A stretch of DNA of 64,000 bases, taken from the IMG/VR virus record IMGVR_UViG_2791355221_000001, positions 39,234 through 103,233 of that record; one strand, written 5' to 3'. Positions 1 to 64,000 of this stretch are shown in pieces. The translations under genes and the position numbers were made by a program. Every line of letters starts with the position of its first letter. The stretch's first letter is position 1. The notes below the pieces were generated by a model that saw only the letters and a list, made by a program, of their open reading frames with translations, was not told the origin of the DNA and ran no database searches. Origin of the DNA: a virus. Taxonomy: Duplodnaviria > Caudoviricetes.

Positions 1-1656
1 TATGGTTGGAAAACCCGAATAATAACTATTGTATTTGAAATGATTATTTCTGAAAACGTGCATATCGTTGTCATTCAGCGACATGAAGAAATTACCAACG
101 TCAATCAAAGTATTCTTTTCAGCAACTACATGATAACCACCATCGCCAACCCAATTACCTGCATTACCGCCTACAATTGTATTGCTACTTATCTCGACAT
201 GCGCATTTGAGAAATGAGCTCCCATTAGACCAATAGCGGCAGTAGATTTCCATATAAAGTTGTTTGTAACTACACCTCTTAGCATAGTGTAGAGATTAAT
301 CCCAACATTTCCTGCGTTATATATACGATTGTTTTCGATAGTTGCATTGTAGATACCACATAGAATTCCGCAGAAACAACCATATATCAGATTATTTCGA
401 ATTGTAATTGCATCTCCGAAGAAATCTTCTTGATTAATAGCATAGCGTGTAGGATCATTGAAAAGTGGTTTACCGTAAATATCTAAACCATTTGCAAGTG
501 GTGTGCCAATATCATGAATAGTGTTATATTGTATGATATTTTCACTACCACCGGGCTGTATCCCTCCACGATGATTACCATAAATCTCATTCCACTCAAC
601 TAAGTTATGATGTGGATTTAATCCGAATTTCAGATGTATGGCTAGTTGAGATGATATTGTGCGAGTTGCATCAATTTCTTCATAGAACAAAAACCTATAC
701 TTTGCTGCTCCCGAAGGAATAGTCATTGGAGTATAAATTTTTTGATTCTGAATAGACGTAATGAATGTGTTGTCAGCTCTGTAATAGTAGACCCCAACAT
801 CTTTTGTAATTAGTCCTGTCGGTCGTGTGAATCCTTGACCAGTTATTGAAAATACATTAAAAATTCCAGTAGGAATGGAAATCATTTGAGTGACCAATGT
901 ATTTCCCGTTGCTGCCATTACCGCACCAGTATTTTTATCAAGATCATTCACTGTCAAAATTAATCCAAATTCAGCATATTCAGCAGGAGCAGTAGGCTTA
1001 AATCCAATGGAATCTCCCATAAAATGCGCAATCTCACAATGATTAACCGAACAATGACTCGATCCCATCGTAAATTGAACTCCTGTTGTCCACTCAATTG
1101 CTCTTTCAGAAGGATTTGTAAAACTTCTGTGCAACCTTTCCCCAAAAATCTTTCCATTTATAATGTGAGAATTATGAGCTGATACAAACACAAAGCTTTG
1201 AGCAGGGGAAGGCCATGCCCAAAAGTTTGATGATCCCGATACAGTATCAAATGGGGATTTAGAGTCTGAAGAGTACAATACCTGAAAAGTTGAACCATTT
1301 AAGTCAAGTGTCATATAATCTTTATCGATAACTATTTCTCTAGGATAGCAAATTGCGTACGAACCAGTGGGCATAACGATATGCCTATAGCCATTACTAT
1401 AAGCCCACTGTATTGCATTATTAATACCTTGTATATTATTGTCTGCTGTAATGTAATGAGCATTAACCCAAGGTTTAGCAGGTATTCCTTGGGTTATTCC
1501 CCATCGAGAAAGCTCTACGAGATAAGAAATAGCGCTTCGCCCAGTTAAGGAATTTAAAAAGTCTTGTAACGTTCCGTTGTTTCCCACATCTAACCAAAGT
1601 TCATAAGCACTCTTCCCATTAACTCCTGCTATATCAGATGGTTTCTTAACAATCAC
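1..1656 (-). CDS. Right-handed beta-helix (pectate lyase-like) protein, runs off the window; missing from ORF track
   Basis: Manual translation from GTG 1656: VIVKKPSDIAGVNGKSAYELWLDVGNNGTLQDFLNSL...NNIQGINNAIQWAYSNGYRHIVMPTGSYAI...TLDLNGSTF; N-terminal ~220 codons and the last codons checked were open. Confidence 0.7.
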   Translation of the reverse strand, partial: MIVKKPSDIAGVNGKSAYELWLDVGNNGTLQDFLNSLTGRSAISYLVELSRWGITQGIPAKPWVNAHYITADNNIQGINNAIQWAYSNGYRHIVMPTGSYAICYPREIVIDKDYMTLDLNGSTFQVLYSSDSKSPFDTVSGSSNFWAWPSPAQSFVFVSAHNSHIINGKIFGERLHRSFTNPSERAIEWTTGVQFTMGSSHCSVNHCEIAHFMGDSIGFKPTAPAEYAEFGLILTVNDLDKNTGAVMAATGNTLVTQMISIPTGIFNVFSITGQGFTRPTGLITKDVGVYYYRADNTFITSIQNQKIYTPMTIPSGAAKYRFLFYEEIDATRTISSQLAIHLKFGLNPHHNLVEWNEIYGNHRGGIQPGGSENIIQYNTIHDIGTPLANGLDIYGKPLFNDPTRYAINQEDFFGDAITIRNNLIYGCFCGILCGIYNATIENNRIYNAGNVGINLYTMLRGVVTNNFIWKSTAAIGLMGAHFSNAHVEISSNTIVGGNAGNWVGDGGYHVVAEKNTLIDVGNFFMSLNDNDMHVFRNNHFKYNSYYSGFPTI

Positions 1657-1675
1657 TGTCCATCATCCCACCCCT

Positions 1676-2719
1676 TTATAATCCGTAATACTGCCTTAAA
1701 GCTCCACATACTAAGGTTCCAACACGTTTTGTTCCTTCGGATGTCCAGTGTAATCCATCCGTTAAGTAAGTTTGCTGGTTTTTCTCGTTGTATCCCATAT
1801 TATTATACATGTCGATCACAGGCAGGTTGTATGCCTGACCGATAGACTTGACGTTATCACCTATGTCTCTGAGAGCTGTTCTCAAGGTTGTGCCTGTTGT
1901 ATCAGTCCATGCTCTCGGTGGAGTCATTAAGACGATTCTCAGCTTAGGGATTCTAGTCAGCAAACCTTCTATGAGCGTTTGGTAGGCACCAAAATAGGTG
2001 TTGGTATCAAATGTTGATCCTACTGGTTGAAGTGTACCACGAGTAGCAGATTCGTCATTTGTACCACCCATGATAGTAACGAGATCAGTTGTTGTAGTTA
2101 CAGTATCTTTATCCAACCACATACCTGAAGCACCTGACATTCTCTTTCCCGACACTGCCAGATTAGTAACGATTGGAATGTAATATTGCTCTCTGACGTT
2201 ATTCCACCATGAGTTACCCTGAGTTAAACTGTCTCCAATCAGTGTCCATTCCCCGATGCTCAGATCTGTTCGGTTAAATATAGTTCCACCTCTTACCCCA
2301 ATTTGGTTAAGCGGGTAGGAAAATGGAAAGACGTTGTTGTTCATGATTCCGAATGCCACGTAGCCTGCATAAGCTGCAATGTTTGCCGATGTTACTAACT
2401 CTATCGTGTTTGCATTGTAACAGACATAATAGAAGGTAGTAATTCCCATCTCAGCAGTAAAAGGCTTAGTTCCAGCATTTAACGTTAAGGAAACAGTTGG
2501 TGTCCACATGTTATAGGTTGTGAATGATATGGTCTTAGCTGTGAAATCTACTGCAAATTTTACGTTTCCACCAACGATCAGCTTTGTGGGTGTACTGTTA
2601 CTTCCACCACCAATTGCTGACCCGTTGAAGGTCATGGATCCTCCACTCTCGCCAATCTTGTCCAAAGTGGTCTTATTAAATGGAACATAGCTTGACCCGC
2701 TAGGTTTTTCAATGGTCAT
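1676..2719 (-). CDS. SGNH/GDSL hydrolase-domain protein
   Basis: IGDSLT, GGTND and DGLHW motifs in C-terminal half. Confidence 0.85.
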   Translation of the reverse strand: MTIEKPSGSSYVPFNKTTLDKIGESGGSMTFNGSAIGGGSNSTPTKLIVGGNVKFAVDFTAKTISFTTYNMWTPTVSLTLNAGTKPFTAEMGITTFYYVCYNANTIELVTSANIAAYAGYVAFGIMNNNVFPFSYPLNQIGVRGGTIFNRTDLSIGEWTLIGDSLTQGNSWWNNVREQYYIPIVTNLAVSGKRMSGASGMWLDKDTVTTTTDLVTIMGGTNDESATRGTLQPVGSTFDTNTYFGAYQTLIEGLLTRIPKLRIVLMTPPRAWTDTTGTTLRTALRDIGDNVKSIGQAYNLPVIDMYNNMGYNEKNQQTYLTDGLHWTSEGTKRVGTLVCGALRQYYGL

Positions 2720-2731
2720 TTGTCATACCTC

Positions 2732-4807
2732 CTACTTTAAGGCGTTATAGTTTTGAGTTAACTCTGCGGTAGTTAATACTCTGTTGTAATATCCCATATT
2801 TTTAAACAGAGGTTGAGTACCTAAGCTGTTTTGACCGAACATTAAAGGGGATGTAGATCCGTCTACATAGAAATCTGATGTAATGTTGGACACTGAATGA
2901 GCCAAAACATTATCAACGTAAATGTAAATCTTGGTTGCATCTCTCATTACTACCACATGGTGATAGGAATTGAAATCCGTCTGAGCCGTTGGATCTACAG
3001 CTGCTGGATAATTAGCTGATCCAGCTCCTTGCCCTATTTTCCCAGTTAAGGTACATTGAAAGTGGTTATCATAAGTGTATTCAAATCTTACAGCTGTGGG
3101 GGATACCCTACTAAATAGATGGGTTGCTGCTCCTGCTACAGGTTTGATCGTAGCAAATACAGTCCATTGATCAGCGTTGTGGAAATAGGTGTCAGGACTT
3201 GGAATAGTTTGCTTAGTAACTGGATTATCCTGATACAGAATCAATGAAGCATCATTTATTTTACCAGCTGGCGCCGCCGATGGGGTACCATTAACAACTG
3301 CACTTTGAGTAGACTCTCCAGCTCCATTTACTGCAGACACTTTATAAGCATAAGAAGTCCCGTTAGTAAGCCCCGTATCTGTGAGTCCATTTGTTGATGG
3401 TGCGCCAATTGATGTACCATCTCGATACAGTTTGTAGGAGGTTGCCCCTGACGAAACATTCCATGTTACCACGTTTTTAGCATCGCCAGAAACAACGGTC
3501 AAACCTGTAGGAGTTGCTGGAATTGCCAGTAGAGGAGTTGAGTTAATAGCAGAAGACTGAGCCGATTCTCCAGCACTATTCACAGCGGAAACAGTGTAAG
3601 AATAAGCCGTTCCATTTATGAGACCATTATCTGTAATAGTGTTTGTAGCTGGGTTGGAAACCTTAGTTCCACCGCGGTATACATTATATGATGTTGCACC
3701 ACTGACGGCTGTCCAGTTAAGTGTGACCTGACCATTCCCTGCCGTGGCAGTAAGTCCAGTTGGAACCAAAGGAATGGTAACGGCTACAGGAGCACCTTTC
3801 ACATAACATCTAAATGCCACAGTAGTAGCAATGGTGATTGCTGTAAATGAGTCGAATCTGTTTTCTACTACTTCTCCAGATGAAACAGCGATTGTGTTTC
3901 CATTAATAGTATAAGTTAAAGAGCTTGTTCCATCATTGGATACAACAACTCCAAACGAGGATGGAATCGCTCTATTGGTCACAGTAGTTGATCCAATGAA
4001 GCAATCTTTGATGACAGCAGTAGCAGCAGCAGTACCAACTCCCGCTCTTGCCTCAAATGTACTGGATGCTGTTATAGTAACTTGTGTGAATTCATCAAAA
4101 TGGTCGAGAAACTTTTCTAATGGTTTAATGGGAATGACTATTCCATTAACCGAAATAGTTAAATCTGACGTACCTGTATTATTCACATATAACTGATCTG
4201 CCTTTTGGGATAGGGTTTTAGTTCCCGTAACCGTCCATGTATCCCTGACGATGAACGTACTAAGGTTTAAACTACCTGAACCACCACTTCCAGAAAGGCC
4301 TTGAACTCCCTGTAATCCTTGGATACCTTGTTCACCTTTTAATCCTTGAATACCCTGAATCCCTTGAATCCCCTGATCTCCTTTAAGTCCTTGGATACCT
4401 TGGTCGCCTTTTTGCCCCTGAATACCTTGTGAACCTATAGCACCCTGAATTCCTTGCGCTCCCTTTAAAGAATCAATAAATTGTTGAGGTGTTCCTGTAT
4501 TTCCTAAATCTAGCCAGACTTGATATGCACTTTTGCCAGACGCACCACTAGAACCGCTACCGCCTACTAATACCCATAAAGATCCACTGTACATTTTAAA
4601 TGAGTATGGCTCAGATGCTGTGTCAATCCACAAATCGTAGGTTTTAGGTGAAGTTGGAGGAGTAGGTTGTTTAGGAATTTCTTTTTCTTTTTTTGATATT
4701 AAAATATCTAGTAAATCCATATTCTCACCAACAAATACTCTCAAATCTGCACTATCTGAACTAACTGGTTTTTTAAATCCTAGAGGAGTGAGTTCCAAAT
4801 TATTCAC
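2732..4807 (-). CDS. Collagen-like / fibronectin type III / LamG surface or fibre protein
   Basis: (G-X-Q)n run; two FN3 repeats (PTGLTATAGNGQVTLNW...YSYTVSAVNSAGES); C-terminal LamG-like domain (HHVVVMRD...YYNRVLT). Confidence 0.85.
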   Translation of the reverse strand: MNNLELTPLGFKKPVSSDSADLRVFVGENMDLLDILISKKEKEIPKQPTPPTSPKTYDLWIDTASEPYSFKMYSGSLWVLVGGSGSSGASGKSAYQVWLDLGNTGTPQQFIDSLKGAQGIQGAIGSQGIQGQKGDQGIQGLKGDQGIQGIQGIQGLKGEQGIQGLQGVQGLSGSGGSGSLNLSTFIVRDTWTVTGTKTLSQKADQLYVNNTGTSDLTISVNGIVIPIKPLEKFLDHFDEFTQVTITASSTFEARAGVGTAAATAVIKDCFIGSTTVTNRAIPSSFGVVVSNDGTSSLTYTINGNTIAVSSGEVVENRFDSFTAITIATTVAFRCYVKGAPVAVTIPLVPTGLTATAGNGQVTLNWTAVSGATSYNVYRGGTKVSNPATNTITDNGLINGTAYSYTVSAVNSAGESAQSSAINSTPLLAIPATPTGLTVVSGDAKNVVTWNVSSGATSYKLYRDGTSIGAPSTNGLTDTGLTNGTSYAYKVSAVNGAGESTQSAVVNGTPSAAPAGKINDASLILYQDNPVTKQTIPSPDTYFHNADQWTVFATIKPVAGAATHLFSRVSPTAVRFEYTYDNHFQCTLTGKIGQGAGSANYPAAVDPTAQTDFNSYHHVVVMRDATKIYIYVDNVLAHSVSNITSDFYVDGSTSPLMFGQNSLGTQPLFKNMGYYNRVLTTAELTQNYNALK
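4295..4465 (-). repeat. Collagen-like Gly-X-Y coding tandem repeat
   Basis: GAQGIQGAIGSQGIQGQKGDQGIQGLKGDQ...; 9-nt periodicity. Confidence 0.9.
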
Positions 4808-4896
4808 ATCTTTCTATTTTTATTTTAATGAGAACCCCTTATAAAATTTCCGAAATATCGATTACTTTAGAAGAGGCTCTCTTTTTTGAGAAGCCT

Positions 4897-4914
4897 ATAA
4901 AATTACACTTTTAT
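4897..4914. repeat. 18-bp junction palindrome ATAAAA-TTACAC-TTTTAT (leftmost copy)
   Basis: Overlaps stop codon of ORF 4911..5192. Confidence 0.8.
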
Positions 4915-5192
4915 TTGATAAACCCAATTGTATTTCTGAGGTATTCTTCCTCATCTAGCAAATTCTCATCTTCGTCTTGTTTATCACTTAAAAAGCCAAT
5001 AGCAGGTGACAGGTTGCCACCTTGATCAGCAATCTCTTGATAATCTAGAGACATAAGATTAGTATCAATTTGAATTGAAGTACTCTTTCTAGCTGCGCAT
5101 TGGCTAATAAGTTCAAGCAACATATCACACAATGGAAGCACATATCTATCCGCGACTACTCCTACAATTAAACCAATAATTAAAAATCCCAT
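4911..5192 (-). CDS. Small membrane-anchored hypothetical protein
   Basis: N-terminal hydrophobic helix; strong GGAGG RBS. Confidence 0.7.
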   Translation of the reverse strand: MGFLIIGLIVGVVADRYVLPLCDMLLELISQCAARKSTSIQIDTNLMSLDYQEIADQGGNLSPAIGFLSDKQDEDENLLDEEEYLRNTIGFIK

Positions 5193-5252
5193 AAATTATC
5201 CCTCCTGAATATAGAAGGGTAGAGGTCTGCCATTAACGGCATACATGCCATC

Positions 5253-5489
5253 TTAATATTTCAATTTGTAGTCCATTAATTCAGCCAAACTTTGAATAAG
5301 GTGAACAAACACTTTCTTAGTGTTTAACTCTTCAGCTTCTTCAACAATCATCTTTAATGCTGCGCGAACTTCTGTAGATGATTTGCATTCATTAATTATT
5401 TCCACATAAACGTCAACAAGACTCTCATACTCATCAATTAAGTCAGGTAAGAGGATAACATTTATTGGGATATTATGGCCATTAGGCAT
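5253..5489 (-). CDS. Hypothetical protein
   Basis: ORF co-oriented within operon. Confidence 0.55.
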   Translation of the reverse strand: MPNGHNIPINVILLPDLIDEYESLVDVYVEIINECKSSTEVRAALKMIVEEAEELNTKKVFVHLIQSLAELMDYKLKY

Positions 5490-5493
5490 ATCA

Positions 5494-6690
5494 TCACTTC
5501 ACTTTAATGTCATATGAGCATTCAATATTTGACCCATCTAAAATCAAGAATTTCTGCATAGGTTCAGCATAGAAACGTTTAGAGATTGCATAATCATCTA
5601 CGCCCATTAAACTGCCCGAAACAATATGTGTTGTACGTCCATGTTCTTTTACATGGTTATGGTGAATGTGTCCTGAAAACAAGAATTTAGGTATAATACC
5701 AAGCATTTGCGGCAATGTTTTCGCAGCAGAACTTACATAATCCAAATCTCCATGAACATAAACAAACTTTTCACCTTCAACCTCATCGATATAATATCCG
5801 TCTGCGTCAATTAAGATTTCAACATTCTTAAAATCCTTCAACCGAGACTCTAGATACCAAGGAACTAACTTTTCAAAGTTTTCCTTCATTACAGACTCAG
5901 TTTTATTTCCGATTGTTCTAGCATGATTTCCACAGATGTTAATCACTTTGACTGTATTAAAAATGCCAGAGAATTTAGCAGTCATTTCTGCCAATACCTC
6001 TGACACTACTTGAGTTTGTCTAATGACATCTTCAGATGCTTGAACACGAGAAGAAACATGTATCAGCCCATTAACTTGATCTCCTAGATTAGCAAGAACT
6101 AAGTCTGTTACATTATTACGTTCGGCATATGTAAGTGCTTTTGTTGTCAACTGTTCAACTCTAGAGCGAAACACAGAAGGATTGTATGTATTGAGGCTAT
6201 TACTAAAATCGGCTCCATAGTGCCAGTCACTTACCAATAAAACAGCTTTTTTCCCTTTATTGACTATAGAAGGGAAGGGAGGGGTCTGAAAATTTAGTGG
6301 TTTTTCATTCTTCAAGCTTGCTATAGATTTGTCGATTTCATTCTTCAAATGTTCAAATCGTGCCTGTGCTCTCACAGCATTGGTACGCTCACGTTTTTGA
6401 TCTCTAAATTGCCAAGTCTTTTTCTCAAGTTCGAGTGTCTTATCTTCGATTTCTTGCAAATACTCATTATTGCTTAGTTGAGACTTACTATATTCGACAC
6501 CACTTTGAAAATTAGTAAACCATTTGCGATATGTAGATTCAGTCCAATTTGCTTCAAACTCTTTATTAAGGAGATTGGCTACATCATACCAAGTTTCAAT
6601 GCCGAGCAATTCGCGGTCACGACAGATTCTGTATTTGTAGTCAATTGGAGACTCATTTTGCTTTCGTTTGACGTCGGAAGGAGAAGTCAT
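5494..6690 (-). CDS. YonJ-like calcineurin-type metallophosphoesterase
   Basis: SDWHYG, LGD, GNH, HGD, GHIHH motifs; next to yonK as in SPbeta. Confidence 0.8.
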   Translation of the reverse strand: MTSPSDVKRKQNESPIDYKYRICRDRELLGIETWYDVANLLNKEFEANWTESTYRKWFTNFQSGVEYSKSQLSNNEYLQEIEDKTLELEKKTWQFRDQKRERTNAVRAQARFEHLKNEIDKSIASLKNEKPLNFQTPPFPSIVNKGKKAVLLVSDWHYGADFSNSLNTYNPSVFRSRVEQLTTKALTYAERNNVTDLVLANLGDQVNGLIHVSSRVQASEDVIRQTQVVSEVLAEMTAKFSGIFNTVKVINICGNHARTIGNKTESVMKENFEKLVPWYLESRLKDFKNVEILIDADGYYIDEVEGEKFVYVHGDLDYVSSAAKTLPQMLGIIPKFLFSGHIHHNHVKEHGRTTHIVSGSLMGVDDYAISKRFYAEPMQKFLILDGSNIECSYDIKVK

Positions 6691-6695
6691 TCAAA

Positions 6696-6896
6696 TTACT
6701 CCTCCTCACCATCTGATTCTAATGGTTTAATAGATGTATCTTCTTTAAGTGAGAAGGTTGCTTCTTTACCATCGTATTCACGCAATGCTTCAAGAACACT
6801 ATAAACAAAAATCCCATCTTTCGTTTCTTCGGTGATAGTCATATTATCGACATCAAGTAAACCTTTGAATGAAACCGAATTATTTCTTTTAGCCAT
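6696..6896 (-). CDS. yonK: YonK-family protein
   Basis: Resembles SPbeta YonK (FKGLLDVDNMTITEETK...LREYDGK); synteny with yonJ-like, HU and yonO. Confidence 0.75.
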   Translation of the reverse strand: MAKRNNSVSFKGLLDVDNMTITEETKDGIFVYSVLEALREYDGKEATFSLKEDTSIKPLESDGEEE

Positions 6897-6931
6897 TTAT
6901 AAAACATCTCCCTAAAATTATTTTTATTTTT

Positions 6932-8254
6932 TTAAAGCATATCCGCGCAAAGTTGAGCGAGAGTAGATCTTTCGCCTTTACTTAATGTCATATGTCCTGC
7001 TTCTTTTACTTCCTTCATGGTTTCAATAATGTGTGTTAGCCCGTTGGAAAACTTGTCTAAATAAGGCGAATCAATTTGGTCAGGGTCGCCTAAGAGTACG
7101 ATTTTACTGCCCTCACCAATACGAGTTGCGATAGTTTTAACTTCATGCTTATTTAGATTTTGTGCCTCGTCAATAATAATGAACTGATTGGGAATACTGC
7201 GTCCGCGAATATATGTTAGTGCTTCAACTTTAATAACATCCTCATATCCTGTGAGGGTTTTATTTAACTCAGCCTCACTTTTGCAATTGAACAAATGCTC
7301 TAAGTTATCATAAATGGGTTGCATCCATGGACGAAGTTTTTCCTCTTTTTCGCCGGGCAAATATCCAATGTCCTTGCCCATTGGCACGACAGGACGCGCT
7401 ACAAGGATTCGTGTGTACTTACGATCATCTAATGTCTTTTTAAGCGCAACAGCTAACGCAATAAGGGTTTTACCCGTACCTGCCTTGCCAGACAGCGTAA
7501 CTAGAGGAACAGAGTCATCAAGCAATAGTTCCAAAGCCAGTCTTTGTTCAACATTACGAGCATTAATCCCAAAGACTTGTTCTTTCTCACTATAGTTGTA
7601 GAGAGGAGTCAATTTATTCTTAATCTTTCTGCAAAGAGCACTTTTCCGTTCATCAAATGATTTTAAAATGAATGAATGATTTTCTGGAAAGTCCTTAAAC
7701 TCCTTGCTGGCTTTCACCGATTTATCATTATAGAATCCGTCAATGATTTCATCTTCTACATATAGTGTGCTGAGTCCCTTATATAGCTCATCTTCTGAAG
7801 AAACAACTTTATCATGTTGATAATCCTCAGCCCTAACTGAAACAATATCCGATTTAATGCGAACCAATGTGTCTTTTGATACCATGATTACTTCTGCATC
7901 TGGATTGTCTTCTTTTAGTTGGTGAGCTACTGCAATAATTGCGTTGTCATTTTTATCATCTAAAAATGTTTCGAATACTACAGAGTCAGGTTTATGGATT
8001 ACAACTTTAAGAGTTCCACCATTATCAAGAAAGACACCTTCATGCAACATTCCTCGCTCACGTAGTTTGTCTAACTCTCGGGAAAAGTGTCTTGCATTCA
8101 GTCCAATGCCATCCATCAGTTTCTTTTTACTATCTACTTCCTCCAATAAGACAGAAGGGAGAACTACATCGTGTTCGCCAAATGAGTACATACCTAGTGC
8201 GTCATTTAGGATGACATTCGTGTCTAAAACATAAATTTTTCTTCTCATAGGCAA
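6932..8254 (-). CDS. phoH: PIN-PhoH (PhoH2/YlaK-like) protein
   Basis: PIN motif YVLDTNV; Walker A GKAGTGKT; RGRS and IIDEAQN. Confidence 0.9.
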   Translation of the reverse strand: MPMRRKIYVLDTNVILNDALGMYSFGEHDVVLPSVLLEEVDSKKKLMDGIGLNARHFSRELDKLRERGMLHEGVFLDNGGTLKVVIHKPDSVVFETFLDDKNDNAIIAVAHQLKEDNPDAEVIMVSKDTLVRIKSDIVSVRAEDYQHDKVVSSEDELYKGLSTLYVEDEIIDGFYNDKSVKASKEFKDFPENHSFILKSFDERKSALCRKIKNKLTPLYNYSEKEQVFGINARNVEQRLALELLLDDSVPLVTLSGKAGTGKTLIALAVALKKTLDDRKYTRILVARPVVPMGKDIGYLPGEKEEKLRPWMQPIYDNLEHLFNCKSEAELNKTLTGYEDVIKVEALTYIRGRSIPNQFIIIDEAQNLNKHEVKTIATRIGEGSKIVLLGDPDQIDSPYLDKFSNGLTHIIETMKEVKEAGHMTLSKGERSTLAQLCADML

Positions 8255-8365
8255 TTACCTCTCAGGTAAATAGAATGGGGAGGAGAGCAACCACTTTTAA
8301 GTGATCGCCCTCTTGGGTTTGCCCTATCAGTGGGCTTGAATATGTACAATAGAAGGAATGATTTA

Positions 8366-8641
8366 TTATTTATTTACCGCGTCTTTGACTGCTTTTGCTG
8401 GTTTCCATGCAGCATTTTTACTTTCAGGAATTTCGATTTCTGCTCCTGATTGAGGGTTTCGCCCTTTACGAGCACTACGTTTACGTGTTTCGAAATTTCC
8501 GAAACCAACAAGTTTTACAGAATCGCCAGATGCTAAAGTCTCAGTAATGACTTCCAAGGTTGTTTCTAGTGCAAGCGTAACATCTTTTTTAGTCATGTCT
8601 GTTTTTTCTACTACTACATTGATAAGTTCGGATTTGTTCAT
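8366..8641 (-). CDS. hup: HU DNA-binding protein (YonN-like)
   Basis: MNKSELI...GFGNFE...RKGRNPQSG signature. Confidence 0.95.
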   Translation of the reverse strand: MNKSELINVVVEKTDMTKKDVTLALETTLEVITETLASGDSVKLVGFGNFETRKRSARKGRNPQSGAEIEIPESKNAAWKPAKAVKDAVNK

Positions 8642-8798
8642 TTTAATATCTCCCTTTGGATTGTTTTATTTTGTATTTTTCGTATTTCAGTTAAATACTA
8701 TATGATATTAATAAACCATGTAGCATCACTATCATATGGCAATGATTGTAGATAGCTGAAAACCTAGTGTTTATAAGGTATTTTTTATTATTTTTACT

Positions 8799-11381
8799 TT
8801 ATAAGTGTGTAAATTTTGATGAAAAAGCTGATAAAAACAGGTTTTTATGTGATGCATGCAATACGCTTAGAAGTCTAGATGCAATTTTATCCTTCTTGTT
8901 TTTTGATAATTTTAATAAGATTGCATACATCGTTTCATTGCTCATTTTAAGTTTATCAATATAAAACTTATAGTATTTGACAATATCGTCAACCCTTCTG
9001 TCTGTTTCTTCTTCAGTTAGATTGCTTGCATATGTATTGTTAATTTTAGAAACCATATTCTCTACATAACTAAAAACCCTCGACTCCTGCCTGCGAAGAC
9101 TGTCTTTGATATCATAATTTACGAGAAGGTCTTTTATGGGGATGTCATTTTTCCGATCTGCGTAACTCAGTCCTGTCATTTCTTCGAAGAGTAAGTCCAT
9201 TGGACAATCATATTTTGTTGTTTCAATATCTCTATTTTGACTAACATACTTCCAGAACAGAGGTTTTTCTTTTTTAAGTTCACTCGTCTTACTAACATAA
9301 TCAATTTCTTTATTAATATTGATATCAAACATTTTTTTTGCAAGATCTATGCATATCCCCGATAGTACTGTAACAACATCCACTTTTTTCATCAGTCCAA
9401 TCAATTCGCTCTCTGAGTGTCCATTATTCAGCAAGTCCCAATACCTCGACATACACAACTGTCCTGTATTTACTGTTCTGCCAATATATCTTTGACTGTT
9501 GGACAGTTCGTTATCAATGATAGCCATATCTTCATTAGAAACTTTATATTTCTTTTTGCTACTTTTTACTTTGTTTATACAGACATTATACTTTTCAAAT
9601 AGCTTTTTACTGATAGACAATAAGTGGTCGTTATCAATTAATAGCACAGTGTCTGAGTCATAATCACATCCAGACAATATGTCTTGAAGGGGAAATCCTA
9701 TAGCATTAACGCACACTATATTGTCCGTTAAGTTAAAATAATTTTCTATATCTTTATTGTTTATATTATTTGCAACTAGAACATTGCTTGGACTTGTATG
9801 CGGATTTCGAAATCCTGTGATCTCTTTAAAGTCGAACATTGTGGTATATACTTCATTATAATTCAAGGCCAAAGATTTTGGATTCTTTATATTGAGTTCT
9901 CCTATAGCATGATATAAGAACTCCATGGGATTGCCCAGCATTACACAGTAATCTCCGCGGAGTCTAACCTTGCCGTTTTTAATATGCGTTACATGTCCAT
10001 TTATTATCTCTGTTCTAAATTTTCTGAATATTTTCGTCTGAGATATTTCGTCATTATGCTCATACAAATCTGCAAACATTTTATTGCAATTTATATCGTT
10101 AGCATTATCTCTTATGTAGGCAGCAAAGAAATCATCATTGTTTTTTAATTGATCTATAAATTCTTTCTCTAGTTCTGTAAATTTTGCCACATCTTCTTTA
10201 GTCATAGGGAGAGAATTTAACATTTGGTAACTAGTCTGCTGGATTATGTTTCCATCACTTCCGAATCCAAGTTTAGATTTTTTTTCATTCTTGCATACTC
10301 CGAACACACATTTATCCTTGATAACAATTCTCTTCCAATAATCCCACATCTTCTTGGGAGATCCTACTATTTTGTTGAATTTCAAAGCTTTAAGGCTACT
10401 CGGTGTTGTTATAAGATGGATGTCTTTAGCGAATACCTTTTCACCTTTAAACATGCTTTGCAGTTTCCAGTCTTCGTATTTAATGCCATTAGGACATTTA
10501 GACCTTAAGAATTCCTGTATGTTGCAGTTGAATGCGGCACTTTTAAACATATGGTTTCTTAGCAACATCATTGACTTACCATCGGAAAAATACATAGCAT
10601 CGAGAAGTGACTCTCCGTCAAATAAACTATTTCTAATTTCTGATTCTTCTGTGAAACTGTCTAAGTACCCATCTTTGCCAGTACGAACAACATTTGAAAT
10701 TCGAGTAAATTTACTTTCAACATCTTCTAACATCAATATATTATTTGGATGAATTGTTACTGTGCTTTCAATTGATGATCCAACAAGGCTTTCATAGGCG
10801 AGAAGAGAGGGGAAATCAACTTCATCTGCTTGTGGCCTGTTTCTAAATTCAAGGTTCATGCGACTCCATTTAATCATAGGATCATACAATTTCTCTTTAA
10901 TAAAAAGACACTGACCAATTCTCGACTTCGCACTAGATCTTTTGTAAACAACATATTTTACACCATTATAAATAAATCCTTCTGTGTAGAGTTTCTTCCT
11001 TAATTCACTATAGGATACTTCGCGCCACTTTTCTTCTTTAATTTGTGACTCAATTAATTGAACGAATTCGCTCAGTTTTTGTTTATAGTCAGATTTATTG
11101 TCGTCGAGCATATGTACTTTTGCAGTTAATTTCTTAATGAGACTATTGCCAGAGTGTACTTTTTGTTTGAACTTTACATTTATAATATCTGAAGATATTA
11201 ATTTACCATTTGCCTTCTTTGGTGATAACTTTAATCCTGTCGCAATAAGCTTATTCAATTCGAGACTCGAAGGAATCATACCTATGTATTTAAGTTCAAG
11301 TTCTCTACCTCTAAACATATAATTAAATATGTCACTACCTTCAATTGAAGGTATATATACAGGCTTACTCAATTCCGTCAA
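8799..11381 (-). CDS. yonO: YonO-like single-subunit DNA-dependent RNA polymerase
   Basis: 860 aa; YKRSSAKSRIG, LLRNHMFKSAAF, FRNPH, catalytic GCDYDSD; SPbeta synteny. Confidence 0.9.
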   Translation of the reverse strand: MTELSKPVYIPSIEGSDIFNYMFRGRELELKYIGMIPSSLELNKLIATGLKLSPKKANGKLISSDIINVKFKQKVHSGNSLIKKLTAKVHMLDDNKSDYKQKLSEFVQLIESQIKEEKWREVSYSELRKKLYTEGFIYNGVKYVVYKRSSAKSRIGQCLFIKEKLYDPMIKWSRMNLEFRNRPQADEVDFPSLLAYESLVGSSIESTVTIHPNNILMLEDVESKFTRISNVVRTGKDGYLDSFTEESEIRNSLFDGESLLDAMYFSDGKSMMLLRNHMFKSAAFNCNIQEFLRSKCPNGIKYEDWKLQSMFKGEKVFAKDIHLITTPSSLKALKFNKIVGSPKKMWDYWKRIVIKDKCVFGVCKNEKKSKLGFGSDGNIIQQTSYQMLNSLPMTKEDVAKFTELEKEFIDQLKNNDDFFAAYIRDNANDINCNKMFADLYEHNDEISQTKIFRKFRTEIINGHVTHIKNGKVRLRGDYCVMLGNPMEFLYHAIGELNIKNPKSLALNYNEVYTTMFDFKEITGFRNPHTSPSNVLVANNINNKDIENYFNLTDNIVCVNAIGFPLQDILSGCDYDSDTVLLIDNDHLLSISKKLFEKYNVCINKVKSSKKKYKVSNEDMAIIDNELSNSQRYIGRTVNTGQLCMSRYWDLLNNGHSESELIGLMKKVDVVTVLSGICIDLAKKMFDININKEIDYVSKTSELKKEKPLFWKYVSQNRDIETTKYDCPMDLLFEEMTGLSYADRKNDIPIKDLLVNYDIKDSLRRQESRVFSYVENMVSKINNTYASNLTEEETDRRVDDIVKYYKFYIDKLKMSNETMYAILLKLSKNKKDKIASRLLSVLHASHKNLFLSAFSSKFTHL

Positions 11382-11407
11382 TATTAGAATCCTCCTCTAA
11401 TGGTTAA

Positions 11408-11641
11408 TTATTTAATTTCCAATTTTTCATATGTATTATTCTTCAACATAATCAACTCATCATCATATGTATCATTCAAATCTTCCAAATATAACCTATC
11501 ATCATATGTATTACATTTAATTACCTCGTTCCATTCTTCCCAACTATAGTGTTCTCCATTGTAATCTACTATTGAATCCCAGTAGCCATCCTGCCAAGTA
11601 TAGATAGAAGATCCCTGTCTTCGTTGTTGTTTCTTTCTCAT
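11408..11641 (-). CDS. Hypothetical acidic protein upstream of yonO
   Basis: ORF with AAGGAG RBS. Confidence 0.65.
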   Translation of the reverse strand: MRKKQQRRQGSSIYTWQDGYWDSIVDYNGEHYSWEEWNEVIKCNTYDDRLYLEDLNDTYDDELIMLKNNTYEKLEIK

Positions 11642-11742
11642 TTAATCATTTAAACTCCTTTATTCTTTTATTTTTATTTTTAACTATTTATTGTAATTAT
11701 TTTTTTCTTTTAGTAAAACGGTTTTAATCACCTCCCACTAAT

Positions 11743-11785
11743 AACTTACCACGAATTTACAAATGATGTCAATGTTATTTTTATT
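11743..11785 (-). promoter_or_regulatory. SigA-type promoter of yonO operon with AATAAAAATAA element
   Basis: TTGACA (11767-72), 18 nt, TAAGTT with upstream TG; AATAAAAATAA at 11775-85. Confidence 0.65.
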
Positions 11786-11789
11786 TTAT

Positions 11790-11822
11790 AAAATGAAAAG
11801 GGGCTGCAGTTCACAGCTCCCA
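11790..11822 (-). terminator. Intrinsic terminator after ftsK-like gene
   Basis: GGAGCTG-loop-CAGCCCC followed by TTTTCATTTT on minus strand. Confidence 0.7.
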
Positions 11823-11836
11823 ATGAAAGATTGCTT

Positions 11837-14092
11837 TCATTTGATTTTGGCAAGTTCTGATTTTCTCTGATCCTCACTTAATACCATCTCATAGCCTTTT
11901 GCCTTAGACCTATGCTTCAACAACCACCCTAAATCAACGAGAGACATCATCATTTCGCTTACTTTCTCTGAGCGCACACCAAGACACTTCTGCAACACAG
12001 TTACACGTGTTTCTCCACTTTCCAATATGGTTCGTTTCAACTTAGTCATATCTTCATCTTCAGGTGCCGCCTCGCTATCTATACTAAGCGTCTCTTTCTT
12101 GAAGTTTCCTTTCCAATATCCTGCCAAATGCTCGATGATTCGGTCTTGCTCATCGTCATCTCTGCCAATCAATGCACCTTGGAATCTCACTAATCCTTGA
12201 ATTCCTTCAAAACTCAGTAGTCCATCACCTCGGCCTAAGAGTTGCATCTTCGGAACTTCATCTAAAGCAACCTTATAACTCGTTCCATCAGCACAAGTGA
12301 AACAAACGCGAGATGGGATATTTCCTTTGATGAGAGAAGTGACTACAGTGGCGAGAGGCTTTTGTGTTGCAACAATGAGATAGATTCCACTAGCCCTCGA
12401 TTTTTGTGCCAACAATATTATTTGTTTTTCTAAGGCTGGCATTGTCATTATCAAATCAGCTAATTCGTCAATGACAATAACGATATAGGGGAGGCGTTCC
12501 TTTTCATTTTTATTAAACTGCTGAATATTTTTATATCCTTTCTTAGCGAGGAGAGTATATCTATCCTCCATTTTTTCGACCATTGCTACAAGTGAAAGGA
12601 ATGCTTCTTTATTATCAGTTACAACGTCCATCACATGAGGGTATTTTCTATAGCCTGCCAACTCAACTTGCTTAGGATCGATAAGTAGCATTTGGAGGTG
12701 TTTTGGCGATCTCAGCAACATCATAATAACTAATAAGCAATTCAGGAACACACTCTTACCTGAACCCTGAGATCCAGCAATAAGCAAATTTCGAATCCGA
12801 GTCAAGTCATCATAAATAATCTCACCATCGGAGCCAATGCCAGCAATAAAAGGTATTTCACTGTTCTTAATGAATTTTTGAAATTCAGGATTCTCTAAAC
12901 AATCTCTGATGAATACTTTTTCTCTTACATCTTGGGGAATGACAACCGAAACTGTTGATGGCTCTTTCCCTTGTTCTATATTAATGTGACTCAATGCGAG
13001 TTCGGTTTGTATATCTGGAATAGACTTTTGCAACTGTGATAATCTAAGTCCTTCAGGTAAATTGAAATTTATTCTTCGAACAGTTGATCCATGTTGAATA
13101 GAGTTAATTTTTATTTGGGTGTCTTTTATCAAGTTTAATTTCTTAAATGCTTTATTGAATCTCTGTGCTACATTTTTATCATCTTCTCTTACAACTCTCT
13201 CACCTCTAGGAAATATTTCGTAAACATGAGAATTTTCATTTGTCTCTATTTCCTCTGGCGCAACCATCAGTTGCTCAATTTTCTCTTCTTCATCAAACGA
13301 AGAGAAGAGGGGCAATAGTTCTGAAACACACATTATTAACTGTGTTGGGACAAATGGAGTTCTCCTCAAATTTATATCTCTAATAAACCTGCTTTTGTTC
13401 AACGGAATTCCCATAATCCAACTGTTCGAGTAATTCATTATTGAAAAACCTAACTTAACCTTTGCTGCTAATTGATTTCTCTTTTCTTTATTTCCACCAT
13501 ATATGGCAAATCTAATATATGTCTCATATCCTACCTCGGTGAACTTCTGTTCGGCTCCTTCGATCATGGGATTCTTTCCAAAAAACTCTTCTTTATTCTG
13601 TAGGAATTCGAGTATACGATGTTGGATAGACCTAACTACTTTATTCTTAGTTGGTAACTCAATTCCACTAATATAACTGTGGTATTGGAGCTTAGAATCG
13701 ATTTGCCAGTCAACACCTTGAACCTTCTTCAATATTATTTGAATGATGATCTTTTCATCAGCTAAAGTTTTATCCGTATATTTGATAATCGAACTCATGA
13801 TATTCTCTTCTAGTTGCATACGAAAAGGAAAACATATTGGCTTATAACTGCTCAACGAATAACATGATAGTTCCTTTAGATCAGTTTGAATCATCAACTT
13901 CGGCTTTCTTTCTAGTTCCAAGTCCTCCATTTGTGAGAACAAGTATTTTTTTACCCTGTGCCTTGTAATAAGCCATTCTAAACCAAGAGTCCCCTCCGAT
14001 GAAGATAGAAGGGACTCAGCATATTCAAATGTGAGATCACCATAAATGAAAGTAGATGTGTCAACTGACGCATTAAAGATGTTTAATTTCAT
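11837..14092 (-). CDS. FtsK/SpoIIIE-family DNA translocase
   Basis: Walker A GSQGSGKS, Walker B IVIVIDE, ATQKP, LLGRGD, C-terminal gamma-like winged helix. Confidence 0.9.
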   Translation of the reverse strand: MKLNIFNASVDTSTFIYGDLTFEYAESLLSSSEGTLGLEWLITRHRVKKYLFSQMEDLELERKPKLMIQTDLKELSCYSLSSYKPICFPFRMQLEENIMSSIIKYTDKTLADEKIIIQIILKKVQGVDWQIDSKLQYHSYISGIELPTKNKVVRSIQHRILEFLQNKEEFFGKNPMIEGAEQKFTEVGYETYIRFAIYGGNKEKRNQLAAKVKLGFSIMNYSNSWIMGIPLNKSRFIRDINLRRTPFVPTQLIMCVSELLPLFSSFDEEEKIEQLMVAPEEIETNENSHVYEIFPRGERVVREDDKNVAQRFNKAFKKLNLIKDTQIKINSIQHGSTVRRINFNLPEGLRLSQLQKSIPDIQTELALSHINIEQGKEPSTVSVVIPQDVREKVFIRDCLENPEFQKFIKNSEIPFIAGIGSDGEIIYDDLTRIRNLLIAGSQGSGKSVFLNCLLVIMMLLRSPKHLQMLLIDPKQVELAGYRKYPHVMDVVTDNKEAFLSLVAMVEKMEDRYTLLAKKGYKNIQQFNKNEKERLPYIVIVIDELADLIMTMPALEKQIILLAQKSRASGIYLIVATQKPLATVVTSLIKGNIPSRVCFTCADGTSYKVALDEVPKMQLLGRGDGLLSFEGIQGLVRFQGALIGRDDDEQDRIIEHLAGYWKGNFKKETLSIDSEAAPEDEDMTKLKRTILESGETRVTVLQKCLGVRSEKVSEMMMSLVDLGWLLKHRSKAKGYEMVLSEDQRKSELAKIK

Positions 14093-14192
14093 TTTTAAAC
14101 ACCCTTACACCAATTCGATACAGAATAATTATTACAACAGTTGTATTGGTCAATAGGGCAGTAGCGTTTAATATTAAAATAGCAGTAAGCAT
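14073..14192 (-). CDS. 39-aa single-TM protein (not in ORF track)
   Basis: AGGAGG RBS; MLTAILILNATALLTNTTVVIIILYRIGVRVFKNEIKHL. Confidence 0.55.
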   Translation of the reverse strand: MLTAILILNATALLTNTTVVIIILYRIGVRVFKNEIKHL

Positions 14193-14205
14193 ATGATACA
14201 ACCTC

Positions 14206-15418
14206 CTAAGATTTATTCATCCATCTCCAAACATTACCCAAGATTCCTGCGGATTTAATTGCTACATTTTCACTTTTGATTTTCATTTTTTTTGCTTTAT
14301 TCCACACAGCTATCCTTTTACTATTCATATCTTTAACTGACTCTAGCATTCCACTGCCACGATCTGTTCCAGCTAACTGTGTCAGAACACTTGGTGGATG
14401 AGCGAGTGTGTGTATACCACCAATTGCTAAAATCATTTTTGAAATCACCCCTGTAGCAGTTGTTGGATTGGGAGTTGCAAATAAAACTATCCCCAATAAT
14501 GAGACAAATACTGCATATATGAGTTGTTTCTTGCAAGTGTCTTTAAGAGATACCAGCCAAGTATCAAAATAATGACGAGTATCATCAAATACATAGCAGC
14601 TCATTGAAAAGGGAGTTACGATGCCTTGAATTAGAATATTAAACCACCTACGACCATGAAAAGTAATTAAGGGAAAGAATTGTACTATGACAAGTATTAA
14701 AAAAATGATCATTAATAGTACGTTTAAGAAATCAAACATTATTGAAGTTGAAAAAATACTCACAACATCTTTACTTGCAATCTCCCCACCAGCTAAACCA
14801 GTAATAAAATGTGTAAGTTTGTTAAGCCATTTAATACCTTGCGTGAAGAGGAGTGGTGTGGCCGCTGAAACAGATAAAGCGATAGGAAATCTCTTTAATA
14901 TGTTTTTCATGGATGTGTGCTTGCGATTAAATATGCACTTTATTCCTTGAATCATCGTAAGGATAGTCACAAGAGATACATTCACTGTTGTGAATTTAAT
15001 AATTGCATCCGAAAACCAAGATCCTTCGAAAAGCCAGTCTGGTGTCATTAACACCACATCACATACAAATTGATAGACAGACTTAAATCCCCATTGAATT
15101 GCACTGTGAGTTGAAGTATTTACTAACGCCACTGTGTATAAGATAATTTCTTTAAACCATTCAGGGGCGTAGTGAGTTAGGGGCGCTGCGTTCACATGGT
15201 CATATAGAAATTTAGTGAAATCAATTTTGTCATCTGTTGTATCAGGTGTTGAGAGTGCTTGCTGATGTAAATTATCAGCAATTTCTGCAATTTTTGATTT
15301 AATGCCTAGCCACTCAGATATTGAGAAATGAGGAGCGGCTATATCAATCACATCAGAGACAATTTCATCTTTGTGTTCTGCTACTAACGGAATGAATCCC
15401 TTTGGATTAAAGATCATA
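14206..15418 (-). CDS. Polytopic membrane protein, TrbL/VirB6-like (start uncertain)
   Basis: About 5-6 hydrophobic segments with VirB6-like layout; ORF-track start at 15816 overlaps upstream gene. Confidence 0.6.
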
Positions 15419-15458
15419 TCGGAGAATGAAGGAATAGATGCAAAGCCTGCAATCCTAG

Positions 15459-15986
15459 TTACATTTGAAACCAAGCTTGAATTGGTTTTACGAGAGGATG
15501 AAAGGCTGGTATCGTAGAGAACAGCAGCATTGCGAGTCCAACTACCAAGGCAACACTGACTGGTGCGAGAAGTACTTGGGCTAATCCTCTGTAAATGTTC
15601 TGTCGCCATTGATCTGCAGAAGAGCCCCCAAAAAACATTTTCCAGACTCCTGCTAGCATCAAGGCTACAACTGAAGCAAGCACTCCCAATCCTGCCACTG
15701 ACAACATTAGAATGATCAGCGTATTTACTAAATCTGGGTCTATATTGGGTGGTGTTGGAGTGGGAGCCATAGTTTCTGCCATTGTTGGATCTGCAAGCAT
15801 TAACATTGACAAGCACACCATTGACGTTGTGGAAAGTAGATTTTTGAACTTTTTCGCTTGCTTCGGGTTTGATTTCACCTCGCTCTCTAGAATGGCAAGA
15901 AAATTTATCTTTACGTATTCTCTTGGTCTTAACTCTAGTGGTTTGATATCAACGGACGGTGATCTCGCTATGAGCATCGTTTTCAT
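15459..15986 (-). CDS. TrbC/VirB2 pilin-like membrane protein
   Basis: Signal-like segment then two TM helices separated by GGSSADQWRQNIYRG; AGGAGGAGG RBS. Confidence 0.55.
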   Translation of the reverse strand: MKTMLIARSPSVDIKPLELRPREYVKINFLAILESEVKSNPKQAKKFKNLLSTTSMVCLSMLMLADPTMAETMAPTPTPPNIDPDLVNTLIILMLSVAGLGVLASVVALMLAGVWKMFFGGSSADQWRQNIYRGLAQVLLAPVSVALVVGLAMLLFSTIPAFHPLVKPIQAWFQM

Positions 15987-16149
15987 GGATACCTCCTCCT
16001 TTCTTTTTGAAGGATGGTTTCTTATTTATAAGATTTTCAACATATATGATTCCAAGAACGCCACCTATAAAAATGAATATCTTGATTCCTAACTTTATAA
16101 CCGCAATTGTAGTTACCGTTTCCATTGCCAAACACCTCCGAGTATACAA
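15949..16149 (-). CDS. Small membrane protein
   Basis: Hydrophobic core; within operon. Confidence 0.6.
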   Translation of the reverse strand: MYTRRCLAMETVTTIAVIKLGIKIFIFIGGVLGIIYVENLINKKPSFKKKGGGIHENDAHSEITVR

Positions 16150-16789
16150 ACCGAAAATATGAGCATTCTAAGTGAATAAAAAGGAGTGTGATTTAATGTT
16201 TTTTAATAACCTATTTACCACAATGATTGGGAAACCAAAATGGAAGATAGAATTTGAAGAAAATATTATTGAAATTGAGATGAAGACTGGATTGACTAGA
16301 GAAGAGTTAGTTAGGGTGGCTAATGTTTTGGAGGAAATGAGGATAATAAAACCTTAAACCGCCAATTTTCCAAAATATAGGGATCGATATGTAGGGGAAG
16401 GGGCTGAAAAATGGCGGTTTGTTTGTAATTAGGTGAGTAGGGGATTGGGGAATACGGATTAACCCACTTGTTTTTCTGTGTCAGAATCAACTTCCTGATC
16501 TTTTACCGTGTTAAGAATATTATCAAAACCTTGCGGTGTGAGATAAACATTAACGCCTTGCTTTTGTAATTCAATCAAAAACTCCACCATATTTACATTT
16601 TTCATATCGACCACGCTCCATTATTTTTATTTGACTAAGCAGATAAGTCCGCGTTTTGCTCCTCTTCTAATGCAATTCTCCAGAATTCCACCCATCCATC
16701 ATCTGTTAAATATGGTTCTCTACCATTTTTCATAATTTCTAGTATTTCTCTAATTAATGTTTGTGCCATGAAGTACACTCTCCTTTTTG

Positions 16790-17005
16790 TTAAAAAATCC
16801 AATCAACTAAATGATTTATTGCTTTGATAATGTAATGTGGTGCATTTATCGGATTCATGTCTGCACTTATAAGATGTGAGCCACCAACAGACAACTCTAC
16901 ATTAATGCTTTGTGTAATCACTTTTGTTAATTCATTTGAAGCTTCAATGTAGGTTTGTGCAAATGAGTCAACTTCAAGCGGAGCGTTGTTGATTCTGATT
17001 AGCAT
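16790..17005 (-). CDS. Hypothetical protein
   Basis: ORF within the parM operon. Confidence 0.55.
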   Translation of the reverse strand: MLIRINNAPLEVDSFAQTYIEASNELTKVITQSINVELSVGGSHLISADMNPINAPHYIIKAINHLVDWIF

Positions 17006-17162
17006 TATGTTTCACCATCTTTCCATGATCTATTATTTTATAAACCATCCATGCTCCCATTACCCAATAACGATATGGTGGAAATGCAACATAAACAATG
17101 ATAGTTGCCGCGGACAACAATAGCTTTGCTCCAGTTCTCGATTTCATTTGTATTCACCTCAT

Positions 17163-17396
17163 TTACACGTTAATAATGCTCATTACATCATCGACACTTA
17201 TATCATTTTGAACTGTGTCCATTGAAAAGCCACTCTTCGCACTACCTATCATACCCATTTTTCTTAAAAACAACGTCTCCCTGATAAAGCTGCTACGATT
17301 TTTTGTTTCTTCGTCTATCCATTCCAATAAATCCATATGCGATTTGTTCTCAGGATTCAAGGCGACCTGCAGGCAAATTTGTTTTTGATTATCCAT
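17163..17396 (-). CDS. ParR-like small DNA-binding adaptor
   Basis: Overlaps parM stop; NRSSFIRETL ribbon-helix-helix-like pattern. Confidence 0.55.
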   Translation of the reverse strand: MDNQKQICLQVALNPENKSHMDLLEWIDEETKNRSSFIRETLFLRKMGMIGSAKSGFSMDTVQNDISVDDVMSIINV

Positions 17397-18195
17397 ATGC
17401 TCTCTCTCCTAGTGCAAAGTTTCCTATTGCATTGGCATATTCGTAGTTATTATGGATGGTTGGATTGCTTTCAGGATAGATATCTCGAACATACTTGAAC
17501 ATATCAGGTGCCTTACCTCCAATAAGCAGCATTTTCTTACTTGTGCTGTCATTCCATCGCTTTTCCATTTGATTTTTTAGTGAAAGCATTAATGAGGAAC
17601 AATCATGATCAACCATTGATTCAAATCCAAACTCAAAGGTTTTAGAGCGTTTATCAATAAGTTTTCGCTTTCTTACTGATATGCCATGAATAGTAGAGCT
17701 GCCGAAATCCCATATGTTGCAATCATCAGGTAAGTTTGCATCAGAATAATAAGCACTAAGACCTTCAGGACAAACTCCGACATTTCGAATATGGAGTTTA
17801 AAAGGTTTTTCATTTACTTTAAATTCTCTATATCCTGAAAGTAGGTTCTTAAGGTTCTCTCGTTCCTTCTTAGTGTTGATTCCAAACGGATTCCCTACTA
17901 CTAGGTTAAACACGTCACAGGGCAACCTCGAAAGTTCTACGAGTAGATTCAAATGTGTAACAAGATTTGATTTGCCCATATCCTCCGAATTAAGAAAGTT
18001 CTGCCCCTCACGATCTGCTAAATCTCCAGCAAAGTACATCTGATTGTTGTATTCAATGATTAGATTATTATCATCCAATTGAATGTTATCTTTTATTTCT
18101 CTATAAGTGGCAATCTTACTTAAATGACCCTGTACGCCACCTTTCCATTTTATTTTTGTACGATACTTGCCAATATCAGCACCTACAGTTAGCAT
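17389..18195 (-). CDS. ParM/StbA-like actin ATPase
   Basis: DIG phosphate-1, PEG, DFGSST phosphate-2, LIGGKA, ANAIG. Confidence 0.85.
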   Translation of the reverse strand: MLTVGADIGKYRTKIKWKGGVQGHLSKIATYREIKDNIQLDDNNLIIEYNNQMYFAGDLADREGQNFLNSEDMGKSNLVTHLNLLVELSRLPCDVFNLVVGNPFGINTKKERENLKNLLSGYREFKVNEKPFKLHIRNVGVCPEGLSAYYSDANLPDDCNIWDFGSSTIHGISVRKRKLIDKRSKTFEFGFESMVDHDCSSLMLSLKNQMEKRWNDSTSKKMLLIGGKAPDMFKYVRDIYPESNPTIHNNYEYANAIGNFALGERAYG

Positions 18196-18377
18196 TTTTA
18201 CTTACCTCCTATCTAGATAGTATCTATCTGTGATTTATACGATTATTGCTGCGATTTATATTAAGTGGATAATATCTTTGCTTCGATAAATTCACTATAA
18301 ACTCGACATTTTGTCCCTAGCAATAGGGTCTACTTGTACTTTTTTCGGAAAGTTTGCAATGCTTGTTTCAAAAGTTA

Positions 18378-18407
18378 GTATAAAAAACAAATAGTTTGTC
18401 CATCCTA
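18378..18407 (+). promoter_or_regulatory. SigG-like promoter
   Basis: GTATA-N18-CATCCTA upstream of XRE gene. Confidence 0.5.
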
Positions 18408-18434
18408 ATTAAAAAAACAAAAGGATGGATGCAT

Positions 18435-18659
18435 ATGTTCGGATTAGGTAAAGATCGTTCGAGACTAGGGAAGTTCTTGGATAATAACGATATTACTCAG
18501 GAAGAATTAAAAGATAGTTCAGGACTATCGAGAGATGGGATCTCGCTGCTGTGCAAAGGAAAAACTAATATTAATCCAACCGAGAATACAATGCGGAAAA
18601 TCGTTGGGGCACTGAGACGTATGGGGCACGATGTTGATATGGAAGACTTTTGGGGATGA
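18435..18659 (+). CDS. XRE HTH regulator divergent from parM
   Basis: MFGLGKDRSRLGKFLD...ITQEEL...DFW. Confidence 0.8.
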   Translation: MFGLGKDRSRLGKFLDNNDITQEELKDSSGLSRDGISLLCKGKTNINPTENTMRKIVGALRRMGHDVDMEDFWG

Positions 18660-18790
18660 AATCCTTTAGTATAAAATAAAAATAATTATTTACAATATAT
18701 ATTTATGGTGTTAGTATTGTAGTGGGACATGATTTTTGCTCCACTATTTTTTATTGTGTGCTTAACAGTAGTAAAGAAAGGAGGGTGAGA

Positions 18791-18952
18791 ATGGATTATA
18801 AATCAATTATTGATTCAAAGGGGATTAAACAAAGTTGGATTGCAAAGCAGCTAGGTGTAACTAGAGCAATGGTGAATTTATATATAAAGGGAAAGACTGG
18901 AATGGCTCCTGAGAAAGTGCGAAAGATGAATCAGTTATTGGGTATTGAATAA
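18791..18952 (+). CDS. Cro-like HTH regulator
   Basis: GIKQSWIAKQLGVTRAMV; GGAGG RBS before ATG 18791. Confidence 0.8.
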   Translation: MDYKSIIDSKGIKQSWIAKQLGVTRAMVNLYIKGKTGMAPEKVRKMNQLLGIE

Positions 18953-18985
18953 AAATAAAAAAACATATTAGGAGATGGTATATTT

Positions 18986-21214
18986 ATTAATAGTTATATT
19001 GAAATTGAGCTGATACCGACAAGAAAGTTATTTTATTCTGATACAACATCGTTTGGAATCTATGCCGCGGAAACAAAAGAAAAAGAAAAGGTTCAATTAA
19101 GTAGCTACTACAACTTCACAATTAAAGGAAAAATGCCAAAACTGGAATTGGGTTTGATACACAAAGCTGAAATAGAGGGTGTGGATGATCCGAAGTATGG
19201 GTTCGGATACCTAGTTCATTCGATTTATCAGGATGTACCCAAAACAGTTGAAACCCAGAAGGATTATCTTAAGGCTATTTTAACTGAGTTGCAAGTAGGT
19301 GAAATATATAAGGTGTATCCAGATGCAGATGTTATTGAATTAATTAAAAATGATGATTTCGAGTACAAAAAGGTCAAAGGTATTGGAGAAACTACATACC
19401 AACGAATCAGGCAGAAAATTATTGAGAATTTGGAATTTCAAGATTTGTTCAGTCAACTAGGAAGATACGGAATTACATATGACACCATTAAAAAGTTAAT
19501 TGATGAATTTGGTTCCAGCACCATTGCCATTCAGAAGATTAAAGAGAATCCGTATGTCCTCATTAGAATTAATGGCATCTCGTTTAAGAAAGCAGATGTA
19601 ATTGCAAGAAACATGGGAATCTCCTTGGATGATCCTCATCGAATACTTAGCGGTATAAAACACGCGATTGGAGAAGAGCAATCAAAAGGGCACACATACA
19701 TAGTTCTTAAAGAACTGCTTAAAAACTCGTTTGAATTGTTACAAATCGATACAGAACTTATACATAATCAATTAAATAGCTCTTTAAGTGCTGAAAATCC
19801 AGAAATTATTGCTAAAGGTGAAAACATTGCTTTGAATGGCACTTATTTAACTGAGCAAAGCATTGCCAGAAAAATGAAAGGATGGTTGAAGAATTCTGAG
19901 AAGTTAGATTTCAATGTTGAAAAATTTATTCAATCTATGGAAGAGAAATATAAAATCGCATTATCTGAGCAACAAAAGGAATTTTTCTATAATATCAAAA
20001 ACTATAGTGTCAATCTCCTTGTAGGATTTGCAGGCTGCGGCAAGTCAATGTTGCAGAAGCTACTGATTGATTTACTCGAACAGCTTGGATATACATATAA
20101 ACTACTTGCTCCAACTGGTAAGGCCGCGAAAGTATTATCTGGTTATGCCGATAGAAAAGCAATGACAATTCACAAGGCTATTGGTTACGGTCAAGATAAG
20201 AAGGAAAAGGATATTATTGAGATTACTGAGGACTTCGTGATTATAGATGAGGTCAGTATGTTGGATGTGTTTATTGCATCGATGACATTTAATAAAATGA
20301 TGAATCCTCAAGTAAGAGTACTATTAGTCGGAGATGCATTTCAAATACCTTCCGTACAATGCGGAAACCTGCTTCACGACATGTTGAGCAGCGGAGAAAT
20401 TCCAACTACAAAGTTAGATATAGTATTTAGACAAAGTGAAGGAGGAATCTTAGACATCGCCACAAAAATCCGCAAAGGCCAGAAATTTGTGGATGATGAC
20501 TTTACAGGGATGACTAAATTCGGAAAAAACTTAACGTTCCACTCTGTTGAGCAGAAATGGATGCCAAGCGGATACAAGCATTATTATCAGGAGTTTCTTA
20601 AAAAGTATAGACCTGAAGACATTCTTATTCTTACTCCAATGAAAAAGGGTGAACTTGGAACGTTCGCCGTAAATAAGACTATTCAAGAAATTGTTAATCC
20701 ACAAAATGATAATAAGAAAGAACTTGTATATACGGATGATTGTACTTTTAGGATAGACGATTACATTATTAACACAAAGAATACATATGAAATCATGAAC
20801 ACGGGAAATGAACTTGCTGAGATTGTTAATGGTGACACTGGTGTTATTGTAGATATTGTCACTGATTGGAAGAAGGATAAAAATAATGATGACATTCAAA
20901 TTGATATGAATGGAATTATTGTTGATTTTGATTTTGATACGATCAGGATTCCTTTGGATGACATCAAGCAATTGCTACATAGTTGGTGTATTACCAAACA
21001 TAAGAGTCAGGGAAGTTCGGCAAAAGTAGTAATTGTAATTTTGGATAAGAGTCATAAGTTTCAAGCAAATGCTAACTTATTGTATACCGCAATTACAAGG
21101 GCAGTAGATGAGGCAGTTATTTTATGTCAGGCTGAAACCGTTAATTTTGCGATGAGAAAAGTTGAGAATTTGAAGAGACATACATTCTTAATGGGGATGT
21201 TGAAAACAGAGTAA
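18986..21214 (+). CDS. recD2: RecD2-like SF1B helicase (probable ATT start)
   Basis: HhH motifs, GFAGCGKS, APTGKAA, IIDEVSM, HKSQGS, LLYTAITRA; frame open 49 codons upstream of ATG 19133. Confidence 0.9.
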   Translation: MNSYIEIELIPTRKLFYSDTTSFGIYAAETKEKEKVQLSSYYNFTIKGKMPKLELGLIHKAEIEGVDDPKYGFGYLVHSIYQDVPKTVETQKDYLKAILTELQVGEIYKVYPDADVIELIKNDDFEYKKVKGIGETTYQRIRQKIIENLEFQDLFSQLGRYGITYDTIKKLIDEFGSSTIAIQKIKENPYVLIRINGISFKKADVIARNMGISLDDPHRILSGIKHAIGEEQSKGHTYIVLKELLKNSFELLQIDTELIHNQLNSSLSAENPEIIAKGENIALNGTYLTEQSIARKMKGWLKNSEKLDFNVEKFIQSMEEKYKIALSEQQKEFFYNIKNYSVNLLVGFAGCGKSMLQKLLIDLLEQLGYTYKLLAPTGKAAKVLSGYADRKAMTIHKAIGYGQDKKEKDIIEITEDFVIIDEVSMLDVFIASMTFNKMMNPQVRVLLVGDAFQIPSVQCGNLLHDMLSSGEIPTTKLDIVFRQSEGGILDIATKIRKGQKFVDDDFTGMTKFGKNLTFHSVEQKWMPSGYKHYYQEFLKKYRPEDILILTPMKKGELGTFAVNKTIQEIVNPQNDNKKELVYTDDCTFRIDDYIINTKNTYEIMNTGNELAEIVNGDTGVIVDIVTDWKKDKNNDDIQIDMNGIIVDFDFDTIRIPLDDIKQLLHSWCITKHKSQGSSAKVVIVILDKSHKFQANANLLYTAITRAVDEAVILCQAETVNFAMRKVENLKRHTFLMGMLKTE

Positions 21215-21247
21215 AAATAATTAAATAAATTTATAAGGGGGAATCAT

Positions 21248-23098
21248 GTGGAATTACTGTTAGATATAGTTGAATATAAAAGTAAGCCGAGTAAAGAAGA
21301 AGTCAGGAAAATTAACTATAGAATTTTGAATCATCCCAATAAAGTAACAGTGCAACAATTAGCAAATGAAATTTTAAAAGGGAAGACATTCATTCCTGCT
21401 TTAATAAACAAAAAAGTAAATGGTAAACTGAGACGATCAATTAATTGTTGGTCGTCTCAGGAGGTTATATGCTTAGATTTCGATGATGGAATGACTATTG
21501 AGAATGCTTTAATTGAATTTAAAGATAACGCTGCCTTTATTTATAAAACATTTAACCATACTGACAAACATCATAAATTTAGAGTTGTGTTTATTTTAGA
21601 CCGCGTAATTACCAACTATAATGATTTTAGCAACATTATGAATGAGCTACTATCTCGGTATCCTATGGCTGATCGGAGTTGCTCTGATGGTTCTCGTATG
21701 TTCTATGGTGGTACTGAGATTATGCCAATCAATTATAATAATAGACTTGAAGTTTCAAATTACGTAGATAAAGATAAAAATAATTATAATGGGGATAATG
21801 TGTCCACGTTAGTACTAGATCTAAAACACTTTACTCCTTACATGGACACATTATCCCCCCTTGATGTGAATAAGCCTGTAAAATCAAGCAATTTGACCTA
21901 TATTAGAAGGATGGATTTAGATTCCTTACACTCTGTATTAAATCCAAATGAATTACGAGTACATACGCATGAAGAGGTTTATGATTATGTGAAAAAGCAA
22001 AATTTATCTGATTTTCTAGGAGTGACATCTGGAGGTTACTTTAGTTGTATCTTTCATAACGATGTAACTCCTAGTGCAAATATATTTCAAAATTCTGATA
22101 CTGGTCATTATATGTATAAATGTTTTAGTACAGATTGTACGTTTAAATTTGGAACAATTATGAAGTGTGTTGAAAGGCTATTGAAATGCGATAAGGTTTC
22201 AGCTCTAAGATTCCTAAGAAAAGTTTATAAGGTAAATTATCACGAGACAGATTGGCAGAAAGAACAGAAAGAAATTATTGAAGAGAATATGCGTTATGTC
22301 AGAAGTGATGATTTTAAACATGAGTACCCAGTGCAATATAAATTGATGAAGCCATACTTAGAAAATCTTCATACATTTTTAAGTTTAGCAAAAGACAATT
22401 TACCTCCAGAACAGTACAAAGAAGATCAAAAATTACCTTTGTTTTATACAACAATGAAGCAGTTTGCTAATTTGTGCAGTCAGAAAGATCCAAGAAGATT
22501 AGTTGACCGTATAGGATTGTTCGCATTTATGTGCTATCTATACAAACTGAAAGAAGATGAAGTACCAAAACATTTATTAAAAAAGGCTAAATTTGAATTA
22601 GTCAAAAATAAAAAAAGAGATGTGATGAATATGCATTCCTTTTTTATGATTGAATCATTTTCCGAGGAGGTTATGACAAGGGCTGAAGGGTACGCTCAGA
22701 GCTTTTATGATAACCATTTAACGATGAGTGCTTGGGGATGGGAATTGCTATATAGAACATTTGGGGAAGAAGAAGCAAATAGAGTGTATCCCCAATTGAA
22801 GAAGAAGAAAATTACAGAACTTAGTCATAATAGTGCTTATGAAATAGATAAAGCAATAAGAGATTTTATAGCTCAAAGAGGATGGGCAACTGAAAGAGAA
22901 GTCTTGGATTACGTTGAGTTGGAAGTTAAAGTGGATACATATAAGAATAGACAAATGAAGAGAATGATTGGTGAATTGCTGGAGAAGTATGGATTGAAGA
23001 GAAAGAAGCTGAATAATAAGTTAAAGGAAGCGTTGAGTATTCCTGATTTGCTTAATGAAGATGGGAATATGTGCTATCCCGTTATTATATATAAGTAA
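21248..23098 (+). CDS. AEP-type primase-like protein with CHC2-like zinc finger
   Basis: CLDFDDG, TFNH...KFRVVF, CIFHND..PSA..YKCFSTDC. Confidence 0.7.
   Translation: MELLLDIVEYKSKPSKEEVRKINYRILNHPNKVTVQQLANEILKGKTFIPALINKKVNGKLRRSINCWSSQEVICLDFDDGMTIENALIEFKDNAAFIYKTFNHTDKHHKFRVVFILDRVITNYNDFSNIMNELLSRYPMADRSCSDGSRMFYGGTEIMPINYNNRLEVSNYVDKDKNNYNGDNVSTLVLDLKHFTPYMDTLSPLDVNKPVKSSNLTYIRRMDLDSLHSVLNPNELRVHTHEEVYDYVKKQNLSDFLGVTSGGYFSCIFHNDVTPSANIFQNSDTGHYMYKCFSTDCTFKFGTIMKCVERLLKCDKVSALRFLRKVYKVNYHETDWQKEQKEIIEENMRYVRSDDFKHEYPVQYKLMKPYLENLHTFLSLAKDNLPPEQYKEDQKLPLFYTTMKQFANLCSQKDPRRLVDRIGLFAFMCYLYKLKEDEVPKHLLKKAKFELVKNKKRDVMNMHSFFMIESFSEEVMTRAEGYAQSFYDNHLTMSAWGWELLYRTFGEEEANRVYPQLKKKKITELSHNSAYEIDKAIRDFIAQRGWATEREVLDYVELEVKVDTYKNRQMKRMIGELLEKYGLKRKKLNNKLKEALSIPDLLNEDGNMCYPVIIYK
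21791..21858. repeat. 19-bp inverted repeat inside primase-like gene
   Basis: GGGGATAATGTGTCCACGT ... ACATGGACACATTATCCCC; 1 mismatch, 30-nt spacer. Confidence 0.8.
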
Positions 23099-24002
23099 GG
23101 ATTGGATAAAATTTAAGGATGGCTCTATACATGGTCATCCTATTTTGATTTTCAATGTAAAAGTATCCCCCGTGGTATGTATCGACAGTAATCGAGAGAT
23201 GAAATTTATTGTATCGTAAGTGTGGGTGAAAAGAGAATAAAGTGTTGATACGTAAGGCTTTATAGGCGATTAGGGTAAATTGAGATTGGATTATATCGTG
23301 AAAAGGTAGATGAGATAAGGGTTAGAGGTGACATGAGAGGCAAGATATAAGGGGAAAGGTGAGTTTGAGGGTAGATTAGAGGAAAATGAGATGAGGAGAA
23401 AACGTTGAAATATAGGGGATCTTGCGATAGCGTATCGATAGCATATTCGATTAAAATTTAGTGGAAAATAGGTGAAAAGTGGTATCGCTTGGTGAGCAGA
23501 ATGAGTGTCGATGGAGATGAGTTGCGGCGCAATACTTACTTTAAGTAAGTATTGAAGTTGTAAATATACCCCCATATAGGCAATAAAACGCATAAAATAA
23601 GGCTTTATAGATACTATGAAATATTAGTTCTAAGGTATCTATGAAATAGGATACAAATGTACAATGAGAACGGGTTAAGGTATGTTGCTACGTCAGGATC
23701 AACGTGAACATGAGAGCAATTCAACCTATAAAAACTAATGGGATTAGTCTGACGTTTAAATCGTCTTCTAACAATGATCTGAAGTTTTAACACATTGTTT
23801 AGCAACTATACAGTATATAAATTTAACTATATATCTTAATCGCCTTGTCTACTTATACAATGATGTATATTCACACTACACAACATTTCTATATATAATA
23901 AAAATAACATTTGACTAATACTATAAAACCGTGTTATATTATATATGAACGGTAAACACATCCATATCATATACTATCACATATCACAAAGGAGGCTTCA
24001 CA

Positions 24003-25067
24003 ATGTCTGCTCAACCAAATGTTATAGGTTTCAACTCTGACACAGTATACTCTGACATACTAACGTTCATAAATGACGAACGTTTCAGCGAAGGCACACG
24101 TATAGGTTACATGCATGATATCAAACTATTCTTCTCATTCATGAATAAGCCATCTATTGAGCAGCTAACGCACAATGACCTACACTATGAGAATAAGGAT
24201 ATCATACGTTACCGTAACTTCCTTATCAATGACAAGCAACATTCTAACGCTACATCTAACCGCAAGCTAGCATCACTCCAGTCTTTATATTCATTCTTTA
24301 AGCGCAACAGATATGATACTAAACATGGCATTGATACTGAAGTATTCCAAATTGATAAGCTTAAAAATAAAAGTAAATCATATGGTTATCTTACACCAGA
24401 AGAACTACAGGCCATGTTACAACTCGTATTAAATCAAGTTAAAGGGTATGAGAAGTATTGTCTTATTCGATTAGCTACTACTACTAGTCTACGTGAAGAT
24501 ACATTACTAAATCTTACATGGGATAACTTCGAGAAGAATGATCAACAGAACTGTTACTTTGTAAATACTGTTGAGAAGAAAACAGATAAAGAAGTTAGCC
24601 AACCCATAAGTGTTAATCTTTACAATGAACTGTTAGAAATTAAGAAGCTCGGCTATTTTCAAAGATATAAAGATAATAAGATCTTCCATGTAACAACTAA
24701 AACAATTTGGGAAATGATGTCAACATTAAAAAAAGAATTAAATATCAATGACAAAAGAAAAATAGTTTTCCATTCCTTTCGATCCTATGGAGCTAACTTC
24801 ATTCTAGAGACAACTGGAGACCTTGTAGCGGCTTCTAACCAGCTAAACCATTCTAATATACAGACTACTTATCAACACTATATAAACAAGACTAAAGACG
24901 TTCAAAAGAGTGCTGGATTATTACTTGATGAACAAATAGATCAAGATGCTTTTAATAAGTTAACTTTTGAAGAAATAAAGTTATTATTAAATGATACTAA
25001 AAATGGTTTGCGTTCTCAGTTACTTAGAGAGGCAACCAGAATAATAAAAATAAGAGAGGGATTTTAA
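24003..25067 (+). CDS. Tyrosine recombinase (YopP-like)
   Basis: SAM-like N-terminal domain; catalytic R (SLR), HSFR, H, Y apparently intact. Confidence 0.85.
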   Translation: MSAQPNVIGFNSDTVYSDILTFINDERFSEGTRIGYMHDIKLFFSFMNKPSIEQLTHNDLHYENKDIIRYRNFLINDKQHSNATSNRKLASLQSLYSFFKRNRYDTKHGIDTEVFQIDKLKNKSKSYGYLTPEELQAMLQLVLNQVKGYEKYCLIRLATTTSLREDTLLNLTWDNFEKNDQQNCYFVNTVEKKTDKEVSQPISVNLYNELLEIKKLGYFQRYKDNKIFHVTTKTIWEMMSTLKKELNINDKRKIVFHSFRSYGANFILETTGDLVAASNQLNHSNIQTTYQHYINKTKDVQKSAGLLLDEQIDQDAFNKLTFEEIKLLLNDTKNGLRSQLLREATRIIKIREGF

Positions 25068-25928
25068 ATGGTCGAATTAGAAGGAAAGAGAAGAGTAAGA
25101 GAAAATAAGAAGGATAATGTTACTTATTATATTTATAGATTTATAAACAAGAATGGAGAAGTTATTTATGTTGGGAAAACTGTCCAGCCAATCAAAAATA
25201 GAATGGGAGTGCATTTTGGTTTTAGTGGTCATTTAAAATTAGAATGCTATGAACAAAAAGAATCAATTGAGTACATAACTTTAAAAAGTAGAATAGATAT
25301 GAACATTAAGGAAATGTACTATATCGGAAAATGGAAGCCTGTATTCAATAGTGATTACAATAAATTATACCATGAAGAAATGACAATTAAAATTAATGAA
25401 GATGATAATTGGATTATTCTTAATGAGGATATTGAAAAATTCAATGAGAACAAAAAGAAAAAACCTATTAATCATCTAACACTCGAAGATATTAAAAAGT
25501 TTGTTGATTCAATTGATGTAAACACACTTACAGGGAAACGCGACAAGGCAATTCTTCTATTAAGCTTTTCATTGGGATTGCGAATAAGTGAACTGACATC
25601 AATTAATGTAGAAGATATAGAGATTACAGATAAAGAGTTAATAATAAAAATATTTAACAATACTAAAAATGCATATATTTCAAAAATAGTTATGTACTCA
25701 CATAATGAATATTGTACAATAGTTGCATTGCAAGACTGGATCAAAAATTCTAAGATAAAAAGCGACTCGCTGTTTCGCTCAATCAAGAAGAGTGATCTTG
25801 TTTTTACAAGATTGTCTAGTCAATCAGTTACAGACATAGTAAAAAAATATTCAACCTTGGCAGGATTTGATCCAACACTATATTCTGGTGATTCGTTGAA
25901 AAGTGGATACGTTAAATCAAACTTGTAA
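25068..25928 (+). CDS. GIY-YIG nuclease fused to partial tyrosine recombinase domain
   Basis: YIYRF...IYVGKT...R N-terminus; RDKAILLL..GLRISEL; degenerate SGDSLKSG; truncated before the Tyr. Confidence 0.75.
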   Translation: MVELEGKRRVRENKKDNVTYYIYRFINKNGEVIYVGKTVQPIKNRMGVHFGFSGHLKLECYEQKESIEYITLKSRIDMNIKEMYYIGKWKPVFNSDYNKLYHEEMTIKINEDDNWIILNEDIEKFNENKKKKPINHLTLEDIKKFVDSIDVNTLTGKRDKAILLLSFSLGLRISELTSINVEDIEITDKELIIKIFNNTKNAYISKIVMYSHNEYCTIVALQDWIKNSKIKSDSLFRSIKKSDLVFTRLSSQSVTDIVKKYSTLAGFDPTLYSGDSLKSGYVKSNL

Positions 25929-26018
25929 GAGATACCAGAACAATGCAACAGTATCCTAGGTAAACTATAATAATTATCACATGAGTCATTGACGAATAAC
26001 AGATTGCGATTTTTATAA

Positions 26019-26061
26019 AATAAAAATAATGATTGACATTAAATAATTTAATCCGTATAAT
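26019..26061 (+). promoter_or_regulatory. Consensus SigA promoter preceded by AATAAAAATAA
   Basis: TTGACA 26033-38, N17, TATAAT 26056-61. Confidence 0.8.
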
Positions 26062-26113
26062 ATGTATTATAAAGAGTTAACCAAATACATATCCACTAGG
26101 AGAGTGTTCACTC

Positions 26114-26350
26114 ATGAAAAAGACAACTGAACAACTTATGTCCATTGCCTTAAAATCCGTTAACCGTGCAACTGGTCTTACTTATTCCTCTATCTCATCC
26201 TCAGAGCTTCGTCGTGTTCTCATTGAACTAGCAGAAGATGGTGCATGGTCTGAGTATGAAGGTGATGGAGAATTTGACGGAGTTCATATTGATGAAATGT
26301 CAGACCGTGAAATTGCTAATATTTTAATTCGTGATTATGAAATAGCATAA
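26114..26350 (+). CDS. Hypothetical protein
   Basis: ORF with RBS after strong promoter. Confidence 0.7.
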   Translation: MKKTTEQLMSIALKSVNRATGLTYSSISSSELRRVLIELAEDGAWSEYEGDGEFDGVHIDEMSDREIANILIRDYEIA

Positions 26351-26689
26351 TAGTATAAAAATAACATATAAGGAGTGTTTAAAATGATTACAATAATCAA
26401 ACGCCTATACAACTGGTATATTAATCTTGAAGATGAAGATTTCTCAGAGTTTGTTCAATATTAAAAAGGAATTTTTCTAATGCAACTTATAAAAAATAAA
26501 AATAAGGCGGTATGTTAAAGTGAAAATCACATTGTCAATTATGTTTACCATTATCCTATTATTTTCATTCTCGACTCAAACTTTTGCAAGATCTTCACAC
26601 TCTACATATAAATCCCACACATCGCACAAAAGTACACATTCACACAAATCGACAACACACCATTATAAAGCCAAAGGAGCACAACATAA

Positions 26690-27028
26690 ATGAAAAAATT
26701 AATCATCTTTATCCTAACTCTTATCCTGTTTTCACTTTTCACATCTCAAGCCTTTGCAGCATCAAACGAAACAACTGTCACGACTACAATTGATTATGTG
26801 TACTATGATAACAATGACCATATGTATTACGCGGTTACAACTGAGGATAATACACCTTCTCAAGGCCGTTGGATGCTTGAAATTGAATCATTGTGCTCAT
26901 TGGATACAAACACACTAGATAGACTAAATAAGGCATACAGAGGCTTACACGTTGTTATAACGTACACTGGAGATATTACAACAGATTCAGATATAGAAAT
27001 TGTATCAACTGAATTTATAAGCCAATGA
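26690..27028 (+). CDS. Secreted hypothetical protein
   Basis: Sec signal MKKLIIFIL...SQAFA. Confidence 0.75.
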   Translation: MKKLIIFILTLILFSLFTSQAFAASNETTVTTTIDYVYYDNNDHMYYAVTTEDNTPSQGRWMLEIESLCSLDTNTLDRLNKAYRGLHVVITYTGDITTDSDIEIVSTEFISQ

Positions 27029-27080
27029 ACGAACGATTTCAATGGATATTTAATAAATAAAAAAAGACATTCCTATTCAT

Positions 27081-27341
27081 TCAGGATTGTCTTTTGTGTT
27101 CTATAGGTAAATATTTAATAACATCCGATTCCGTGAAAACTCTAAGTCCATTTGTCTGACCAAAGAAGTTTAAAGTATCAATAATTTTATGCAGCGTTTC
27201 AATCTTAATTTGTTTGGCTGATCCATTTGCTATCTCAGTAACAGTGTTGGATCGGATCTTACCCTCGACAGATAATTGATTCTTAGTAATACCAATTTCA
27301 ACTAATGTTTTCTCTAAAACAAATTCAATTCTCGAATCCAT
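27081..27341 (-). CDS. XRE HTH regulator
   Basis: GITKNQLSVEGKIRSNTVTEIANG. Confidence 0.8.
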   Translation of the reverse strand: MDSRIEFVLEKTLVEIGITKNQLSVEGKIRSNTVTEIANGSAKQIKIETLHKIIDTLNFFGQTNGLRVFTESDVIKYLPIEHKRQS

Positions 27342-27411
27342 ATATTCTTTCCTCCTTGTCTGCTTGTTCTAAATGATACCATAAAAGGAAAACAAAATAA
27401 ATCTAAATAGT

Positions 27412-27453
27412 TCAACTTAAAGGGTTGACTCCAACGTAAAAGGTTGATATTAT
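27412..27453 (+). promoter_or_regulatory. SigA promoter with two CAAC-N7-GTTG operators
   Basis: TTGACT-N17-TATTAT; CAACTTAAAGGGTTG and CAACGTAAAAGGTTG. Confidence 0.6.
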
Positions 27454-27488
27454 ATATACATAAGGTAACACATACGGAGGCGATTGAA

Positions 27489-30400
27489 ATGGAAATTATT
27501 AAAATTGAAACCTCGCTTAGAACATATGAATTACATATTGAAAGTAACAAAATTATCAAATGGTACAATATTGTTGAAGGTGAAAAAGTACCAATGAAGT
27601 TTGTAATGAAATCTGAAGGACATAAGGTTTATGAAGATAAGAAAGGTAAATTCATAAAAATAAACCATGAATTAGGAACATACAAACATTATATTAAATA
27701 GTAAATATAATAAGGGGATTTAGATCCCCTTGAATTTTTTCTCAATAGTTAATAGGAGAAATTACAATGGATACATATTGTTACCGTGATGTAATTAAAG
27801 AATTGAATAAAAATGAAATTGAGAATTTACATTTCAAAGATATTAAAGAACAGTATTACGCGTCTCTTTGTAGTGATGGTAAAATAAGATGGTGTTTTTT
27901 TGATAGAGGATATTATAAGGATGAAAATTTATATAGTAAACAAACTCAAGAATATATGAAGAATGCTCAGTTTCTCAAAGTTATTGGTACGCATCCTTGG
28001 ATATAAGGCAGATTACGCTGCTAGGGAGGAAATAGTAAATGGATATTGACAAAGCATTAAAAGCAATGCCTAAAGAAATTACTTATGATCCAATGGAACA
28101 TACTTCTATATCTGATTTACTTTTCTTGGTACAACACGAATTGGATTTGATGAGTGAAGAGCCAGAACACTTTGAACATGCTTCTAAGGCTGATTTAATT
28201 AATTTAAAAAGAAAATGTGTTAGCTTCATAAAAAAGTATAGCAAATAAAAGCAGGATTTCATCGCAATAAAAATAAAAAATGATGGAGTGATAACAATGA
28301 GTAAACTTACACAAAATGATATTGAATGGTTAATAGATATGGTACAACGTGGCGAACTCACTGCAGATCAGGCGAATGTCGAAAAAGTACGCATGGCACG
28401 TGTTCAAGTCGTGAGCAAATTATCTTCACAAGTTAGAAAAGCATTAAATGCAGCTGTAAAAACTGGCTATCTAGCACACAAGAAAAAAGAAGAGAGAAAA
28501 CCAGAGGTTTATTATCATCCAGACTTTGAACATATGGCAAATGAGGAACGGAATAAGCATGAATTAGAAATTATTAGCGCACTTGCTGGAATTGTTGCTA
28601 GACCATACGAAAATATTCTAGGAGGAAATTAAAATGGATGATATCACATCACCAAAATATAGCGTAGGCGATACAGTGTCTGCAAATTGGGCAGGAGGGC
28701 ATACCACAATGCACGTTATTACAAGCATTAAAAGAACAGAACGAGGCTTCTGGTATACTTGGAAAGATGATGGTCGTAATTGTGGAAATGGACTTCACGA
28801 ACATCACTTAAATATGATGCACAGTAAAAAGTAAAATTCGGATTATGACATATTTCTTTTACAAGTAAGATAATGAAACCTCACTTTTATTAGGTGACAT
28901 AAAGGAGATTAATTAATGCTAAAACTAAACGATTTCATATTGCTGAAGGCCATATATAGCGAGGAGCTTCACAACGCCATTCTAAAGCGCGATTCCGCGG
29001 CAATGAATGCAATTGTACAGAGGGACTATTCAGAGGAGCTAGAGGACGGTTATGTAAGCTTAGAGGCCATTGATACTGATAGGTTGTTCATTGAGTATAG
29101 TGAGATCCTGAATGATGAGGAAGTAATGGAAAGATTAATAATTTAAATAATAAAAATAAAGAATGTATTTACATATATAAATAAACGTGTATAATAAATA
29201 AATATAAGATATACATGGAGGCGATATACATGTTAGTTAAATTGAACGGTATTAAGTCTGTAGGATCTGTTGTAATTTATGTTGGCGGCAATAAAAAAGA
29301 GTACGAGTGTATTGTTGAATCATACAACGAAAAAAGTAATACATATGAGATTGGAACTGCAGATAATCGTTACGGATTCGGCAGTGCAAGTGAACGGAAC
29401 AATTGATTCAACATAAAACACCAACAGAAGAGGCAATCAATGCTTATTATGCAGCGGTTGAAAAAACAAATCAAGCTTGGATAGCTACTTGTGAAGAAAT
29501 TAATAAAATCGTTCAAGGGCAGGGATATGCATCCAAGGTTGAATGTCCTAATGATGATTGGATTGAACGTCTTGAAGATGTGGGTTATGCTATGGGTTAT
29601 GATGCTGCCTATGATGAAATGCACAAAGCGCAAAAAAATATGATCCATTCGGCCATGTCGATATAGTAATGGAAGGATTTCCACTTTGAATAATAAAAAT
29701 AAAATATGTATTTACATACATAAATATTATGTGATATAATCTCATTATCGAGTTAATATATAGGAGGCGGTTATTTTATGAATCTATACGTAAACCACCA
29801 GAAGAAAATTATTTGTGAGACAGTGAAAGAAATCAATTGTCCTGATGTGAGCGGAATAGGTAAAATTGAAAGTGAGTATAAAGGTGTAAAAGAACTACAA
29901 GCGAAAATGTTTGTTGAAAAAGAAGGTTTTCGAAAAGTAACTACGAAAGAATTTAGAGATTTACTCAAGGCTCACTAGTATGATAAATGAGTTGTTTTAT
30001 TGAGAGTAAGAATTTGGTAATATATGAACAACAGGAGGTGCCTCTATGATTCAAAGTAAAATTGCAATTGGTACTAACGTAACTATTACTAGTGGTCGTT
30101 TTAAGGACTTCAGTGGTGTAGTTGTAGATCATTTTACAGCAACCAGTAAGGAAACAAATAGGGTCGAAACAGGAGTAATTGTCAAGAACGAAGACGGAGA
30201 AGAACGACAAGCATTTGACACTAAAGTTGAAATAGTTAACTCACATTTGGAATTTGAAAAGTATTATATAGAAGAAACCAACAAATTATCTGAAGTTCAA
30301 TTAAAAAGCTATTTATGTTTAGATGGGAAAGAAAGAACCATTTCAATAAAAAAAGACTATAATGGGAATCTTCATTTCTCATTTAGATTGATTAAGAATG

Positions 30401-30510
30401 GCGAGACTTGGGGAGCTTCACATTCTACATACAACTTAAATAAAAAAATATTTGGAGATTCACTTGAAAATTTACTTGGAGAGGCCTTTCATAAATTTGA
30501 AAGTGAATAG
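27489..30510 (+). CDS. Run of small hypothetical phage genes (27489-27701, 27767-28006, 28039-28248, 28288-28632, 28634-28834, 28916-29146, 29215-29406, 29403-29666, 29778-29978, 30046-30510)
   Basis: Co-oriented ORFs, most with GGAG-type RBS; no family recognised. Confidence 0.65.
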
Positions 30511-30663
30511 AGGATATTTGTATGAAAAAAACGTGCAATGGATGCGGAGAATGAAAAACATATGGAAACTTCACTAGTCTGATATGACCTTGTGAGGCTT
30601 TTTTCTATTTGCATACAAATGCATGTTCGTGCGATACTGTTCTTATAACAGTTAAGGAGAATT

Positions 30664-31323
30664 ATGGATATGCGAAATATTACTTTCCTCATTACAATGG
30701 CAAGTGTCATTGCACTAACAGGCTGCAGCTCAACGCCAAAGACAATAGATGTAGCAACTAAACCTACTCAAACTCCAATTTCATTAAGTGCTTCCGCATC
30801 ACCAAAACCAACCGAGGCTCCAATTAAGCAACAAGCAAACGATGAGTATTATTTTACTAAAGCAGATCAGCATCCAGAGAAGGCATTGATTGATGTAATC
30901 AATTCATCAAAGACAACCTTGGATATCGCTATCTATAGCTTAACTCATCCTGATATTGTCGCGGCTATTAAAGAAGCCAAGAAACGCGGAGTGGTTGTAA
31001 GGATTATTACTGACAAAATACAATCATCTGGTAAGACACAAGAAGAGGCATTGAAACTTTTAGGAAGCTCAGATATCCCTATGAAGGTTAACAAACATAG
31101 TGGACTTATGCATCTTAAAGTGACCATTGCAGATAAGCAGGTTGTTACAACAGGATCTTACAACTATTCAAAAGCAGCTTCCACGACGAACGATGAAGTA
31201 TTAATGGTTATCCGAAACAGTGACGCAGCTAATACTTTTTCAGAGCAATTTGATAATATGTGGAACGATACAAAAGGTTTTGAAAAGATAGAAAAGAAAA
31301 TCGCACAAAAGTCAACGAAGTAA
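30664..31323 (+). CDS. Lipoprotein PLD-family (Nuc-like) nuclease
   Basis: Lipobox LTGC; single HxKxxxxD (HLKVTIAD), GSYNYS. Confidence 0.85.
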   Translation: MDMRNITFLITMASVIALTGCSSTPKTIDVATKPTQTPISLSASASPKPTEAPIKQQANDEYYFTKADQHPEKALIDVINSSKTTLDIAIYSLTHPDIVAAIKEAKKRGVVVRIITDKIQSSGKTQEEALKLLGSSDIPMKVNKHSGLMHLKVTIADKQVVTTGSYNYSKAASTTNDEVLMVIRNSDAANTFSEQFDNMWNDTKGFEKIEKKIAQKSTK

Positions 31324-31414
31324 TATCCCTCATTCACTAATCGTCAATGATTGGTGGAGGGACTTTTTTATTTATTAACCCAATAAAAGTTCAATCTTAA
31401 AGGAGAGGCCATTA

Positions 31415-31849
31415 ATGATAGCGGATATTCAAGGATTAACTGAAGAATTTGTCTCTGCTATTTCAAAAATTGATTTTACTCAATATAATTATTACATGAA
31501 TTTCAGAAATTTCCCACGTGGTTGTTGTGGTGACACTTGCGATTTACTTCAATATTTTTTATTTCAAAAAGGAATTCTGACTACTTATATTGCGAAACAC
31601 AGGATAGGCAAACAAGGAACTCATGCGTGGTTGGAATATGAAGATTACATTATTGACCCAACAATTGGTCAATTTCCTACATATATAGGTGTCAAATATG
31701 AAGTAACAAATAATAAAAGTTGGCATGACAAAAACTTCGGAGTTAATATTGCAGTTAGAACTTTGACTTATAAAGATGAATTTAATAGTATGTCCATCAT
31801 TAGACTTGACTCACTTTATAAAATAATCTTAGAACAAATGAATCGGTAG
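31415..31849 (+). CDS. Papain/transglutaminase-like fold protein
   Basis: GCCGDT...HAWLE...IIDPT, Cys-His-Asp order. Confidence 0.55.
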   Translation: MIADIQGLTEEFVSAISKIDFTQYNYYMNFRNFPRGCCGDTCDLLQYFLFQKGILTTYIAKHRIGKQGTHAWLEYEDYIIDPTIGQFPTYIGVKYEVTNNKSWHDKNFGVNIAVRTLTYKDEFNSMSIIRLDSLYKIILEQMNR

Positions 31850-31980
31850 TGAGAAGGTTTAATTATATAAATAAGAATAATATTTTTTGATCTTTTCTTT
31901 CAAAACGTTTAATAAAATGTATCTTTCATAGGCAATATCGTACATTTCAGAAAAATAATTACTGAAATTTTCGGCGAATA

Positions 31981-32379
31981 ATGTTAGAATTTGTATATTA
32001 TTGTAATATAACAAATTCCACACAACTGTGGACTACTAGAGGTATCCATATGATAAAATGTCCTACTTGCTCAAAAAATAACAATTTACAAAAGTATTGT
32101 GGTAATTGTGGGAGTCCCTTACTTGTTGAAGGGGTTGAATTTCATAATGAGAATGCGGCTACTTTTTCAGAGTCAGATAAAAGTGAAATAAAAATAAGCT
32201 TTATGTATGGCTCACTTATATTTTTTCAAAAGTTGATAACTTGGATTTTCTTATTCTGCATTGGAGCTAAATTACTTTTTGCTGCTTCAATTAATTTAAT
32301 GCCAAGTTTTACTTATTTTTTGCAATTGAGAAAATCCTATTTTTTTGTAACATCTTTAGTGATCCTGCTATTTTTGTAA
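31981..32379 (+). CDS. Zinc-ribbon membrane protein
   Basis: CPTC...CGNCG followed by TM segments. Confidence 0.6.
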   Translation: MLEFVYYCNITNSTQLWTTRGIHMIKCPTCSKNNNLQKYCGNCGSPLLVEGVEFHNENAATFSESDKSEIKISFMYGSLIFFQKLITWIFLFCIGAKLLFAASINLMPSFTYFLQLRKSYFFVTSLVILLFL

Positions 32380-32442
32380 TATTTATATTCCCATCAATCT
32401 CCTAAAGAAATCTTAAACACCTCATTGTACAATTAGTATGAG

Positions 32443-33297
32443 GTGTTTATTATGTTTGTTTCGCCACAGCTATTGACTTATGCTCCAGAAAATAAACCTT
32501 TCAATTCTAAGAATCACATTTCTGAATTAAAATTAGATGGTTTTAGGTGTATTATTTCCAATGTGGAAAAACTTTATGTTTACAGCCGACACAATAATAA
32601 TATGACAAATAAATTTCCTGAGCTGCAGAGTCATCCTTTGCCAGAAGGTACAATATTGGATGGCGAATTAATTGTGGCAGACCATCAAGGTAAACCTGAT
32701 TTCGAAGCAATGTCAGCTCGTTTCTTATCAAACAAAGATAAAACACCAGTAACATTTTGCGCTTTTGATATCATTAGATACAAGGGAATTGACGTAACCA
32801 GCTTGTCGCTGCTAAAACGTAAAGAACTTCTAGAGGAATCTTTTTCAGAAACTGAACGATATACAAAAGTAAAAGTGTATGAAGGTGACGCGGTACAATA
32901 TTTCGAACAGGTTAGTAAACTTGGTCTTGAGGGCATAGTGATGAAATCAATTGGTAAGAATTCAAAGTATGAAATAGATAAAAGATCCAAACAATGGTTG
33001 AAGGTAATTAACTGGACTTATGCCAATGTCTACATATCTGGCTATAGGAAGAATGACTTTGGTTTATTGGTGTCAATAGACTCAGCAAGCGGCTCTAAGG
33101 TGCCTGTGGGTGTAGTTGAGTTTGGTGTAACACCTGAACACAAGAAGGCTTTAAACAGTGTTAAACAGCGTTTAGTGTACAAAGAGGATAAGAACTTCGC
33201 ATACATGGAGCCATTGATCATGGCGAAGATTAAAACAAGAAATTGGACTAAGAATGGTAAGTTGAGAAGTCCTGTGTTTGTTGAATTTGTGATATAA
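32443..33297 (+). CDS. ligB: ATP-dependent DNA ligase (SPbeta LigB/YoqV-like)
   Basis: ELKLDGFR, ILDGEL, AFDI, EGIVMK, WLKV, LRSPVF. Confidence 0.9.
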   Translation: MFIMFVSPQLLTYAPENKPFNSKNHISELKLDGFRCIISNVEKLYVYSRHNNNMTNKFPELQSHPLPEGTILDGELIVADHQGKPDFEAMSARFLSNKDKTPVTFCAFDIIRYKGIDVTSLSLLKRKELLEESFSETERYTKVKVYEGDAVQYFEQVSKLGLEGIVMKSIGKNSKYEIDKRSKQWLKVINWTYANVYISGYRKNDFGLLVSIDSASGSKVPVGVVEFGVTPEHKKALNSVKQRLVYKEDKNFAYMEPLIMAKIKTRNWTKNGKLRSPVFVEFVI

Positions 33298-33331
33298 TAT
33301 TAGAAATCCTACTCGAAGGAATAATATAAAC

Positions 33332-33754
33332 ATGCTAAAAAGCTTTGATGTTTTTGATAAAAGGTATAGAGATGAAAACAATTGTGTTAAATACTATGAT
33401 GTCAGTGTCCATATAATTGATTTTCATGGTGAGAGAACTTACTCTAATTCAGTAAACGTAAGAGAAATTAGAATACTCATAGACACAGAAGAAAAAATTC
33501 AAATTGAAGTTGATCGTAAGAAGATAATATACAGAAAAAGAAAAACAATGGACATTGCAAATGATTTTAGGGAAATTAGTGGTTTCAATGGGTTTGGAAT
33601 TGGCTTTGCTTTAAGCTGCCACGAAGATGAAATCGATCAAGCCACAGATTTATGTACAACAAAACTATGGAAGCAGATTAAGTCTAGAAAAGGAATTCCT
33701 GATTGGGTTCATGAGTTTGCTGATAAAGAGCCAAAGGTATACAAAAGTAAGTAG
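33332..33754 (+). CDS. Hypothetical protein
   Basis: ORF. Confidence 0.6.
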   Translation: MLKSFDVFDKRYRDENNCVKYYDVSVHIIDFHGERTYSNSVNVREIRILIDTEEKIQIEVDRKKIIYRKRKTMDIANDFREISGFNGFGIGFALSCHEDEIDQATDLCTTKLWKQIKSRKGIPDWVHEFADKEPKVYKSK

Positions 33755-33814
33755 AGAGCAATATTACTACTTACTTTTTTCTTTATAAGAAGTTGATTTC
33801 ATTGTGTTTTATAT

Positions 33815-33875
33815 AATAAAAATAAAATATATAAATTTAAATATTATTGACATCACGTATGCGTGATGATATAAT
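33815..33875 (+). promoter_or_regulatory. SigA promoter with palindromic operator in the spacer
   Basis: TTGACA-N17-TATAAT; CATCACGTATGCGTGATG at 33851-68. Confidence 0.75.
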
Positions 33876-33917
33876 TAAGGCAAGATAAGGAAAAGAAACC
33901 TGAAACAAGGTGATTAA

Positions 33918-34367
33918 GTGGCATATAAAATTAACTTAAATGATCCTCGAATTATGAGTTCTAAGGATGCAGTGAATAAGTGGGAGATTGATGACTCAAC
34001 TTTACGAAAGAAAATAACTAATTTCCCAGAAGGAACGATAAGAAAATTAGGAAGAGATTGGGTAGTGACAAAAGAAGGAATGGAAGCAGTATTTGGAAAA
34101 TTGAAAAATGAGGAGTTGTTGAAAATGGAAAAGTATATTATTAACTATCACACTGGAATTAAGAATGAGGTAGAAGTTAATCACTTGCTGGAGGCACAAG
34201 AGTTAGCTTTTGATGGCATTGCTTACACACAAGAAAACATCACAATCGAAACTTTAAAAGGGGAAGTATTATCAATTGCTAGATGGCATGGTACAGAACC
34301 AGATGAGGATGATGATGTACTTTGTGAAGTTGGCAAAGGATTTTATTCTCTGTGGAGTGAATATTAA
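33918..34367 (+). CDS. HTH protein apparently fused to a second small domain
   Basis: IMSSKDAVNKWEIDDSTLRK...IRKLGRDWVVT; internal GAGGAG RBS before MEKYIINY. Confidence 0.65.
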   Translation: MAYKINLNDPRIMSSKDAVNKWEIDDSTLRKKITNFPEGTIRKLGRDWVVTKEGMEAVFGKLKNEELLKMEKYIINYHTGIKNEVEVNHLLEAQELAFDGIAYTQENITIETLKGEVLSIARWHGTEPDEDDDVLCEVGKGFYSLWSEY

Positions 34368-34387
34368 CAAGGAAAAATTGAAAATAT

Positions 34388-35278
34388 TTGGGTGAGAAAA
34401 TGATTGCTATTGAAACAATAATTGATTTATATAAAAAGAGATTAAGCGGAGAAATTAAATCATTTCCAAGTCAAACTTGGTCTCCATACAAAGGTGGGTA
34501 CGATAATCTACATCGTTGTCTTAGATATTATTTTCTTGAATTATTAAATTTTAACCGTGATGATATTGTTACGAAAATGAGTGAGAAACTTTTAAAAAAG
34601 GCAAAACTAAATGGTGGAGTTGCTATTCTGTATCAAGATTCACTAAGAAAAGCAATGGCTGATGCCTTTGATGATTTAGGCATAAAAGAATGGGATTTTA
34701 GAGGCTATGAGTGGACAATAGAAACTGCAAGAGAAGCACTCTTGTTTGAAATCTCTCGCCTTAATCTTGACAAAGCAGATATTACAAAGCCGCGCTATAT
34801 CGAATGGGATAACTATGTGTTTTCGCGTGTTCTGGTATGGTTTAACTTAACGATTTCCAATGGTGGGATATTACCAATGCTTCAAAGCTTACTCCCAGAA
34901 TATGATTTCAAGAGAAGTGATTTTGATAATAAGAGCAAAGTCAAACGAGATCCAGATGAAGCAATTAAAGAGATCAAGCGCATTTTTGAACAGGAATTAA
35001 AATGGAATGAAAATGATATACGTGAAAAGATTACTTTGAAAATCGTACAAAGGTATTTTGGACTTCCATATCGCACATTTGGCCAAAATATCGATAAGAT
35101 GGTAAAAGCAGCATACCCAAACATCGGTGATTTAAACTACCACAAAGCTATTCCTGATTCAGTGCGACAGGAAATTTATTATCATTTAGTAAAAAGAGAT
35201 TTAACACAGAAACAAATTAGTGAGACGTTCAATGTTTCTATAAGTACTCTCGCAAACATTAAGAAGTCAATGAGTTAA
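34388..35278 (+). CDS. DUF4046-like repeat protein with C-terminal HTH
   Basis: IDLYKKRLSGEIKSFP..W N-terminus; TQKQISETFNVSISTL. Confidence 0.55.
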   Translation: MGEKMIAIETIIDLYKKRLSGEIKSFPSQTWSPYKGGYDNLHRCLRYYFLELLNFNRDDIVTKMSEKLLKKAKLNGGVAILYQDSLRKAMADAFDDLGIKEWDFRGYEWTIETAREALLFEISRLNLDKADITKPRYIEWDNYVFSRVLVWFNLTISNGGILPMLQSLLPEYDFKRSDFDNKSKVKRDPDEAIKEIKRIFEQELKWNENDIREKITLKIVQRYFGLPYRTFGQNIDKMVKAAYPNIGDLNYHKAIPDSVRQEIYYHLVKRDLTQKQISETFNVSISTLANIKKSMS

Positions 35279-35311
35279 TAAATGGGTTATTTTAATGGAG
35301 TAGGAAAATGA

Positions 35312-35998
35312 ATGTACAATCTCTACATAAACAAAACAGAAGGTAAGATTGAGATTAAGCCTTTAAGAAAGGTTTTCCAGAATTTGAGTAGTACAATCAC
35401 GGAAGAAGTTACTAGATACAATGAGGTGTATTATTTTTGCACAAAAAAGAAGCCTCTAGTAGAATTTGCAGAACAGAAGAAGCAAGAATGGATCATAGAG
35501 TTAGAAAATGAACTTATTAAACTAAAAAATATTCAAATAACATGACTGTTTCAATAGGACATGGAGGGGAGTTTTAGAATGGGGTTCACTAATATGGAAT
35601 TGTTATTTCGATTGAAAGGGATTAGTACTACTGAAACAGAGGATCATTTGTACCTACACACTGAGGATTTGTTAAATAATAACATGTTAATGAGGATTTC
35701 AAATATATATGATGAAAACGAAATAGTAGTAAGGCGAATGGTTAGTATTCTTCATTATAATGAAATTGATGCTGGAAATTTGACAATCTCAAACGGGAGT
35801 TTTTCTCCAATAGAGTTGTATAGGATAATCTTAGACATCTTTTCTTTATATAAGGAAAATCCAATAACAACATTCCTACGAATTATTCAAGATCTTAGGA
35901 TAAGTGAGTATTCTTCCTTTAAACAAATAACATTAGAAAACGAAAATTCAGTGAGAAATCAAATTATTCGTGAATTCGATTTAATTAGGAGTCAATAA
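35312..35998 (+). CDS. Two hypothetical proteins (35312-35545, 35561-35998)
   Basis: ORFs bounded by junction palindromes. Confidence 0.6.
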
Positions 35999-36037
35999 AA
36001 TGGCTATTTCATAACATCTATTTTTATTAAAAAGGAG

Positions 36038-36586
36038 TTGATAGATTTGCTTATTACTGAGTTAGCAAGTACTATTTTAAAATCAGAAACACCTAAGTAT
36101 GCCTATGATCCATTTCTGGTTGACCTGAATGACGGTGTCTATATTTTCAGAATGTCTCCATTTACTACACAAAACCAACAAGGCGGTGTTTGGTTTCCGA
36201 ATGTCACCATTCAAGATAGTTATAGCAACGCTCGAACGAGTAAAAAACTTTCAGTAGCTATTGAAATAATTGAATCAATGATCATTCAAAATACAGAAAT
36301 CGAGAACATTAATGAACTTGTTGATGCAACTTTTTCATTATTGCACGAAGAAGGACATTGGAAATATTATTATGAAAATTATTTAATTAGGAGTGAATCT
36401 GGAGAAAAATACATGGACGATTATAATCAGATATCAAATGAAATGGGGCTTCATATTGTACTGCAAAAAGCCAAACAAAGTGATGAGTTTGAGGAATATC
36501 ATAGGCTTTATAGGAAACATCCTTTCGAAAAATATGCTGATGATTATGCTATAGAGGCTATGAGAATAATCATCAGCAAGGCATGA
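36038..36586 (+). CDS. Zincin-like HExxH metallopeptidase-fold protein
   Basis: LLHEEGH...PFEKYADDYA. Confidence 0.65.
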   Translation: MIDLLITELASTILKSETPKYAYDPFLVDLNDGVYIFRMSPFTTQNQQGGVWFPNVTIQDSYSNARTSKKLSVAIEIIESMIIQNTEIENINELVDATFSLLHEEGHWKYYYENYLIRSESGEKYMDDYNQISNEMGLHIVLQKAKQSDEFEEYHRLYRKHPFEKYADDYAIEAMRIIISKA

Positions 36587-36608
36587 TTTGTTGTGTGTTT
36601 AATAAAGT

Positions 36609-37165
36609 GTGAGGAGAAAGAGTATGACTAAAAAAAAGAAGTATGTACTTATAGATGCACAAGAAACAGGTAAATTGGAATTACATGTGGCGTTTGATGG
36701 ATCTGATAATGTTGATCAAATACTTTGCGAACTCCCTGAAAGCTCTGTTCTTGATTTGGTGAAGAAATATGATATTCTTCCACAAGACTTCGAAATTGAT
36801 ATTGATGTAAGAGAATATATTAAAGAAAAATATCCTAATGAGTTTATTAAACTTGATTTCTAACGTCTCCAATAAAATGCAAGTTTTATTTAAATTCCTA
36901 TAAGTATAATTCCTCCTATTGATTAAAGGAGGCTTTTTGTTTACTCTTAAATAAAGATTAATTGGAGGTGCGTTGAATGATCGAAAAATACACACTTCAA
37001 AAAGAACCAGATAAAACAATGTTCGTTTTTCAAAAGAATGGTAAATTTTATGGACATGTAGTTAAAAATAAAACAGACAAATCTGTTGCTAAGATTGTTT
37101 TTGAAACAAGTAAGTATGAAACTGTTGAACAGATTAAAGAAGAATATCCTGCTGCAGATGAATAA
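36609..37165 (+). CDS. Two hypothetical proteins (36609-36863, 36977-37165)
   Basis: ORFs with RBS. Confidence 0.6.
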
Positions 37166-37239
37166 TGAAAAGACTACAGATCACCAGAGGAGGAAATGGT
37201 GATTGTAGTCTTTTTTTGCTTGCTCCTACATCAAAGGAA

Positions 37240-37458
37240 TTAGCGCTTGAAGCCTGTCAGTTGTTGCTCGGCTATTTGTACCAATCTTTTGGTTATGTTG
37301 CCACCAATGGCTCCTGCATCGCGTGTAGCAAGGTTTCCATTATAACCATTTGGTTGAAAAGGGATTCCAAGCTCTTGAGCTACTTCGAGTTTAATTTGAT
37401 TTATAGCTGCTTTTGCTTGTGGAACTACTAATGTATTGTTGTTAGCCATTTTAGCCAA
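37240..37458 (-). CDS. ssp: Alpha/beta-type small acid-soluble spore protein
   Basis: LVVPQAK...KLEVAQELG...GAIGGNITKRLVQIAEQQL. Confidence 0.95.
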   Translation of the reverse strand: MAKMANNNTLVVPQAKAAINQIKLEVAQELGIPFQPNGYNGNLATRDAGAIGGNITKRLVQIAEQQLTGFKR

Positions 37459-37480
37459 CTCCTATCTTTTGGTGTAATGT

Positions 37481-37510
37481 TATCATGTGGAGTGTAAGGG
37501 AGTCTTATAC
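37481..37510 (-). promoter_or_regulatory. SigG-like promoter of ssp
   Basis: GTATA-N18-CATGATA on minus strand. Confidence 0.65.
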
Positions 37511-38029
37511 ATTTAAATCCAAAGATGTTAAGTTTCTTGCTCTACTCATTATCTTTAAAAAAGCTTGAATATCTTCAGCACCAAAATCTCGATTGATGGT
37601 TTGTGTGTTGGCTGATTCTTTATGTTTCTTGAGCTCCATAATCTCAAAATTAAGTTTTGCATTTTCTGATAGTAATTGATCAAATTTCTGAGCTTGTTCC
37701 CTAGCAATCTTAATGATCTGATTAAAAGCATCAAGATAGTGATTACCGTTGTTTTCTTGAGTCTTCAAAAAGGTCACAAACACTTCTCGCTTTTGTTCTT
37801 TCTGTTTAACCCTGAACAATTTAGCTTCATTAATGTCGTTGTGGTATTGTTTTCTTAATTCTTTGTTCCAGCGAAATCCGCATGCTGCCGCGGTACGATT
37901 TAGTTTTAATCCAGTTTGCTCAAATGCAGCAAGTTGTGTGCTTCCTGTTTTAATGTGTCGCAATACAGTTTCAGCAAGAACTGAATCATGACTGTCAGTC
38001 CAAGCATCTTCTCGGTTTTTCTCTTTCAT
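37505..38029 (-). CDS. RsfA-family prespore transcriptional regulator
   Basis: [32 protein letters not shown]...[11 protein letters not shown]. Confidence 0.9.
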
Positions 38030-38292
38030 TCAGTCACCCACTTTAATATATTAATGTTAGCATTCTTGCCTTTGTTACTATTTTTATTCAAATTTCATGA
38101 ATAAAAGACCCACATAGGAATACGCGAGTCACTTTTAGGTGGATTCTGCATATTCTATAAATAATAAAAATAAATATTTACCAATATATAAATGCGTGCT
38201 AAGATTGTATGGGGAGGGTCGTGTAAATAGGAAGTTTCCTAATAAAAAAATACATACTGTTTGCATAATAAAAAAATCAAAGGAGCGTACTT

Positions 38293-38850
38293 ATTATTCG
38301 AAAATTAAAACCCAAGACTGATTATAATTATGGAGTATACAGGATTTTAAATAAACTGAATGGCTTATCGTACATAGGGAGTTCGAAAAATATTGAGGGT
38401 AGATTTCATGAACACAAACTAAAATTACGCAACAATGAGCATTTCAATTCAGCTCTTCAGGATGATTGGAATATATATGATGAAAGCAATTTTGTATTCG
38501 AAAGACTGGAAATTGTTGAAATAAAGAGCCAACTATCTGAACGAGAAAAATATTGGTACGAAACGATAGACAATGACACAAGAACATACAACTCAGTAAT
38601 ACCAAGTATGAATACTAAGAACAGAAGCAATATAAAATGTCATCTAAAAGGAATTATGACAGAAGCTAAAATCAGTCAAACAAGACTTTCGCAGATGTCT
38701 GGACTATGTAGAACTACAATATCGCTTGCTGCTAATGAGCGTGCAGACCCAAGGCTTGAAACAGCACTTATAATTTCTGAAGCCTTAGGTATACCCGTTA
38801 ATGAGATATGGGAATTCAAAAGTGAAGAAATGGTTTTATCCAATGTTTAA
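38293..38850 (+). CDS. GIY-YIG nuclease-XRE HTH fusion (ATT start; ORF track shows only the HTH half)
   Basis: AAGGAG-N7-ATT; GVYRILNKLNGLSYIGSSKNIEGRFHEH...REKYW in frame with 38608 HTH. Confidence 0.75.
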   Translation: MIRKLKPKTDYNYGVYRILNKLNGLSYIGSSKNIEGRFHEHKLKLRNNEHFNSALQDDWNIYDESNFVFERLEIVEIKSQLSEREKYWYETIDNDTRTYNSVIPSMNTKNRSNIKCHLKGIMTEAKISQTRLSQMSGLCRTTISLAANERADPRLETALIISEALGIPVNEIWEFKSEEMVLSNV

Positions 38851-38996
38851 AATAGTTGCATACATAGATGTTTTATAAATGGTAAAAATAAATCAAATTC
38901 AAAAGGCCTCTCATATGAGAGGTTTTTTGAGATATTCGACACATAAGTATATGTCACAGAATGTACAATATACAATTCAATATCTATGATAGCACT

Positions 38997-39107
38997 ATGA
39001 TAGCTAATGAAAAGAATGATTCATTTGAAATTAGGACAGCCTTGAAGATTGCAAAAGCTTTAGAGGTTACAGTTGAGGATATCTGGAGTATTAATGAAGT
39101 AGAGTGA
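38997..39107 (+). pseudogene. Remnant of an XRE HTH gene
   Basis: IANEKNDSFEIRTALKIAKALEVTVEDIW; N-terminal half absent. Confidence 0.6.
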
Positions 39108-39195
39108 AATTACCATTGGTTTCCATATCATAAATTACCAAGATTAGTCAATAACCAAATATGCGGTACAAGAGCCTATTGACAGGAGAGAAAAA

Positions 39196-39207
39196 GAACA
39201 TTAGTTC
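39196..39207. promoter_or_regulatory. LexA/DinR (SOS) box upstream of mazF
   Basis: GAAC-ATTA-GTTC between TTGACA 39179 and TATAAT 39233. Confidence 0.6.
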
Positions 39208-39296
39208 TACTTGTAAAACGTTATTTTTAGTATATAATACAGTTATAAGATAAAAATAAATCAACTTATATAATATTTATAACGAATTTAAGTAGT

Positions 39297-39755
39297 ATGA
39301 GGGAGTTGAGAAAGATGATTGAGAAAGTAAAGTATGGTGAAGTTTGGTTAGCAGATATTAATGGAGGTATTGGATCAGAAATGTCAGGAATTCGACCTGT
39401 TCTCTGCTGCTCGACGAATTTAGGTAATAGCAGATCAAGTATAGCTCAAGTGATTCCAATTACATCTCAAGTAAAGAAGAAGAGGCTCCCAACGCATGTT
39501 TTTTTGGATTCTAATAAATTTGGACTCGCAGAAAATTCAGTGGCTTTGTGTGAGCAATCAAAATGTATAGAGCAAGGTAGGTTAATCTGCAAAATTACGG
39601 AATTAGATAGTGAGATTATGAAAGACATAGAACACGCAATCAAGATTAATTTTGGAATGGTCAGTCCATTTGAAAATAAAAGAGAGTACCAGTTACAGAA
39701 TGATTTACATAATAAAAATATAATTATTGGAGGAAAAACATTATGTCGTTTATGA
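39297..39755 (+). CDS. mazF: MazF/PemK-family endoribonuclease, no adjacent MazE
   Basis: GEVWLADI..GSE.SGIRPVL...PITSQ..KRLPTHV...SVALCEQ. Confidence 0.85.
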   Translation: MRELRKMIEKVKYGEVWLADINGGIGSEMSGIRPVLCCSTNLGNSRSSIAQVIPITSQVKKKRLPTHVFLDSNKFGLAENSVALCEQSKCIEQGRLICKITELDSEIMKDIEHAIKINFGMVSPFENKREYQLQNDLHNKNIIIGGKTLCRL

Positions 39756-39988
39756 TTATTGGAAAAGGCTCTTACACTGAAGACACCTTGATTGAGAAAC
39801 TTTTGGAATGGAAAATTTCAGATGCAGCAAGAATTGTAAAAGAAGTCAGACAAAAGGGAAGTGCCTTTGTTGCAAATTATAGAATATATCGCATTAATAT
39901 GTAAATATAAAATTAAAGCCCAACACTATAAATAATAAGTGTATGGGCTAATTACATAATATGAAAATAAAAAGGAGAAGATGTTTGA

Positions 39989-41308
39989 TTGATTAAAGAA
40001 ACCCGTGTTTATGTAACACTAAACGGAAAACATACTAAGCACTATGAGAATTTAAAGTATGAAATACCTAGAAGAAGAGATAAGTGGGGATCATATGGAT
40101 TTGTACAGGGAACTCAGATATATGTCAAAATCGAAGATTTACCAATTAAAAGCGAAGTTATTGTAACAAAAATTTGTGATTATTGTTTTGGAGAAAGTCC
40201 GTGCAGTTATGTTACATTAATTAAAGGGAGACAATATATTGCTAAAGATTGCTGTGATAAAGTCGAATGTGTTGGACAAAAAATTAAAGAAGTTAATGAT
40301 ATTAGACCAATAAACAAAAGGCGAATAAATGATGAGAAAGAGTTAGAAATTGGTAGGTCTCTTTCAGAAAGATTCCCTGAAATTGCAACTCAATATCATC
40401 CTGTATTAAATAAGAAGCCGCCAGATAAAATTAGTTATGGTTCTGATAAAATGTATTGGTGGATATGCCGCGATAACCCAGAGCACATATGGGACGATTC
40501 AGCTAAGCACAGAACTTTAGGGGATAGAGGGTGTCCATTTTGCAGAGGAATGAGAATAAATCATACGAATTGTTTAAGAACTACGCACCCTTATTTAATC
40601 TCAGAATGGCATCCAACTAAGAATAGTGAAATAACCCCCGACAATGTTTCATTTGGTTCATTAAAAATGACATGGTGGCTATGTCCAATATGCACAAGCT
40701 CATATGATATGCCTGTTGCGATGAGAGCCAGTGCTGGACAAAACTGTCCATATTGTGCAGGATCAAGAGTAAATGAAACGAATTGTCTTGCTACTTTCTA
40801 TCCAGAACTTCTTAGAGAATGGAATCATGAGTTAAATATAGGAGCTACACCATATAGCATTACAAAAAGTAGTGCAAAGAAGGTTTGGTGGAAGTGTTCG
40901 TCTTGCTCATGGTCGTGGGAAGCAGCTCCCGAGAGTAGAACTAATATGAAAAGCGGTTGTCCAAAGTGTAATTCTACTGATGGCGAGAAAGAAGTAATGG
41001 TCGCTCTTGATAAGAGAAATATAAAATACAAATTCCAATATTCTTTTTCTGATTTGAGAAGCCCAAAAGATTATCCAATGAGATATGATTTTGCGATTTA
41101 TGATGATAATAAAAATATAAAGTACATAATTGAATACGATGATCCTTATCACTTTAAAGATGAAAGAGGGCGCCTCCATAAAAAAACAGTTGAGTATGAT
41201 AAAATAAAAAATGAATATTGCGAAATTAAAGGAATAAAGTTGCTTAGAATACCATATTGGGATTTCCAATGCATAGATGACATTATTGAAAAAATACATA
41301 GTACATAA
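39989..41308 (+). CDS. Repeated zinc-ribbon plus PD-(D/E)xK-like endonuclease
   Basis: Three WW.C...GCP.C repeats; C-terminal RYDFAI...IIEYD. Confidence 0.75.
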   Translation: MIKETRVYVTLNGKHTKHYENLKYEIPRRRDKWGSYGFVQGTQIYVKIEDLPIKSEVIVTKICDYCFGESPCSYVTLIKGRQYIAKDCCDKVECVGQKIKEVNDIRPINKRRINDEKELEIGRSLSERFPEIATQYHPVLNKKPPDKISYGSDKMYWWICRDNPEHIWDDSAKHRTLGDRGCPFCRGMRINHTNCLRTTHPYLISEWHPTKNSEITPDNVSFGSLKMTWWLCPICTSSYDMPVAMRASAGQNCPYCAGSRVNETNCLATFYPELLREWNHELNIGATPYSITKSSAKKVWWKCSSCSWSWEAAPESRTNMKSGCPKCNSTDGEKEVMVALDKRNIKYKFQYSFSDLRSPKDYPMRYDFAIYDDNKNIKYIIEYDDPYHFKDERGRLHKKTVEYDKIKNEYCEIKGIKLLRIPYWDFQCIDDIIEKIHST

Positions 41309-41811
41309 TAATTGAATAAATACTTATCAGGGCATACAGGATACATAAAAATATAATAAAATATAAATTTTAAGGTAATTGATCGTTGACAAAGACAGTA
41401 AAAATATTATAAAATAAAAATAACAAAATAATAAGTGAGGTTGATACATATGAATCTTAAAATGATTTTCTGGAACGAAAAGCAGAAGGCCGAGTTGGAC
41501 GCATGGATCACTTGCTTAAACAAACTTGGTGTTAAGTACCAGATTACAGAATTCCACAAAATTACACAAGTTAAAGTTTTACACTAAAAAAATCAAAATA
41601 GATAATTTGAGGTGAAAATTAATGTTCGGCAAAGAAGTTGAAGTGTATTTGCCTTATAGTGGAATAAGAGTTAAGGTGTTCGTATTTTGCACACCAGACA
41701 CACCAGAAATTGAGCTAAAAAAAGAGCACTACATAAGCTGATGGAAGAATGTAGAACGACTTTGGCAGAAATGTAATGAAACTATATTTTCATTGGGAGA
41801 TGAGTTGAACT

Positions 41812-42057
41812 ATGACAGTGGAAAAAGCTCTAGAAACACTTGAGGAATATATTATAAATAATAAAACTGATGTTCTTGATGAAGCATACTTGACATTGAT
41901 GAAGGGTTTTAATGAACTACAAGAGAAAGTGAAAACTCTTACTGAAGATAAGGCAAAAGTTGAAGAAGAGCTTGAAGAAAGAAAGGCAATTATGTGGAAC
42001 GATCCAAACTTTAGAGGGCAATTAGTTCAACAATTATTTAATAAGCAAATAAAATGA
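41812..42057 (+). CDS. Coiled-coil hypothetical protein
   Basis: ORF after junction palindrome and GGGAG RBS. Confidence 0.6.
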   Translation: MTVEKALETLEEYIINNKTDVLDEAYLTLMKGFNELQEKVKTLTEDKAKVEEELEERKAIMWNDPNFRGQLVQQLFNKQIK

Positions 42058-42061
42058 TCCT

Positions 42062-42421
42062 TTGAAAAGGTGGCTACTTCAAATGGCAATTGTAAAATGT
42101 AAAATTCAACGCTGTAACATTATGATTGATGATTCAGATGGAAGTAACAAGTGTGGAAAATGCAAAGCTAGAACAGGTAATCATCATGATAGGCTTCGTC
42201 AGAAAGCGTTTAAGACCTTTGGTAAAGTGTGTATGAATACAAACTGTGAACTAACTAGTAGAGGGGTTCCGTTGCCTACTGATGTATTAGAAGTAGACCA
42301 TATTAAAGAAGTAAGTAGTTTCCCAGATAATGCAAATGTGCAAGAAATAAACGACATTTCCAACTTGCAGGTGTTATGTGTTTATTGCCATAAATTAAAG
42401 AAAAAACACACAATAGAATGA
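42062..42421 (+). CDS. HNH endonuclease
   Basis: LEVDHI...NLQVLCVYCHK. Confidence 0.8.
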   Translation: MKRWLLQMAIVKCKIQRCNIMIDDSDGSNKCGKCKARTGNHHDRLRQKAFKTFGKVCMNTNCELTSRGVPLPTDVLEVDHIKEVSSFPDNANVQEINDISNLQVLCVYCHKLKKKHTIE

Positions 42422-42663
42422 ATATTTTATTAGAAATGGAGTGTTAAGCGATGTATACTGTTGAGGCTTTTTATGGTGATGGATATGAGTTAGTTTATGC
42501 AACTGGAAATTACGACGAGGTAAATAATCTAGTTCCAGCACAGTTTGAAGATGCTATGTTTTTGCTTATTAAACAGTGGGTTTGTGGTGACATTACAAAT
42601 CGATGGGAAGTGCGATAAAAGGATTCTTGTATTGGGAGTTTTAAATGACAAAGGAGATTAGAT

Positions 42664-43352
42664 ATCATAAAAAAGAAAATTGATGATAGTGTAAGATATA
42701 AAATCATTGAAGGCGAGAAGCACAAAATTTGTAGGATATGTGAAAATTATTATTTAATGAACAGCATTAATTTCTATTTAAATAACTCAAGTAAAGATTC
42801 CTATGATTCATATTGTAAGTCATGCGCTAAGACAAAATCTAGAAAATGGGAAATTGATAATCCTGAAAAATATAAAGCATTAAATAAATCAAAAATGCCA
42901 AGTAAAAACCCTGTAAGGTTAGAAAGATGTAGGGAGTTTAATAAAAAAGATCAAGCAAAAGAATACATGAGTGAGTGGCGCAATAACAATAAAGATAAAT
43001 TAAAGATTTATGGAGAACAGCAACAAAATAAAAAACATGATATAACAGACAAACAATGGATATATTGCAAACATTATTTTCAAAACTGCTGTGCCTATTG
43101 TGGCTTACTATTGATAATCATTATAGAAAGTACGCTGGGAAACAACAAAAAATAGATTTGCATCGAGAGCATGTGATTCATAACGGAAGTAATAAAATTG
43201 ATAATTGTATTCCTTCTTGTCTAAATTGTAATTCCAGTAAGCACGATCATGATTTTGAAAAGTGGTACAGTCAAAGAAATGTAAATTACACAGTAGATAG
43301 AATTGATAAAATATATAAGTGGTTAAAAGAAGATTGGAAAGATTGCTATTGA
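42664..43352 (+). pseudogene. HNH endonuclease split by a 1-nt frameshift near 43105
   Basis: CCAYCG in one frame; HREHV...NCIPSCLNCNSSK in the other. Confidence 0.75.
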
Positions 43353-43371
43353 AAGAAGTATTTTAAAAGGA

Positions 43372-43578
43372 GTGAAGAAAATGAAAGAACAGGTTAATTT
43401 CACAAAAATTTATATATTGATAGGCAGAATTTTGTTAGCAATTTTTATAGGTAAATTAGCTGCCTATGTTTTTATTGGAAATTGGGATTCAGTAATAAAA
43501 GCATCAATCGGATTACTTATATTTACAACAGTATATGTTCTTTGCAGATGGAATTTAACAGGAAAAGCTAGGCTATAA
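43372..43578 (+). CDS. Two-TM small protein
   Basis: Two hydrophobic helices. Confidence 0.65.
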   Translation: MKKMKEQVNFTKIYILIGRILLAIFIGKLAAYVFIGNWDSVIKASIGLLIFTTVYVLCRWNLTGKARL

Positions 43579-43639
43579 AATAAGTCTTTAAATGGGATTT
43601 TCAGAAAATTAAGATACATAAAAAAGGAGCTTAAATATT

Positions 43640-44131
43640 ATGCAAACTAAATTTAAATATTTACTAAATGTTGTTGCTAAAGATTCTGTATCGGGTTTTG
43701 AAGGTGTGCTTATTGCTCGTAATGCTCATTTGTTCGGTTGTGCTCAATATGGTTTAGCTCCAAAAGAACTTGGTTCAGATGGTTCTCCAAGAAAAACAGA
43801 ATACTTCGATGAATCAAGGATTGAAATTCTAGATGCAACTAATGCTGCAGATTGTGAAAACGACTATGATAGAATCTTTGCCATTCCATTGGGATCAGAG
43901 GTAAAAGACAAAGTGTCAGGATTTCAAGGAAAAGCACTTGTGATCATGGAAAATCTTCATAATTGTAACCAGTATTACTGTGAGCCTGCAGTTGATAAGT
44001 GTGGAAAGCCTCAAGATGGACAATGGTTTGATGAAGGAAGATTGGCGTTTGTCAGCAAAGGTATTACTCCAGAAGAAGTTGCAGCACCTAAACGTGGAGC
44101 TGTATTCTCTCGTGATTTGCCGCGGAAATAG
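43640..44131 (+). CDS. Tandem two-repeat phage protein
   Basis: KD.VSGF.G...C.QY...P...FDE.R occurs twice. Confidence 0.75.
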   Translation: MQTKFKYLLNVVAKDSVSGFEGVLIARNAHLFGCAQYGLAPKELGSDGSPRKTEYFDESRIEILDATNAADCENDYDRIFAIPLGSEVKDKVSGFQGKALVIMENLHNCNQYYCEPAVDKCGKPQDGQWFDEGRLAFVSKGITPEEVAAPKRGAVFSRDLPRK

Positions 44132-44162
44132 AATAGGAATTTTCAATGATTAATGTGGGAGG

Positions 44163-45721
44163 TTGCAAACTGATATGGGAATAGGTTATTACAATTTTAA
44201 TAATGTCGGTCTAACGTCAATTGAATCAGCGAGAGAGGAATATCAGAGCTTATATGAAGGCTGTCACTGGTTGACAAAACTTATGTTGAAGTGTTGGATC
44301 AATCATTCTGAAAGTCGCAACAGGAACGGAAATATGCCCTTTACATTTGAAAATTATAACAATTGTATGAATGATCGTTTTTATCTCGAACAAGTAGAAC
44401 TTAATATAATTGACTGCTCAGATATTGGTGGAAAAGAAGAAATTCTGCAGTTATTGAAAAATAGAATTGAACAATGAAATGTGAGTTTTATTTATTGAGG
44501 AGGTGACAGGTGAGTTTATGACAAAGCCAATTATTGAACAACTAAAGGACACTTATCATGGGGATATTGAACCGACGGTCTTGGATTTTCTATTCTTCTG
44601 GAGATTTGCAGGACGTGATTGGTTTATATTTATCGCCAATGATAATTGGGTATGGACGATGGATGAAAACAAGCAAATCTTGCGTGACAATTGGAAAATT
44701 GAAAATTAACATAAAATATGACTTTTATCTAAATGTTGAGATAGGTGAACCAAACTGAAATTAAAAAAAGGCGATCATGTGGTAATGCATTCATGTGATG
44801 AAGCTAACATTCTTGAGAATCATGGGAAGATATGGACTTGCAAGGGTGATGAATTCACAGCTGGTATTGGTCAATTTAAGTATGTAATTCTGGAAGGATA
44901 TAGATATGGTTCTAATGGTGATTTTCCAGTAAAGCATTTGTAGTATGTAGATGTAAAAACCATTTGACAGTATTAATTACATAAAAATAAAGAATATAAA
45001 TGAAAAGAGGAATTGAAATGTCAAATCAAACATCAAATCAGTTTTCGGCCTTTGCTTCATTAAATCGGTACTTTGAATTATCACAGATATCCAAACCTAC
45101 ACAAAAGCAAGCAGAGGAAGCATTGAAGCAGCTTTGCGAGATGTATGAAGTCAAAAGCGAAGAGGAATTGTTTAGCCGCAGCGACGAAGAGTTAACAGAA
45201 ATTTATTTAGAAACGAAATACAAAATTTTGAATGCTGCAAAGGTTGAAACAGATGAAAAATAACAAATATGAAGTCATACTTGTTGGTTATATATCAATT
45301 CAAACTGCAGGCACTGAGTATGAAGCGATTATACTTGCTCAAGCCGAAGCAATTAAGGAAGGTTTGAATTACAGGCTAGTATCAGCTCGTGAAATTGAAT
45401 ACCAAGATTGCCGTTAAAAGAGTGATTTTATTGAGAGAGGGAGGCTGCAGTATGAAATTTTTCTTAGATGGCGATCTAAATCAATTAGCTATTCAAAAAA
45501 ATTGCTTAGAAACCCAGTGTAAGGGGTTTAAATTGAATTTTGAATCAGGTTTTCCCCCATGCTTAGATTCACAAGAAGAATACGACCGAGCAGTGAGTTG
45601 CATTTGGATGGACAAAGTTGAGGGTTGGTGGAATTACAAAAGAGACTTGATATATAGTGGGCACTGTACTGAGGAGAAATTTTATGAGGTTCTAAGAGCT
45701 CGAAACTCAAATAGAAATTAA
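44163..45721 (+). CDS. Run of small hypothetical genes (44163-44477, 44503-44709, 44755-44943 with CTG start, 45000-45263, 45253-45417, 45452-45721)
   Basis: ORFs with RBS, mostly separated by junction palindromes. Confidence 0.6.
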
Positions 45722-45763
45722 AAGAATAAAAATAACTTAATGGAATGTGGAGTGAATTAAAAG

Positions 45764-46456
45764 ATGAATCAAATGGAAATGGAGATGATAAACGATGTTA
45801 CAAAATTAGAAAAGCTACATGGAGATTTAAGTATCACAACAAGATTAAGGCTTGATCAGTTCCTAGACAGTCTTAAGCCTTCGACTAGATTAACATATAG
45901 AAGCACATTAATTAATTTTCTTTATCGTTTAAAAAGTAGCAATCCACTTCAACTCAGGCAATACAACTTAGCCCAATGGGATCAATATGTTTCAGAATAT
46001 TTGTCTACATTCTCAAATAAAACAATAAATAATAAAGCTTATGCAGTGAAAGCGTTCTTTGAATATTTAATAGAAATTGGTGAACGTAAAAGCAATCCGC
46101 TTGAAGGATTTGTGTGGCTGCAGGAGAGCTCAGACAATGAATCCAGACATGTTCTTACATGGGAACAGATTAGCCTTTTAAAAGCCACAATTAGAGATAA
46201 AACGTACGAGGTTTTTATCTGGGGGTATGAAGAAGGTAGAAGGATCTCTGAGACAGGACACAATGGTTCTTATGTTGACTATCATTCGAAATTATTAGGT
46301 AAGCAAATTGGAATAGAAAGTTTAAAGTACTCAGATATTACTGCAGCAAGAAAGAGATTTTACGCGACTTGCCCAGTTACACATCAATATCTTGAGATGA
46401 CTGAAGAAAATTGGATTTTTAAAAATGGATTACTTCAATTTAATAAAAATAAATGA
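45764..46456 (+). CDS. Integrase SAM-like N-terminal domain protein with degenerate catalytic part
   Basis: STRLTYRSTL...TINNKAYAVKAFFEYL...SNPL; GRRISE but no HxxR/Y. Confidence 0.6.
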   Translation: MNQMEMEMINDVTKLEKLHGDLSITTRLRLDQFLDSLKPSTRLTYRSTLINFLYRLKSSNPLQLRQYNLAQWDQYVSEYLSTFSNKTINNKAYAVKAFFEYLIEIGERKSNPLEGFVWLQESSDNESRHVLTWEQISLLKATIRDKTYEVFIWGYEEGRRISETGHNGSYVDYHSKLLGKQIGIESLKYSDITAARKRFYATCPVTHQYLEMTEENWIFKNGLLQFNKNK

Positions 46457-46580
46457 GGTGATATTATGAACTCGGTTTCAGTTGTTGATTCAATCATATT
46501 TAATTGTTTTGGTGGATTATCATTTGTTGGAATTGTTTGGTGCTTCGTTGACTCTATAAAAAAGAATAGGAGTGTAGAAA

Positions 46581-47400
46581 TTGAATAACTCAATTAGAAG
46601 AAGATTTATTAATGATAAAGATGATTTAACTTTTATTTTTCTCACTAGAGGAACAGGATATAAGGTTACTGTTTTTAATAACCATCAAGATATTGAAACT
46701 ACTTTAGATTCAATCAGTAAAGAAGCAGAAGTCTATTACATAAAACAATTACAATCTATGATTATTGAAAAACTTAAGCAATCAAGTCAGATTACAGCGT
46801 AAAGGAGAGATTTTGAGTGAATATTATTGAATTCGCTGAGTCCACATTGAAAACACCTCTGAGCTTCTATCAACGAGAGCTACTGATGTTGATGGACAGT
46901 AATAAGCATGTATTTTTAACAAAGCCGCGAACACATGGGATGAGAGTCATTGATGAAATTTATAAAAAATACTGTGAGGTGATTGTATCGTGAAATACGA
47001 AGATCAGTTTAAGGAGACAGATAAAGTTCAAATAAAGACAGCGTTAGGCAAACTGTTCAAAGGTGAAGTTGAGAAAATTGTGTTTAAAGGTGACGCACCA
47101 ATTGGATTTTGGTGGCATGACAAAGAAGCTGGGTTAGATGAGTTTATTGCTTTTGAGGAAGTTGAAACAGTAGATGTTGTTGAATTGACTAAGCTAGAGA
47201 AAGAACTATACCTCACTCTTGGCGAAAACTATGAAGAATTGGAAAATCTTGCTGATGAATATAAAACAAATCCCCAAGAGATTGTTATAGCGTTTATTCA
47301 TGATCTAATTATGTCTAATTCCAGCGGTGGATCCGATGAAAGAGATGCAGCCAGTAGTTGGTTTAGACGGAATTGTATCAGTGGAGAGTTTGTAAGATAA
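46581..47400 (+). CDS. Hypothetical proteins (46581-46802, 46990-47400)
   Basis: ORFs with RBS. Confidence 0.6.
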
Positions 47401-47574
47401 AAGGAGTATAATCGATGTTAAACGACGATCAACTTGCTTGTGTTCGTGAAATATTAGATGAGGGAGATAGAATTATCTCAGAATTACACGAACAACTTCA
47501 AAAGGAAATGAAAATTAAAGAAGACAATTAAATTCGTATTTCAAGGTAAATAAGAGGGGGAATCCCCCCATATA

Positions 47575-47844
47575 TTATACTTTTATACCCATTGCATGCG
47601 GTAATTTCTCTTCGTCGCTTAATGTACGAATCACGCTTGCGATTCTTAAAATCGTGGTGCCATCTGCTAGTTTAACAGACTCATGGTTATATTGAATCAC
47701 TGTTGAAACTGGTCTAAGTCGTTGATTTCCTTGATAAGCAACAACTTCCTCTTTGATCTTGATAGCTGTTTCAAAATCCTTATCTGTTGTTAACACTTGC
47801 CCAGCCAAAAAAGTCATTATTACTCCTCCTTTATTATGAATCAT
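47575..47844 (-). CDS. Hypothetical protein
   Basis: AGGAGGAG RBS on minus strand. Confidence 0.6.
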   Translation of the reverse strand: MIHNKGGVIMTFLAGQVLTTDKDFETAIKIKEEVVAYQGNQRLRPVSTVIQYNHESVKLADGTTILRIASVIRTLSDEEKLPHAMGIKV

Positions 47845-47922
47845 GGAGTGTAACTATAGCGCATCTGAAAGACTAAATCAAATAATAATTGAGATATAAA
47901 TTCCCAATGGAAAAAGCCTTTC

Positions 47923-48126
47923 ATGAGAGGAAGTATAGCTATGATAAATTACTTTAACTTTCTTGAAGAAAAAGTTGATTCTAAAGCACTTCTTTGGAAT
48001 CACTATGTGAATTGTTGCAAAACACTTGGAACTGAAATTGATATGTCTATAGAGGAGTACTTTAATAAAATGGATGAAGAGAGATTAGAGGAAATAGTGG
48101 ATTATTTCAATTTGAGATCCAAATAA
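47923..48126 (+). CDS. Hypothetical protein
   Basis: ORF ending in a junction palindrome. Confidence 0.55.
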   Translation: MRGSIAMINYFNFLEEKVDSKALLWNHYVNCCKTLGTEIDMSIEEYFNKMDEERLEEIVDYFNLRSK

Positions 48127-48163
48127 AAGTCTTCTTTTATGGGAAATGAAGGAGTGAAAAACA

Positions 48164-48727
48164 TTGAGTTTAGTGGGTTTTTCTGAAAGTACTTTTTCTA
48201 TTAAGGTGCCAATAGGGGCTGTTACATCCCCTTACGGAAGTATTGATAGTGTTCATCATACTCCTCACACTGGCATAGACCTTTATTGCACCATAAACAG
48301 CCCTATTTTCGCTCCTCTGGATGGTGTAATATCAAAGGTTCATGATTATGGGAACGCAGGTCTAGGCAAAGCTGTGTTTGTTAGAATGAATGATGGTAGA
48401 CAGTACATCATGGGACATTTAAATGAAATCAAGGTTCATGCTGGCGACAAGATAATCAAAGGTGATTTGCTAGGTCTTAGTGGTAATACAGGCCATAGCA
48501 CTGGGGCACATTTGCATTTTGCGGCTGTAGATAAAAACGGACGATTCATTGACCCAGAGACCTTATTTGAATCTATACACTCTGGATTTATTTTGTGGAC
48601 TCAAAAGGTGGTTACATTCAGTGATTCATCATACACAGTGTTTGCATCTAATTATGCAGCTCCTACTAATGTAGACTCTTCAAGTATGTTGTTTAAGTTG
48701 CTTGATGCTGCAGTATATATTTTTTGA
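48164..48727 (+). CDS. M23 (LytM-type) peptidoglycan peptidase
   Basis: HTGID, GHL, SGNTGHSTGAHLHF. Confidence 0.9.
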   Translation: MSLVGFSESTFSIKVPIGAVTSPYGSIDSVHHTPHTGIDLYCTINSPIFAPLDGVISKVHDYGNAGLGKAVFVRMNDGRQYIMGHLNEIKVHAGDKIIKGDLLGLSGNTGHSTGAHLHFAAVDKNGRFIDPETLFESIHSGFILWTQKVVTFSDSSYTVFASNYAAPTNVDSSSMLFKLLDAAVYIF

Positions 48728-48764
48728 AATTAAAAAAGCACAGGTTAAATACCTGAGCTTTAGT

Positions 48765-49004
48765 TTAACTATTTTTATCTTCTGATTCCTCTACAATAGA
48801 AATCAATTCCTCAATACTTTTAATATCTAAGGCTTTTATTATGGCGTTTATACTCTCGCGAGAAAAAGTCTTATTTTCATCCTTCGCCATTTCACCAATT
48901 GTAGCTTCTCTTACGTTTGTTAGTTTATGTAGTGCCTTTTGATCAATTCCGTTCTTAATTAATAACTCTTTCAAATTAGATTTAATAATTCTGCGTTTTT
49001 GCAT
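48765..49004 (-). CDS. XRE HTH regulator
   Basis: GIDQKALHKLTNVREATIGEMA. Confidence 0.8.
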   Translation of the reverse strand: MQKRRIIKSNLKELLIKNGIDQKALHKLTNVREATIGEMAKDENKTFSRESINAIIKALDIKSIEELISIVEESEDKNS

Positions 49005-49096
49005 CTATATCCCCTATCTATCCATTGGAAGAATAACGATGCACTTATTATATAGTTGTTAATAGAATGTTGACAATAATTTCTTTTAAAAAAATG

Positions 49097-49160
49097 TTGA
49101 CAATTGCGAAATTCGCAATTATAATATGCAGATAATTCTGTGATTGCTAATTACGCAATT
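49097..49160 (+). promoter_or_regulatory. Consensus SigA promoter with palindromic operators
   Basis: TTGACA-N17-TATAAT; AATTGCGAAATTCGCAATT at 49102-20, second copy 49143-59. Confidence 0.8.
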
Positions 49161-49207
49161 GATATCTTTAGATTTTCCCCTATAAATGCCACCAGTCACC
49201 TTAGATT

Positions 49208-49744
49208 ATGAAGAGTTTAGGAGGGATTGGTCTTATGAGCAAACAATATTGTTTAGAAAAGCTGCGAAACTACAATAAAAGTACCAAAAGTGAAACTTGG
49301 ATTCCAACTGAAAGATACAGTGATTCATTAGAGGCATTATCTTGTTTCTTGGCTGATGGCTATAGGATTGTTGATACACATAGTAATAATAGGGAGGTAA
49401 GAAGAAATTTTGATTCAGAAAATTGGTGATAAATTGAAAAACCTGCCGATTAACTATGGCAGGTTCTTGTAATAAAGAGGAATTTCTATTTAAACGTCAT
49501 CATGAGCTGAGATCCACTCATGTGCGAATTCAGTCAATATAAGATTAAATTTTGTTCCATTTACGCTATGTAAAATAAGTTCAGCTTTGACTATGGCTTC
49601 TTCATTAATATCATTGTGTGCTTTCTTAGTTGCCTCTTCATTACTCAAACCTGCTGTGTTTGTTTCATAAAATGTACTTGAAGCTTGTAGTTGTCCAATT
49701 AAGAAAATCCTTTTTTTGTTATTGTGCATTCTCTGACCTCCCAT
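49208..49744. CDS. Two convergent hypothetical genes (49208-49429 +, 49490-49744 -)
   Basis: ORFs with RBS and a hairpin between them (ACCTGCC..GGCAGGT). Confidence 0.55.
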
Positions 49745-49914
49745 TCTGACTTATATGTGATCCTATGAACCTATAATACTCTCAGACATACATTGTGTCA
49801 ATTGATAATAACATTTTAATTATATTCGACATAATCCGACTTGAATGCATGTTATTTTGTGTTGTGCAAGCGTTATGTTGTGTTGTATTATATGATTTAT
49901 AGAGGTGAATTCTA

Positions 49915-51078
49915 ATGGTAAAATCAGATCTGTCTGCTTCAAATAGATTCCTTTCAGATGCTACAAAGAGTTTGCAAGCTACATTTGGTGAATGTGTTAA
50001 GTTAGCAAGAAACCAAAAAGGACTCTCATTAAGAAAGTTGGGAGAGATTACAGGAATTAGTTATTCTCACTTAAGTAAGATTGAGAGAGGAGAACATTCT
50101 CCAGAAAAAGCCACTATCGATAATCTCGCAAACACTCTCGACTTAAATAAAGAAGATCTTTATATTCTGGCAGGTTATGTACCCAAGAGCTATATTATTG
50201 AATCGACAGTGGGTTCTGGTAAATCAATGTTCATAAAACAAATGTTAAAAGGTAAATATGGGGAGAATAACATTAAGTATGTTCCTATAAATGATGAATT
50301 AGATTTAAATGATTTGCATTATAATAATATTTTAAAAACTATATTTGATATGTATCAGAAATTAATTACTGATCAGGACTTTGAAAGTATCTTATCTAAA
50401 CACTATCGAAGTTTCTTTGCAATTCCAGAAGACAGAAAAGAAGAATTTTATAAGATACTGTTACATGAGAAATTTGAATTACTTGATGATAAAGACAAAT
50501 TTAAATTAATAGAAATAGTTGATCTTAGAAATTCTTTGGCGCGCGCTGAAGTAGCTGCAAATCTCGAAGAGAACAACATTAATAACCTCATCATTACTAA
50601 GTCTCTAACTCGTAGCTCTGATAAAATAAACGAACTGATGCAAAATTTTGGAAGTGTAAATCGAATCAATAATAGAGTGGACAATGATAGTTTTATTCAG
50701 ATACCCATTTATGGTGAAATAAAAGCTGGTTATGACTTCCTAGGAGAACAAAATGTGATTGGATATGAAATAACATCAAAGAATTCTATCTCAGATGGTG
50801 AATATTTTTATCTTAAAGTTAAAGGGGACTCAATGATTGACGATGGGATAATTGATGGATGTAAAGTCCTTGTGAAAAAGCAGAGTAATGTAGAGAATGG
50901 AAAAATAGGAGTAGTTATTATTAATAATGAAGAGGCTACACTAAAAAGAGTTTTCTACGAAGGCAACAAAGTAATTTTAATGGCAGCAAATAAAAGTGAG
51001 AACATACTTCCTAGAACATATGATTTAAACGAAGTGCTTATTCAAGGCCAAGTAAAAAGCTATGTGGTAGATCTATAA
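49915..51078 (+). CDS. CI/LexA-like repressor: XRE HTH, insert, S24 peptidase
   Basis: GLSLRKLGEITGISYSHLSKIERG; AG cleavage site, VKGDSM, ATLKR. Confidence 0.85.
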   Translation: MVKSDLSASNRFLSDATKSLQATFGECVKLARNQKGLSLRKLGEITGISYSHLSKIERGEHSPEKATIDNLANTLDLNKEDLYILAGYVPKSYIIESTVGSGKSMFIKQMLKGKYGENNIKYVPINDELDLNDLHYNNILKTIFDMYQKLITDQDFESILSKHYRSFFAIPEDRKEEFYKILLHEKFELLDDKDKFKLIEIVDLRNSLARAEVAANLEENNINNLIITKSLTRSSDKINELMQNFGSVNRINNRVDNDSFIQIPIYGEIKAGYDFLGEQNVIGYEITSKNSISDGEYFYLKVKGDSMIDDGIIDGCKVLVKKQSNVENGKIGVVIINNEEATLKRVFYEGNKVILMAANKSENILPRTYDLNEVLIQGQVKSYVVDL

Positions 51079-51467
51079 TGGCAAAAATCTCTGTTACTTA
51101 CGATTATTTCAATGATATGCTATGTCCAATGCATATGTTGATCCATTTCGGTAAAGGTAACTTTGATTGGTCTAAAAACTATATTTATATTCCAGTAAAT
51201 TCTCCATTTAAGAGAAAAAGAGCGGAAGATATCTTAGATGATACATTCAGTCTGAGCGTTGCTTCTACTGAGTTAGTGATGAATAAGGATAAAGAGGGAT
51301 ATTTTGGTATTCATATTCCCACAGTTAAGAGTAGAATTAATAAACTACGCGGAGAAGCATTTGTACCTCATTTTCAATTGGAGGATATAGAACAGTTTGT
51401 TATTCAAATTGGAGACATTGAAGAGATTTTAGCTATGGATAAGAACGTTCAATATACGTGGAGATAA
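51078..51467 (+). CDS. Hypothetical protein coupled to the repressor
   Basis: TAATG stop/start overlap. Confidence 0.65.
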   Translation: MAKISVTYDYFNDMLCPMHMLIHFGKGNFDWSKNYIYIPVNSPFKRKRAEDILDDTFSLSVASTELVMNKDKEGYFGIHIPTVKSRINKLRGEAFVPHFQLEDIEQFVIQIGDIEEILAMDKNVQYTWR

Positions 51468-51479
51468 AAAAGAACCTGA

Positions 51480-51758
51480 CTAAGCAGGTTCAGATATTGA
51501 GTATGTATTTATAAGTTCATAACCGCAATTGAAGTCTTCTTCTCCACATGAATCTGTAAATTCATAATAATACCATTTACAGAACCCTTCTTTTACCTTT
51601 ATAATCAAATCATTGAATGAAACACCTACACTAGAATAATCATTTAAATCATTTATGGATGCCAGTGTGTGATCTGGGGAGATTTCTCTGTCATCTTGAT
51701 TTATTAAGATTAATTCTTCTGGGGTGTTTTTTGTTTTGTGCAAATAGGCTATTCTCAT
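51480..51758 (-). CDS. Hypothetical protein
   Basis: GAGGGGG RBS before MRIAYL. Confidence 0.55.
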   Translation of the reverse strand: MRIAYLHKTKNTPEELILINQDDREISPDHTLASINDLNDYSSVGVSFNDLIIKVKEGFCKWYYYEFTDSCGEEDFNCGYELINTYSISEPA

Positions 51759-51912
51759 TTTCTCACCCCCCTCTAAAATACTCATGTTGTCATTAAAAAA
51801 AATATGTGGTAATATTTTAACAACAACTGTTGTACATAATATACTACGTAATTTCGTTGTAGTCAATAATCAACGTAGGATTATTTAAACAACTAAATTG
51901 ATGGTGGTGTGA

Positions 51913-52620
51913 ATGATGAAATATACCGATCTTTTAAAAGAAGCAATAGAGAAATCTTCATTCAGTTTAGGACAATTAGCAGAAATCTTGAATGAACAAG
52001 GACTATCTGTTGATAAATCATATTTAAGTAAGTTGCAAAATGGAAAAGTACCTCCAGCTAACGAAATAACTAATAAGGCTCTTGCAAAATTGTTGAATAT
52101 TAACGAAGATAAGTTAATTATTTCAGCATTTTTCGAAAAAGCACCAATTGAGTTAATTCAAAGAACTAATAGAATTGGTGAGATCCACAAACTTCTTCCT
52201 TTAGTTAGAGAATCAATAGATTTACTAAAAGAAAAAAAAACGGTTAAAAATGAATCATCAATGATGATTGACGTTTTAATGTATCAGCTTGGTTTACAAT
52301 CTTATATGAGTTTAAATTTGACAGATGATCTTATTCAACTAAATGAACTACAAAGAGCGCTATATAGTGAAATAAACAGTTTTGTAAAAGATATTATATT
52401 TCCCCTATTTAAATTGAACGACTACGATCCTTTGCTTGAAAATAGTCGTTTCATTCGTACAGCAACTAAAGAAATGCAAATGCTTTTGATTAGTGCTACT
52501 GGAAATACAGGGGGAAATAAAACAACTACTTTCTCAGATTTAAGTAAAGATGAAAAGGAATTTCTTGAAAAACAATTAACACTATACAGAGAACTAAAAC
52601 TCAAGCCAATGAAAGAATAA
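51913..52620 (+). CDS. XRE HTH regulator
   Basis: SLGQLAEIL...DKSYLSKLQNGKVPPA. Confidence 0.8.
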   Translation: MMKYTDLLKEAIEKSSFSLGQLAEILNEQGLSVDKSYLSKLQNGKVPPANEITNKALAKLLNINEDKLIISAFFEKAPIELIQRTNRIGEIHKLLPLVRESIDLLKEKKTVKNESSMMIDVLMYQLGLQSYMSLNLTDDLIQLNELQRALYSEINSFVKDIIFPLFKLNDYDPLLENSRFIRTATKEMQMLLISATGNTGGNKTTTFSDLSKDEKEFLEKQLTLYRELKLKPMKE

Positions 52621-52629
52621 TTTCATCGT

Positions 52630-54627
52630 ATGAAAGTTGGTCTGATCATGAGATTTCTGGACTTATCAGAGCTAAGTATTAAAAGATTGAGTAATGCATT
52701 TGTTAATTATCTTGAGGGAAATGGTGTTGGACATCATAAAGTAGCACTGACATTGGACAATTCTGAGCAAATAGTCTTAATGATCGAAGATAAGTACGAT
52801 AGGATGCACATGTTTAGCTGGGAAGCAGCGGGAGCAATTGGCCAAGAAATGAACGATATTGTTAAAAGTACAATTGATCCCATGCTTGAGAAAATGAAGT
52901 CTAGAGAAGAAAGATAATTTCTTCTTTGTTTATATAATAAAAATAAAATATATATTGAATAAATAGCGACTGAGTGGTACAATATATTTCGAGAGGAAAT
53001 GATCTCCAATCGTGTTATAATATTGGGTAAAATGGATTTGTTTTCGCGGCTATTAACGAGCATTAGATTTAATATGGAAATTTGATGATAACTTAAAACC
53101 AGAAACTAAATAAAATTCAGATTTTATAAGGAGAGATATATAATGTATTTAACTTTAGTTAGAGGAAAGTCAAGGAAGTCGCAGTACATGGAGTTGTTTC
53201 ATAAAGGTGCTAACAATAGTCTTTTCATACAATACGGTCAAGATGTTCCCATGTTGTTGCCAGATCGAAAAGAGAGCTGGACAATTGAGCGAAGCAAAAA
53301 GACCGTTAATGACTCATTTGAGTTGGAAATGGAACTTAACGAAGTTATGTCTCAAGTATTGAGTCAAACGGAATACAGATATATCTTTCTTTATGGCAAC
53401 TTTGAATTAGGCGAAGTGGATGTTATTAAAAAAGTTGCGCTTAAGGTTGATGGGAAATTGACAATTATTGCTTCAATTCAAGATAATACAGTTCTTGATG
53501 GTCAAATTATTATTGAAGAAATCCGTTAAAAGTCTGATTTTATGGGAGCAAAAAGTGGATATTGGTGAACTACTCAAAAGTATTCGTGGCAGCGACTCTT
53601 TAAGAGCTGCAAGCAGCAAAACTGGCCTAAGTCATAATTATATAATGCTTGTGGAACGGGGAATTGACAGTAGAGGAATGCCATTAAAACCCTCACCAGA
53701 AACTTTAAAAGCATATTCAAATGGCTATGGATACCCATATAATGAATTGATGAATGTAATTGGATATACTTCGACAGATGATACTGATGTAGTTTATGAT
53801 ATTGATCCATCATTGTATAGACTTATTAAAAATCTAGAAAAACTACCCCAAGAAAAAAGAGAACTCATTGAATTATTAGTTAATGCTTTATTACAAAGTG
53901 GTTAAAACACGGATTTCAATGGGAGTGTCGGATGAATGAATAAACAAGAACTTCACAAATTTGTTTATGGTGAGCTAACTAAAGAAGAAGCTAAACTTCT
54001 TTATCAAGGTAAGGGTAACTACAAAGGATGGAGATGCCCTGAAATCGGTGATGGATTAGTTATTATGAGGAAGAATGGAAATGAATTCAAAGCCTTTAGT
54101 GGTGCTTCTCCCGAAGAATGGGTAAAAGAATGTTGGATTGAGCTGAAACAAAAAATTGATGAAGCAGAGAGTAAATAAATAACTGTTTTATCGAGAACTA
54201 ATGGATGAAAAGTTAGAAGTTTACTTCATCAGAATACGTTGGGGGGATAAATATGGACACTGACGAATTAGAATTTGAAAAAGAACGTAAATTTGAAATT
54301 GAAATACTTACTAAGCATGGTATTCCTGTACTTACTAAAAATCTAGTTGGAAAAACTGTTTCTTACACATTCAGTGGATTTATTGTCTTTACTGATAATA
54401 CATGTTTTTTTGCAGATAACTCTCTTGGAACTATTTATGATCAAGATGATATTAGCTTATCTTCTTATTTAAACTTATGGCAGAAAAAGTTCTCCAATGA
54501 AGTAATACAAATTAAATCTGAATTAAATTGGTTTGAGAAAAGTGAGATCATTGAATCAATAAACAACCTCCCTAATTCTACAGATTTTAATGAGCTATAC
54601 AAGAAAATTAAAAAATTAATAGAATAA
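52630..54627 (+). CDS. Small genes 52630-52917, 53143-53529, 53555-53905 (XRE HTH), 53936-54178, 54253-54627
   Basis: ORFs with RBS; SLRAASSKTGLSHNYIMLVERG HTH in the third; junction palindromes between several. Confidence 0.65.
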
Positions 54628-54835
54628 AATTTATATTCATTGTTCTACACAGTATACACACATAGATTTTTTAAATAAACTCTTCATAATACATACATAA
54701 TATTTAGCATGTTACTTTGCTATTTATTTAATGTGTTTGTGAAGTTTTTTGCATTTGTTTATAGGCTGTAGTTTATTTTTATTATAAATGTGATATATTG
54801 TTAATATGGAAATAATATTGAAAGAAGTGTGATAT

Positions 54836-56155
54836 ATGTTTAGAGATCGCATTGAATTAGAAAATGAGTTAATAGAAGTACTGAATAAAATAAAACATAA
54901 CCGAAAAGACATTTCGAAAATTGATGAAAAACTTTTTGTTAATAACAGGGTTGCCTTAGGGACAATTTCAGACTTAACCAAAGGAGGGCTACAAGAATTA
55001 AATAAAATTGATGAGACATTACTGTGTATTGTTGCTAATGCTGTCTGTGATGTTTCTGGTGAAATAAGAATAAGCCCTATCAATTATTACACTCCAGAAG
55101 AAATTGATTATGCTTTAAACAATGAGTACTTTAATGGTGAAACTTCAGAAATATTGCCTATTACGCTTGAAAATGTACTTATGGCAAAAACTGATGAATA
55201 CATTACTGTAATTAAAATAACCGATTTAGTTCACTGGAAGAATGAAGGACTCATCATTTATGATTATGAGTCTCAGCGGAGTGCTAAATACGTTAGAAAA
55301 CAAAACGGAGTTATTCCAACACCAGACTTAAACAAGCAGCACGTAAAAGAAATATCTGAGCATCAACTGAATGGAACCTACATTGTTGATACTATTACTT
55401 TAAATATCTACTCTGATGAGATTACAGCATTGAACTATAATAACAAAACGAAAACCCTTAAGATAAATAAAGGTGCACGAATTTCTATTACTGATGGCTT
55501 TCATCGACTAGAAGCTTCCGTTCTAACAGTTAAGAATGACCCAGAGACAGAGGAAGTGTTTCAAGTTGCCATCAAGTCATTCGATACTGACAAGGCACAA
55601 AAAACATTTGGACAATACAACACATATCATCCAGTAAGCAAGGAAAGAGTTCAAAGTTTGAAAAAAGAGAAGTTTGGCGACTATGTAGTTGAAAAACTTA
55701 AATATAAATCTGATTTAAAAGGAAAAGTTTCTACAGAGAAAAGGTTGAGTACTTTAGCAAATCATTTAACCACAACTAGTATTTTATCAGAAGCGATAGA
55801 TCATCAATTTAAAATGGAAAGTCAAAAAGATGTGATAGAAGTATCAGAATATCTTGAAAAATTCTTTAATTATTTAATAGGGTCTTTCAAAGATGAGTTT
55901 GTATTAAATCAAAATAAATATCGTGAGACTAGTTTTATTAATAATCAGTATGTCTTTGCGGGCTATGTGGTATTAGCAAGAAGATTTAGGGATGAGAATA
56001 TTCCAATCATTAAATTAGAAGAAGTAATTAAAAACATAAACTTTTCAAAAGAAGTATCAGATTTCTCTGGATTGTTTTCTAAGGGTAAGAAATCTATACC
56101 TTTCATAATTAGTTACTTTGAATCATTGAATCTAAAAGAATATGCTCATAATTGA
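54836..56155 (+). CDS. yopQ: YopQ-like DndB/DGQHR-domain protein
   Basis: ITLN...ITDGFHRL; directly upstream of yopR-like gene as in SPbeta. Confidence 0.75.
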   Translation: MFRDRIELENELIEVLNKIKHNRKDISKIDEKLFVNNRVALGTISDLTKGGLQELNKIDETLLCIVANAVCDVSGEIRISPINYYTPEEIDYALNNEYFNGETSEILPITLENVLMAKTDEYITVIKITDLVHWKNEGLIIYDYESQRSAKYVRKQNGVIPTPDLNKQHVKEISEHQLNGTYIVDTITLNIYSDEITALNYNNKTKTLKINKGARISITDGFHRLEASVLTVKNDPETEEVFQVAIKSFDTDKAQKTFGQYNTYHPVSKERVQSLKKEKFGDYVVEKLKYKSDLKGKVSTEKRLSTLANHLTTTSILSEAIDHQFKMESQKDVIEVSEYLEKFFNYLIGSFKDEFVLNQNKYRETSFINNQYVFAGYVVLARRFRDENIPIIKLEEVIKNINFSKEVSDFSGLFSKGKKSIPFIISYFESLNLKEYAHN

Positions 56156-56170
56156 TGGAGGAAAATAAGA

Positions 56171-57175
56171 ATGACTAAAAATAAGATATATGATTTAAGG
56201 TATTATAATGAGTATCAAAAAATGAGATTTCTCAAAACAGTTTCAGAAAATACAACATACCATCAGTTGTGTTCAAGACTCTTAGGGAGAGTTAGCAGAC
56301 TAGAGGAGATGTACGATAAAGATCTTTATGATTTTAGTTTACCAGAGTTAGAGAGATTTTTTAGATATTTAAATGCTTCAAAAATTAGTACTTCTAGAAT
56401 GAATATTCAAGCAATAAATACTTATATAGAGTGGGCTAATGTACAAAATCTTAGAAAAACAAATATAAATCCCTTAACAATTATTATGGATGACGATTAT
56501 TTTAGAAGCTTTATTGATGAGTCTAAACAAACCATTTTTAGTGAAGAAGAAATTGACGACATTGTTAGAGAATGCAAAAATGCACAGGATGCTGTTATTA
56601 TCCAACTAATGTTTGAGGGTGCATCTGGCACAGGTCTTGATGAGTTGCTTAACCTGCAGAGAAAGAATATTGACTTTAACCATAATCGATTACTCTTGAC
56701 AGACTCAGATGAATCAACAAGAATTTTAGAGGTTAGTGAAAAATGCATGAAGTTGATTCAAGAGGCTCTTGATCAAACTGTATACCAAAAGAATAATGGA
56801 GTTTTTGAAAGTGACAGAGGATCTGCGGAGATTTCATTAGTAGAAAATGATTATGTGGTCAAAAGCACAAAACTTGGTAAATTAAAGTCTTTTGAGAAAG
56901 CAGATAAGTTTTTAGTCCATAGAAGATTGGCAGTATTAGGCGATCCAGACATGTTAGACAAACCATATCTTTCACCTAAGAATATAAAATATTCTGGTAT
57001 GCTCAAAATTGCCAAAGACTATTATCTTAGAGATGGCAGTATTGAGAAACAGTGCGGAGACGAAATAGGAAGTAAATTTAATATCAGGAAATTAAATGGC
57101 GAGTATGTGATTATGCCTTATAAAAGAGACTTTATAAATATAGATACAATTAGAAAAGTATATAATATTGAATGA
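56171..57175 (+). CDS. yopR: YopR/MrpR-like recombinase-fold master repressor
   Basis: YDKDLYDFS, YIEWA, QDAVIIQLMFEGASG, LVENDYVVK, SPKNIKYSG resemble SPbeta YopR; lacks a normal catalytic set. Confidence 0.85.
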   Translation: MTKNKIYDLRYYNEYQKMRFLKTVSENTTYHQLCSRLLGRVSRLEEMYDKDLYDFSLPELERFFRYLNASKISTSRMNIQAINTYIEWANVQNLRKTNINPLTIIMDDDYFRSFIDESKQTIFSEEEIDDIVRECKNAQDAVIIQLMFEGASGTGLDELLNLQRKNIDFNHNRLLLTDSDESTRILEVSEKCMKLIQEALDQTVYQKNNGVFESDRGSAEISLVENDYVVKSTKLGKLKSFEKADKFLVHRRLAVLGDPDMLDKPYLSPKNIKYSGMLKIAKDYYLRDGSIEKQCGDEIGSKFNIRKLNGEYVIMPYKRDFINIDTIRKVYNIE

Positions 57176-57205
57176 GGGCTCCATTAGGAGTTCTCTTCAT
57201 TATAA

Positions 57206-57258
57206 AATAAAAATAACGAAAATAATTATTGACGTATTTTGGGATATCATGGTATATT
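57206..57258 (+). promoter_or_regulatory. Promoter of agr-like cassette with AATAAAAATAA element
   Basis: TTGACG 57229-34; TGG-TATATT extended -10. Confidence 0.65.
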
Positions 57259-57316
57259 AGTAATGGGACGGGAGATATGAGAAATTAGTCCTAGAGGGTG
57301 AGATGAAGCCAAGATA

Positions 57317-57868
57317 ATGGTTCTAAGATTATCAAACTACATAGCAGATTATTTAGTGAATAATTCCATAGGTCAAGAACATAAACATAACACTTTAGTT
57401 TATGGTTTACAGATAATTATTAATCTAATATTGGTTTTTACATTAATATTAGTTTCCTCCATTTTTTTAGACTTATTCAAAGAACTTATGATTTTGTTTA
57501 TTTTTACTGCATTACTTAGGCAAATGTCTGGAGGGTTACATTTAAAGTCTTCAGGTTGGTGTGTCATCCTATCTACAAGTCTTATCTTAGTGGTTCCTTA
57601 TTTACCAAATTATATTCCTGATAATTACTTGCGCGCGGCTGACATAGTTAGTTTTATTACGATTTTAGTATATGCACCAGCAACATTTAAAGTAAATACA
57701 TATAAAAATAGAAAAGCATACTTCAGAATGAAGATGATTTCATTACTAATGGTCGTGATAAACATTGTACTTTTAAAAATGGAACACTTATCAATAGCAA
57801 TGTTTATTCAATCGGTATCTGTCGTGATGGAATATTATAGATTAAAGAAAGTTGGTAGACCGATATGA
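57317..57868 (+). CDS. agrB: AgrB-family peptide-processing membrane protease
   Basis: YGLQII..; LRQMSGGLHLKSSGWC (catalytic His/Cys); YAPA motif; multiple TMs. Confidence 0.9.
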   Translation: MVLRLSNYIADYLVNNSIGQEHKHNTLVYGLQIIINLILVFTLILVSSIFLDLFKELMILFIFTALLRQMSGGLHLKSSGWCVILSTSLILVVPYLPNYIPDNYLRAADIVSFITILVYAPATFKVNTYKNRKAYFRMKMISLLMVVINIVLLKMEHLSIAMFIQSVSVVMEYYRLKKVGRPI

Positions 57869-58542
57869 ATTATTTATTCTCATTCATTTTTTCATCTATT
57901 GAATTTTCCTCATTAATAATATTAACTATGGCTACATTTCGATTCAATATTCTCAACTATAAGAGGGAAGTGATTATTTTATCTCTTATATTATCGTTTT
58001 GTTCAAGCGTATTAGATTCACTACCTTTACAGACCATTGCACCAATAATTCAACTCTTTATATTAATTGTCTTATTTAAAGTTCTAATAAAAGAAAGCAT
58101 TATATTTTCTATTCTTGTTAATGCTCTTGGATTTATTTTCTTCAATGTAATCGAAGCTCTTTACTTTGCGATTCTTCAGTACTATGCCATTGCTGATATT
58201 TCTGATCTAGGAGGCACACACAATACTACAACGTTTACTCTTCAGTTAACGGCTTCATTAATTGTGTTCATTGTCTCAGCAATAATAAGAAATTTAAATT
58301 CTGGTTTCGGTTTTATGGATAAGTTCAGATCAACAAAAAGTAAAATTAAAACAACTAACAAAATTTTAGCAATTATTTCTTTTATCTCGATTCTGTTATT
58401 AAGTGTAAGCCTATATATGTTACTCTCAAACAAAAATTTATACTCTTTTATGGCATTTTTGATATTCGTATTAATTTTTAACATTATATTATTCTACTTT
58501 TATAATAAAAGAGACAAAGAGCAATTTGGCAATGCTAATTAG
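57865..58542 (+). CDS. Multi-TM membrane protein resembling an AgrC sensor domain, without kinase domain
   Basis: About 6-7 hydrophobic helices; ends right after last TM; overlaps agrB stop. Confidence 0.7.
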   Translation: MNYLFSFIFSSIEFSSLIILTMATFRFNILNYKREVIILSLILSFCSSVLDSLPLQTIAPIIQLFILIVLFKVLIKESIIFSILVNALGFIFFNVIEALYFAILQYYAIADISDLGGTHNTTTFTLQLTASLIVFIVSAIIRNLNSGFGFMDKFRSTKSKIKTTNKILAIISFISILLLSVSLYMLLSNKNLYSFMAFLIFVLIFNIILFYFYNKRDKEQFGNAN

Positions 58543-58586
58543 ATTGTACATCGCTCTTTGAAAAACAATAAGGAGGTGTGTTACAA

Positions 58587-58709
58587 ATGAAAAAATATCT
58601 ATCCCTACTAGGAGTAATTAGTTTTGTTGTCATGGTTGCAGATTATTATACAACTGCTTGTGTGTCTATATTTCATGAGCCCGAAATGCCACTAGAACTT
58701 CAAAAGTAA
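58587..58709 (+). CDS. agrD: AgrD-type cyclic autoinducing peptide precursor (40 aa; not in ORF track)
   Basis: AAGGAGGTG RBS; MKKYLSLLGVISFVVMVADYYTTACVSIFHEPEMPLELQK with C-x4-HEPE-x-P. Confidence 0.9.
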   Translation: MKKYLSLLGVISFVVMVADYYTTACVSIFHEPEMPLELQK

Positions 58710-58724
58710 TTACATAGGATACTG

Positions 58725-58757
58725 GGACTCATTATCGTTTAAATGCGATGTGAGTCC
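58725..58757 (+). promoter_or_regulatory. Hairpin between agrD and LytTR gene
   Basis: GGACTCA...TGAGTCC stem without a clear U-tract. Confidence 0.55.
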
Positions 58758-58789
58758 GAATTATAAGTTTGAGATTGGAGGATGATTAT

Positions 58790-59314
58790 ATGAAATTTGA
58801 AGATTGGATAAGCAATATTATAGAACAGAAGTTAAAAATGAAATGTACCAAGATTGAGATAGACAATATAACTAAGGAAATAATTGATGAGTATAGTCAA
58901 ATGAAAAACATATCTTTTGTGAATAAAGAAAATGAGATAGTGTTGGTTGATTTGAATGAAGTGCTATATATAAATGAATATAAAAAGAATATGTTTATGT
59001 TCTATACTCATGAAGGTGCATATGAGCTATTTAACAAGAATATAGACATTTCTTCTCTGATAAATGAAAATTTTATACAAATGGATAAGTCCATATTGGT
59101 TAATATGACAAAAGTAAAAAAATACAACAGTTTCTACGGGGACGTCTATTTTGATGATGTAATTGATGAAAGCTCCATTCGTGTTAGAGTTTTGTTTAAA
59201 AGTATAGAAGTAGTTAAAAGAAAGCTCGGCAAAGATAAGAACATTTATAATGAGGATGATACTCTGTATTCTCCACTAAGCAACAATAAGAAAAAATATA
59301 CATTGTTTCATTAA
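58790..59314 (+). CDS. LytTR DNA-binding domain protein, no recognisable receiver domain
   Basis: LVDLNEVLYI...FYTHEG.Y...FIQMDKSILVNMTKV. Confidence 0.8.
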   Translation: MKFEDWISNIIEQKLKMKCTKIEIDNITKEIIDEYSQMKNISFVNKENEIVLVDLNEVLYINEYKKNMFMFYTHEGAYELFNKNIDISSLINENFIQMDKSILVNMTKVKKYNSFYGDVYFDDVIDESSIRVRVLFKSIEVVKRKLGKDKNIYNEDDTLYSPLSNNKKKYTLFH

Positions 59315-59666
59315 GAAACACTTTATAATATAAAGACAAACTTTATAACTTTCGACATTATACTACAGACATACACAAATGGAAAATGAAGTAAATAACT
59401 TGTTTTACAATAAATCATGAAATAGATCTTATAGATGGCGCGCAACTCAATGTGATAACATATATAATATAAAAGATAACTCACCGATGTTTTTGCACTT
59501 TAGTATGGGTGATGATTACGATTTAATTTATTGACACAGGGGGTCTGTTATTAACTATTTTACTAAGGATTCATTAATTGTGATGAATCTGTATTATTTT
59601 TTTTAACTCTTTTATGGTTGCAAATTTCGCAATTATAAGTAAACATTAAAGCTTGGAGGCTACAAC

Positions 59667-60242
59667 ATGACAACATATAGTGTAGATGGCACACTTATTA
59701 TCCCTTTTAACATATTGCAAAAAGCGCCGAATTTGCAAGATCTAATGAGCAATCTTTTACATGAATGCGACATTGAAACAGTCTCTATTAAAACGAAAAA
59801 CGGAGACTCGTACATACTAAATCATTATGACTACATAGATATTGAATATAAAGAAAAGAATATTCATGAGATTTAAACCATGTGAGCTGCTTGTTAGATA
59901 GGCAGCTTTTTTAATATATAAAGTAAAAATAAAATTAATAGTTGATAATGAGATGCTGCTGTGTTATATTTACATTACAGAGAAGGAAAATATCGGAAGA
60001 CAATAAAAGCATTCATTTATTGGAAGAGGAGACGTATGGAAAAGAAGATTACATATAAAAAATACTCAAGTGATGGGTCATTAGTTGAGTGCTATTATGG
60101 AGATATGCTTTTTGCCTTAGTGAGTAAGGTGTCTCAGAGCAACTGGAGAGGCAATTTAACAACAGATCCCAATTATGTGCTCACCAGAAGTACCAGATCT
60201 GAATTAATACATGAGCTGCTAAAAGAGTGCCTAAGCAAATGA
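59667..60242 (+). CDS. Two hypothetical proteins (59667-59876, 60036-60242)
   Basis: ORFs with GGAGG/GAGGAG RBS. Confidence 0.6.
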
Positions 60243-60292
60243 AATCGTTGTTTCATGGGAATATGGAAGACAAGAGAAAGGGTGTAAGATTT

Positions 60293-60745
60293 ATGACTAT
60301 TAAGGTAATTGAGGGAGACCTATTGAGTGCTGAAGAAGACATTATTGCACATCAAGTAAATTGTATGGGCGTAATGGGTTCAGGCATTGCTAAAGTAATC
60401 CGCAATAAGTATCCAGAAGTATATGACCAATATTTAAATGAGTTTAAAGGGAAATCAAAAATTGAATTGTTGGGTGAATGTCAGGTTATCAAAACTAGTG
60501 TTGGAAAATATGTAGCTAATTTGTTTGGGCAGTTCAATTTTGGTGGAGATGGTAAGAAATATACTGATGAGGAAGCATTGAAAGGCGCGCTAATAAGTCT
60601 GAAAGAGTTTGCTGTAGAAAATGGTCTTAGTGTGGCGCTGCCCTTTAAAATAGGCAGTGACCGCGGTGGAGCAGACTGGAATGTGGTTTATGGAATTATC
60701 GGTGAGGTTTTTGCTGAATATAGTGTTACATTGTATCGATTATAA
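60293..60745 (+). CDS. Macrodomain (ADP-ribose hydrolase-like) protein
   Basis: GDLL...IAHQVNCMGVMGSGIA...PFKIGSDRGGADW. Confidence 0.85.
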   Translation: MTIKVIEGDLLSAEEDIIAHQVNCMGVMGSGIAKVIRNKYPEVYDQYLNEFKGKSKIELLGECQVIKTSVGKYVANLFGQFNFGGDGKKYTDEEALKGALISLKEFAVENGLSVALPFKIGSDRGGADWNVVYGIIGEVFAEYSVTLYRL

Positions 60746-60804
60746 TTGAATAACAATACAGCAATTATTATATTTAATTTTAAAAGAGAGAGGAACTGAT
60801 TCCA

Positions 60805-61361
60805 ATGTCGAAACTAAAAATTGGCACTAAAGTCTTTTTAAAGCCTATCAACAACAAAGCTAGGTCTGGAAATATACCAGTTCAGGAGTATGAAGTGAAA
60901 AGTGTTGCTAGAAAATATTTTGAGGTATGGCAAGACGAGAGAGAAACTAGCGCATTAAAATTCTATATTGAAAACAATAGCCATGTTACAAAGTATTCTC
61001 CTGATTGGAAGCTGTACTTCACTATGCAAGAGATTGTGTATCTAAAGAAGAATTTGAGAGCCTATTTAAACACTGGGTTGATTCGAATGGATGGGAATAT
61101 GAGGGATCATTTATTAACGTGGATAAACAGAATTCTACGAGTGCATGGACTGAGATGGATGATTTAAATTTAGCCGAAATGGTTCTTCGTAGCATAAGAG
61201 AGAATAGAAAACTTAAAGAGGGGTTCGAAGAAGTATCTGAAAAGATCGGACGAACAACAAGTGCTTGCGCGAACAGGTGGAATTCTTTTTTGAAGTATCA
61301 GTATCAAGCAGCTATTCAAATAGCAAAAGCTCAAGCAGACAGAAAGAGGCAAATGAAATAG
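60805..61361 (+). pseudogene. Out-of-frame junction of a phage protein and a second RsfA-like gene
   Basis: Overlapping ORFs 60805-61167 and 61005-61361; second contains AWTEMDD..LAEMVL..RTTSACANRWN. Confidence 0.55.
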
Positions 61362-61389
61362 ATAGTTTATAAACAAAGGAGAAAAGATA

Positions 61390-62773
61390 ATGACTAATAT
61401 TCCTAATGAAATACAGGAAGCTATAAAGAATTCCGCAAAGTATCATGAAAAAGCCAAAGAGCAACATGCAGTACTTAAAACTTGGATTCAGAATAATTTC
61501 GGAGAATCCGCGATTGATGATGATATTATTAGAGATACCATTGTAAACCTAATTGAGCAAGCGAATGATCCTTTAGGGGCTATTAGGATTCTGGAGAGTG
61601 CACTTGATAATTATAAATACAGATAAAAGGATAGTTTCATTCTAATAAAACAAGGAGTGTGCATATAATGGGTTGGTTTTTTAATGAAACAAAAGACAAT
61701 TCTTACGTAGTAATTCCGTCAGAAAATGTAACTAAGATAAAATTTGGAGATACGTGTTATATTGGTTATCAAATATATGGGCAAGAATTCTGGGAAATAA
61801 CGAGTGTCTCTTTTACGACTGAAGTATCTTCGTTAGAAGTTCGTAAATACAAATACCATATGGCAGGATATCTGCATCATGCCTTATTGCCGCTTAGCAG
61901 GCTGCTATAAGTTAATTTTCTATTTTGAAGAAGAAAATGGATGAACTTGCAGGAGTACATGACATCTAAATATAGGGCTAGTAGCGATCTGTTGGGTTGT
62001 AGAGCAGATTGATTAGAATAGGATATGAAGAGATAGTTTTATTGCAAAGAGAGGTGTGAAGATTGAGAAATTATACAATTCGAGTCCCAGACAGTAATAA
62101 GCCAGCTTTAAGAATAAGTGGGATCAAGTTTGAAAGAAATCCCTTTGAAGTATTGGGCTCCATCACACTGGAAAAGACTAAGTCATTGGGTGGATTACCC
62201 AACTATACAGTAGTTGATTCTGATCTTTATGACTGCTTTCCAATTGGAGAGCGATTTTGGAATATTGGCGATATGTTCTGTAATTCTTGTAACGATAACA
62301 TACATTCTTACAACTGGAATAATTACACACAAGCATATGAAAAGCTCTGGCATAAGTCTAACATGCCAATATATAGTAAGCACAAGATTGATGATAAACA
62401 TTGGAAAATTTTGATATACAAGCCCTCTGCAATTTTTGATGAGCCCGTTTTTGAGATGATTGAAAAAAGGCTACATAAGGTGGAATTTACAATTTAGGGG
62501 GTGGTTACATTGAGTAAGCTGCCAAGTCACACTAAAGTGAAAATAGAACAATACATGAAACATTCTCATAAGGCGAACAAACTTAGAAATGAGATTGATG
62601 AATGGTTCGTTTCGAAAGGGATCGATACTATTGGTACAGATGAGAATGACAGTAATGGGGGAAGTGCAATTCAAGATGTTATTGTAGATGCTGCTCAAGG
62701 GACAGAGACAACCGAAGAACAAATTGAAAACACAATTAAATTGATTGAAATTAACTATTTTCCAATAAAATAG
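61390..62773 (+). CDS. Small hypothetical genes (61390-61626, 61659-61910, 62063-62497, 62501-62773)
   Basis: ORFs with RBS; several junction palindromes. Confidence 0.6.
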
Positions 62774-62809
62774 TAACTAATATTACCAAAAGAAAGGGAG
62801 CAACAAGAC

Positions 62810-63370
62810 ATAGCTATACCAAAACCCCCATTTAACGACTATCAAACATTTGATGACACAACAATCATCTATCATAAGAATAGAAAAGGTCATGAATTTG
62901 AAATACTTATCGACACAGAAGATTTGCCGAGATTATTGGATTTGAATTATCATTGGATTGTGGGATATTACCCGAAAATTAATGGCTATTATGCTCAAGC
63001 TTCCATCTATTTAGGAAAGAATAGTAAGCCGCGATATAAAACTTTATATTTGCATCGATATATATTAAATGCTGTTGAAAATGACAATATTTATGTTCAT
63101 CATAAAGACCACAAGCAGACTCTAGATAATAGAAAATCAAATTTGATTGGAACTTCTAACGAAAATAACTCAAAAGATAGAAAAGGTAAAAACAAGAATA
63201 ACAAGACAGGTTATAGAAATGTCACTTTCACTGAAGGAAGATATGTTGTTCAACTTCAAGTCGAAGGAAGAAATAAACGGATAGCTACGTTTGAAGATCC
63301 TCATGAAGCAGGAGCATTTGCAAAAGAAATGAGACTGAAATATTATGGTGATTTTTCTGGACTTGATTGA
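62810..63370 (+). CDS. HNH-AP2 homing endonuclease (probable ATA start)
   Basis: YLHRYI...VHHKDH..LDNRKSNL; AP2 TGYRNV...YYGDF; frame open back to ATA 62810 after AAAGGGAG. Confidence 0.8.
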   Translation: MAIPKPPFNDYQTFDDTTIIYHKNRKGHEFEILIDTEDLPRLLDLNYHWIVGYYPKINGYYAQASIYLGKNSKPRYKTLYLHRYILNAVENDNIYVHHKDHKQTLDNRKSNLIGTSNENNSKDRKGKNKNNKTGYRNVTFTEGRYVVQLQVEGRNKRIATFEDPHEAGAFAKEMRLKYYGDFSGLD

Positions 63371-63423
63371 GCAACCAATGAAACCTGAATTTTAATACAC
63401 AATTTGTTAATGGAGGAAATGAC

Positions 63424-63759
63424 ATGAAAGAAAAAGTTGTGATATATGCACGAGTTGGAAGCCAAGAACAGGCAAATGTCTCACTAGATAGACAAATTGA
63501 TTCATGCAAAAGCTTTGCTGTAAAGAATGATTTGATGATTAAAGGAATTTACAAGCAAGTTGGTGCTTCCGCACATGGAACACAAGAGAAATTCGAGTCT
63601 ATTCTGAGCAATATGTATCAATCGAATGTCGAGACACTATTAATCGAGGACTGGAGCAGAATTTCTAGGAATGCAATTGAGGCTATGGAAATTGAGAATC
63701 GTTTCAAAAAGAACAATAAGAGTATCGTTACTGTAAATGGCGATAAACTTTTACTTTAA
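63424..63759 (+). CDS. Stand-alone serine recombinase catalytic-domain protein
   Basis: YARVGS.EQ..SLDRQ...DWSRISRN; no DNA-binding domain. Confidence 0.75.
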   Translation: MKEKVVIYARVGSQEQANVSLDRQIDSCKSFAVKNDLMIKGIYKQVGASAHGTQEKFESILSNMYQSNVETLLIEDWSRISRNAIEAMEIENRFKKNNKSIVTVNGDKLLL

Positions 63760-63787
63760 AAAGATAATTTTATGAGGTGAATCCAGA

Positions 63788-64000
63788 ATGAAGAACAGAT
63801 CTGAAATGACTTTACTTGAGCTGTTAGAACTATATCAGAATGAAAAGAAAGCATTCGAGAAGTACAGGGAAGACACCTTTATGAAAGACGTTGACGAGAA
63901 AGACGAGGTTACCAGAAAACGTCACTTCAAAGAATATGAGGAACTTCAATTAGAAGTTATGAACATAGCCTGCTTTATTGCAGAGAAATTATTAAAATAA
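63788..64000 (+). CDS. Hypothetical protein
   Basis: GAGGTG RBS after junction palindrome. Confidence 0.6.
   Translation: MKNRSEMTLLELLELYQNEKKAFEKYREDTFMKDVDEKDEVTRKRHFKEYEELQLEVMNIACFIAEKLLK

Follow-up and report, generated by a model that had tools for sequence, protein, structure and literature searches.

The question raised by this locus is what role is played by a short palindrome, ATRAAA-N6-TTTYAT, that recurs across the window, i.e. the whole 64,000-nt stretch of phage DNA that was analysed. The strict pattern occurs 16 times in the window, with 0.33 copies expected, and none of 100 dinucleotide shuffles of the window reached 16. With up to one mismatch 33 copies are present (7.15 expected), and with up to two mismatches 106 (71.6 expected). 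The enrichment is thus a real observation. All 13 strict copies listed in the first-pass annotation were recovered by the pattern search, which added three more at 8831, 52609 and 53110. The 19 relaxed copies of that list comprise 11 with one mismatch and eight with two; chance yields most hits at exactly two mismatches, so the latter are recognized by context alone, and all eight lie at ORF junctions. The arms reach approximately 9-11 bp, and the form in this phage is (t)CCA-ATRAAA, six free bases, and TTTYAT-TGG(GA). No description of the ATRAAA-N6-TTTYAT palindrome was found in the literature searched.

The typical location is the short interval that separates a small gene's stop codon from the next gene's ribosome site. 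Of the 16 strict copies, 14 are intergenic or no more than 12 nt from an ORF end (base rate 0.207), in support of the earlier claim that the sites occupy small accessory gene junctions. Arm positions 2-4 coincide with the stop codon of the upstream ORF in eight strict copies out of 16, and in 17 of 35 when every listed copy is counted. No strand is assigned to any copy. Among the strict copies, this arrangement is seen at 28245..28262 (ORF 28039-28248), 35995..36012 (ORF 35561-35998), 44474..44491 (ORF 44163-44477), 48123..48140 (ORF 47923-48126), 60239..60256 (ORF 59961-60242), and 61623..61640 (ORF 61390-61626). At 4897..4914 the proximal arm holds the stop codon of the minus-strand ORF 4911-5192, and at 11823..11840 that of the FtsK-like minus-strand ORF 11837-14092, with TGGGAG next on the transcribed strand. 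The copy at 36872..36889 starts 9 nt past the end of ORF 36609-36863, the copy at 44711..44728 lies immediately past the stop codon of ORF 44503-44709, and the centre of the copy at 52609..52626 contains the stop codon of ORF 51913-52620. The copies at 41776..41793 and 53110..53127 are followed by TGGGAG and AAGGAG, respectively, each with a start codon. The remaining junction copies, 28873..28890 and 31912..31929, are also ends of homology blocks (see below).

In copies with one mismatch, arm positions 2-4 hold the stop codon at 33785..33802 (followed by a promoter-type element, AATAAAAATAAAAT), 42615..42632 (followed by TGGGAG), 45414..45431, 53526..53543 (followed by GGGAG), and 63756..63773. 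The centre contains an ORF stop codon at 42413..42430 and 61353..61370, and the stop codon lies 6 nt upstream of 29983..30000 and 9 nt upstream of 63378..63395. The copy at 60003..60020 precedes TGGAAGAGGAG and a start codon, and that at 62025..62042 precedes a Shine-Dalgarno sequence and a start codon. Among the two-mismatch copies, four are probable, with arm positions 2-4 again taken up by the stop codon, namely 27025..27042 (outer flanks CCA/TGG, the pattern alone being not above chance), 43349..43366, 43575..43592 (then TGGGA), and 53902..53919 (then TGGGAG). Those at 31383..31400 (junction location, then AGGAGAGG) and 35278..35295 (ORF stop ending on site position 1) are possible copies, and 49472..49489 is a weak one, with a convergent ORF junction as its sole support. 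At 47527..47544 the copy coincides with the start, at 47531, of an 86% homology block to G030:C29; the site in this relative is degenerate.

The palindrome is concentrated at variable small genes, with many copies in the early region's short gaps between genes, and two core blocks (12-27 kb and 54.8-59.3 kb) lack it. The first-pass annotation had reported no copies in the yonJ-yonO, yopQ-yopR and agr blocks. This holds for the YopQ/MrpR/agr block (54836-59314), which has no strict copy, but fails for the first of them, since the strict copy at 8831..8848 lies near the 3' end of the YonO-like ORF (8799-11381), within its final ~50 nt; no ORF of at least 40 aa ends at this copy. The whole genome contains 80 copies, of which 47 fall within an SPbeta-like prophage of ~170 kb (C1:37-190 kb), versus 33 in the ~9 Mb of host chromosome. 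Five IMG/VR records contain 15-76 copies each, with 0-1 hits for a reversed control pattern, and phi3T, Goe11 and SPbetaL1 have 16, 16 and 13, respectively. The symmetric outer arms differ by clade, reading TCTNA-ATAAAA in SPbeta, tCCA-ATRAAA in the window and CCC-ATGAAA in G062. From these comparisons the palindrome is most likely a phage-specific site of the SPbeta-like group, read as double-stranded DNA, which bears out the phage-specific arm-spacer-arm site proposed earlier. Arms of ~9-11 bp and a clade-dependent half-site argue for reading by a phage-encoded protein dimer, which most likely binds both arms.

Three other explanations find little room in these data. The region is ~67% A+T and half-sites are common in the window (241 ATRAAA and 138 TTTYAT), so that gene ends rich in A, with their TAA or TGA, followed by T-rich leaders might have produced the pattern as a by-product of composition. 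However, a scan of spacers from 0 to 20 nt gave 16 copies in the window at N6 and 0-1 at each other length (14 at N6 and 0-3 at other spacings in SPbeta), the neighbouring spacings tested thus giving unequal counts, and a count of half-site arrangements showed no enrichment of the everted arm order in the window. Two A+T-rich Bacillus phages outside the SPbeta group (~155 kb each) had 0 copies, and the host chromosome is poor in them; composition is therefore scarcely credible as the source. An RNA element between stop codon and ribosome site, serving as hairpin or binding site in processing, translational coupling or repression, would account for the fixed placement of the stop codon and for the G-rich flank, which on either strand lies transcriptionally downstream of the site. 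It is nevertheless improbable. Variation at R is independent of that at Y (AC 15, AT 16, GT 6, GC 7; n=44), the A.C mismatches (15/44) occurring at chance frequency, and the arm-arm hairpin averages -0.77 kcal/mol, with just 7 of 44 at or below -2. The arms also mirror each other as DNA, which would be meaningless to a single-stranded reader, and the left outer arm is weaker because it overlaps coding sequence. The RNA hairpin, offered as an alternative in the first-pass annotation, is hence disfavoured. It is slightly less probable still that the palindrome is this phage's version of SPBRE, the published operator of the SPbeta master repressor MrpR. This reading is favoured by MrpR's tyrosine-recombinase fold and its binding to a dyad element, and by a homologue of MrpR (YopR), with the Pfam domains MrpR_N_CB and MrpR_C_cat, encoded on the plus strand at 56171..57175. 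The SPBRE consensus derived from ten published targets, AAATACAAAWAATATGTAT, coincides with 10/10 targets but is unlike the palindrome, and SPbeta carries both elements. The window also holds a separate repeat, AATAATAAAAATAAA(A/G)(T/A)ATGTAT, that adjoins -35 boxes and resembles SPBRE; by analogy, the MrpR homologue probably binds this repeat rather than the palindrome.

The six-base centres are unique within genomes. Among 226 strict sites in six genomes or records no pair of duplicate centres was found within a genome (5.3 expected, P=0.005), and with up to one mismatch two pairs were found (15.7 expected). Measured against the rate of sharing between genomes, the expectations are 4.15 for strict sites (P=0.016) and 17.0 at up to one mismatch.

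Breakpoints were analysed jointly in seven SPbeta-group phages, ~24 kb each. Of 366 homology-block ends, 23% are no more than 20 bp from the centre of a site, whereas random placement gives 2.5% if uniform and 11% if intergenic; about three quarters of the block ends lie away from sites. A breakpoint is present at 70 of 84 site-bearing junctions and at 111 of 281 others, the counts being non-independent. Where a block ends no more than 30 bp from a site, 34 of 46 right ends fall at site positions 17-24 and 48 of 82 left ends at -7 to +2. The gaps are short and mostly filled by the site, and selection for intact genes alone would therefore put many breakpoints near site edges. When junctions were matched for gap length (12-120 nt), site and breakpoint were associated at p<0.05 in only three of the seven genomes (0.039, 0.023, 0.01) and lay above p 0.05 in four (0.41, 0.26, 0.40, 1.0). 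Where only one flank is homologous, centres are identical in 46/50 and 39/41 pairs, versus 88/4641 for unrelated flanks, counts that overstate the independent events because the seven phages are kin. Arm variants track their own flank in the SPbeta-group phages. Of 18 centres present in at least three phages, 15 occur with at least two flank types on the left and on the right, ten with three of the four flank combinations and one with all four, although small indels can inflate these types because they were called by ungapped identity. The divergence of centres (3/72) is not separable from that of flanks (93/1296). Gene replacements thus end at the motif in the relatives and, in the window, at 28873..28890, in support of this part of the earlier interpretation. 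This is the one window site with its centre kept and a flank swapped: it forms the left end of a block shared with C56:184655, in another prophage of this genome, with centre CCTCAC and right flank in common and an unrelated left flank. The far end of the shared block lies inside an ORF, not at a site. At 31912..31929, blocks to G011:C27 (87%) and to C12 of the own genome (82%) start at 31910, and both relatives have a site at the equivalent position, each with its own centre. In laboratory phi3Ts-SPbeta hybrids the crossovers fall within identical stretches too long to assign to a site. No excision or insertion of a cassette was seen, nor any product of recombination.

We consider it about an even bet (probability roughly 0.5) that the palindromes are addressed recombination joints between gene cassettes, bound by a phage protein dimer, with exchange between shared centres. 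A dimer of a phage-encoded protein would dock on the two arms, and the six-base centre, individual to each copy in a genome, would serve as its address. When related genomes meet, exchange would take place between sites with the same centre and would replace one gene or block with gene order undisturbed; the palindrome would then mark the places of gene swaps between related phages. Dependence of the exchange on centre identity is an inference, and the different centres of the relatives at 31912 count against the joint reading. The actor may be a tyrosine-recombinase-fold protein of the YopP or YomM class. The YopP-like candidate, a possible reader or enzyme at 24003..25067 on the plus strand (Pfam Phage_integrase, 4.9e-17; 29% identity to SPbeta YopP), carries R164, H257-x-x-R260, H283 and Y293, and a YomM-like recombinase, also a candidate, lies at C1:54864-55862. 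Lys replaces the second catalytic Arg of tyrosine recombinases in SPbeta YopP, the orthologue of the former, and in YomM, which argues against conserved catalysis; nothing links the 24003 protein to the sites, on which it had been proposed to act. Two further plus-strand genes encode a fusion of a GIY-YIG domain with part of an integrase domain (25068..25928), which lacks the C-terminal catalytic part in the alignment, and a 230-aa protein in which the domain search showed nothing beyond an integrase N-terminal SAM-like domain (45764..46456). Candidate readers of the site include a plus-strand YopQ homologue of the DndB/ParB-like type (54836..56155; 28% identity to SPbeta YopQ, Pfam DndB 5.7e-15) and a minus-strand YonN-like DNA-binding protein of the HU family (8366..8641; Pfam Bac_DNA_binding 1.6e-31). 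The latter is 55% identical to its counterpart in SPbeta and 51% to that in G065, and ranks with the most conserved proteins of the phages that bear the motif.

A repeated operator had also been suggested. As the MrpR operator this does not hold, since MrpR binds a different element, but a stoperator-like roadblock is a tenable, if less probable, alternative to recombination joints. A phage protein made in the lysogen, e.g. YopP or YopQ, would halt early-gene read-through between genes, and recombination at the sites would be a by-product of the same conserved patch in many relatives. Many copies in short early-region gaps and a half-site specific to phage and clade, as expected of a co-evolving repressor, are consistent with this, as is the Lys substitution in YopP and YomM. 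MrpR itself exemplifies a tyrosine-recombinase fold as a pure DNA binder in the same phage family, and yopP and yopQ are reported to be transcribed in SPbeta lysogens. A second binding protein would be needed, because all ten published ChAP-seq peaks of the SPbeta master repressor are on SPBRE. A pure binding site, however, gives the centres no reason to avoid repeats within a genome, and leaves unexplained the clustering at variable small genes and the absence from core blocks.

The recombination joints proposed here differ in anatomy from the integron-like cassette array put forward in the first-pass annotation, as an attC-type folded site and an attI/Pc platform are features of integrons and the palindrome array has neither. 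Stoperators are a precedent for repressor sites spread genome-wide in a phage; those of cluster A mycobacteriophages are asymmetric, whereas the site described here is palindromic.

The strict palindrome ATRAAA-N6-TTTYAT (18 bp, two mirrored arms around a six-base centre) occurs 16 times in the window, as compared with 0.33 copies expected from dinucleotide shuffles, which bears out the enrichment over shuffled sequence. The first-pass annotation, made from the sequence alone, had listed 13 strict copies; all were confirmed, and three further strict copies are located at 8831, 52609 and 53110. With up to one mismatch 33 copies are present (7.15 expected), and with up to two mismatches 106 (71.6 expected). 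From the excess at these relaxed thresholds the number of true copies is therefore put at about 35-45, close to the "about 30" proposed at first; a lone two-mismatch copy is indistinguishable from chance on the pattern alone. When spacers of 0-20 nt were scanned, 16 copies were found in the window at 6 nt and 0-1 at all other lengths, and in SPbeta 14 copies at 6 nt and 0-3 at other lengths; the everted arrangement of the arms was not enriched in the same scan. The 9.18-Mb host genome (genomes of the genus measure 6-9 Mb) contains 80 copies versus 10 for the control pattern read backwards, and 47 of the 80 fall in C1:37-190 kb, on the contig that carries the window. Of the 16 strict copies, 14 are intergenic or no more than 12 nt away from the end of an ORF, a placement shared by 21% of all positions. 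The stop codon of the upstream ORF coincides with arm positions 2-4 in 8/16 strict copies and in 17/35 of all listed copies, and most copies follow a stop codon and precede the next SD, 8-30 nt 5' of the start codon. A composition artefact is rejected, as only the 6-nt spacing is enriched and the A+T-rich phages phiNIT1 and SBSphiJ5 (large B. subtilis phages of another family) contain no palindromes. The palindrome is real and phage-specific.

In 44 strict prophage copies oriented by transcription, arm positions 3 (R) and 16 (Y) combine as A.C (15), A-U (16), G.U (6) and G-C (7), exactly the counts that independence predicts, whereas paired arms should covary. The RNA hairpin that the arms could form has a mean energy of -0.77 kcal/mol and reaches -2 kcal/mol or lower in 7 of the 44. 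The hairpin, raised as an alternative in the first-pass annotation, is therefore rejected for want of R/Y covariation and for its marginal stem. The features of an intrinsic terminator, a G+C-rich stem and a U run after it, are absent: the stem has A-U pairs only and is often interrupted by an A.C mismatch. Among 36 copies, the outer positions are A at 0 (28/36), T at 19 (19/36), C at -1 (15/36), and G at +20 (17/36) and +21 (24/36). The site exceeds 18 bp and is symmetric, each arm reaching about 9-11 bp. Of the two outer arms, the right one (TGGGA) is more strongly preserved than the left, which overlaps the end of the upstream CDS; at minus-strand genes the asymmetry of the outer arms again tracks the direction of transcription. 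Each clade has its own half-site, present in both arms: TCTNA-ATAAAA in SPbeta, (t)CCA-ATRAAA in the window phage, and CCC-ATGAAA in the IMG/VR record G062. Mirrored half-sites that change jointly between phages and vary independently within them would be expected of a co-evolving dimeric DNA-binding protein, and the palindrome is most likely read as double-stranded DNA.

A pattern scan of the whole collection returned 117 stretches, mostly single chance matches, and was used only to find motif-rich contigs. Five IMG/VR records carry 30, 44, 15, 53 and 76 strict copies, with 0-1 for the control pattern; phi3T and Goe11 carry 16 each, SPbetaL1 13 and SPbeta 14 (roughly 35 under relaxed matching). 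G062 has only a few replication genes in common with the window prophage, at 21-46% identity, and yet has the densest sites. This 79-kb record (L146-L149) holds 0.55 sites per kb, nearly all of the form CCC-ATGAAA-N6-TTTCAT-GGG. Megablast of 24 kb of the window against the phage collection returned no near relative, the genomes of 60 relatives searched with the window gave gene-sized matches only, and the MrpR homologue used as query found no relative in IMG/VR. For 10 kb of the window no public sequencing run was listed, which is not evidence of absence. Between the window prophage and the motif-bearing G065, no syntenic junction has a site in both. The palindrome is not described in the main texts of the SPbeta papers surveyed by keyword.

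The island in which the window (G000:C1:71453-135452) lies spans about 170 kb and is low in G+C (0.31-0.38, versus about 0.45 in the host). By its homologues the island is a distant relative of Bacillus phage SPbeta; these are YorL DNA polymerase (57% identity), YonN, YonJ, YopP (29%), YopQ (28%) and YopR/MrpR (29%). Pfam matches are MrpR domains at 56171-57175, DndB in the YopQ homologue at 54836-56155 (YopQ is DndB/ParB-like), Bac_DNA_binding at 8366-8641 in the YonN-like protein, an RdRP-like domain in an ORF of 860 aa located where YonO would be, FtsK at 11837-14092 and Phage_integrase at 24003-25067. The genes in window 1-18 kb are on the minus strand, virion-related ones included; from about 18 kb nearly all genes are on the plus strand and mostly small. 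The YonO-like polymerase gene is flanked by minus-strand genes for an FtsK/SpoIIIE-family ATPase (11837-14092) and a PIN-PhoH fusion protein (6932-8254). Some 30 kb separate the YopP homologue (24003-25067) from those of YopQ and MrpR (54836-57175), whereas yopP, yopQ and yopR are neighbours in SPbeta. The YopP-like gene is followed at once by a gene (25068-25928) that joins a GIY-YIG nuclease domain to part of an integrase catalytic domain. Directly 3' of the MrpR homologue is an agr-type cassette (57317-59314) with AgrB (57317-57868), a 225-aa ORF that has no Pfam match and a LytTR-only protein (58769-59314); tblastn found no AimR homologue. At 37168-38117, a stretch of about 350-950 bp recurs in many copies at 70-85% identity in every genus genome searched; it represents a repetitive gene family, host or mobile, lying within the prophage. 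The host genome contains a second SPbeta-like prophage, a divergent one, at C56:140000-250000, with just 5 strict palindromes in 110 kb. The contamination of the host assembly is 7.49%.

Three junctions are available in the window itself. Site 28873 and its counterpart in the second prophage (C56:184655) have the same centre, CCTCAC, the same right arm and 215 bp rightward at 91% identity; their left flanks are unrelated, and the shared block stops inside an ORF, not at another site. Homology blocks to another species (G011, 87%) and to the host's own contig C12 (82%) both start at 31910, 2 bases 5' of site 31912; the site is present in both counterparts, and the centres differ. A block to a further genome (G030, 86%) starts within the two-mismatch copy at 47527. 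Because the searches turned up no close relative of the window phage, joints were tested on seven SPbeta-group phages, in the region homologous to SPbeta 110-134 kb. There, 23% of 366 homology-block ends are 20 bp or less from the centre of a site, as compared with 2.5% for uniform and 11% for random intergenic positions. A breakpoint occurs in 70 of 84 site-bearing junctions and in 111 of 281 others, counts that are not independent, as the phages share ancestry. Where relatives differ by an insertion, deletion or replacement, the palindrome marks its ends, with p<0.05 in only 3/7 genomes in per-genome tests against matched gaps of 12-120 nt; the earlier expectation that breakpoints between relatives fall at the motif holds for where replacements end in the SPbeta group, and in the gap-matched comparison for those three genomes only.

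Among block ends within 30 bp of a site, rightward blocks stop at site positions 17-24 in 34/46 cases and blocks start at -7 to +2 in 48/82, so that the whole site is common to the left and right blocks. When sites are paired across phages, the six-base centre is identical in 46/50 pairs with only the left flank homologous, in 39/41 with only the right flank homologous, and in 88/4641 with neither. The left arm is the same in 16/35 right-homologous and 37/41 left-homologous pairs, and the right arm in 31/35 and 32/41, respectively: arm variants travel with their own flank. Eighteen centres are found in at least three phages; 15 of these have at least two unrelated left and at least two unrelated right flanks, 10 show three of the four left/right combinations, and only TCTGTA shows all four; GATCAA and TTCTAA are further examples of shared centres. 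This SPbeta-group pattern is what repeated crossover within a core of about 15-24 bp gives. As a gauge of selection on the centre, divergence is 3/72 positions in the centres and 93/1296 in the flanks, from 12 informative pairs only. In the laboratory hybrids of phi3Ts and SPbeta, both crossovers of Hyb2 fall where the parents are identical, over 1.4 kb and 4.9 kb (locus 3472-4877 and 13012-17908), and Hyb1 is phi3Ts throughout the tested region; one "non-homologous" junction has been reported, after yosA.

Uniqueness of the centres was assessed in 226 strict sites of this prophage, SPbeta, G061, G062, G063 and G065. No two sites within any genome have the same centre in either orientation, as compared with 5.3 pairs expected from column shuffles (P=0.005), and at up to one mismatch there are 2 pairs versus 15.7. 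With the between-genome sharing rate as the null, the expectations are 4.15 for identical centres (P=0.016) and 17.0 at up to one mismatch, versus the same 0 and 2 observed. A centre of no consequence would recur at the chance rate; the avoidance of repeats suggests that a same-centre pair in one genome is harmful, as would be expected if exchange depends on centre identity. Centres that are kept across flank swaps and never duplicated in a genome are consistent with identical-centre exchange, and short-homology exchange would look the same: the uniqueness fits a recombinase needing identical centres and exchange on a short identical patch alike.

MrpR (YopR), the master repressor of SPbeta, is described as having a tyrosine-recombinase fold, having lost recombinase function and binding the operator SPBRE, to which all ten of its ChAP-seq peaks in SPbeta correspond (PMC10516654). 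A consensus, AAATACAAAWAATATGTAT, was derived from the upstream regions of these ten published targets, and a scan of SPbeta with it found a copy at 10/10. SPbeta carries both the SPBRE set and 14 strict palindromes. The two repeats are alike in being dyads of the same phage family, and the reader of SPBRE has the tyrosine-recombinase fold; they differ in sequence, copy number (about 10 for SPBRE) and location, SPBRE sitting in promoters and the palindrome outside the ten published peaks (PMC10516654). Identity of the palindrome with SPBRE is rejected on these differences, and on the ten peaks MrpR is not the protein acting on the palindrome. The window shows no enrichment of the SPBRE pattern (6 copies at 3 mismatches, 2.9 expected). 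A second repeat, AATAATAAAAATAAA, is present there in about 10 copies (18670, 23887, 26014, 29141, 29684, 33805, 38153, 39701, 52926 and 59908), with either ATGTAT or a TTGACA/TTTACA -35 box next to it on the 3' side. It resembles the SPBRE of SPbeta, and several palindromes lie just 5' of it. This repeat is likelier than the palindrome to be the operator of the MrpR homologue.

The YopP-like (24003-25067) and YomM-like (C1:54864-55862) proteins of the window prophage have the R, HxxR, H and Y positions of the tyrosine-recombinase catalytic set (R-K-H-R-H/W-Y). In SPbeta YopP (L002:28691-29767), SPbeta YomM (L001:40301-41302) and the YopP of G065 the second catalytic Arg is replaced by Lys (HxxK), so that SPbeta has three proteins with this fold and none with a canonical active site. 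The substitution makes it less likely that catalysis is conserved. Among the DNA binders of the motif-bearing phages, YonN, of the HU family, is the best conserved (55% and 51% identity). In the motif-rich IMG/VR records, tyrosine-recombinase genes occur in 4/5, HU-family genes in 2/5 and ParB_N in 0/5, four of the five records being fragments (26-66% complete), so that co-occurrence does not discriminate between candidate readers.

The best supported reading is that the palindromes are addressed recombination joints, with a probability of about 0.5. In its most specific form, a YopP- or YomM-class enzyme would catalyze site-specific crossover when two genomes in one cell have junction sites with identical six-base centres; small genes would then reassort one by one, and the unique centres would block deletions within a genome. 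Such recombinase-catalyzed, centre-addressed cassette exchange is possible, though less probable than the broader reading. The main rival, also less probable, is that the sites may serve as roadblocks or operators, as stoperators do, and that recombination at them is incidental. Stoperators are placed in short gaps between genes, in the same orientation as transcription. Those of cluster A mycobacteriophages are described as asymmetric 13-bp sites at which a monomeric immunity repressor stops elongation; as with the palindrome, a single phage-specific binding site recurs tens of times, genome-wide and away from promoters (PMC9283540). The palindrome differs from these asymmetric, monomer-read sites in being symmetric with a free centre.

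SPbeta has been a model phage for fifty years. The palindrome, more abundant than SPBRE, is found in SPbeta and its relatives, and also in large phages of metagenomes that are only distantly related; SPBRE itself was explained only in 2023 (PMC10516654). If the sites are addressed crossover joints, they would explain in concrete molecular terms why phage mosaicism has its breaks at gene boundaries, in a decades-old debate between random illegitimate exchange followed by selection and targeted exchange. They would also lend themselves to use as landing pads when large phages are engineered. Bacillus subtilis allows a direct test, as existing phages share centres and differ in flanks.

Core sites of tyrosine recombinases are laid out as 11-6-11 (dif/pdif) or 13-8-13 (loxP). 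The palindrome has such a layout, with inverted, symmetric arms of about 9-11 bp and an exact N6 centre, and resembles these sites and engineered heterospecific lox/FRT sets in its mirror arms and in a 6-bp centre that is copy-specific and conserved at the same junction in relatives. Its arm sequence is unlike that of dif, and a genome has tens of the sites, no two of them with the same centre. Integron attC sites are long imperfect palindromes recognized as folded single strands, beside an intI-attI-Pc platform. An attC array is similar in that small genes in one direction have a repeated site between them; the palindrome differs in being short, with a fixed 18-bp core and no pairing constraint. 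The integron-like array proposed in the first-pass annotation accordingly fails in the strict sense, as conserved pairing of the attC folded-strand type is missing and the hairpin is marginal. The PeSL (promoter-early stem-loop) of T4-type phages is described as a regulatory cassette that recurs in the genome, forms mini-circles and marks where close relatives have insertions or replacements (PMC2839356). As with the palindrome, a short repeat lies between small non-essential genes, and indels and replacements between close relatives end there (PMC2839356). PeSL consists of a sigma-70-type promoter and a terminator stem-loop (PMC2839356), and the palindrome has neither: no -35/-10 information was found outside it, and no stable stem. 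The palindrome is instead an 18-28 bp, protein-type site with a centre unique to each copy; mini-circles have been demonstrated experimentally for PeSL. Of the published cases, PeSL is the closest in function.

What the first reader, a model, noticed from the sequence alone, without database searches (positions are those of the whole stretch)
54836..59314. agr-type cyclic-peptide cassette directly after yopQ-yopR(mrpR): candidate non-arbitrium phage communication system
Seen: agrB, a kinase-less multi-TM protein, an unannotated 40-aa agrD (predicted thiolactone ring CVSIF) and a LytTR-only regulator, immediately after the master-repressor homologue. The cassette promoter carries the AATAAAAATAA element. 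No AimR-like TPR receptor or AimP is visible in the window. Established: SPbeta-family phages control this repressor operon with arbitrium peptides; AgrB cyclises AgrD; agr genes are known in a C. difficile phage. Inference: this phage counts infections, or jams host agr-like signalling, with a cyclic peptide that feeds into lysis-lysogeny.
Basis: partly seen in the sequence, partly recalled or inferred. Interest (0 to 1): 0.88.

Follow-up and report, generated by a model that had tools for sequence, protein, structure and literature searches.

The report
Kinase-less agr peptide cassette in prophage
A giant SPbeta-like prophage carries, right behind its master repressor gene, a complete four-gene module that should make a small cyclic peptide signal and sense it without any kinase; related phages keep such a module at the same spot but swap its version, so it may be their untested way of talking to each other.

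Summary
Window 54836-59314 encodes YopQ-like and MrpR/YopR proteins. A terminator and a separate promoter follow, then AgrB, a 7-helix membrane protein with no kinase, a 40-aa AgrD (ring CVSIF) and a LytTR-only protein. It lies in a ~165-kb low-GC prophage of a Paenibacillus-type host.

The module recurs. An agr-like cassette follows MrpR in 9 of 20 full-length MrpR loci in the host family, 10 of 10 named Paenibacillus records and 9 of 15 IMG/VR contigs. Two phages with 96% identical YopQ and MrpR share only 26-35% identity in AgrB, sensor and LytTR, with sharp DNA borders, so the cassette is swapped as a unit. No AimR reached its cut-off in 16 of 16 genomes tested.

It is not unique to phages. 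The sensor family occurs in 118 of 136 genomes of the host family. Kinase-less agr cassettes in phages Davies, Emery and Abouo were mentioned in 2014. This scan reported the same kind of cassette in at least 8 other genomes.

A role in lysis-lysogeny is plausible but unshown. The output site is unresolved, and ATTCGACA boxes behind the cassette also occur in cassette-less relatives.

Verdict: a real, conserved, unstudied variant of known kinds.

The parts
49825..49850 (+). Tandem TTCGACA / TCCGACT boxes followed by ATGCAT, about 65-90 nt upstream of the HTH+S24 repressor gene. This lies outside the finding's coordinates.
   Evidence: The composite (tandem boxes plus ATGCAT) occurs at only 2 places in the 9.18-Mb genome: here and behind the LytTR gene on contig C56.
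49915..51078 (+). A 387-aa LexA/CI-type repressor (HTH_3 plus Peptidase_S24). It is a possible link between the boxes and lysogeny control.
   Evidence: PF00717 E 1.6e-20, PF01381 E 3.8e-11; phrog_4, transcriptional repressor.
54773..54783 (-). Inverted copy of the 11-mer AATAAAAATAA, 53 nt upstream of yopQ.
54836..56155 (+). YopQ-like DndB/DGQHR-domain protein, 439 aa.
   Evidence: A homologue of 431-483 aa stands before MrpR in the eight relatives with the agrB-sensor-LytTR order that mapped, besides this window.
56171..57175 (+). MrpR/YopR-type master repressor homologue (tyrosine-recombinase fold), 334 aa.
57174..57195 (+). Terminator-like hairpin directly after mrpR.
   Evidence: A hairpin plus T-run stands at the same place in most of the eight relatives shown.
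57206..57216 (+). The phage's repeated 11-mer AATAAAAATAA, a candidate operator whose binder is unknown.
   Evidence: There are 33 copies in the ~165-kb prophage against 58 in the other 8.68 Mb.
57229..57258 (+). Promoter-like site of the cassette: TTGACG, 18 nt, TG-extended TATATT.
   Evidence: The same -35 / TG-extended -10 layout is seen in the relatives.
57317..57868 (+). AgrB-type peptidase/cyclase, 183 aa.
   Evidence: R68, G72, H75, C82 and P121 are conserved in 30 of 30 aligned AgrB proteins.
57865..58542 (+). Kinase-less 7-helix membrane protein resembling the AgrC/ComD sensor half, 225 aa.
   Evidence: AF2 model pLDDT 89.3, 7 helices. ESM Atlas structure matches to the N-terminal halves of HATPase_c_5 kinases, TM by query 0.68-0.71. 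161 cluster representatives were found; the 150 listed are 93-293 aa.
58587..58709 (+). AgrD precursor, 40 aa. The predicted ring is CVSIF, followed by HEPEMPLELQK.
58790..59314 (+). LytTR-only DNA-binding protein, 174 aa (181 aa from TTG 58769). It has an N-terminal helical hairpin in place of a receiver domain.
   Evidence: AF2 pLDDT 83.1, helices 3-15 and 21-37 followed by a beta fold. Foldseek matches the AgrA and ComE LytTR domains with probability 1.00.
59320..59348 (+). Direct repeat ACTTTATAA x2 with a 20-bp period, right after the LytTR stop codon.
   Evidence: Seen in this phage only.
59351..59396 (+). TTCGACA box with a degenerate second copy, and GTAAAT 33 nt later. This is the window's copy of a conserved element that stands behind the cassette in relatives.

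Best explanation
This is an intact, self-contained agr-type peptide-signalling operon that belongs to the lysogeny-control region of an SPbeta-like prophage.

Shown:
- AgrB has the conserved His/Cys pair.
- AgrD is canonical, with a Cys five residues before the acidic/proline recognition tail.
- The 7-helix membrane protein is modelled like the sensor half of AgrC/ComD kinases and has no kinase domain.
- The LytTR DNA-binding protein carries a 37-aa helical hairpin where a receiver domain would be.
- The operon has its own strong-looking promoter behind the mrpR terminator.
- The same module sits at the same place in many related phages, and it is replaced as a block between near-identical phages.

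Inferred:
- AgrB cleaves and cyclises AgrD to a CVSIF thiolactone peptide, which accumulates outside infected or lysogenic cells.
- The peptide binds the membrane sensor.
- The sensor holds or releases the LytTR protein by direct contact, with no phosphotransfer, as in the LytTR regulatory systems HdrRM and BrsRM.
- The freed regulator changes transcription of phage switch genes. Candidate sites are the TTCGACA boxes behind the cassette and in front of the LexA/CI-type repressor gene at 49915.
- The phage therefore reads the density of its own kin when choosing or leaving lysogeny, in the way arbitrium does in Bacillus SPbeta phages.
For: Identity of the parts:
- Family matches.
- AgrB residues conserved in 30 of 30 aligned proteins.
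- Sensor fold.
- LytTR fold and lack of a receiver.

Linkage to the repressor:
- agrB and the sensor gene lie directly downstream of MrpR in 9 of 20 full-length MrpR loci found in 136 genomes of the host family.
The search pattern came from cassette-linked MrpRs, so this set is biased.
- The cassette is present in 9 of 15 IMG/VR MrpR contigs.

Block exchange:
- In L086 versus L087, YopQ is 95.8% and MrpR 96.4% identical, but AgrB is 32%, the sensor 26% and LytTR 35% identical.
- DNA is 92.8% identical up to +1173 from the mrpR start. No similarity is detectable from +1173 to +3087. Identity resumes at 82.5% at the LytTR stop.
- In the 20 pairs with the most similar MrpR among the 55 pairs of 11 phages (all that one search printed), MrpR identity runs from 48% to 96% while the cassette proteins stay at 20-46%.
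- dN/dS for the cassette genes is 0.28-0.36.

Peptides and arbitrium:
- The ring residues differ between phages while the x-E/K-P-x-x-P tail is kept.
- AimR failed its cut-off in 16 of 16 genomes tested.

Parallel with SPbeta:
- In SPbeta, MrpR binds a repeated element in ten promoters, including that of aimR (passages of PMC10516654).
- Here a repeated 11-mer, 22 copies against 0.83 expected, sits at the cassette promoter.
Against: - There is no expression or peptide data. No sequencing run was listed.
- The sensor family is common on host chromosomes: 118 of 136 genomes, with AgrB adjacent in 29 of 30 loci examined. The cassette could therefore be ordinary host-type quorum sensing carried as cargo.
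- The slot behind MrpR holds unrelated cargo in 11 of 20 family loci and no cassette in 6 of 15 IMG/VR loci. Brevibacillus phage Sundance has none.
- The cassette promoter shows no LytTR-type direct repeats, so there is no sign of autoinduction.
- The ATTCGACA boxes also follow MrpR directly in three cassette-less contigs, L116, L118 and L120. Tandem boxes are absent from 23 of 23 chromosomal cassette loci. The boxes may therefore belong to the phage backbone and be bound by MrpR or another factor, not by LytTR.
- Sequence-level homology of the sensor to an AgrC-like kinase of the same genome is weak. hhalign probability is 0.2; a single BLASTP comparison gives E 0.001.
- Several relatives lack a Cys or Ser at the ring position.
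Confidence: 0.45

Rival explanations
1. The cassette is lysogenic-conversion cargo. It is a host-type quorum-sensing module that the prophage expresses in lysogens to change host behaviour, for example kin recognition among lysogens, sporulation, competence or secondary metabolism. It has no input into the phage's own lysis-lysogeny decision.
For: - The same kinase-less cassette family is widespread on chromosomes of the host family: 118 of 136 genomes, often several copies each.
- PHROGs files the sensor family under 'moron, auxiliary metabolic gene and host takeover' (phrog_15604).
- The slot behind MrpR carries other cargo in 11 of 20 loci.
- The promoter is close to consensus and stands alone, as is typical of morons.
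Against: - The position next to the master repressor is kept in phages whose proteins are only 25-45% identical.
- The whole block is exchanged between 96%-identical backbones. That fits a private phage channel better than a host-directed trait.
- This host has no AgrB apart from one other mobile-looking locus.
Confidence: 0.3
2. The cassette interferes with other cassettes. The phage peptide or the phage sensor blocks or eavesdrops on resident agr-like cassettes of the host or of competing prophages.
For: - The genome holds a second cassette of the same architecture on contig C56.
- Cross-inhibition between agr alleles is well known in staphylococci (recalled, not read here).
Against: - The phage cassette is complete, with its own sensor and regulator.
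- The C56 peptide is unlike the phage peptide.
- No other AgrB exists in the genome.
Confidence: 0.1
3. The cassette is a peptide toxin and immunity locus. The AgrD-like peptide would be an antimicrobial RiPP, the membrane protein its immunity factor, and LytTR the usual regulator of a bacteriocin locus.
For: - The membrane protein has no kinase domain.
- LytTR regulators often control bacteriocin loci, according to the abstract of PMC6193735.
Against: - AgrD matches the autoinducer model above its cut-off.
- The membrane protein's model matches the sensor halves of AgrC/ComD kinases.
- No exporter or other bacteriocin genes are present in the operon.
Confidence: 0.07
4. The cassette is a decaying remnant with no function.
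For: - No RNA data could be obtained.
- Some relatives have odd AgrD peptides with no Cys or Ser at the ring position.
Against: - AgrB, sensor and LytTR frames are open in all 11 isolate-genome cassettes.
- AgrB catalytic residues are conserved.
- dN/dS is 0.28-0.36.
- RBS and promoter signals are strong.
Confidence: 0.03

Closest known systems
agr-like cassettes of the phages Emery, Davies and Abouo (called Paenibacillus phages by Hargreaves et al. 2014, PMC3901668; the Emery record names Brevibacillus laterosporus as host)
   Same: - They have AgrB, a small AgrD-like peptide and one or two AgrC-like membrane proteins with no kinase domain, in a temperate phage near integrase and XRE genes.
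- In Emery, my HMMs hit gp53 and gp54 (sensor family), gp55 (AgrB) and gp57 (LytTR-only).
- The 2014 paper mentions these cassettes and the missing HATPase domain (passages).
   Different: - Emery is a 58.6-kb phage with an XRE-type switch and no MrpR in the 10.5 kb shown. The other two were not examined here.
- The gene order is sensor, then agrB.
- The LytTR protein is short (121 aa) and has no N-terminal hairpin.
- Identity is about 27% for AgrB, and tblastn with the sensor found nothing.
- The 2014 passages do not mention the LytTR gene, and no function was tested.
Canonical agr quorum sensing (agrBDCA; Staphylococcus aureus and other Bacillota)
   Same: - AgrB with the His/Cys pair.
- AgrD with the ring Cys five residues before the acidic/proline tail.
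- A polytopic sensor.
- A LytTR output domain whose model matches AgrA.
- Hypervariable alleles.
   Different: - There is no histidine kinase and no receiver domain, so no phosphorelay.
- The gene order is B-sensor-D-LytTR.
- No AgrA-type repeats are visible at its own promoter.
- The LytTR protein varies together with the sensor.
LytTR regulatory systems (HdrRM and BrsRM of Streptococcus mutans; PMC6193735)
   Same: A LytTR regulator without a receiver domain is paired in one operon with a membrane protein. This is the only described way for such a pair to signal, through inhibition by the membrane protein (abstract).
   Different: - The abstract of PMC6193735 names no AgrB/AgrD peptide module among LRS parts.
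- In LRS, direct repeats lie just upstream of the operon's own -35. That was not found here.
- The membrane partner here is a 7-helix AgrC-like protein.
- Homology to HdrM or BrsM was not tested.
Arbitrium (AimR-AimP-AimX) of SPbeta-group phages
   Same: - A phage-encoded secreted-peptide system in the same lysogeny region as yopQ-mrpR.
- Many mutually distinct alleles among related phages.
- In SPbeta the repressor's repeated element sits at the aimR promoter. Here a repeated 11-mer sits at the cassette promoter.
   Different: - The proteins are unrelated: there is no TPR receptor and no AimP.
- The peptide would be cyclic and sensed at the membrane, not imported by Opp.
- No AimX-like RNA was found.
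agr3 locus of Clostridioides difficile phage phiCDHM1
   Same: It is a phage-borne agrB, agrD and sensor set.
   Different: phiCDHM1 has a full AgrC kinase (453 aa) and no regulator. This phage has no kinase but does have a regulator.

Membership tests
agr quorum-sensing system (agrBDCA) | AgrB membrane peptidase with a catalytic His and Cys | tested here: met
   PF04647 scores 91.5 bits against a cut-off of 23. H75 and C82, seven residues apart, are conserved in 30 of 30 aligned AgrB proteins. Their catalytic role in S. aureus AgrB (H77, C84) is recalled, not read here.
agr quorum-sensing system (agrBDCA) | AgrD precursor with a ring Cys/Ser and a C-terminal recognition tail | tested here: met
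   TIGR04223 scores 24.2 against a cut-off of 19. Pfam AgrD scores 18.6, below its 22.7 cut-off. The sequence reads CVSIF followed by HEPEMPLEL.
agr quorum-sensing system (agrBDCA) | AgrC sensor histidine kinase (HPK10, HATPase_c_5) | tested here: not met
   The 225-aa protein has no kinase domain. The 150 listed relatives, out of 161 found, are 93-293 aa. Only the sensor half is matched by structure.
agr quorum-sensing system (agrBDCA) | AgrA response regulator with a receiver domain plus LytTR | tested here: not met
   Only the LytTR domain is present. The model shows a 37-aa helical hairpin before it. Foldseek matches the LytTR domains of AgrA and ComE.
LytTR regulatory system (LRS) | A LytTR regulator without a receiver domain, encoded in one operon with a membrane protein | tested here: met
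LytTR regulatory system (LRS) | Direct repeats just upstream of the -35 of the operon's own promoter (positive feedback) | tested here: not met
   No such repeats are seen at the cassette promoter in this window or in the eight relatives. Repeats lie downstream of the operon instead.
LytTR regulatory system (LRS) | The membrane protein inhibits the regulator by direct contact | not testable with these tools
Arbitrium | AimR TPR receptor and AimP propeptide | tested here: not met
   NF038310 gives its best hit at 21.8 bits against a cut-off of 70 in this genome. None passed the cut-off in 15 further genomes. The control genome of B. subtilis was found above the cut-off.
SPbeta-type lysogeny module | MrpR (both domains) preceded by a YopQ (DndB-like) gene | tested here: met
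SPbeta-type lysogeny module | A repeated operator element (SPBRE) at several promoters, bound by MrpR | tested here: inconclusive
   An 11-mer is strongly over-represented: 22 copies against 0.83 expected. It often lies just upstream of -35-like hexamers. Its binder is unknown, and the SPBRE sequence is not printed in the passages I read.
Phage agr cassettes of the Emery/Davies/Abouo type | Kinase-less sensor family + AgrB + small peptide + LytTR-only protein in a temperate phage | tested here: met
   for Emery. The gene order differs. In the sensor tree, which held no Emery protein, a 97* branch puts this window with the agrB-first loci, apart from 24 chromosomal sensor rows; those whose agrB was found have the sensor-first order.

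The most novel reading that the evidence does not exclude
SPbeta-like phages of Paenibacillus run a second, evolutionarily independent phage-to-phage language. A cyclic AgrD-type peptide is read at the membrane by a kinase-free 7-helix receptor. The receptor gates a LytTR regulator by contact alone, and that output sets lysogeny or induction. Whole cassettes are swapped between otherwise 96%-identical phages to create private dialects, as arbitrium alleles do.
Probability: 0.35. Interest if true: 0.88.

Novelty: new variant of a known kind. Interest (0 to 1): 0.68.

Why it matters
Arbitrium is the phage-made peptide language named in the two reviews I read passages of. If this cassette steers lysogeny, it would be a second such language, built from unrelated parts: a cyclic peptide, a membrane receptor and no phosphorylation. 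It would also give a natural function to the very common kinase-less agr cassettes of Paenibacillaceae, and a ligand-gated example of LytTR regulatory systems, whose signals are largely unknown. The block exchange between near-identical phages gives ready-made allele pairs for testing specificity. If the cassette proves to be host-directed cargo, it is still a widespread signalling architecture on which I found no primary study.

Tried and rejected
- **DNA and protein searches of sequenced phages.** blastn of the whole stretch found nothing. tblastn with AgrB found only phage Emery. tblastn with the sensor found nothing. A viral-contig scan with AgrB alone confirmed no relative.
- **Word-indexed homologue search with the sensor.** It gave only the protein itself and one 73%-identical protein. 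The full HMMER search was needed to find the family.
- **Solved structures.** There were no sequence matches for AgrB or the sensor profile. Foldseek gave no hit at E <= 0.001 for the sensor model. Likeness to AgrC therefore rests on the ESM Atlas models and one weak BLASTP comparison. hhalign found nothing.
- **An AimX-like RNA behind the cassette.** Rfam gave no relevant match. The fold of 59390-59612 has z = 0.01. Rejected for lack of evidence.
- **A LexA box near the cassette.** None is present. The window has two matches against 0.60 expected, at 13541 and 39196.
- **ATTCGACA boxes as a LytTR operator belonging to the cassette.** I first read them this way. I then weakened the reading, because the boxes also follow MrpR in cassette-less contigs and tandem boxes are absent from 23 of 23 chromosomal cassette loci.
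- **The recombinase upstream of the C56 cassette.** It is an ordinary Phage_integrase match, not MrpR.
- **Cargo behind the 11 cassette-less MrpR loci.** I only read it by eye and did not scan it.
- **Sequencing runs.** No RNA holder was listed and no run was listed.
- **Literature.** Searches found no primary study of MrpR-linked or kinase-less agr cassettes beyond the 2014 mention.

Full report
**1. What is there.**
The window is C1:71453-135452 of a 9.18-Mb, ~46% GC genome. It lies inside a low-GC island (~30-37% GC) that runs from about C1:33,000 to 198,000, roughly 165 kb.

On the + strand the ORFs run as follows:
- 54836-56155: a DndB/YopQ-like protein.
- 56171-57175: MrpR, with both Pfam halves matched.
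- 57317-57868: AgrB.
- 57865-58542: a 225-aa membrane protein with no family match.
- 58578/58587-58709: AgrD.
- 58769/58790-59314: a LytTR-only protein.

MrpR is 28.5-31% identical to YopR of SPbeta, phi3T and the Goe phages.

A hairpin follows mrpR at 57174-57195. It is followed by the 11-mer AATAAAAATAA (57206-57216) and then by TTGACG-18-TATATT with a TG. The good ribosome-binding sites favour ATG 58587 for AgrD (40 aa) and ATG 58790 for LytTR (174 aa).

**2. The parts.**
*AgrB.* R68, G72, H75, C82 and P121 are conserved in 30 of 30 aligned AgrB proteins from this and related loci.

*AgrD.* It passes the NCBIfam autoinducer model, 24.2 bits against a cut-off of 19. The ring Cys sits five residues before HEPEMPLEL.

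*Membrane protein.* It folds with confidence (pLDDT 89.3) into seven helices.
- The ESM Atlas places its model on the N-terminal halves of 424-446-aa kinases carrying HATPase_c_5, with TM by query of 0.68-0.71.
- No solved structure resembles it.
- A full HMMER search found 161 cluster representatives. The 150 listed are 93-293 aa, so none is kinase-length.
- Sequence evidence for kinship with an AgrC-like kinase of the same genome is weak.

*LytTR protein.* It models as a helical hairpin (residues 3-37) followed by a LytTR fold, which matches AgrA and ComE. There is no room for a receiver domain.

**3. Distribution.**
A profile of the membrane protein family hits 118 of 136 genomes of the host's family, often several times per genome. 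In 30 loci examined (±1.5 kb), AgrB is adjacent in 29. Two gene orders occur: agrB-sensor-(agrD)-LytTR, and sensor-agrB.

This genome has just two AgrB genes. One is the phage's. The other is on contig C56, in a cassette of the same order next to a tyrosine recombinase and an ImmA-like gene.

**4. Linkage to MrpR.**
PF22823 hits 28 of 136 genomes. I dropped the frames of about 124-165 aa that match only part of the domain, and one contig-cut copy. That left 20 full-length MrpR loci.
- 9 of the 20 have agrB and the sensor gene directly downstream.
- In all 9 the layout is YopQ-MrpR, a promoter-like site (preceded in most by a hairpin and T-run), then AgrB-sensor-small ORF-LytTR.
- The other 11 carry unrelated cargo (read by eye only).

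A MrpR profile found 10 named records, all Paenibacillus species, and all 10 carry the cassette. The search pattern came from cassette-linked MrpRs, so this set is biased.

In IMG/VR, 9 of 15 MrpR contigs carry a cassette behind MrpR. Seven of these have the other gene order. Brevibacillus phage Sundance has YopQ and MrpR but no cassette.

**5. The cassette is exchanged as a unit.**
L086 and L087 share 95.8% (YopQ) and 96.4% (MrpR) protein identity. Their AgrB, sensor and LytTR proteins are only 32%, 26% and 35% identical.

At the DNA level the borders are sharp:
- Identity is 92.8% up to +1173 from the mrpR start.
- No similarity is detectable from +1173 to +3087.
- Identity resumes at 82.5% exactly behind the LytTR stop.

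In the 20 pairs with the most similar MrpR, out of 55 pairs among 11 phage loci (the only ones that one search printed), MrpR identity runs from 48% to 96% while the cassette proteins stay at 20-46%. The peptides differ in the ring but keep the tail. The AgrD model is passed by the window and by 4 of 10 further small ORFs. Three score weakly and three do not match. One further ORF was not scanned.

In a sensor tree, a 97* branch separates 24 chromosomal rows from 12 rows: the 9 phage rows plus L002, L016 and L040.

**6. Arbitrium.**
The AimR model reached its cut-off in 0 of 16 genomes. These were this genome, 5 further cassette-bearing genomes and 10 MrpR genomes without the cassette. Three cassette-bearing genomes were not tested.

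Arbitrium as defined in Bacillus is therefore absent. Absence does not track the cassette, so 'replacement' cannot be argued from exclusivity.

**7. Cis elements.**
*The 11-mer.* It occurs 22 times in the window against 0.83 expected. The prophage holds 33 copies, against 58 in the other 8.68 Mb. Around ten copies sit just upstream of -35-like hexamers, and others sit just before ribosome-binding sites. It is nearly absent from the relatives' loci. In SPbeta, MrpR binds a repeated element at ten promoters including that of aimR (passages). The parallel is suggestive, but the binder here is unknown.

*The boxes.* One to three (A)TTCGACA boxes follow the LytTR stop in every cassette locus examined, followed by GTAAA. 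In the alignment of nine, GTAAA is invariant.
- The window has one box plus a degenerate second copy at 59351.
- It has a better tandem copy at 49825, in front of a LexA/CI-type HTH+S24 repressor gene.
- The composite (tandem boxes plus ATGCAT) occurs only there and behind the C56 cassette in the whole genome.

However, single boxes also follow MrpR directly in the cassette-less contigs L116, L118 and L120. Tandem boxes are absent from 23 of 23 chromosomal cassette loci. In five IMG/VR relatives a TATAAT and a GAAC-N4-GTTC box lie just upstream of the boxes. This window has none there.

The boxes therefore look like part of the phage's switch region, into which the cassette is inserted. Whether LytTR, MrpR or something else binds them is open.

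**8. Reading.**
The identity of the parts is firm. The mechanism is inferred.

The only described way for a receiver-less LytTR protein and a membrane partner to signal is the LytTR regulatory system, in which the membrane protein inhibits the regulator (abstract of PMC6193735). An AgrB/AgrD peptide would supply the missing ligand.

Three things fit a phage-specific channel acting on lysogeny: the conserved position beside the master repressor, the block exchange between near-identical phages, and the diverse peptides. The common chromosomal relatives and the variable cargo slot fit a moron equally well. I put the communication reading at 0.45 and the cargo reading at 0.3.

**9. What is known.**
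Hargreaves et al. [quoted passage not shown] In Emery I confirmed two sensor paralogues, AgrB, a 38-aa peptide and a LytTR-only protein.

Two phage-genomics papers list the AgrB gene only in tables. A 2025 review mentions agr homologues in phages in general terms. My searches found no functional study. Supplements were closed.

Earlier reports of this scan describe the same kind of cassette in at least 8 other genomes, with the same verdicts. I reached my reading before seeing them.

- the sharp allele swap between 96%-identical backbones;
- both gene orders occurring at the MrpR slot;
- the box element, with its copy in front of the S24 repressor gene.

Noticed in passing
window 49915-51078, with boxes at 49825-49850: The prophage also encodes a 387-aa LexA/CI-type repressor (HTH_3 plus Peptidase_S24). 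Its upstream region carries the best tandem TTCGACA-box element of the genome. The phage may therefore have two repressor systems, MrpR and an SOS-cleavable one.
   Followed up: partly
window, 22 sites (for example 11775, 23897, 26019, 57206); prophage C1:33000-198000: The exact 11-mer AATAAAAATAA occurs 22 times against 0.83 expected. About ten copies lie just upstream of -35-like hexamers and others lie just before ribosome-binding sites. It is nearly absent from the related phages' loci.
   Followed up: partly
G000 contig C56:176260-179662 (locus L002): A second kinase-less cassette of the same gene order lies next to a tyrosine recombinase and an HTH/ImmA-like gene. It has a different peptide and tandem TTCGACA boxes behind its LytTR gene. 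It is probably another mobile element.
   Followed up: partly
L036, L086, L087, L098, L102 (small ORF between the sensor and LytTR genes): Several related cassettes encode AgrD-like peptides with no Cys or Ser five residues before the H-x-P tail. The position holds Lys in two and Pro or Val in others. These peptides may be linear or closed in another way.
   Followed up: no
L109, L110, L112, L113, L115 (about 100 nt after the LytTR stop): In the IMG/VR relatives, a TATAAT and a GAAC-N4-GTTC (LexA-type) box lie just upstream of tandem ATTCGACA boxes. There the cassette abuts what looks like an SOS-controlled promoter.
   Followed up: partly
L036, L038, L039, L085 (about 400-600 nt after the first LytTR gene): A second, shorter LytTR-only gene (135-167 aa) follows the box element in four related phages. 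This window has no such gene.
   Followed up: no
window 39196-39755 and 38935: A MazF/PemK-looking 152-aa frame (39297-39755) lies behind a GAACATTAGTTC box. A single TTCGACA box lies 260 nt further upstream. The family was not scanned.
   Followed up: no
window 60227-60745 and 60805-61167: A Macro-domain protein (PF01661; phrog_335 'phosphatase') and a ProQ-C-terminal-like protein lie downstream of the cassette.
   Followed up: no
L106 6697-7974 (phage Emery gp60): A 425-aa 'DNA binding protein' with an N-terminal HTH lies close to Emery's agr cassette. By eye it could be a repeat-containing receptor. It was not scanned.
   Followed up: no
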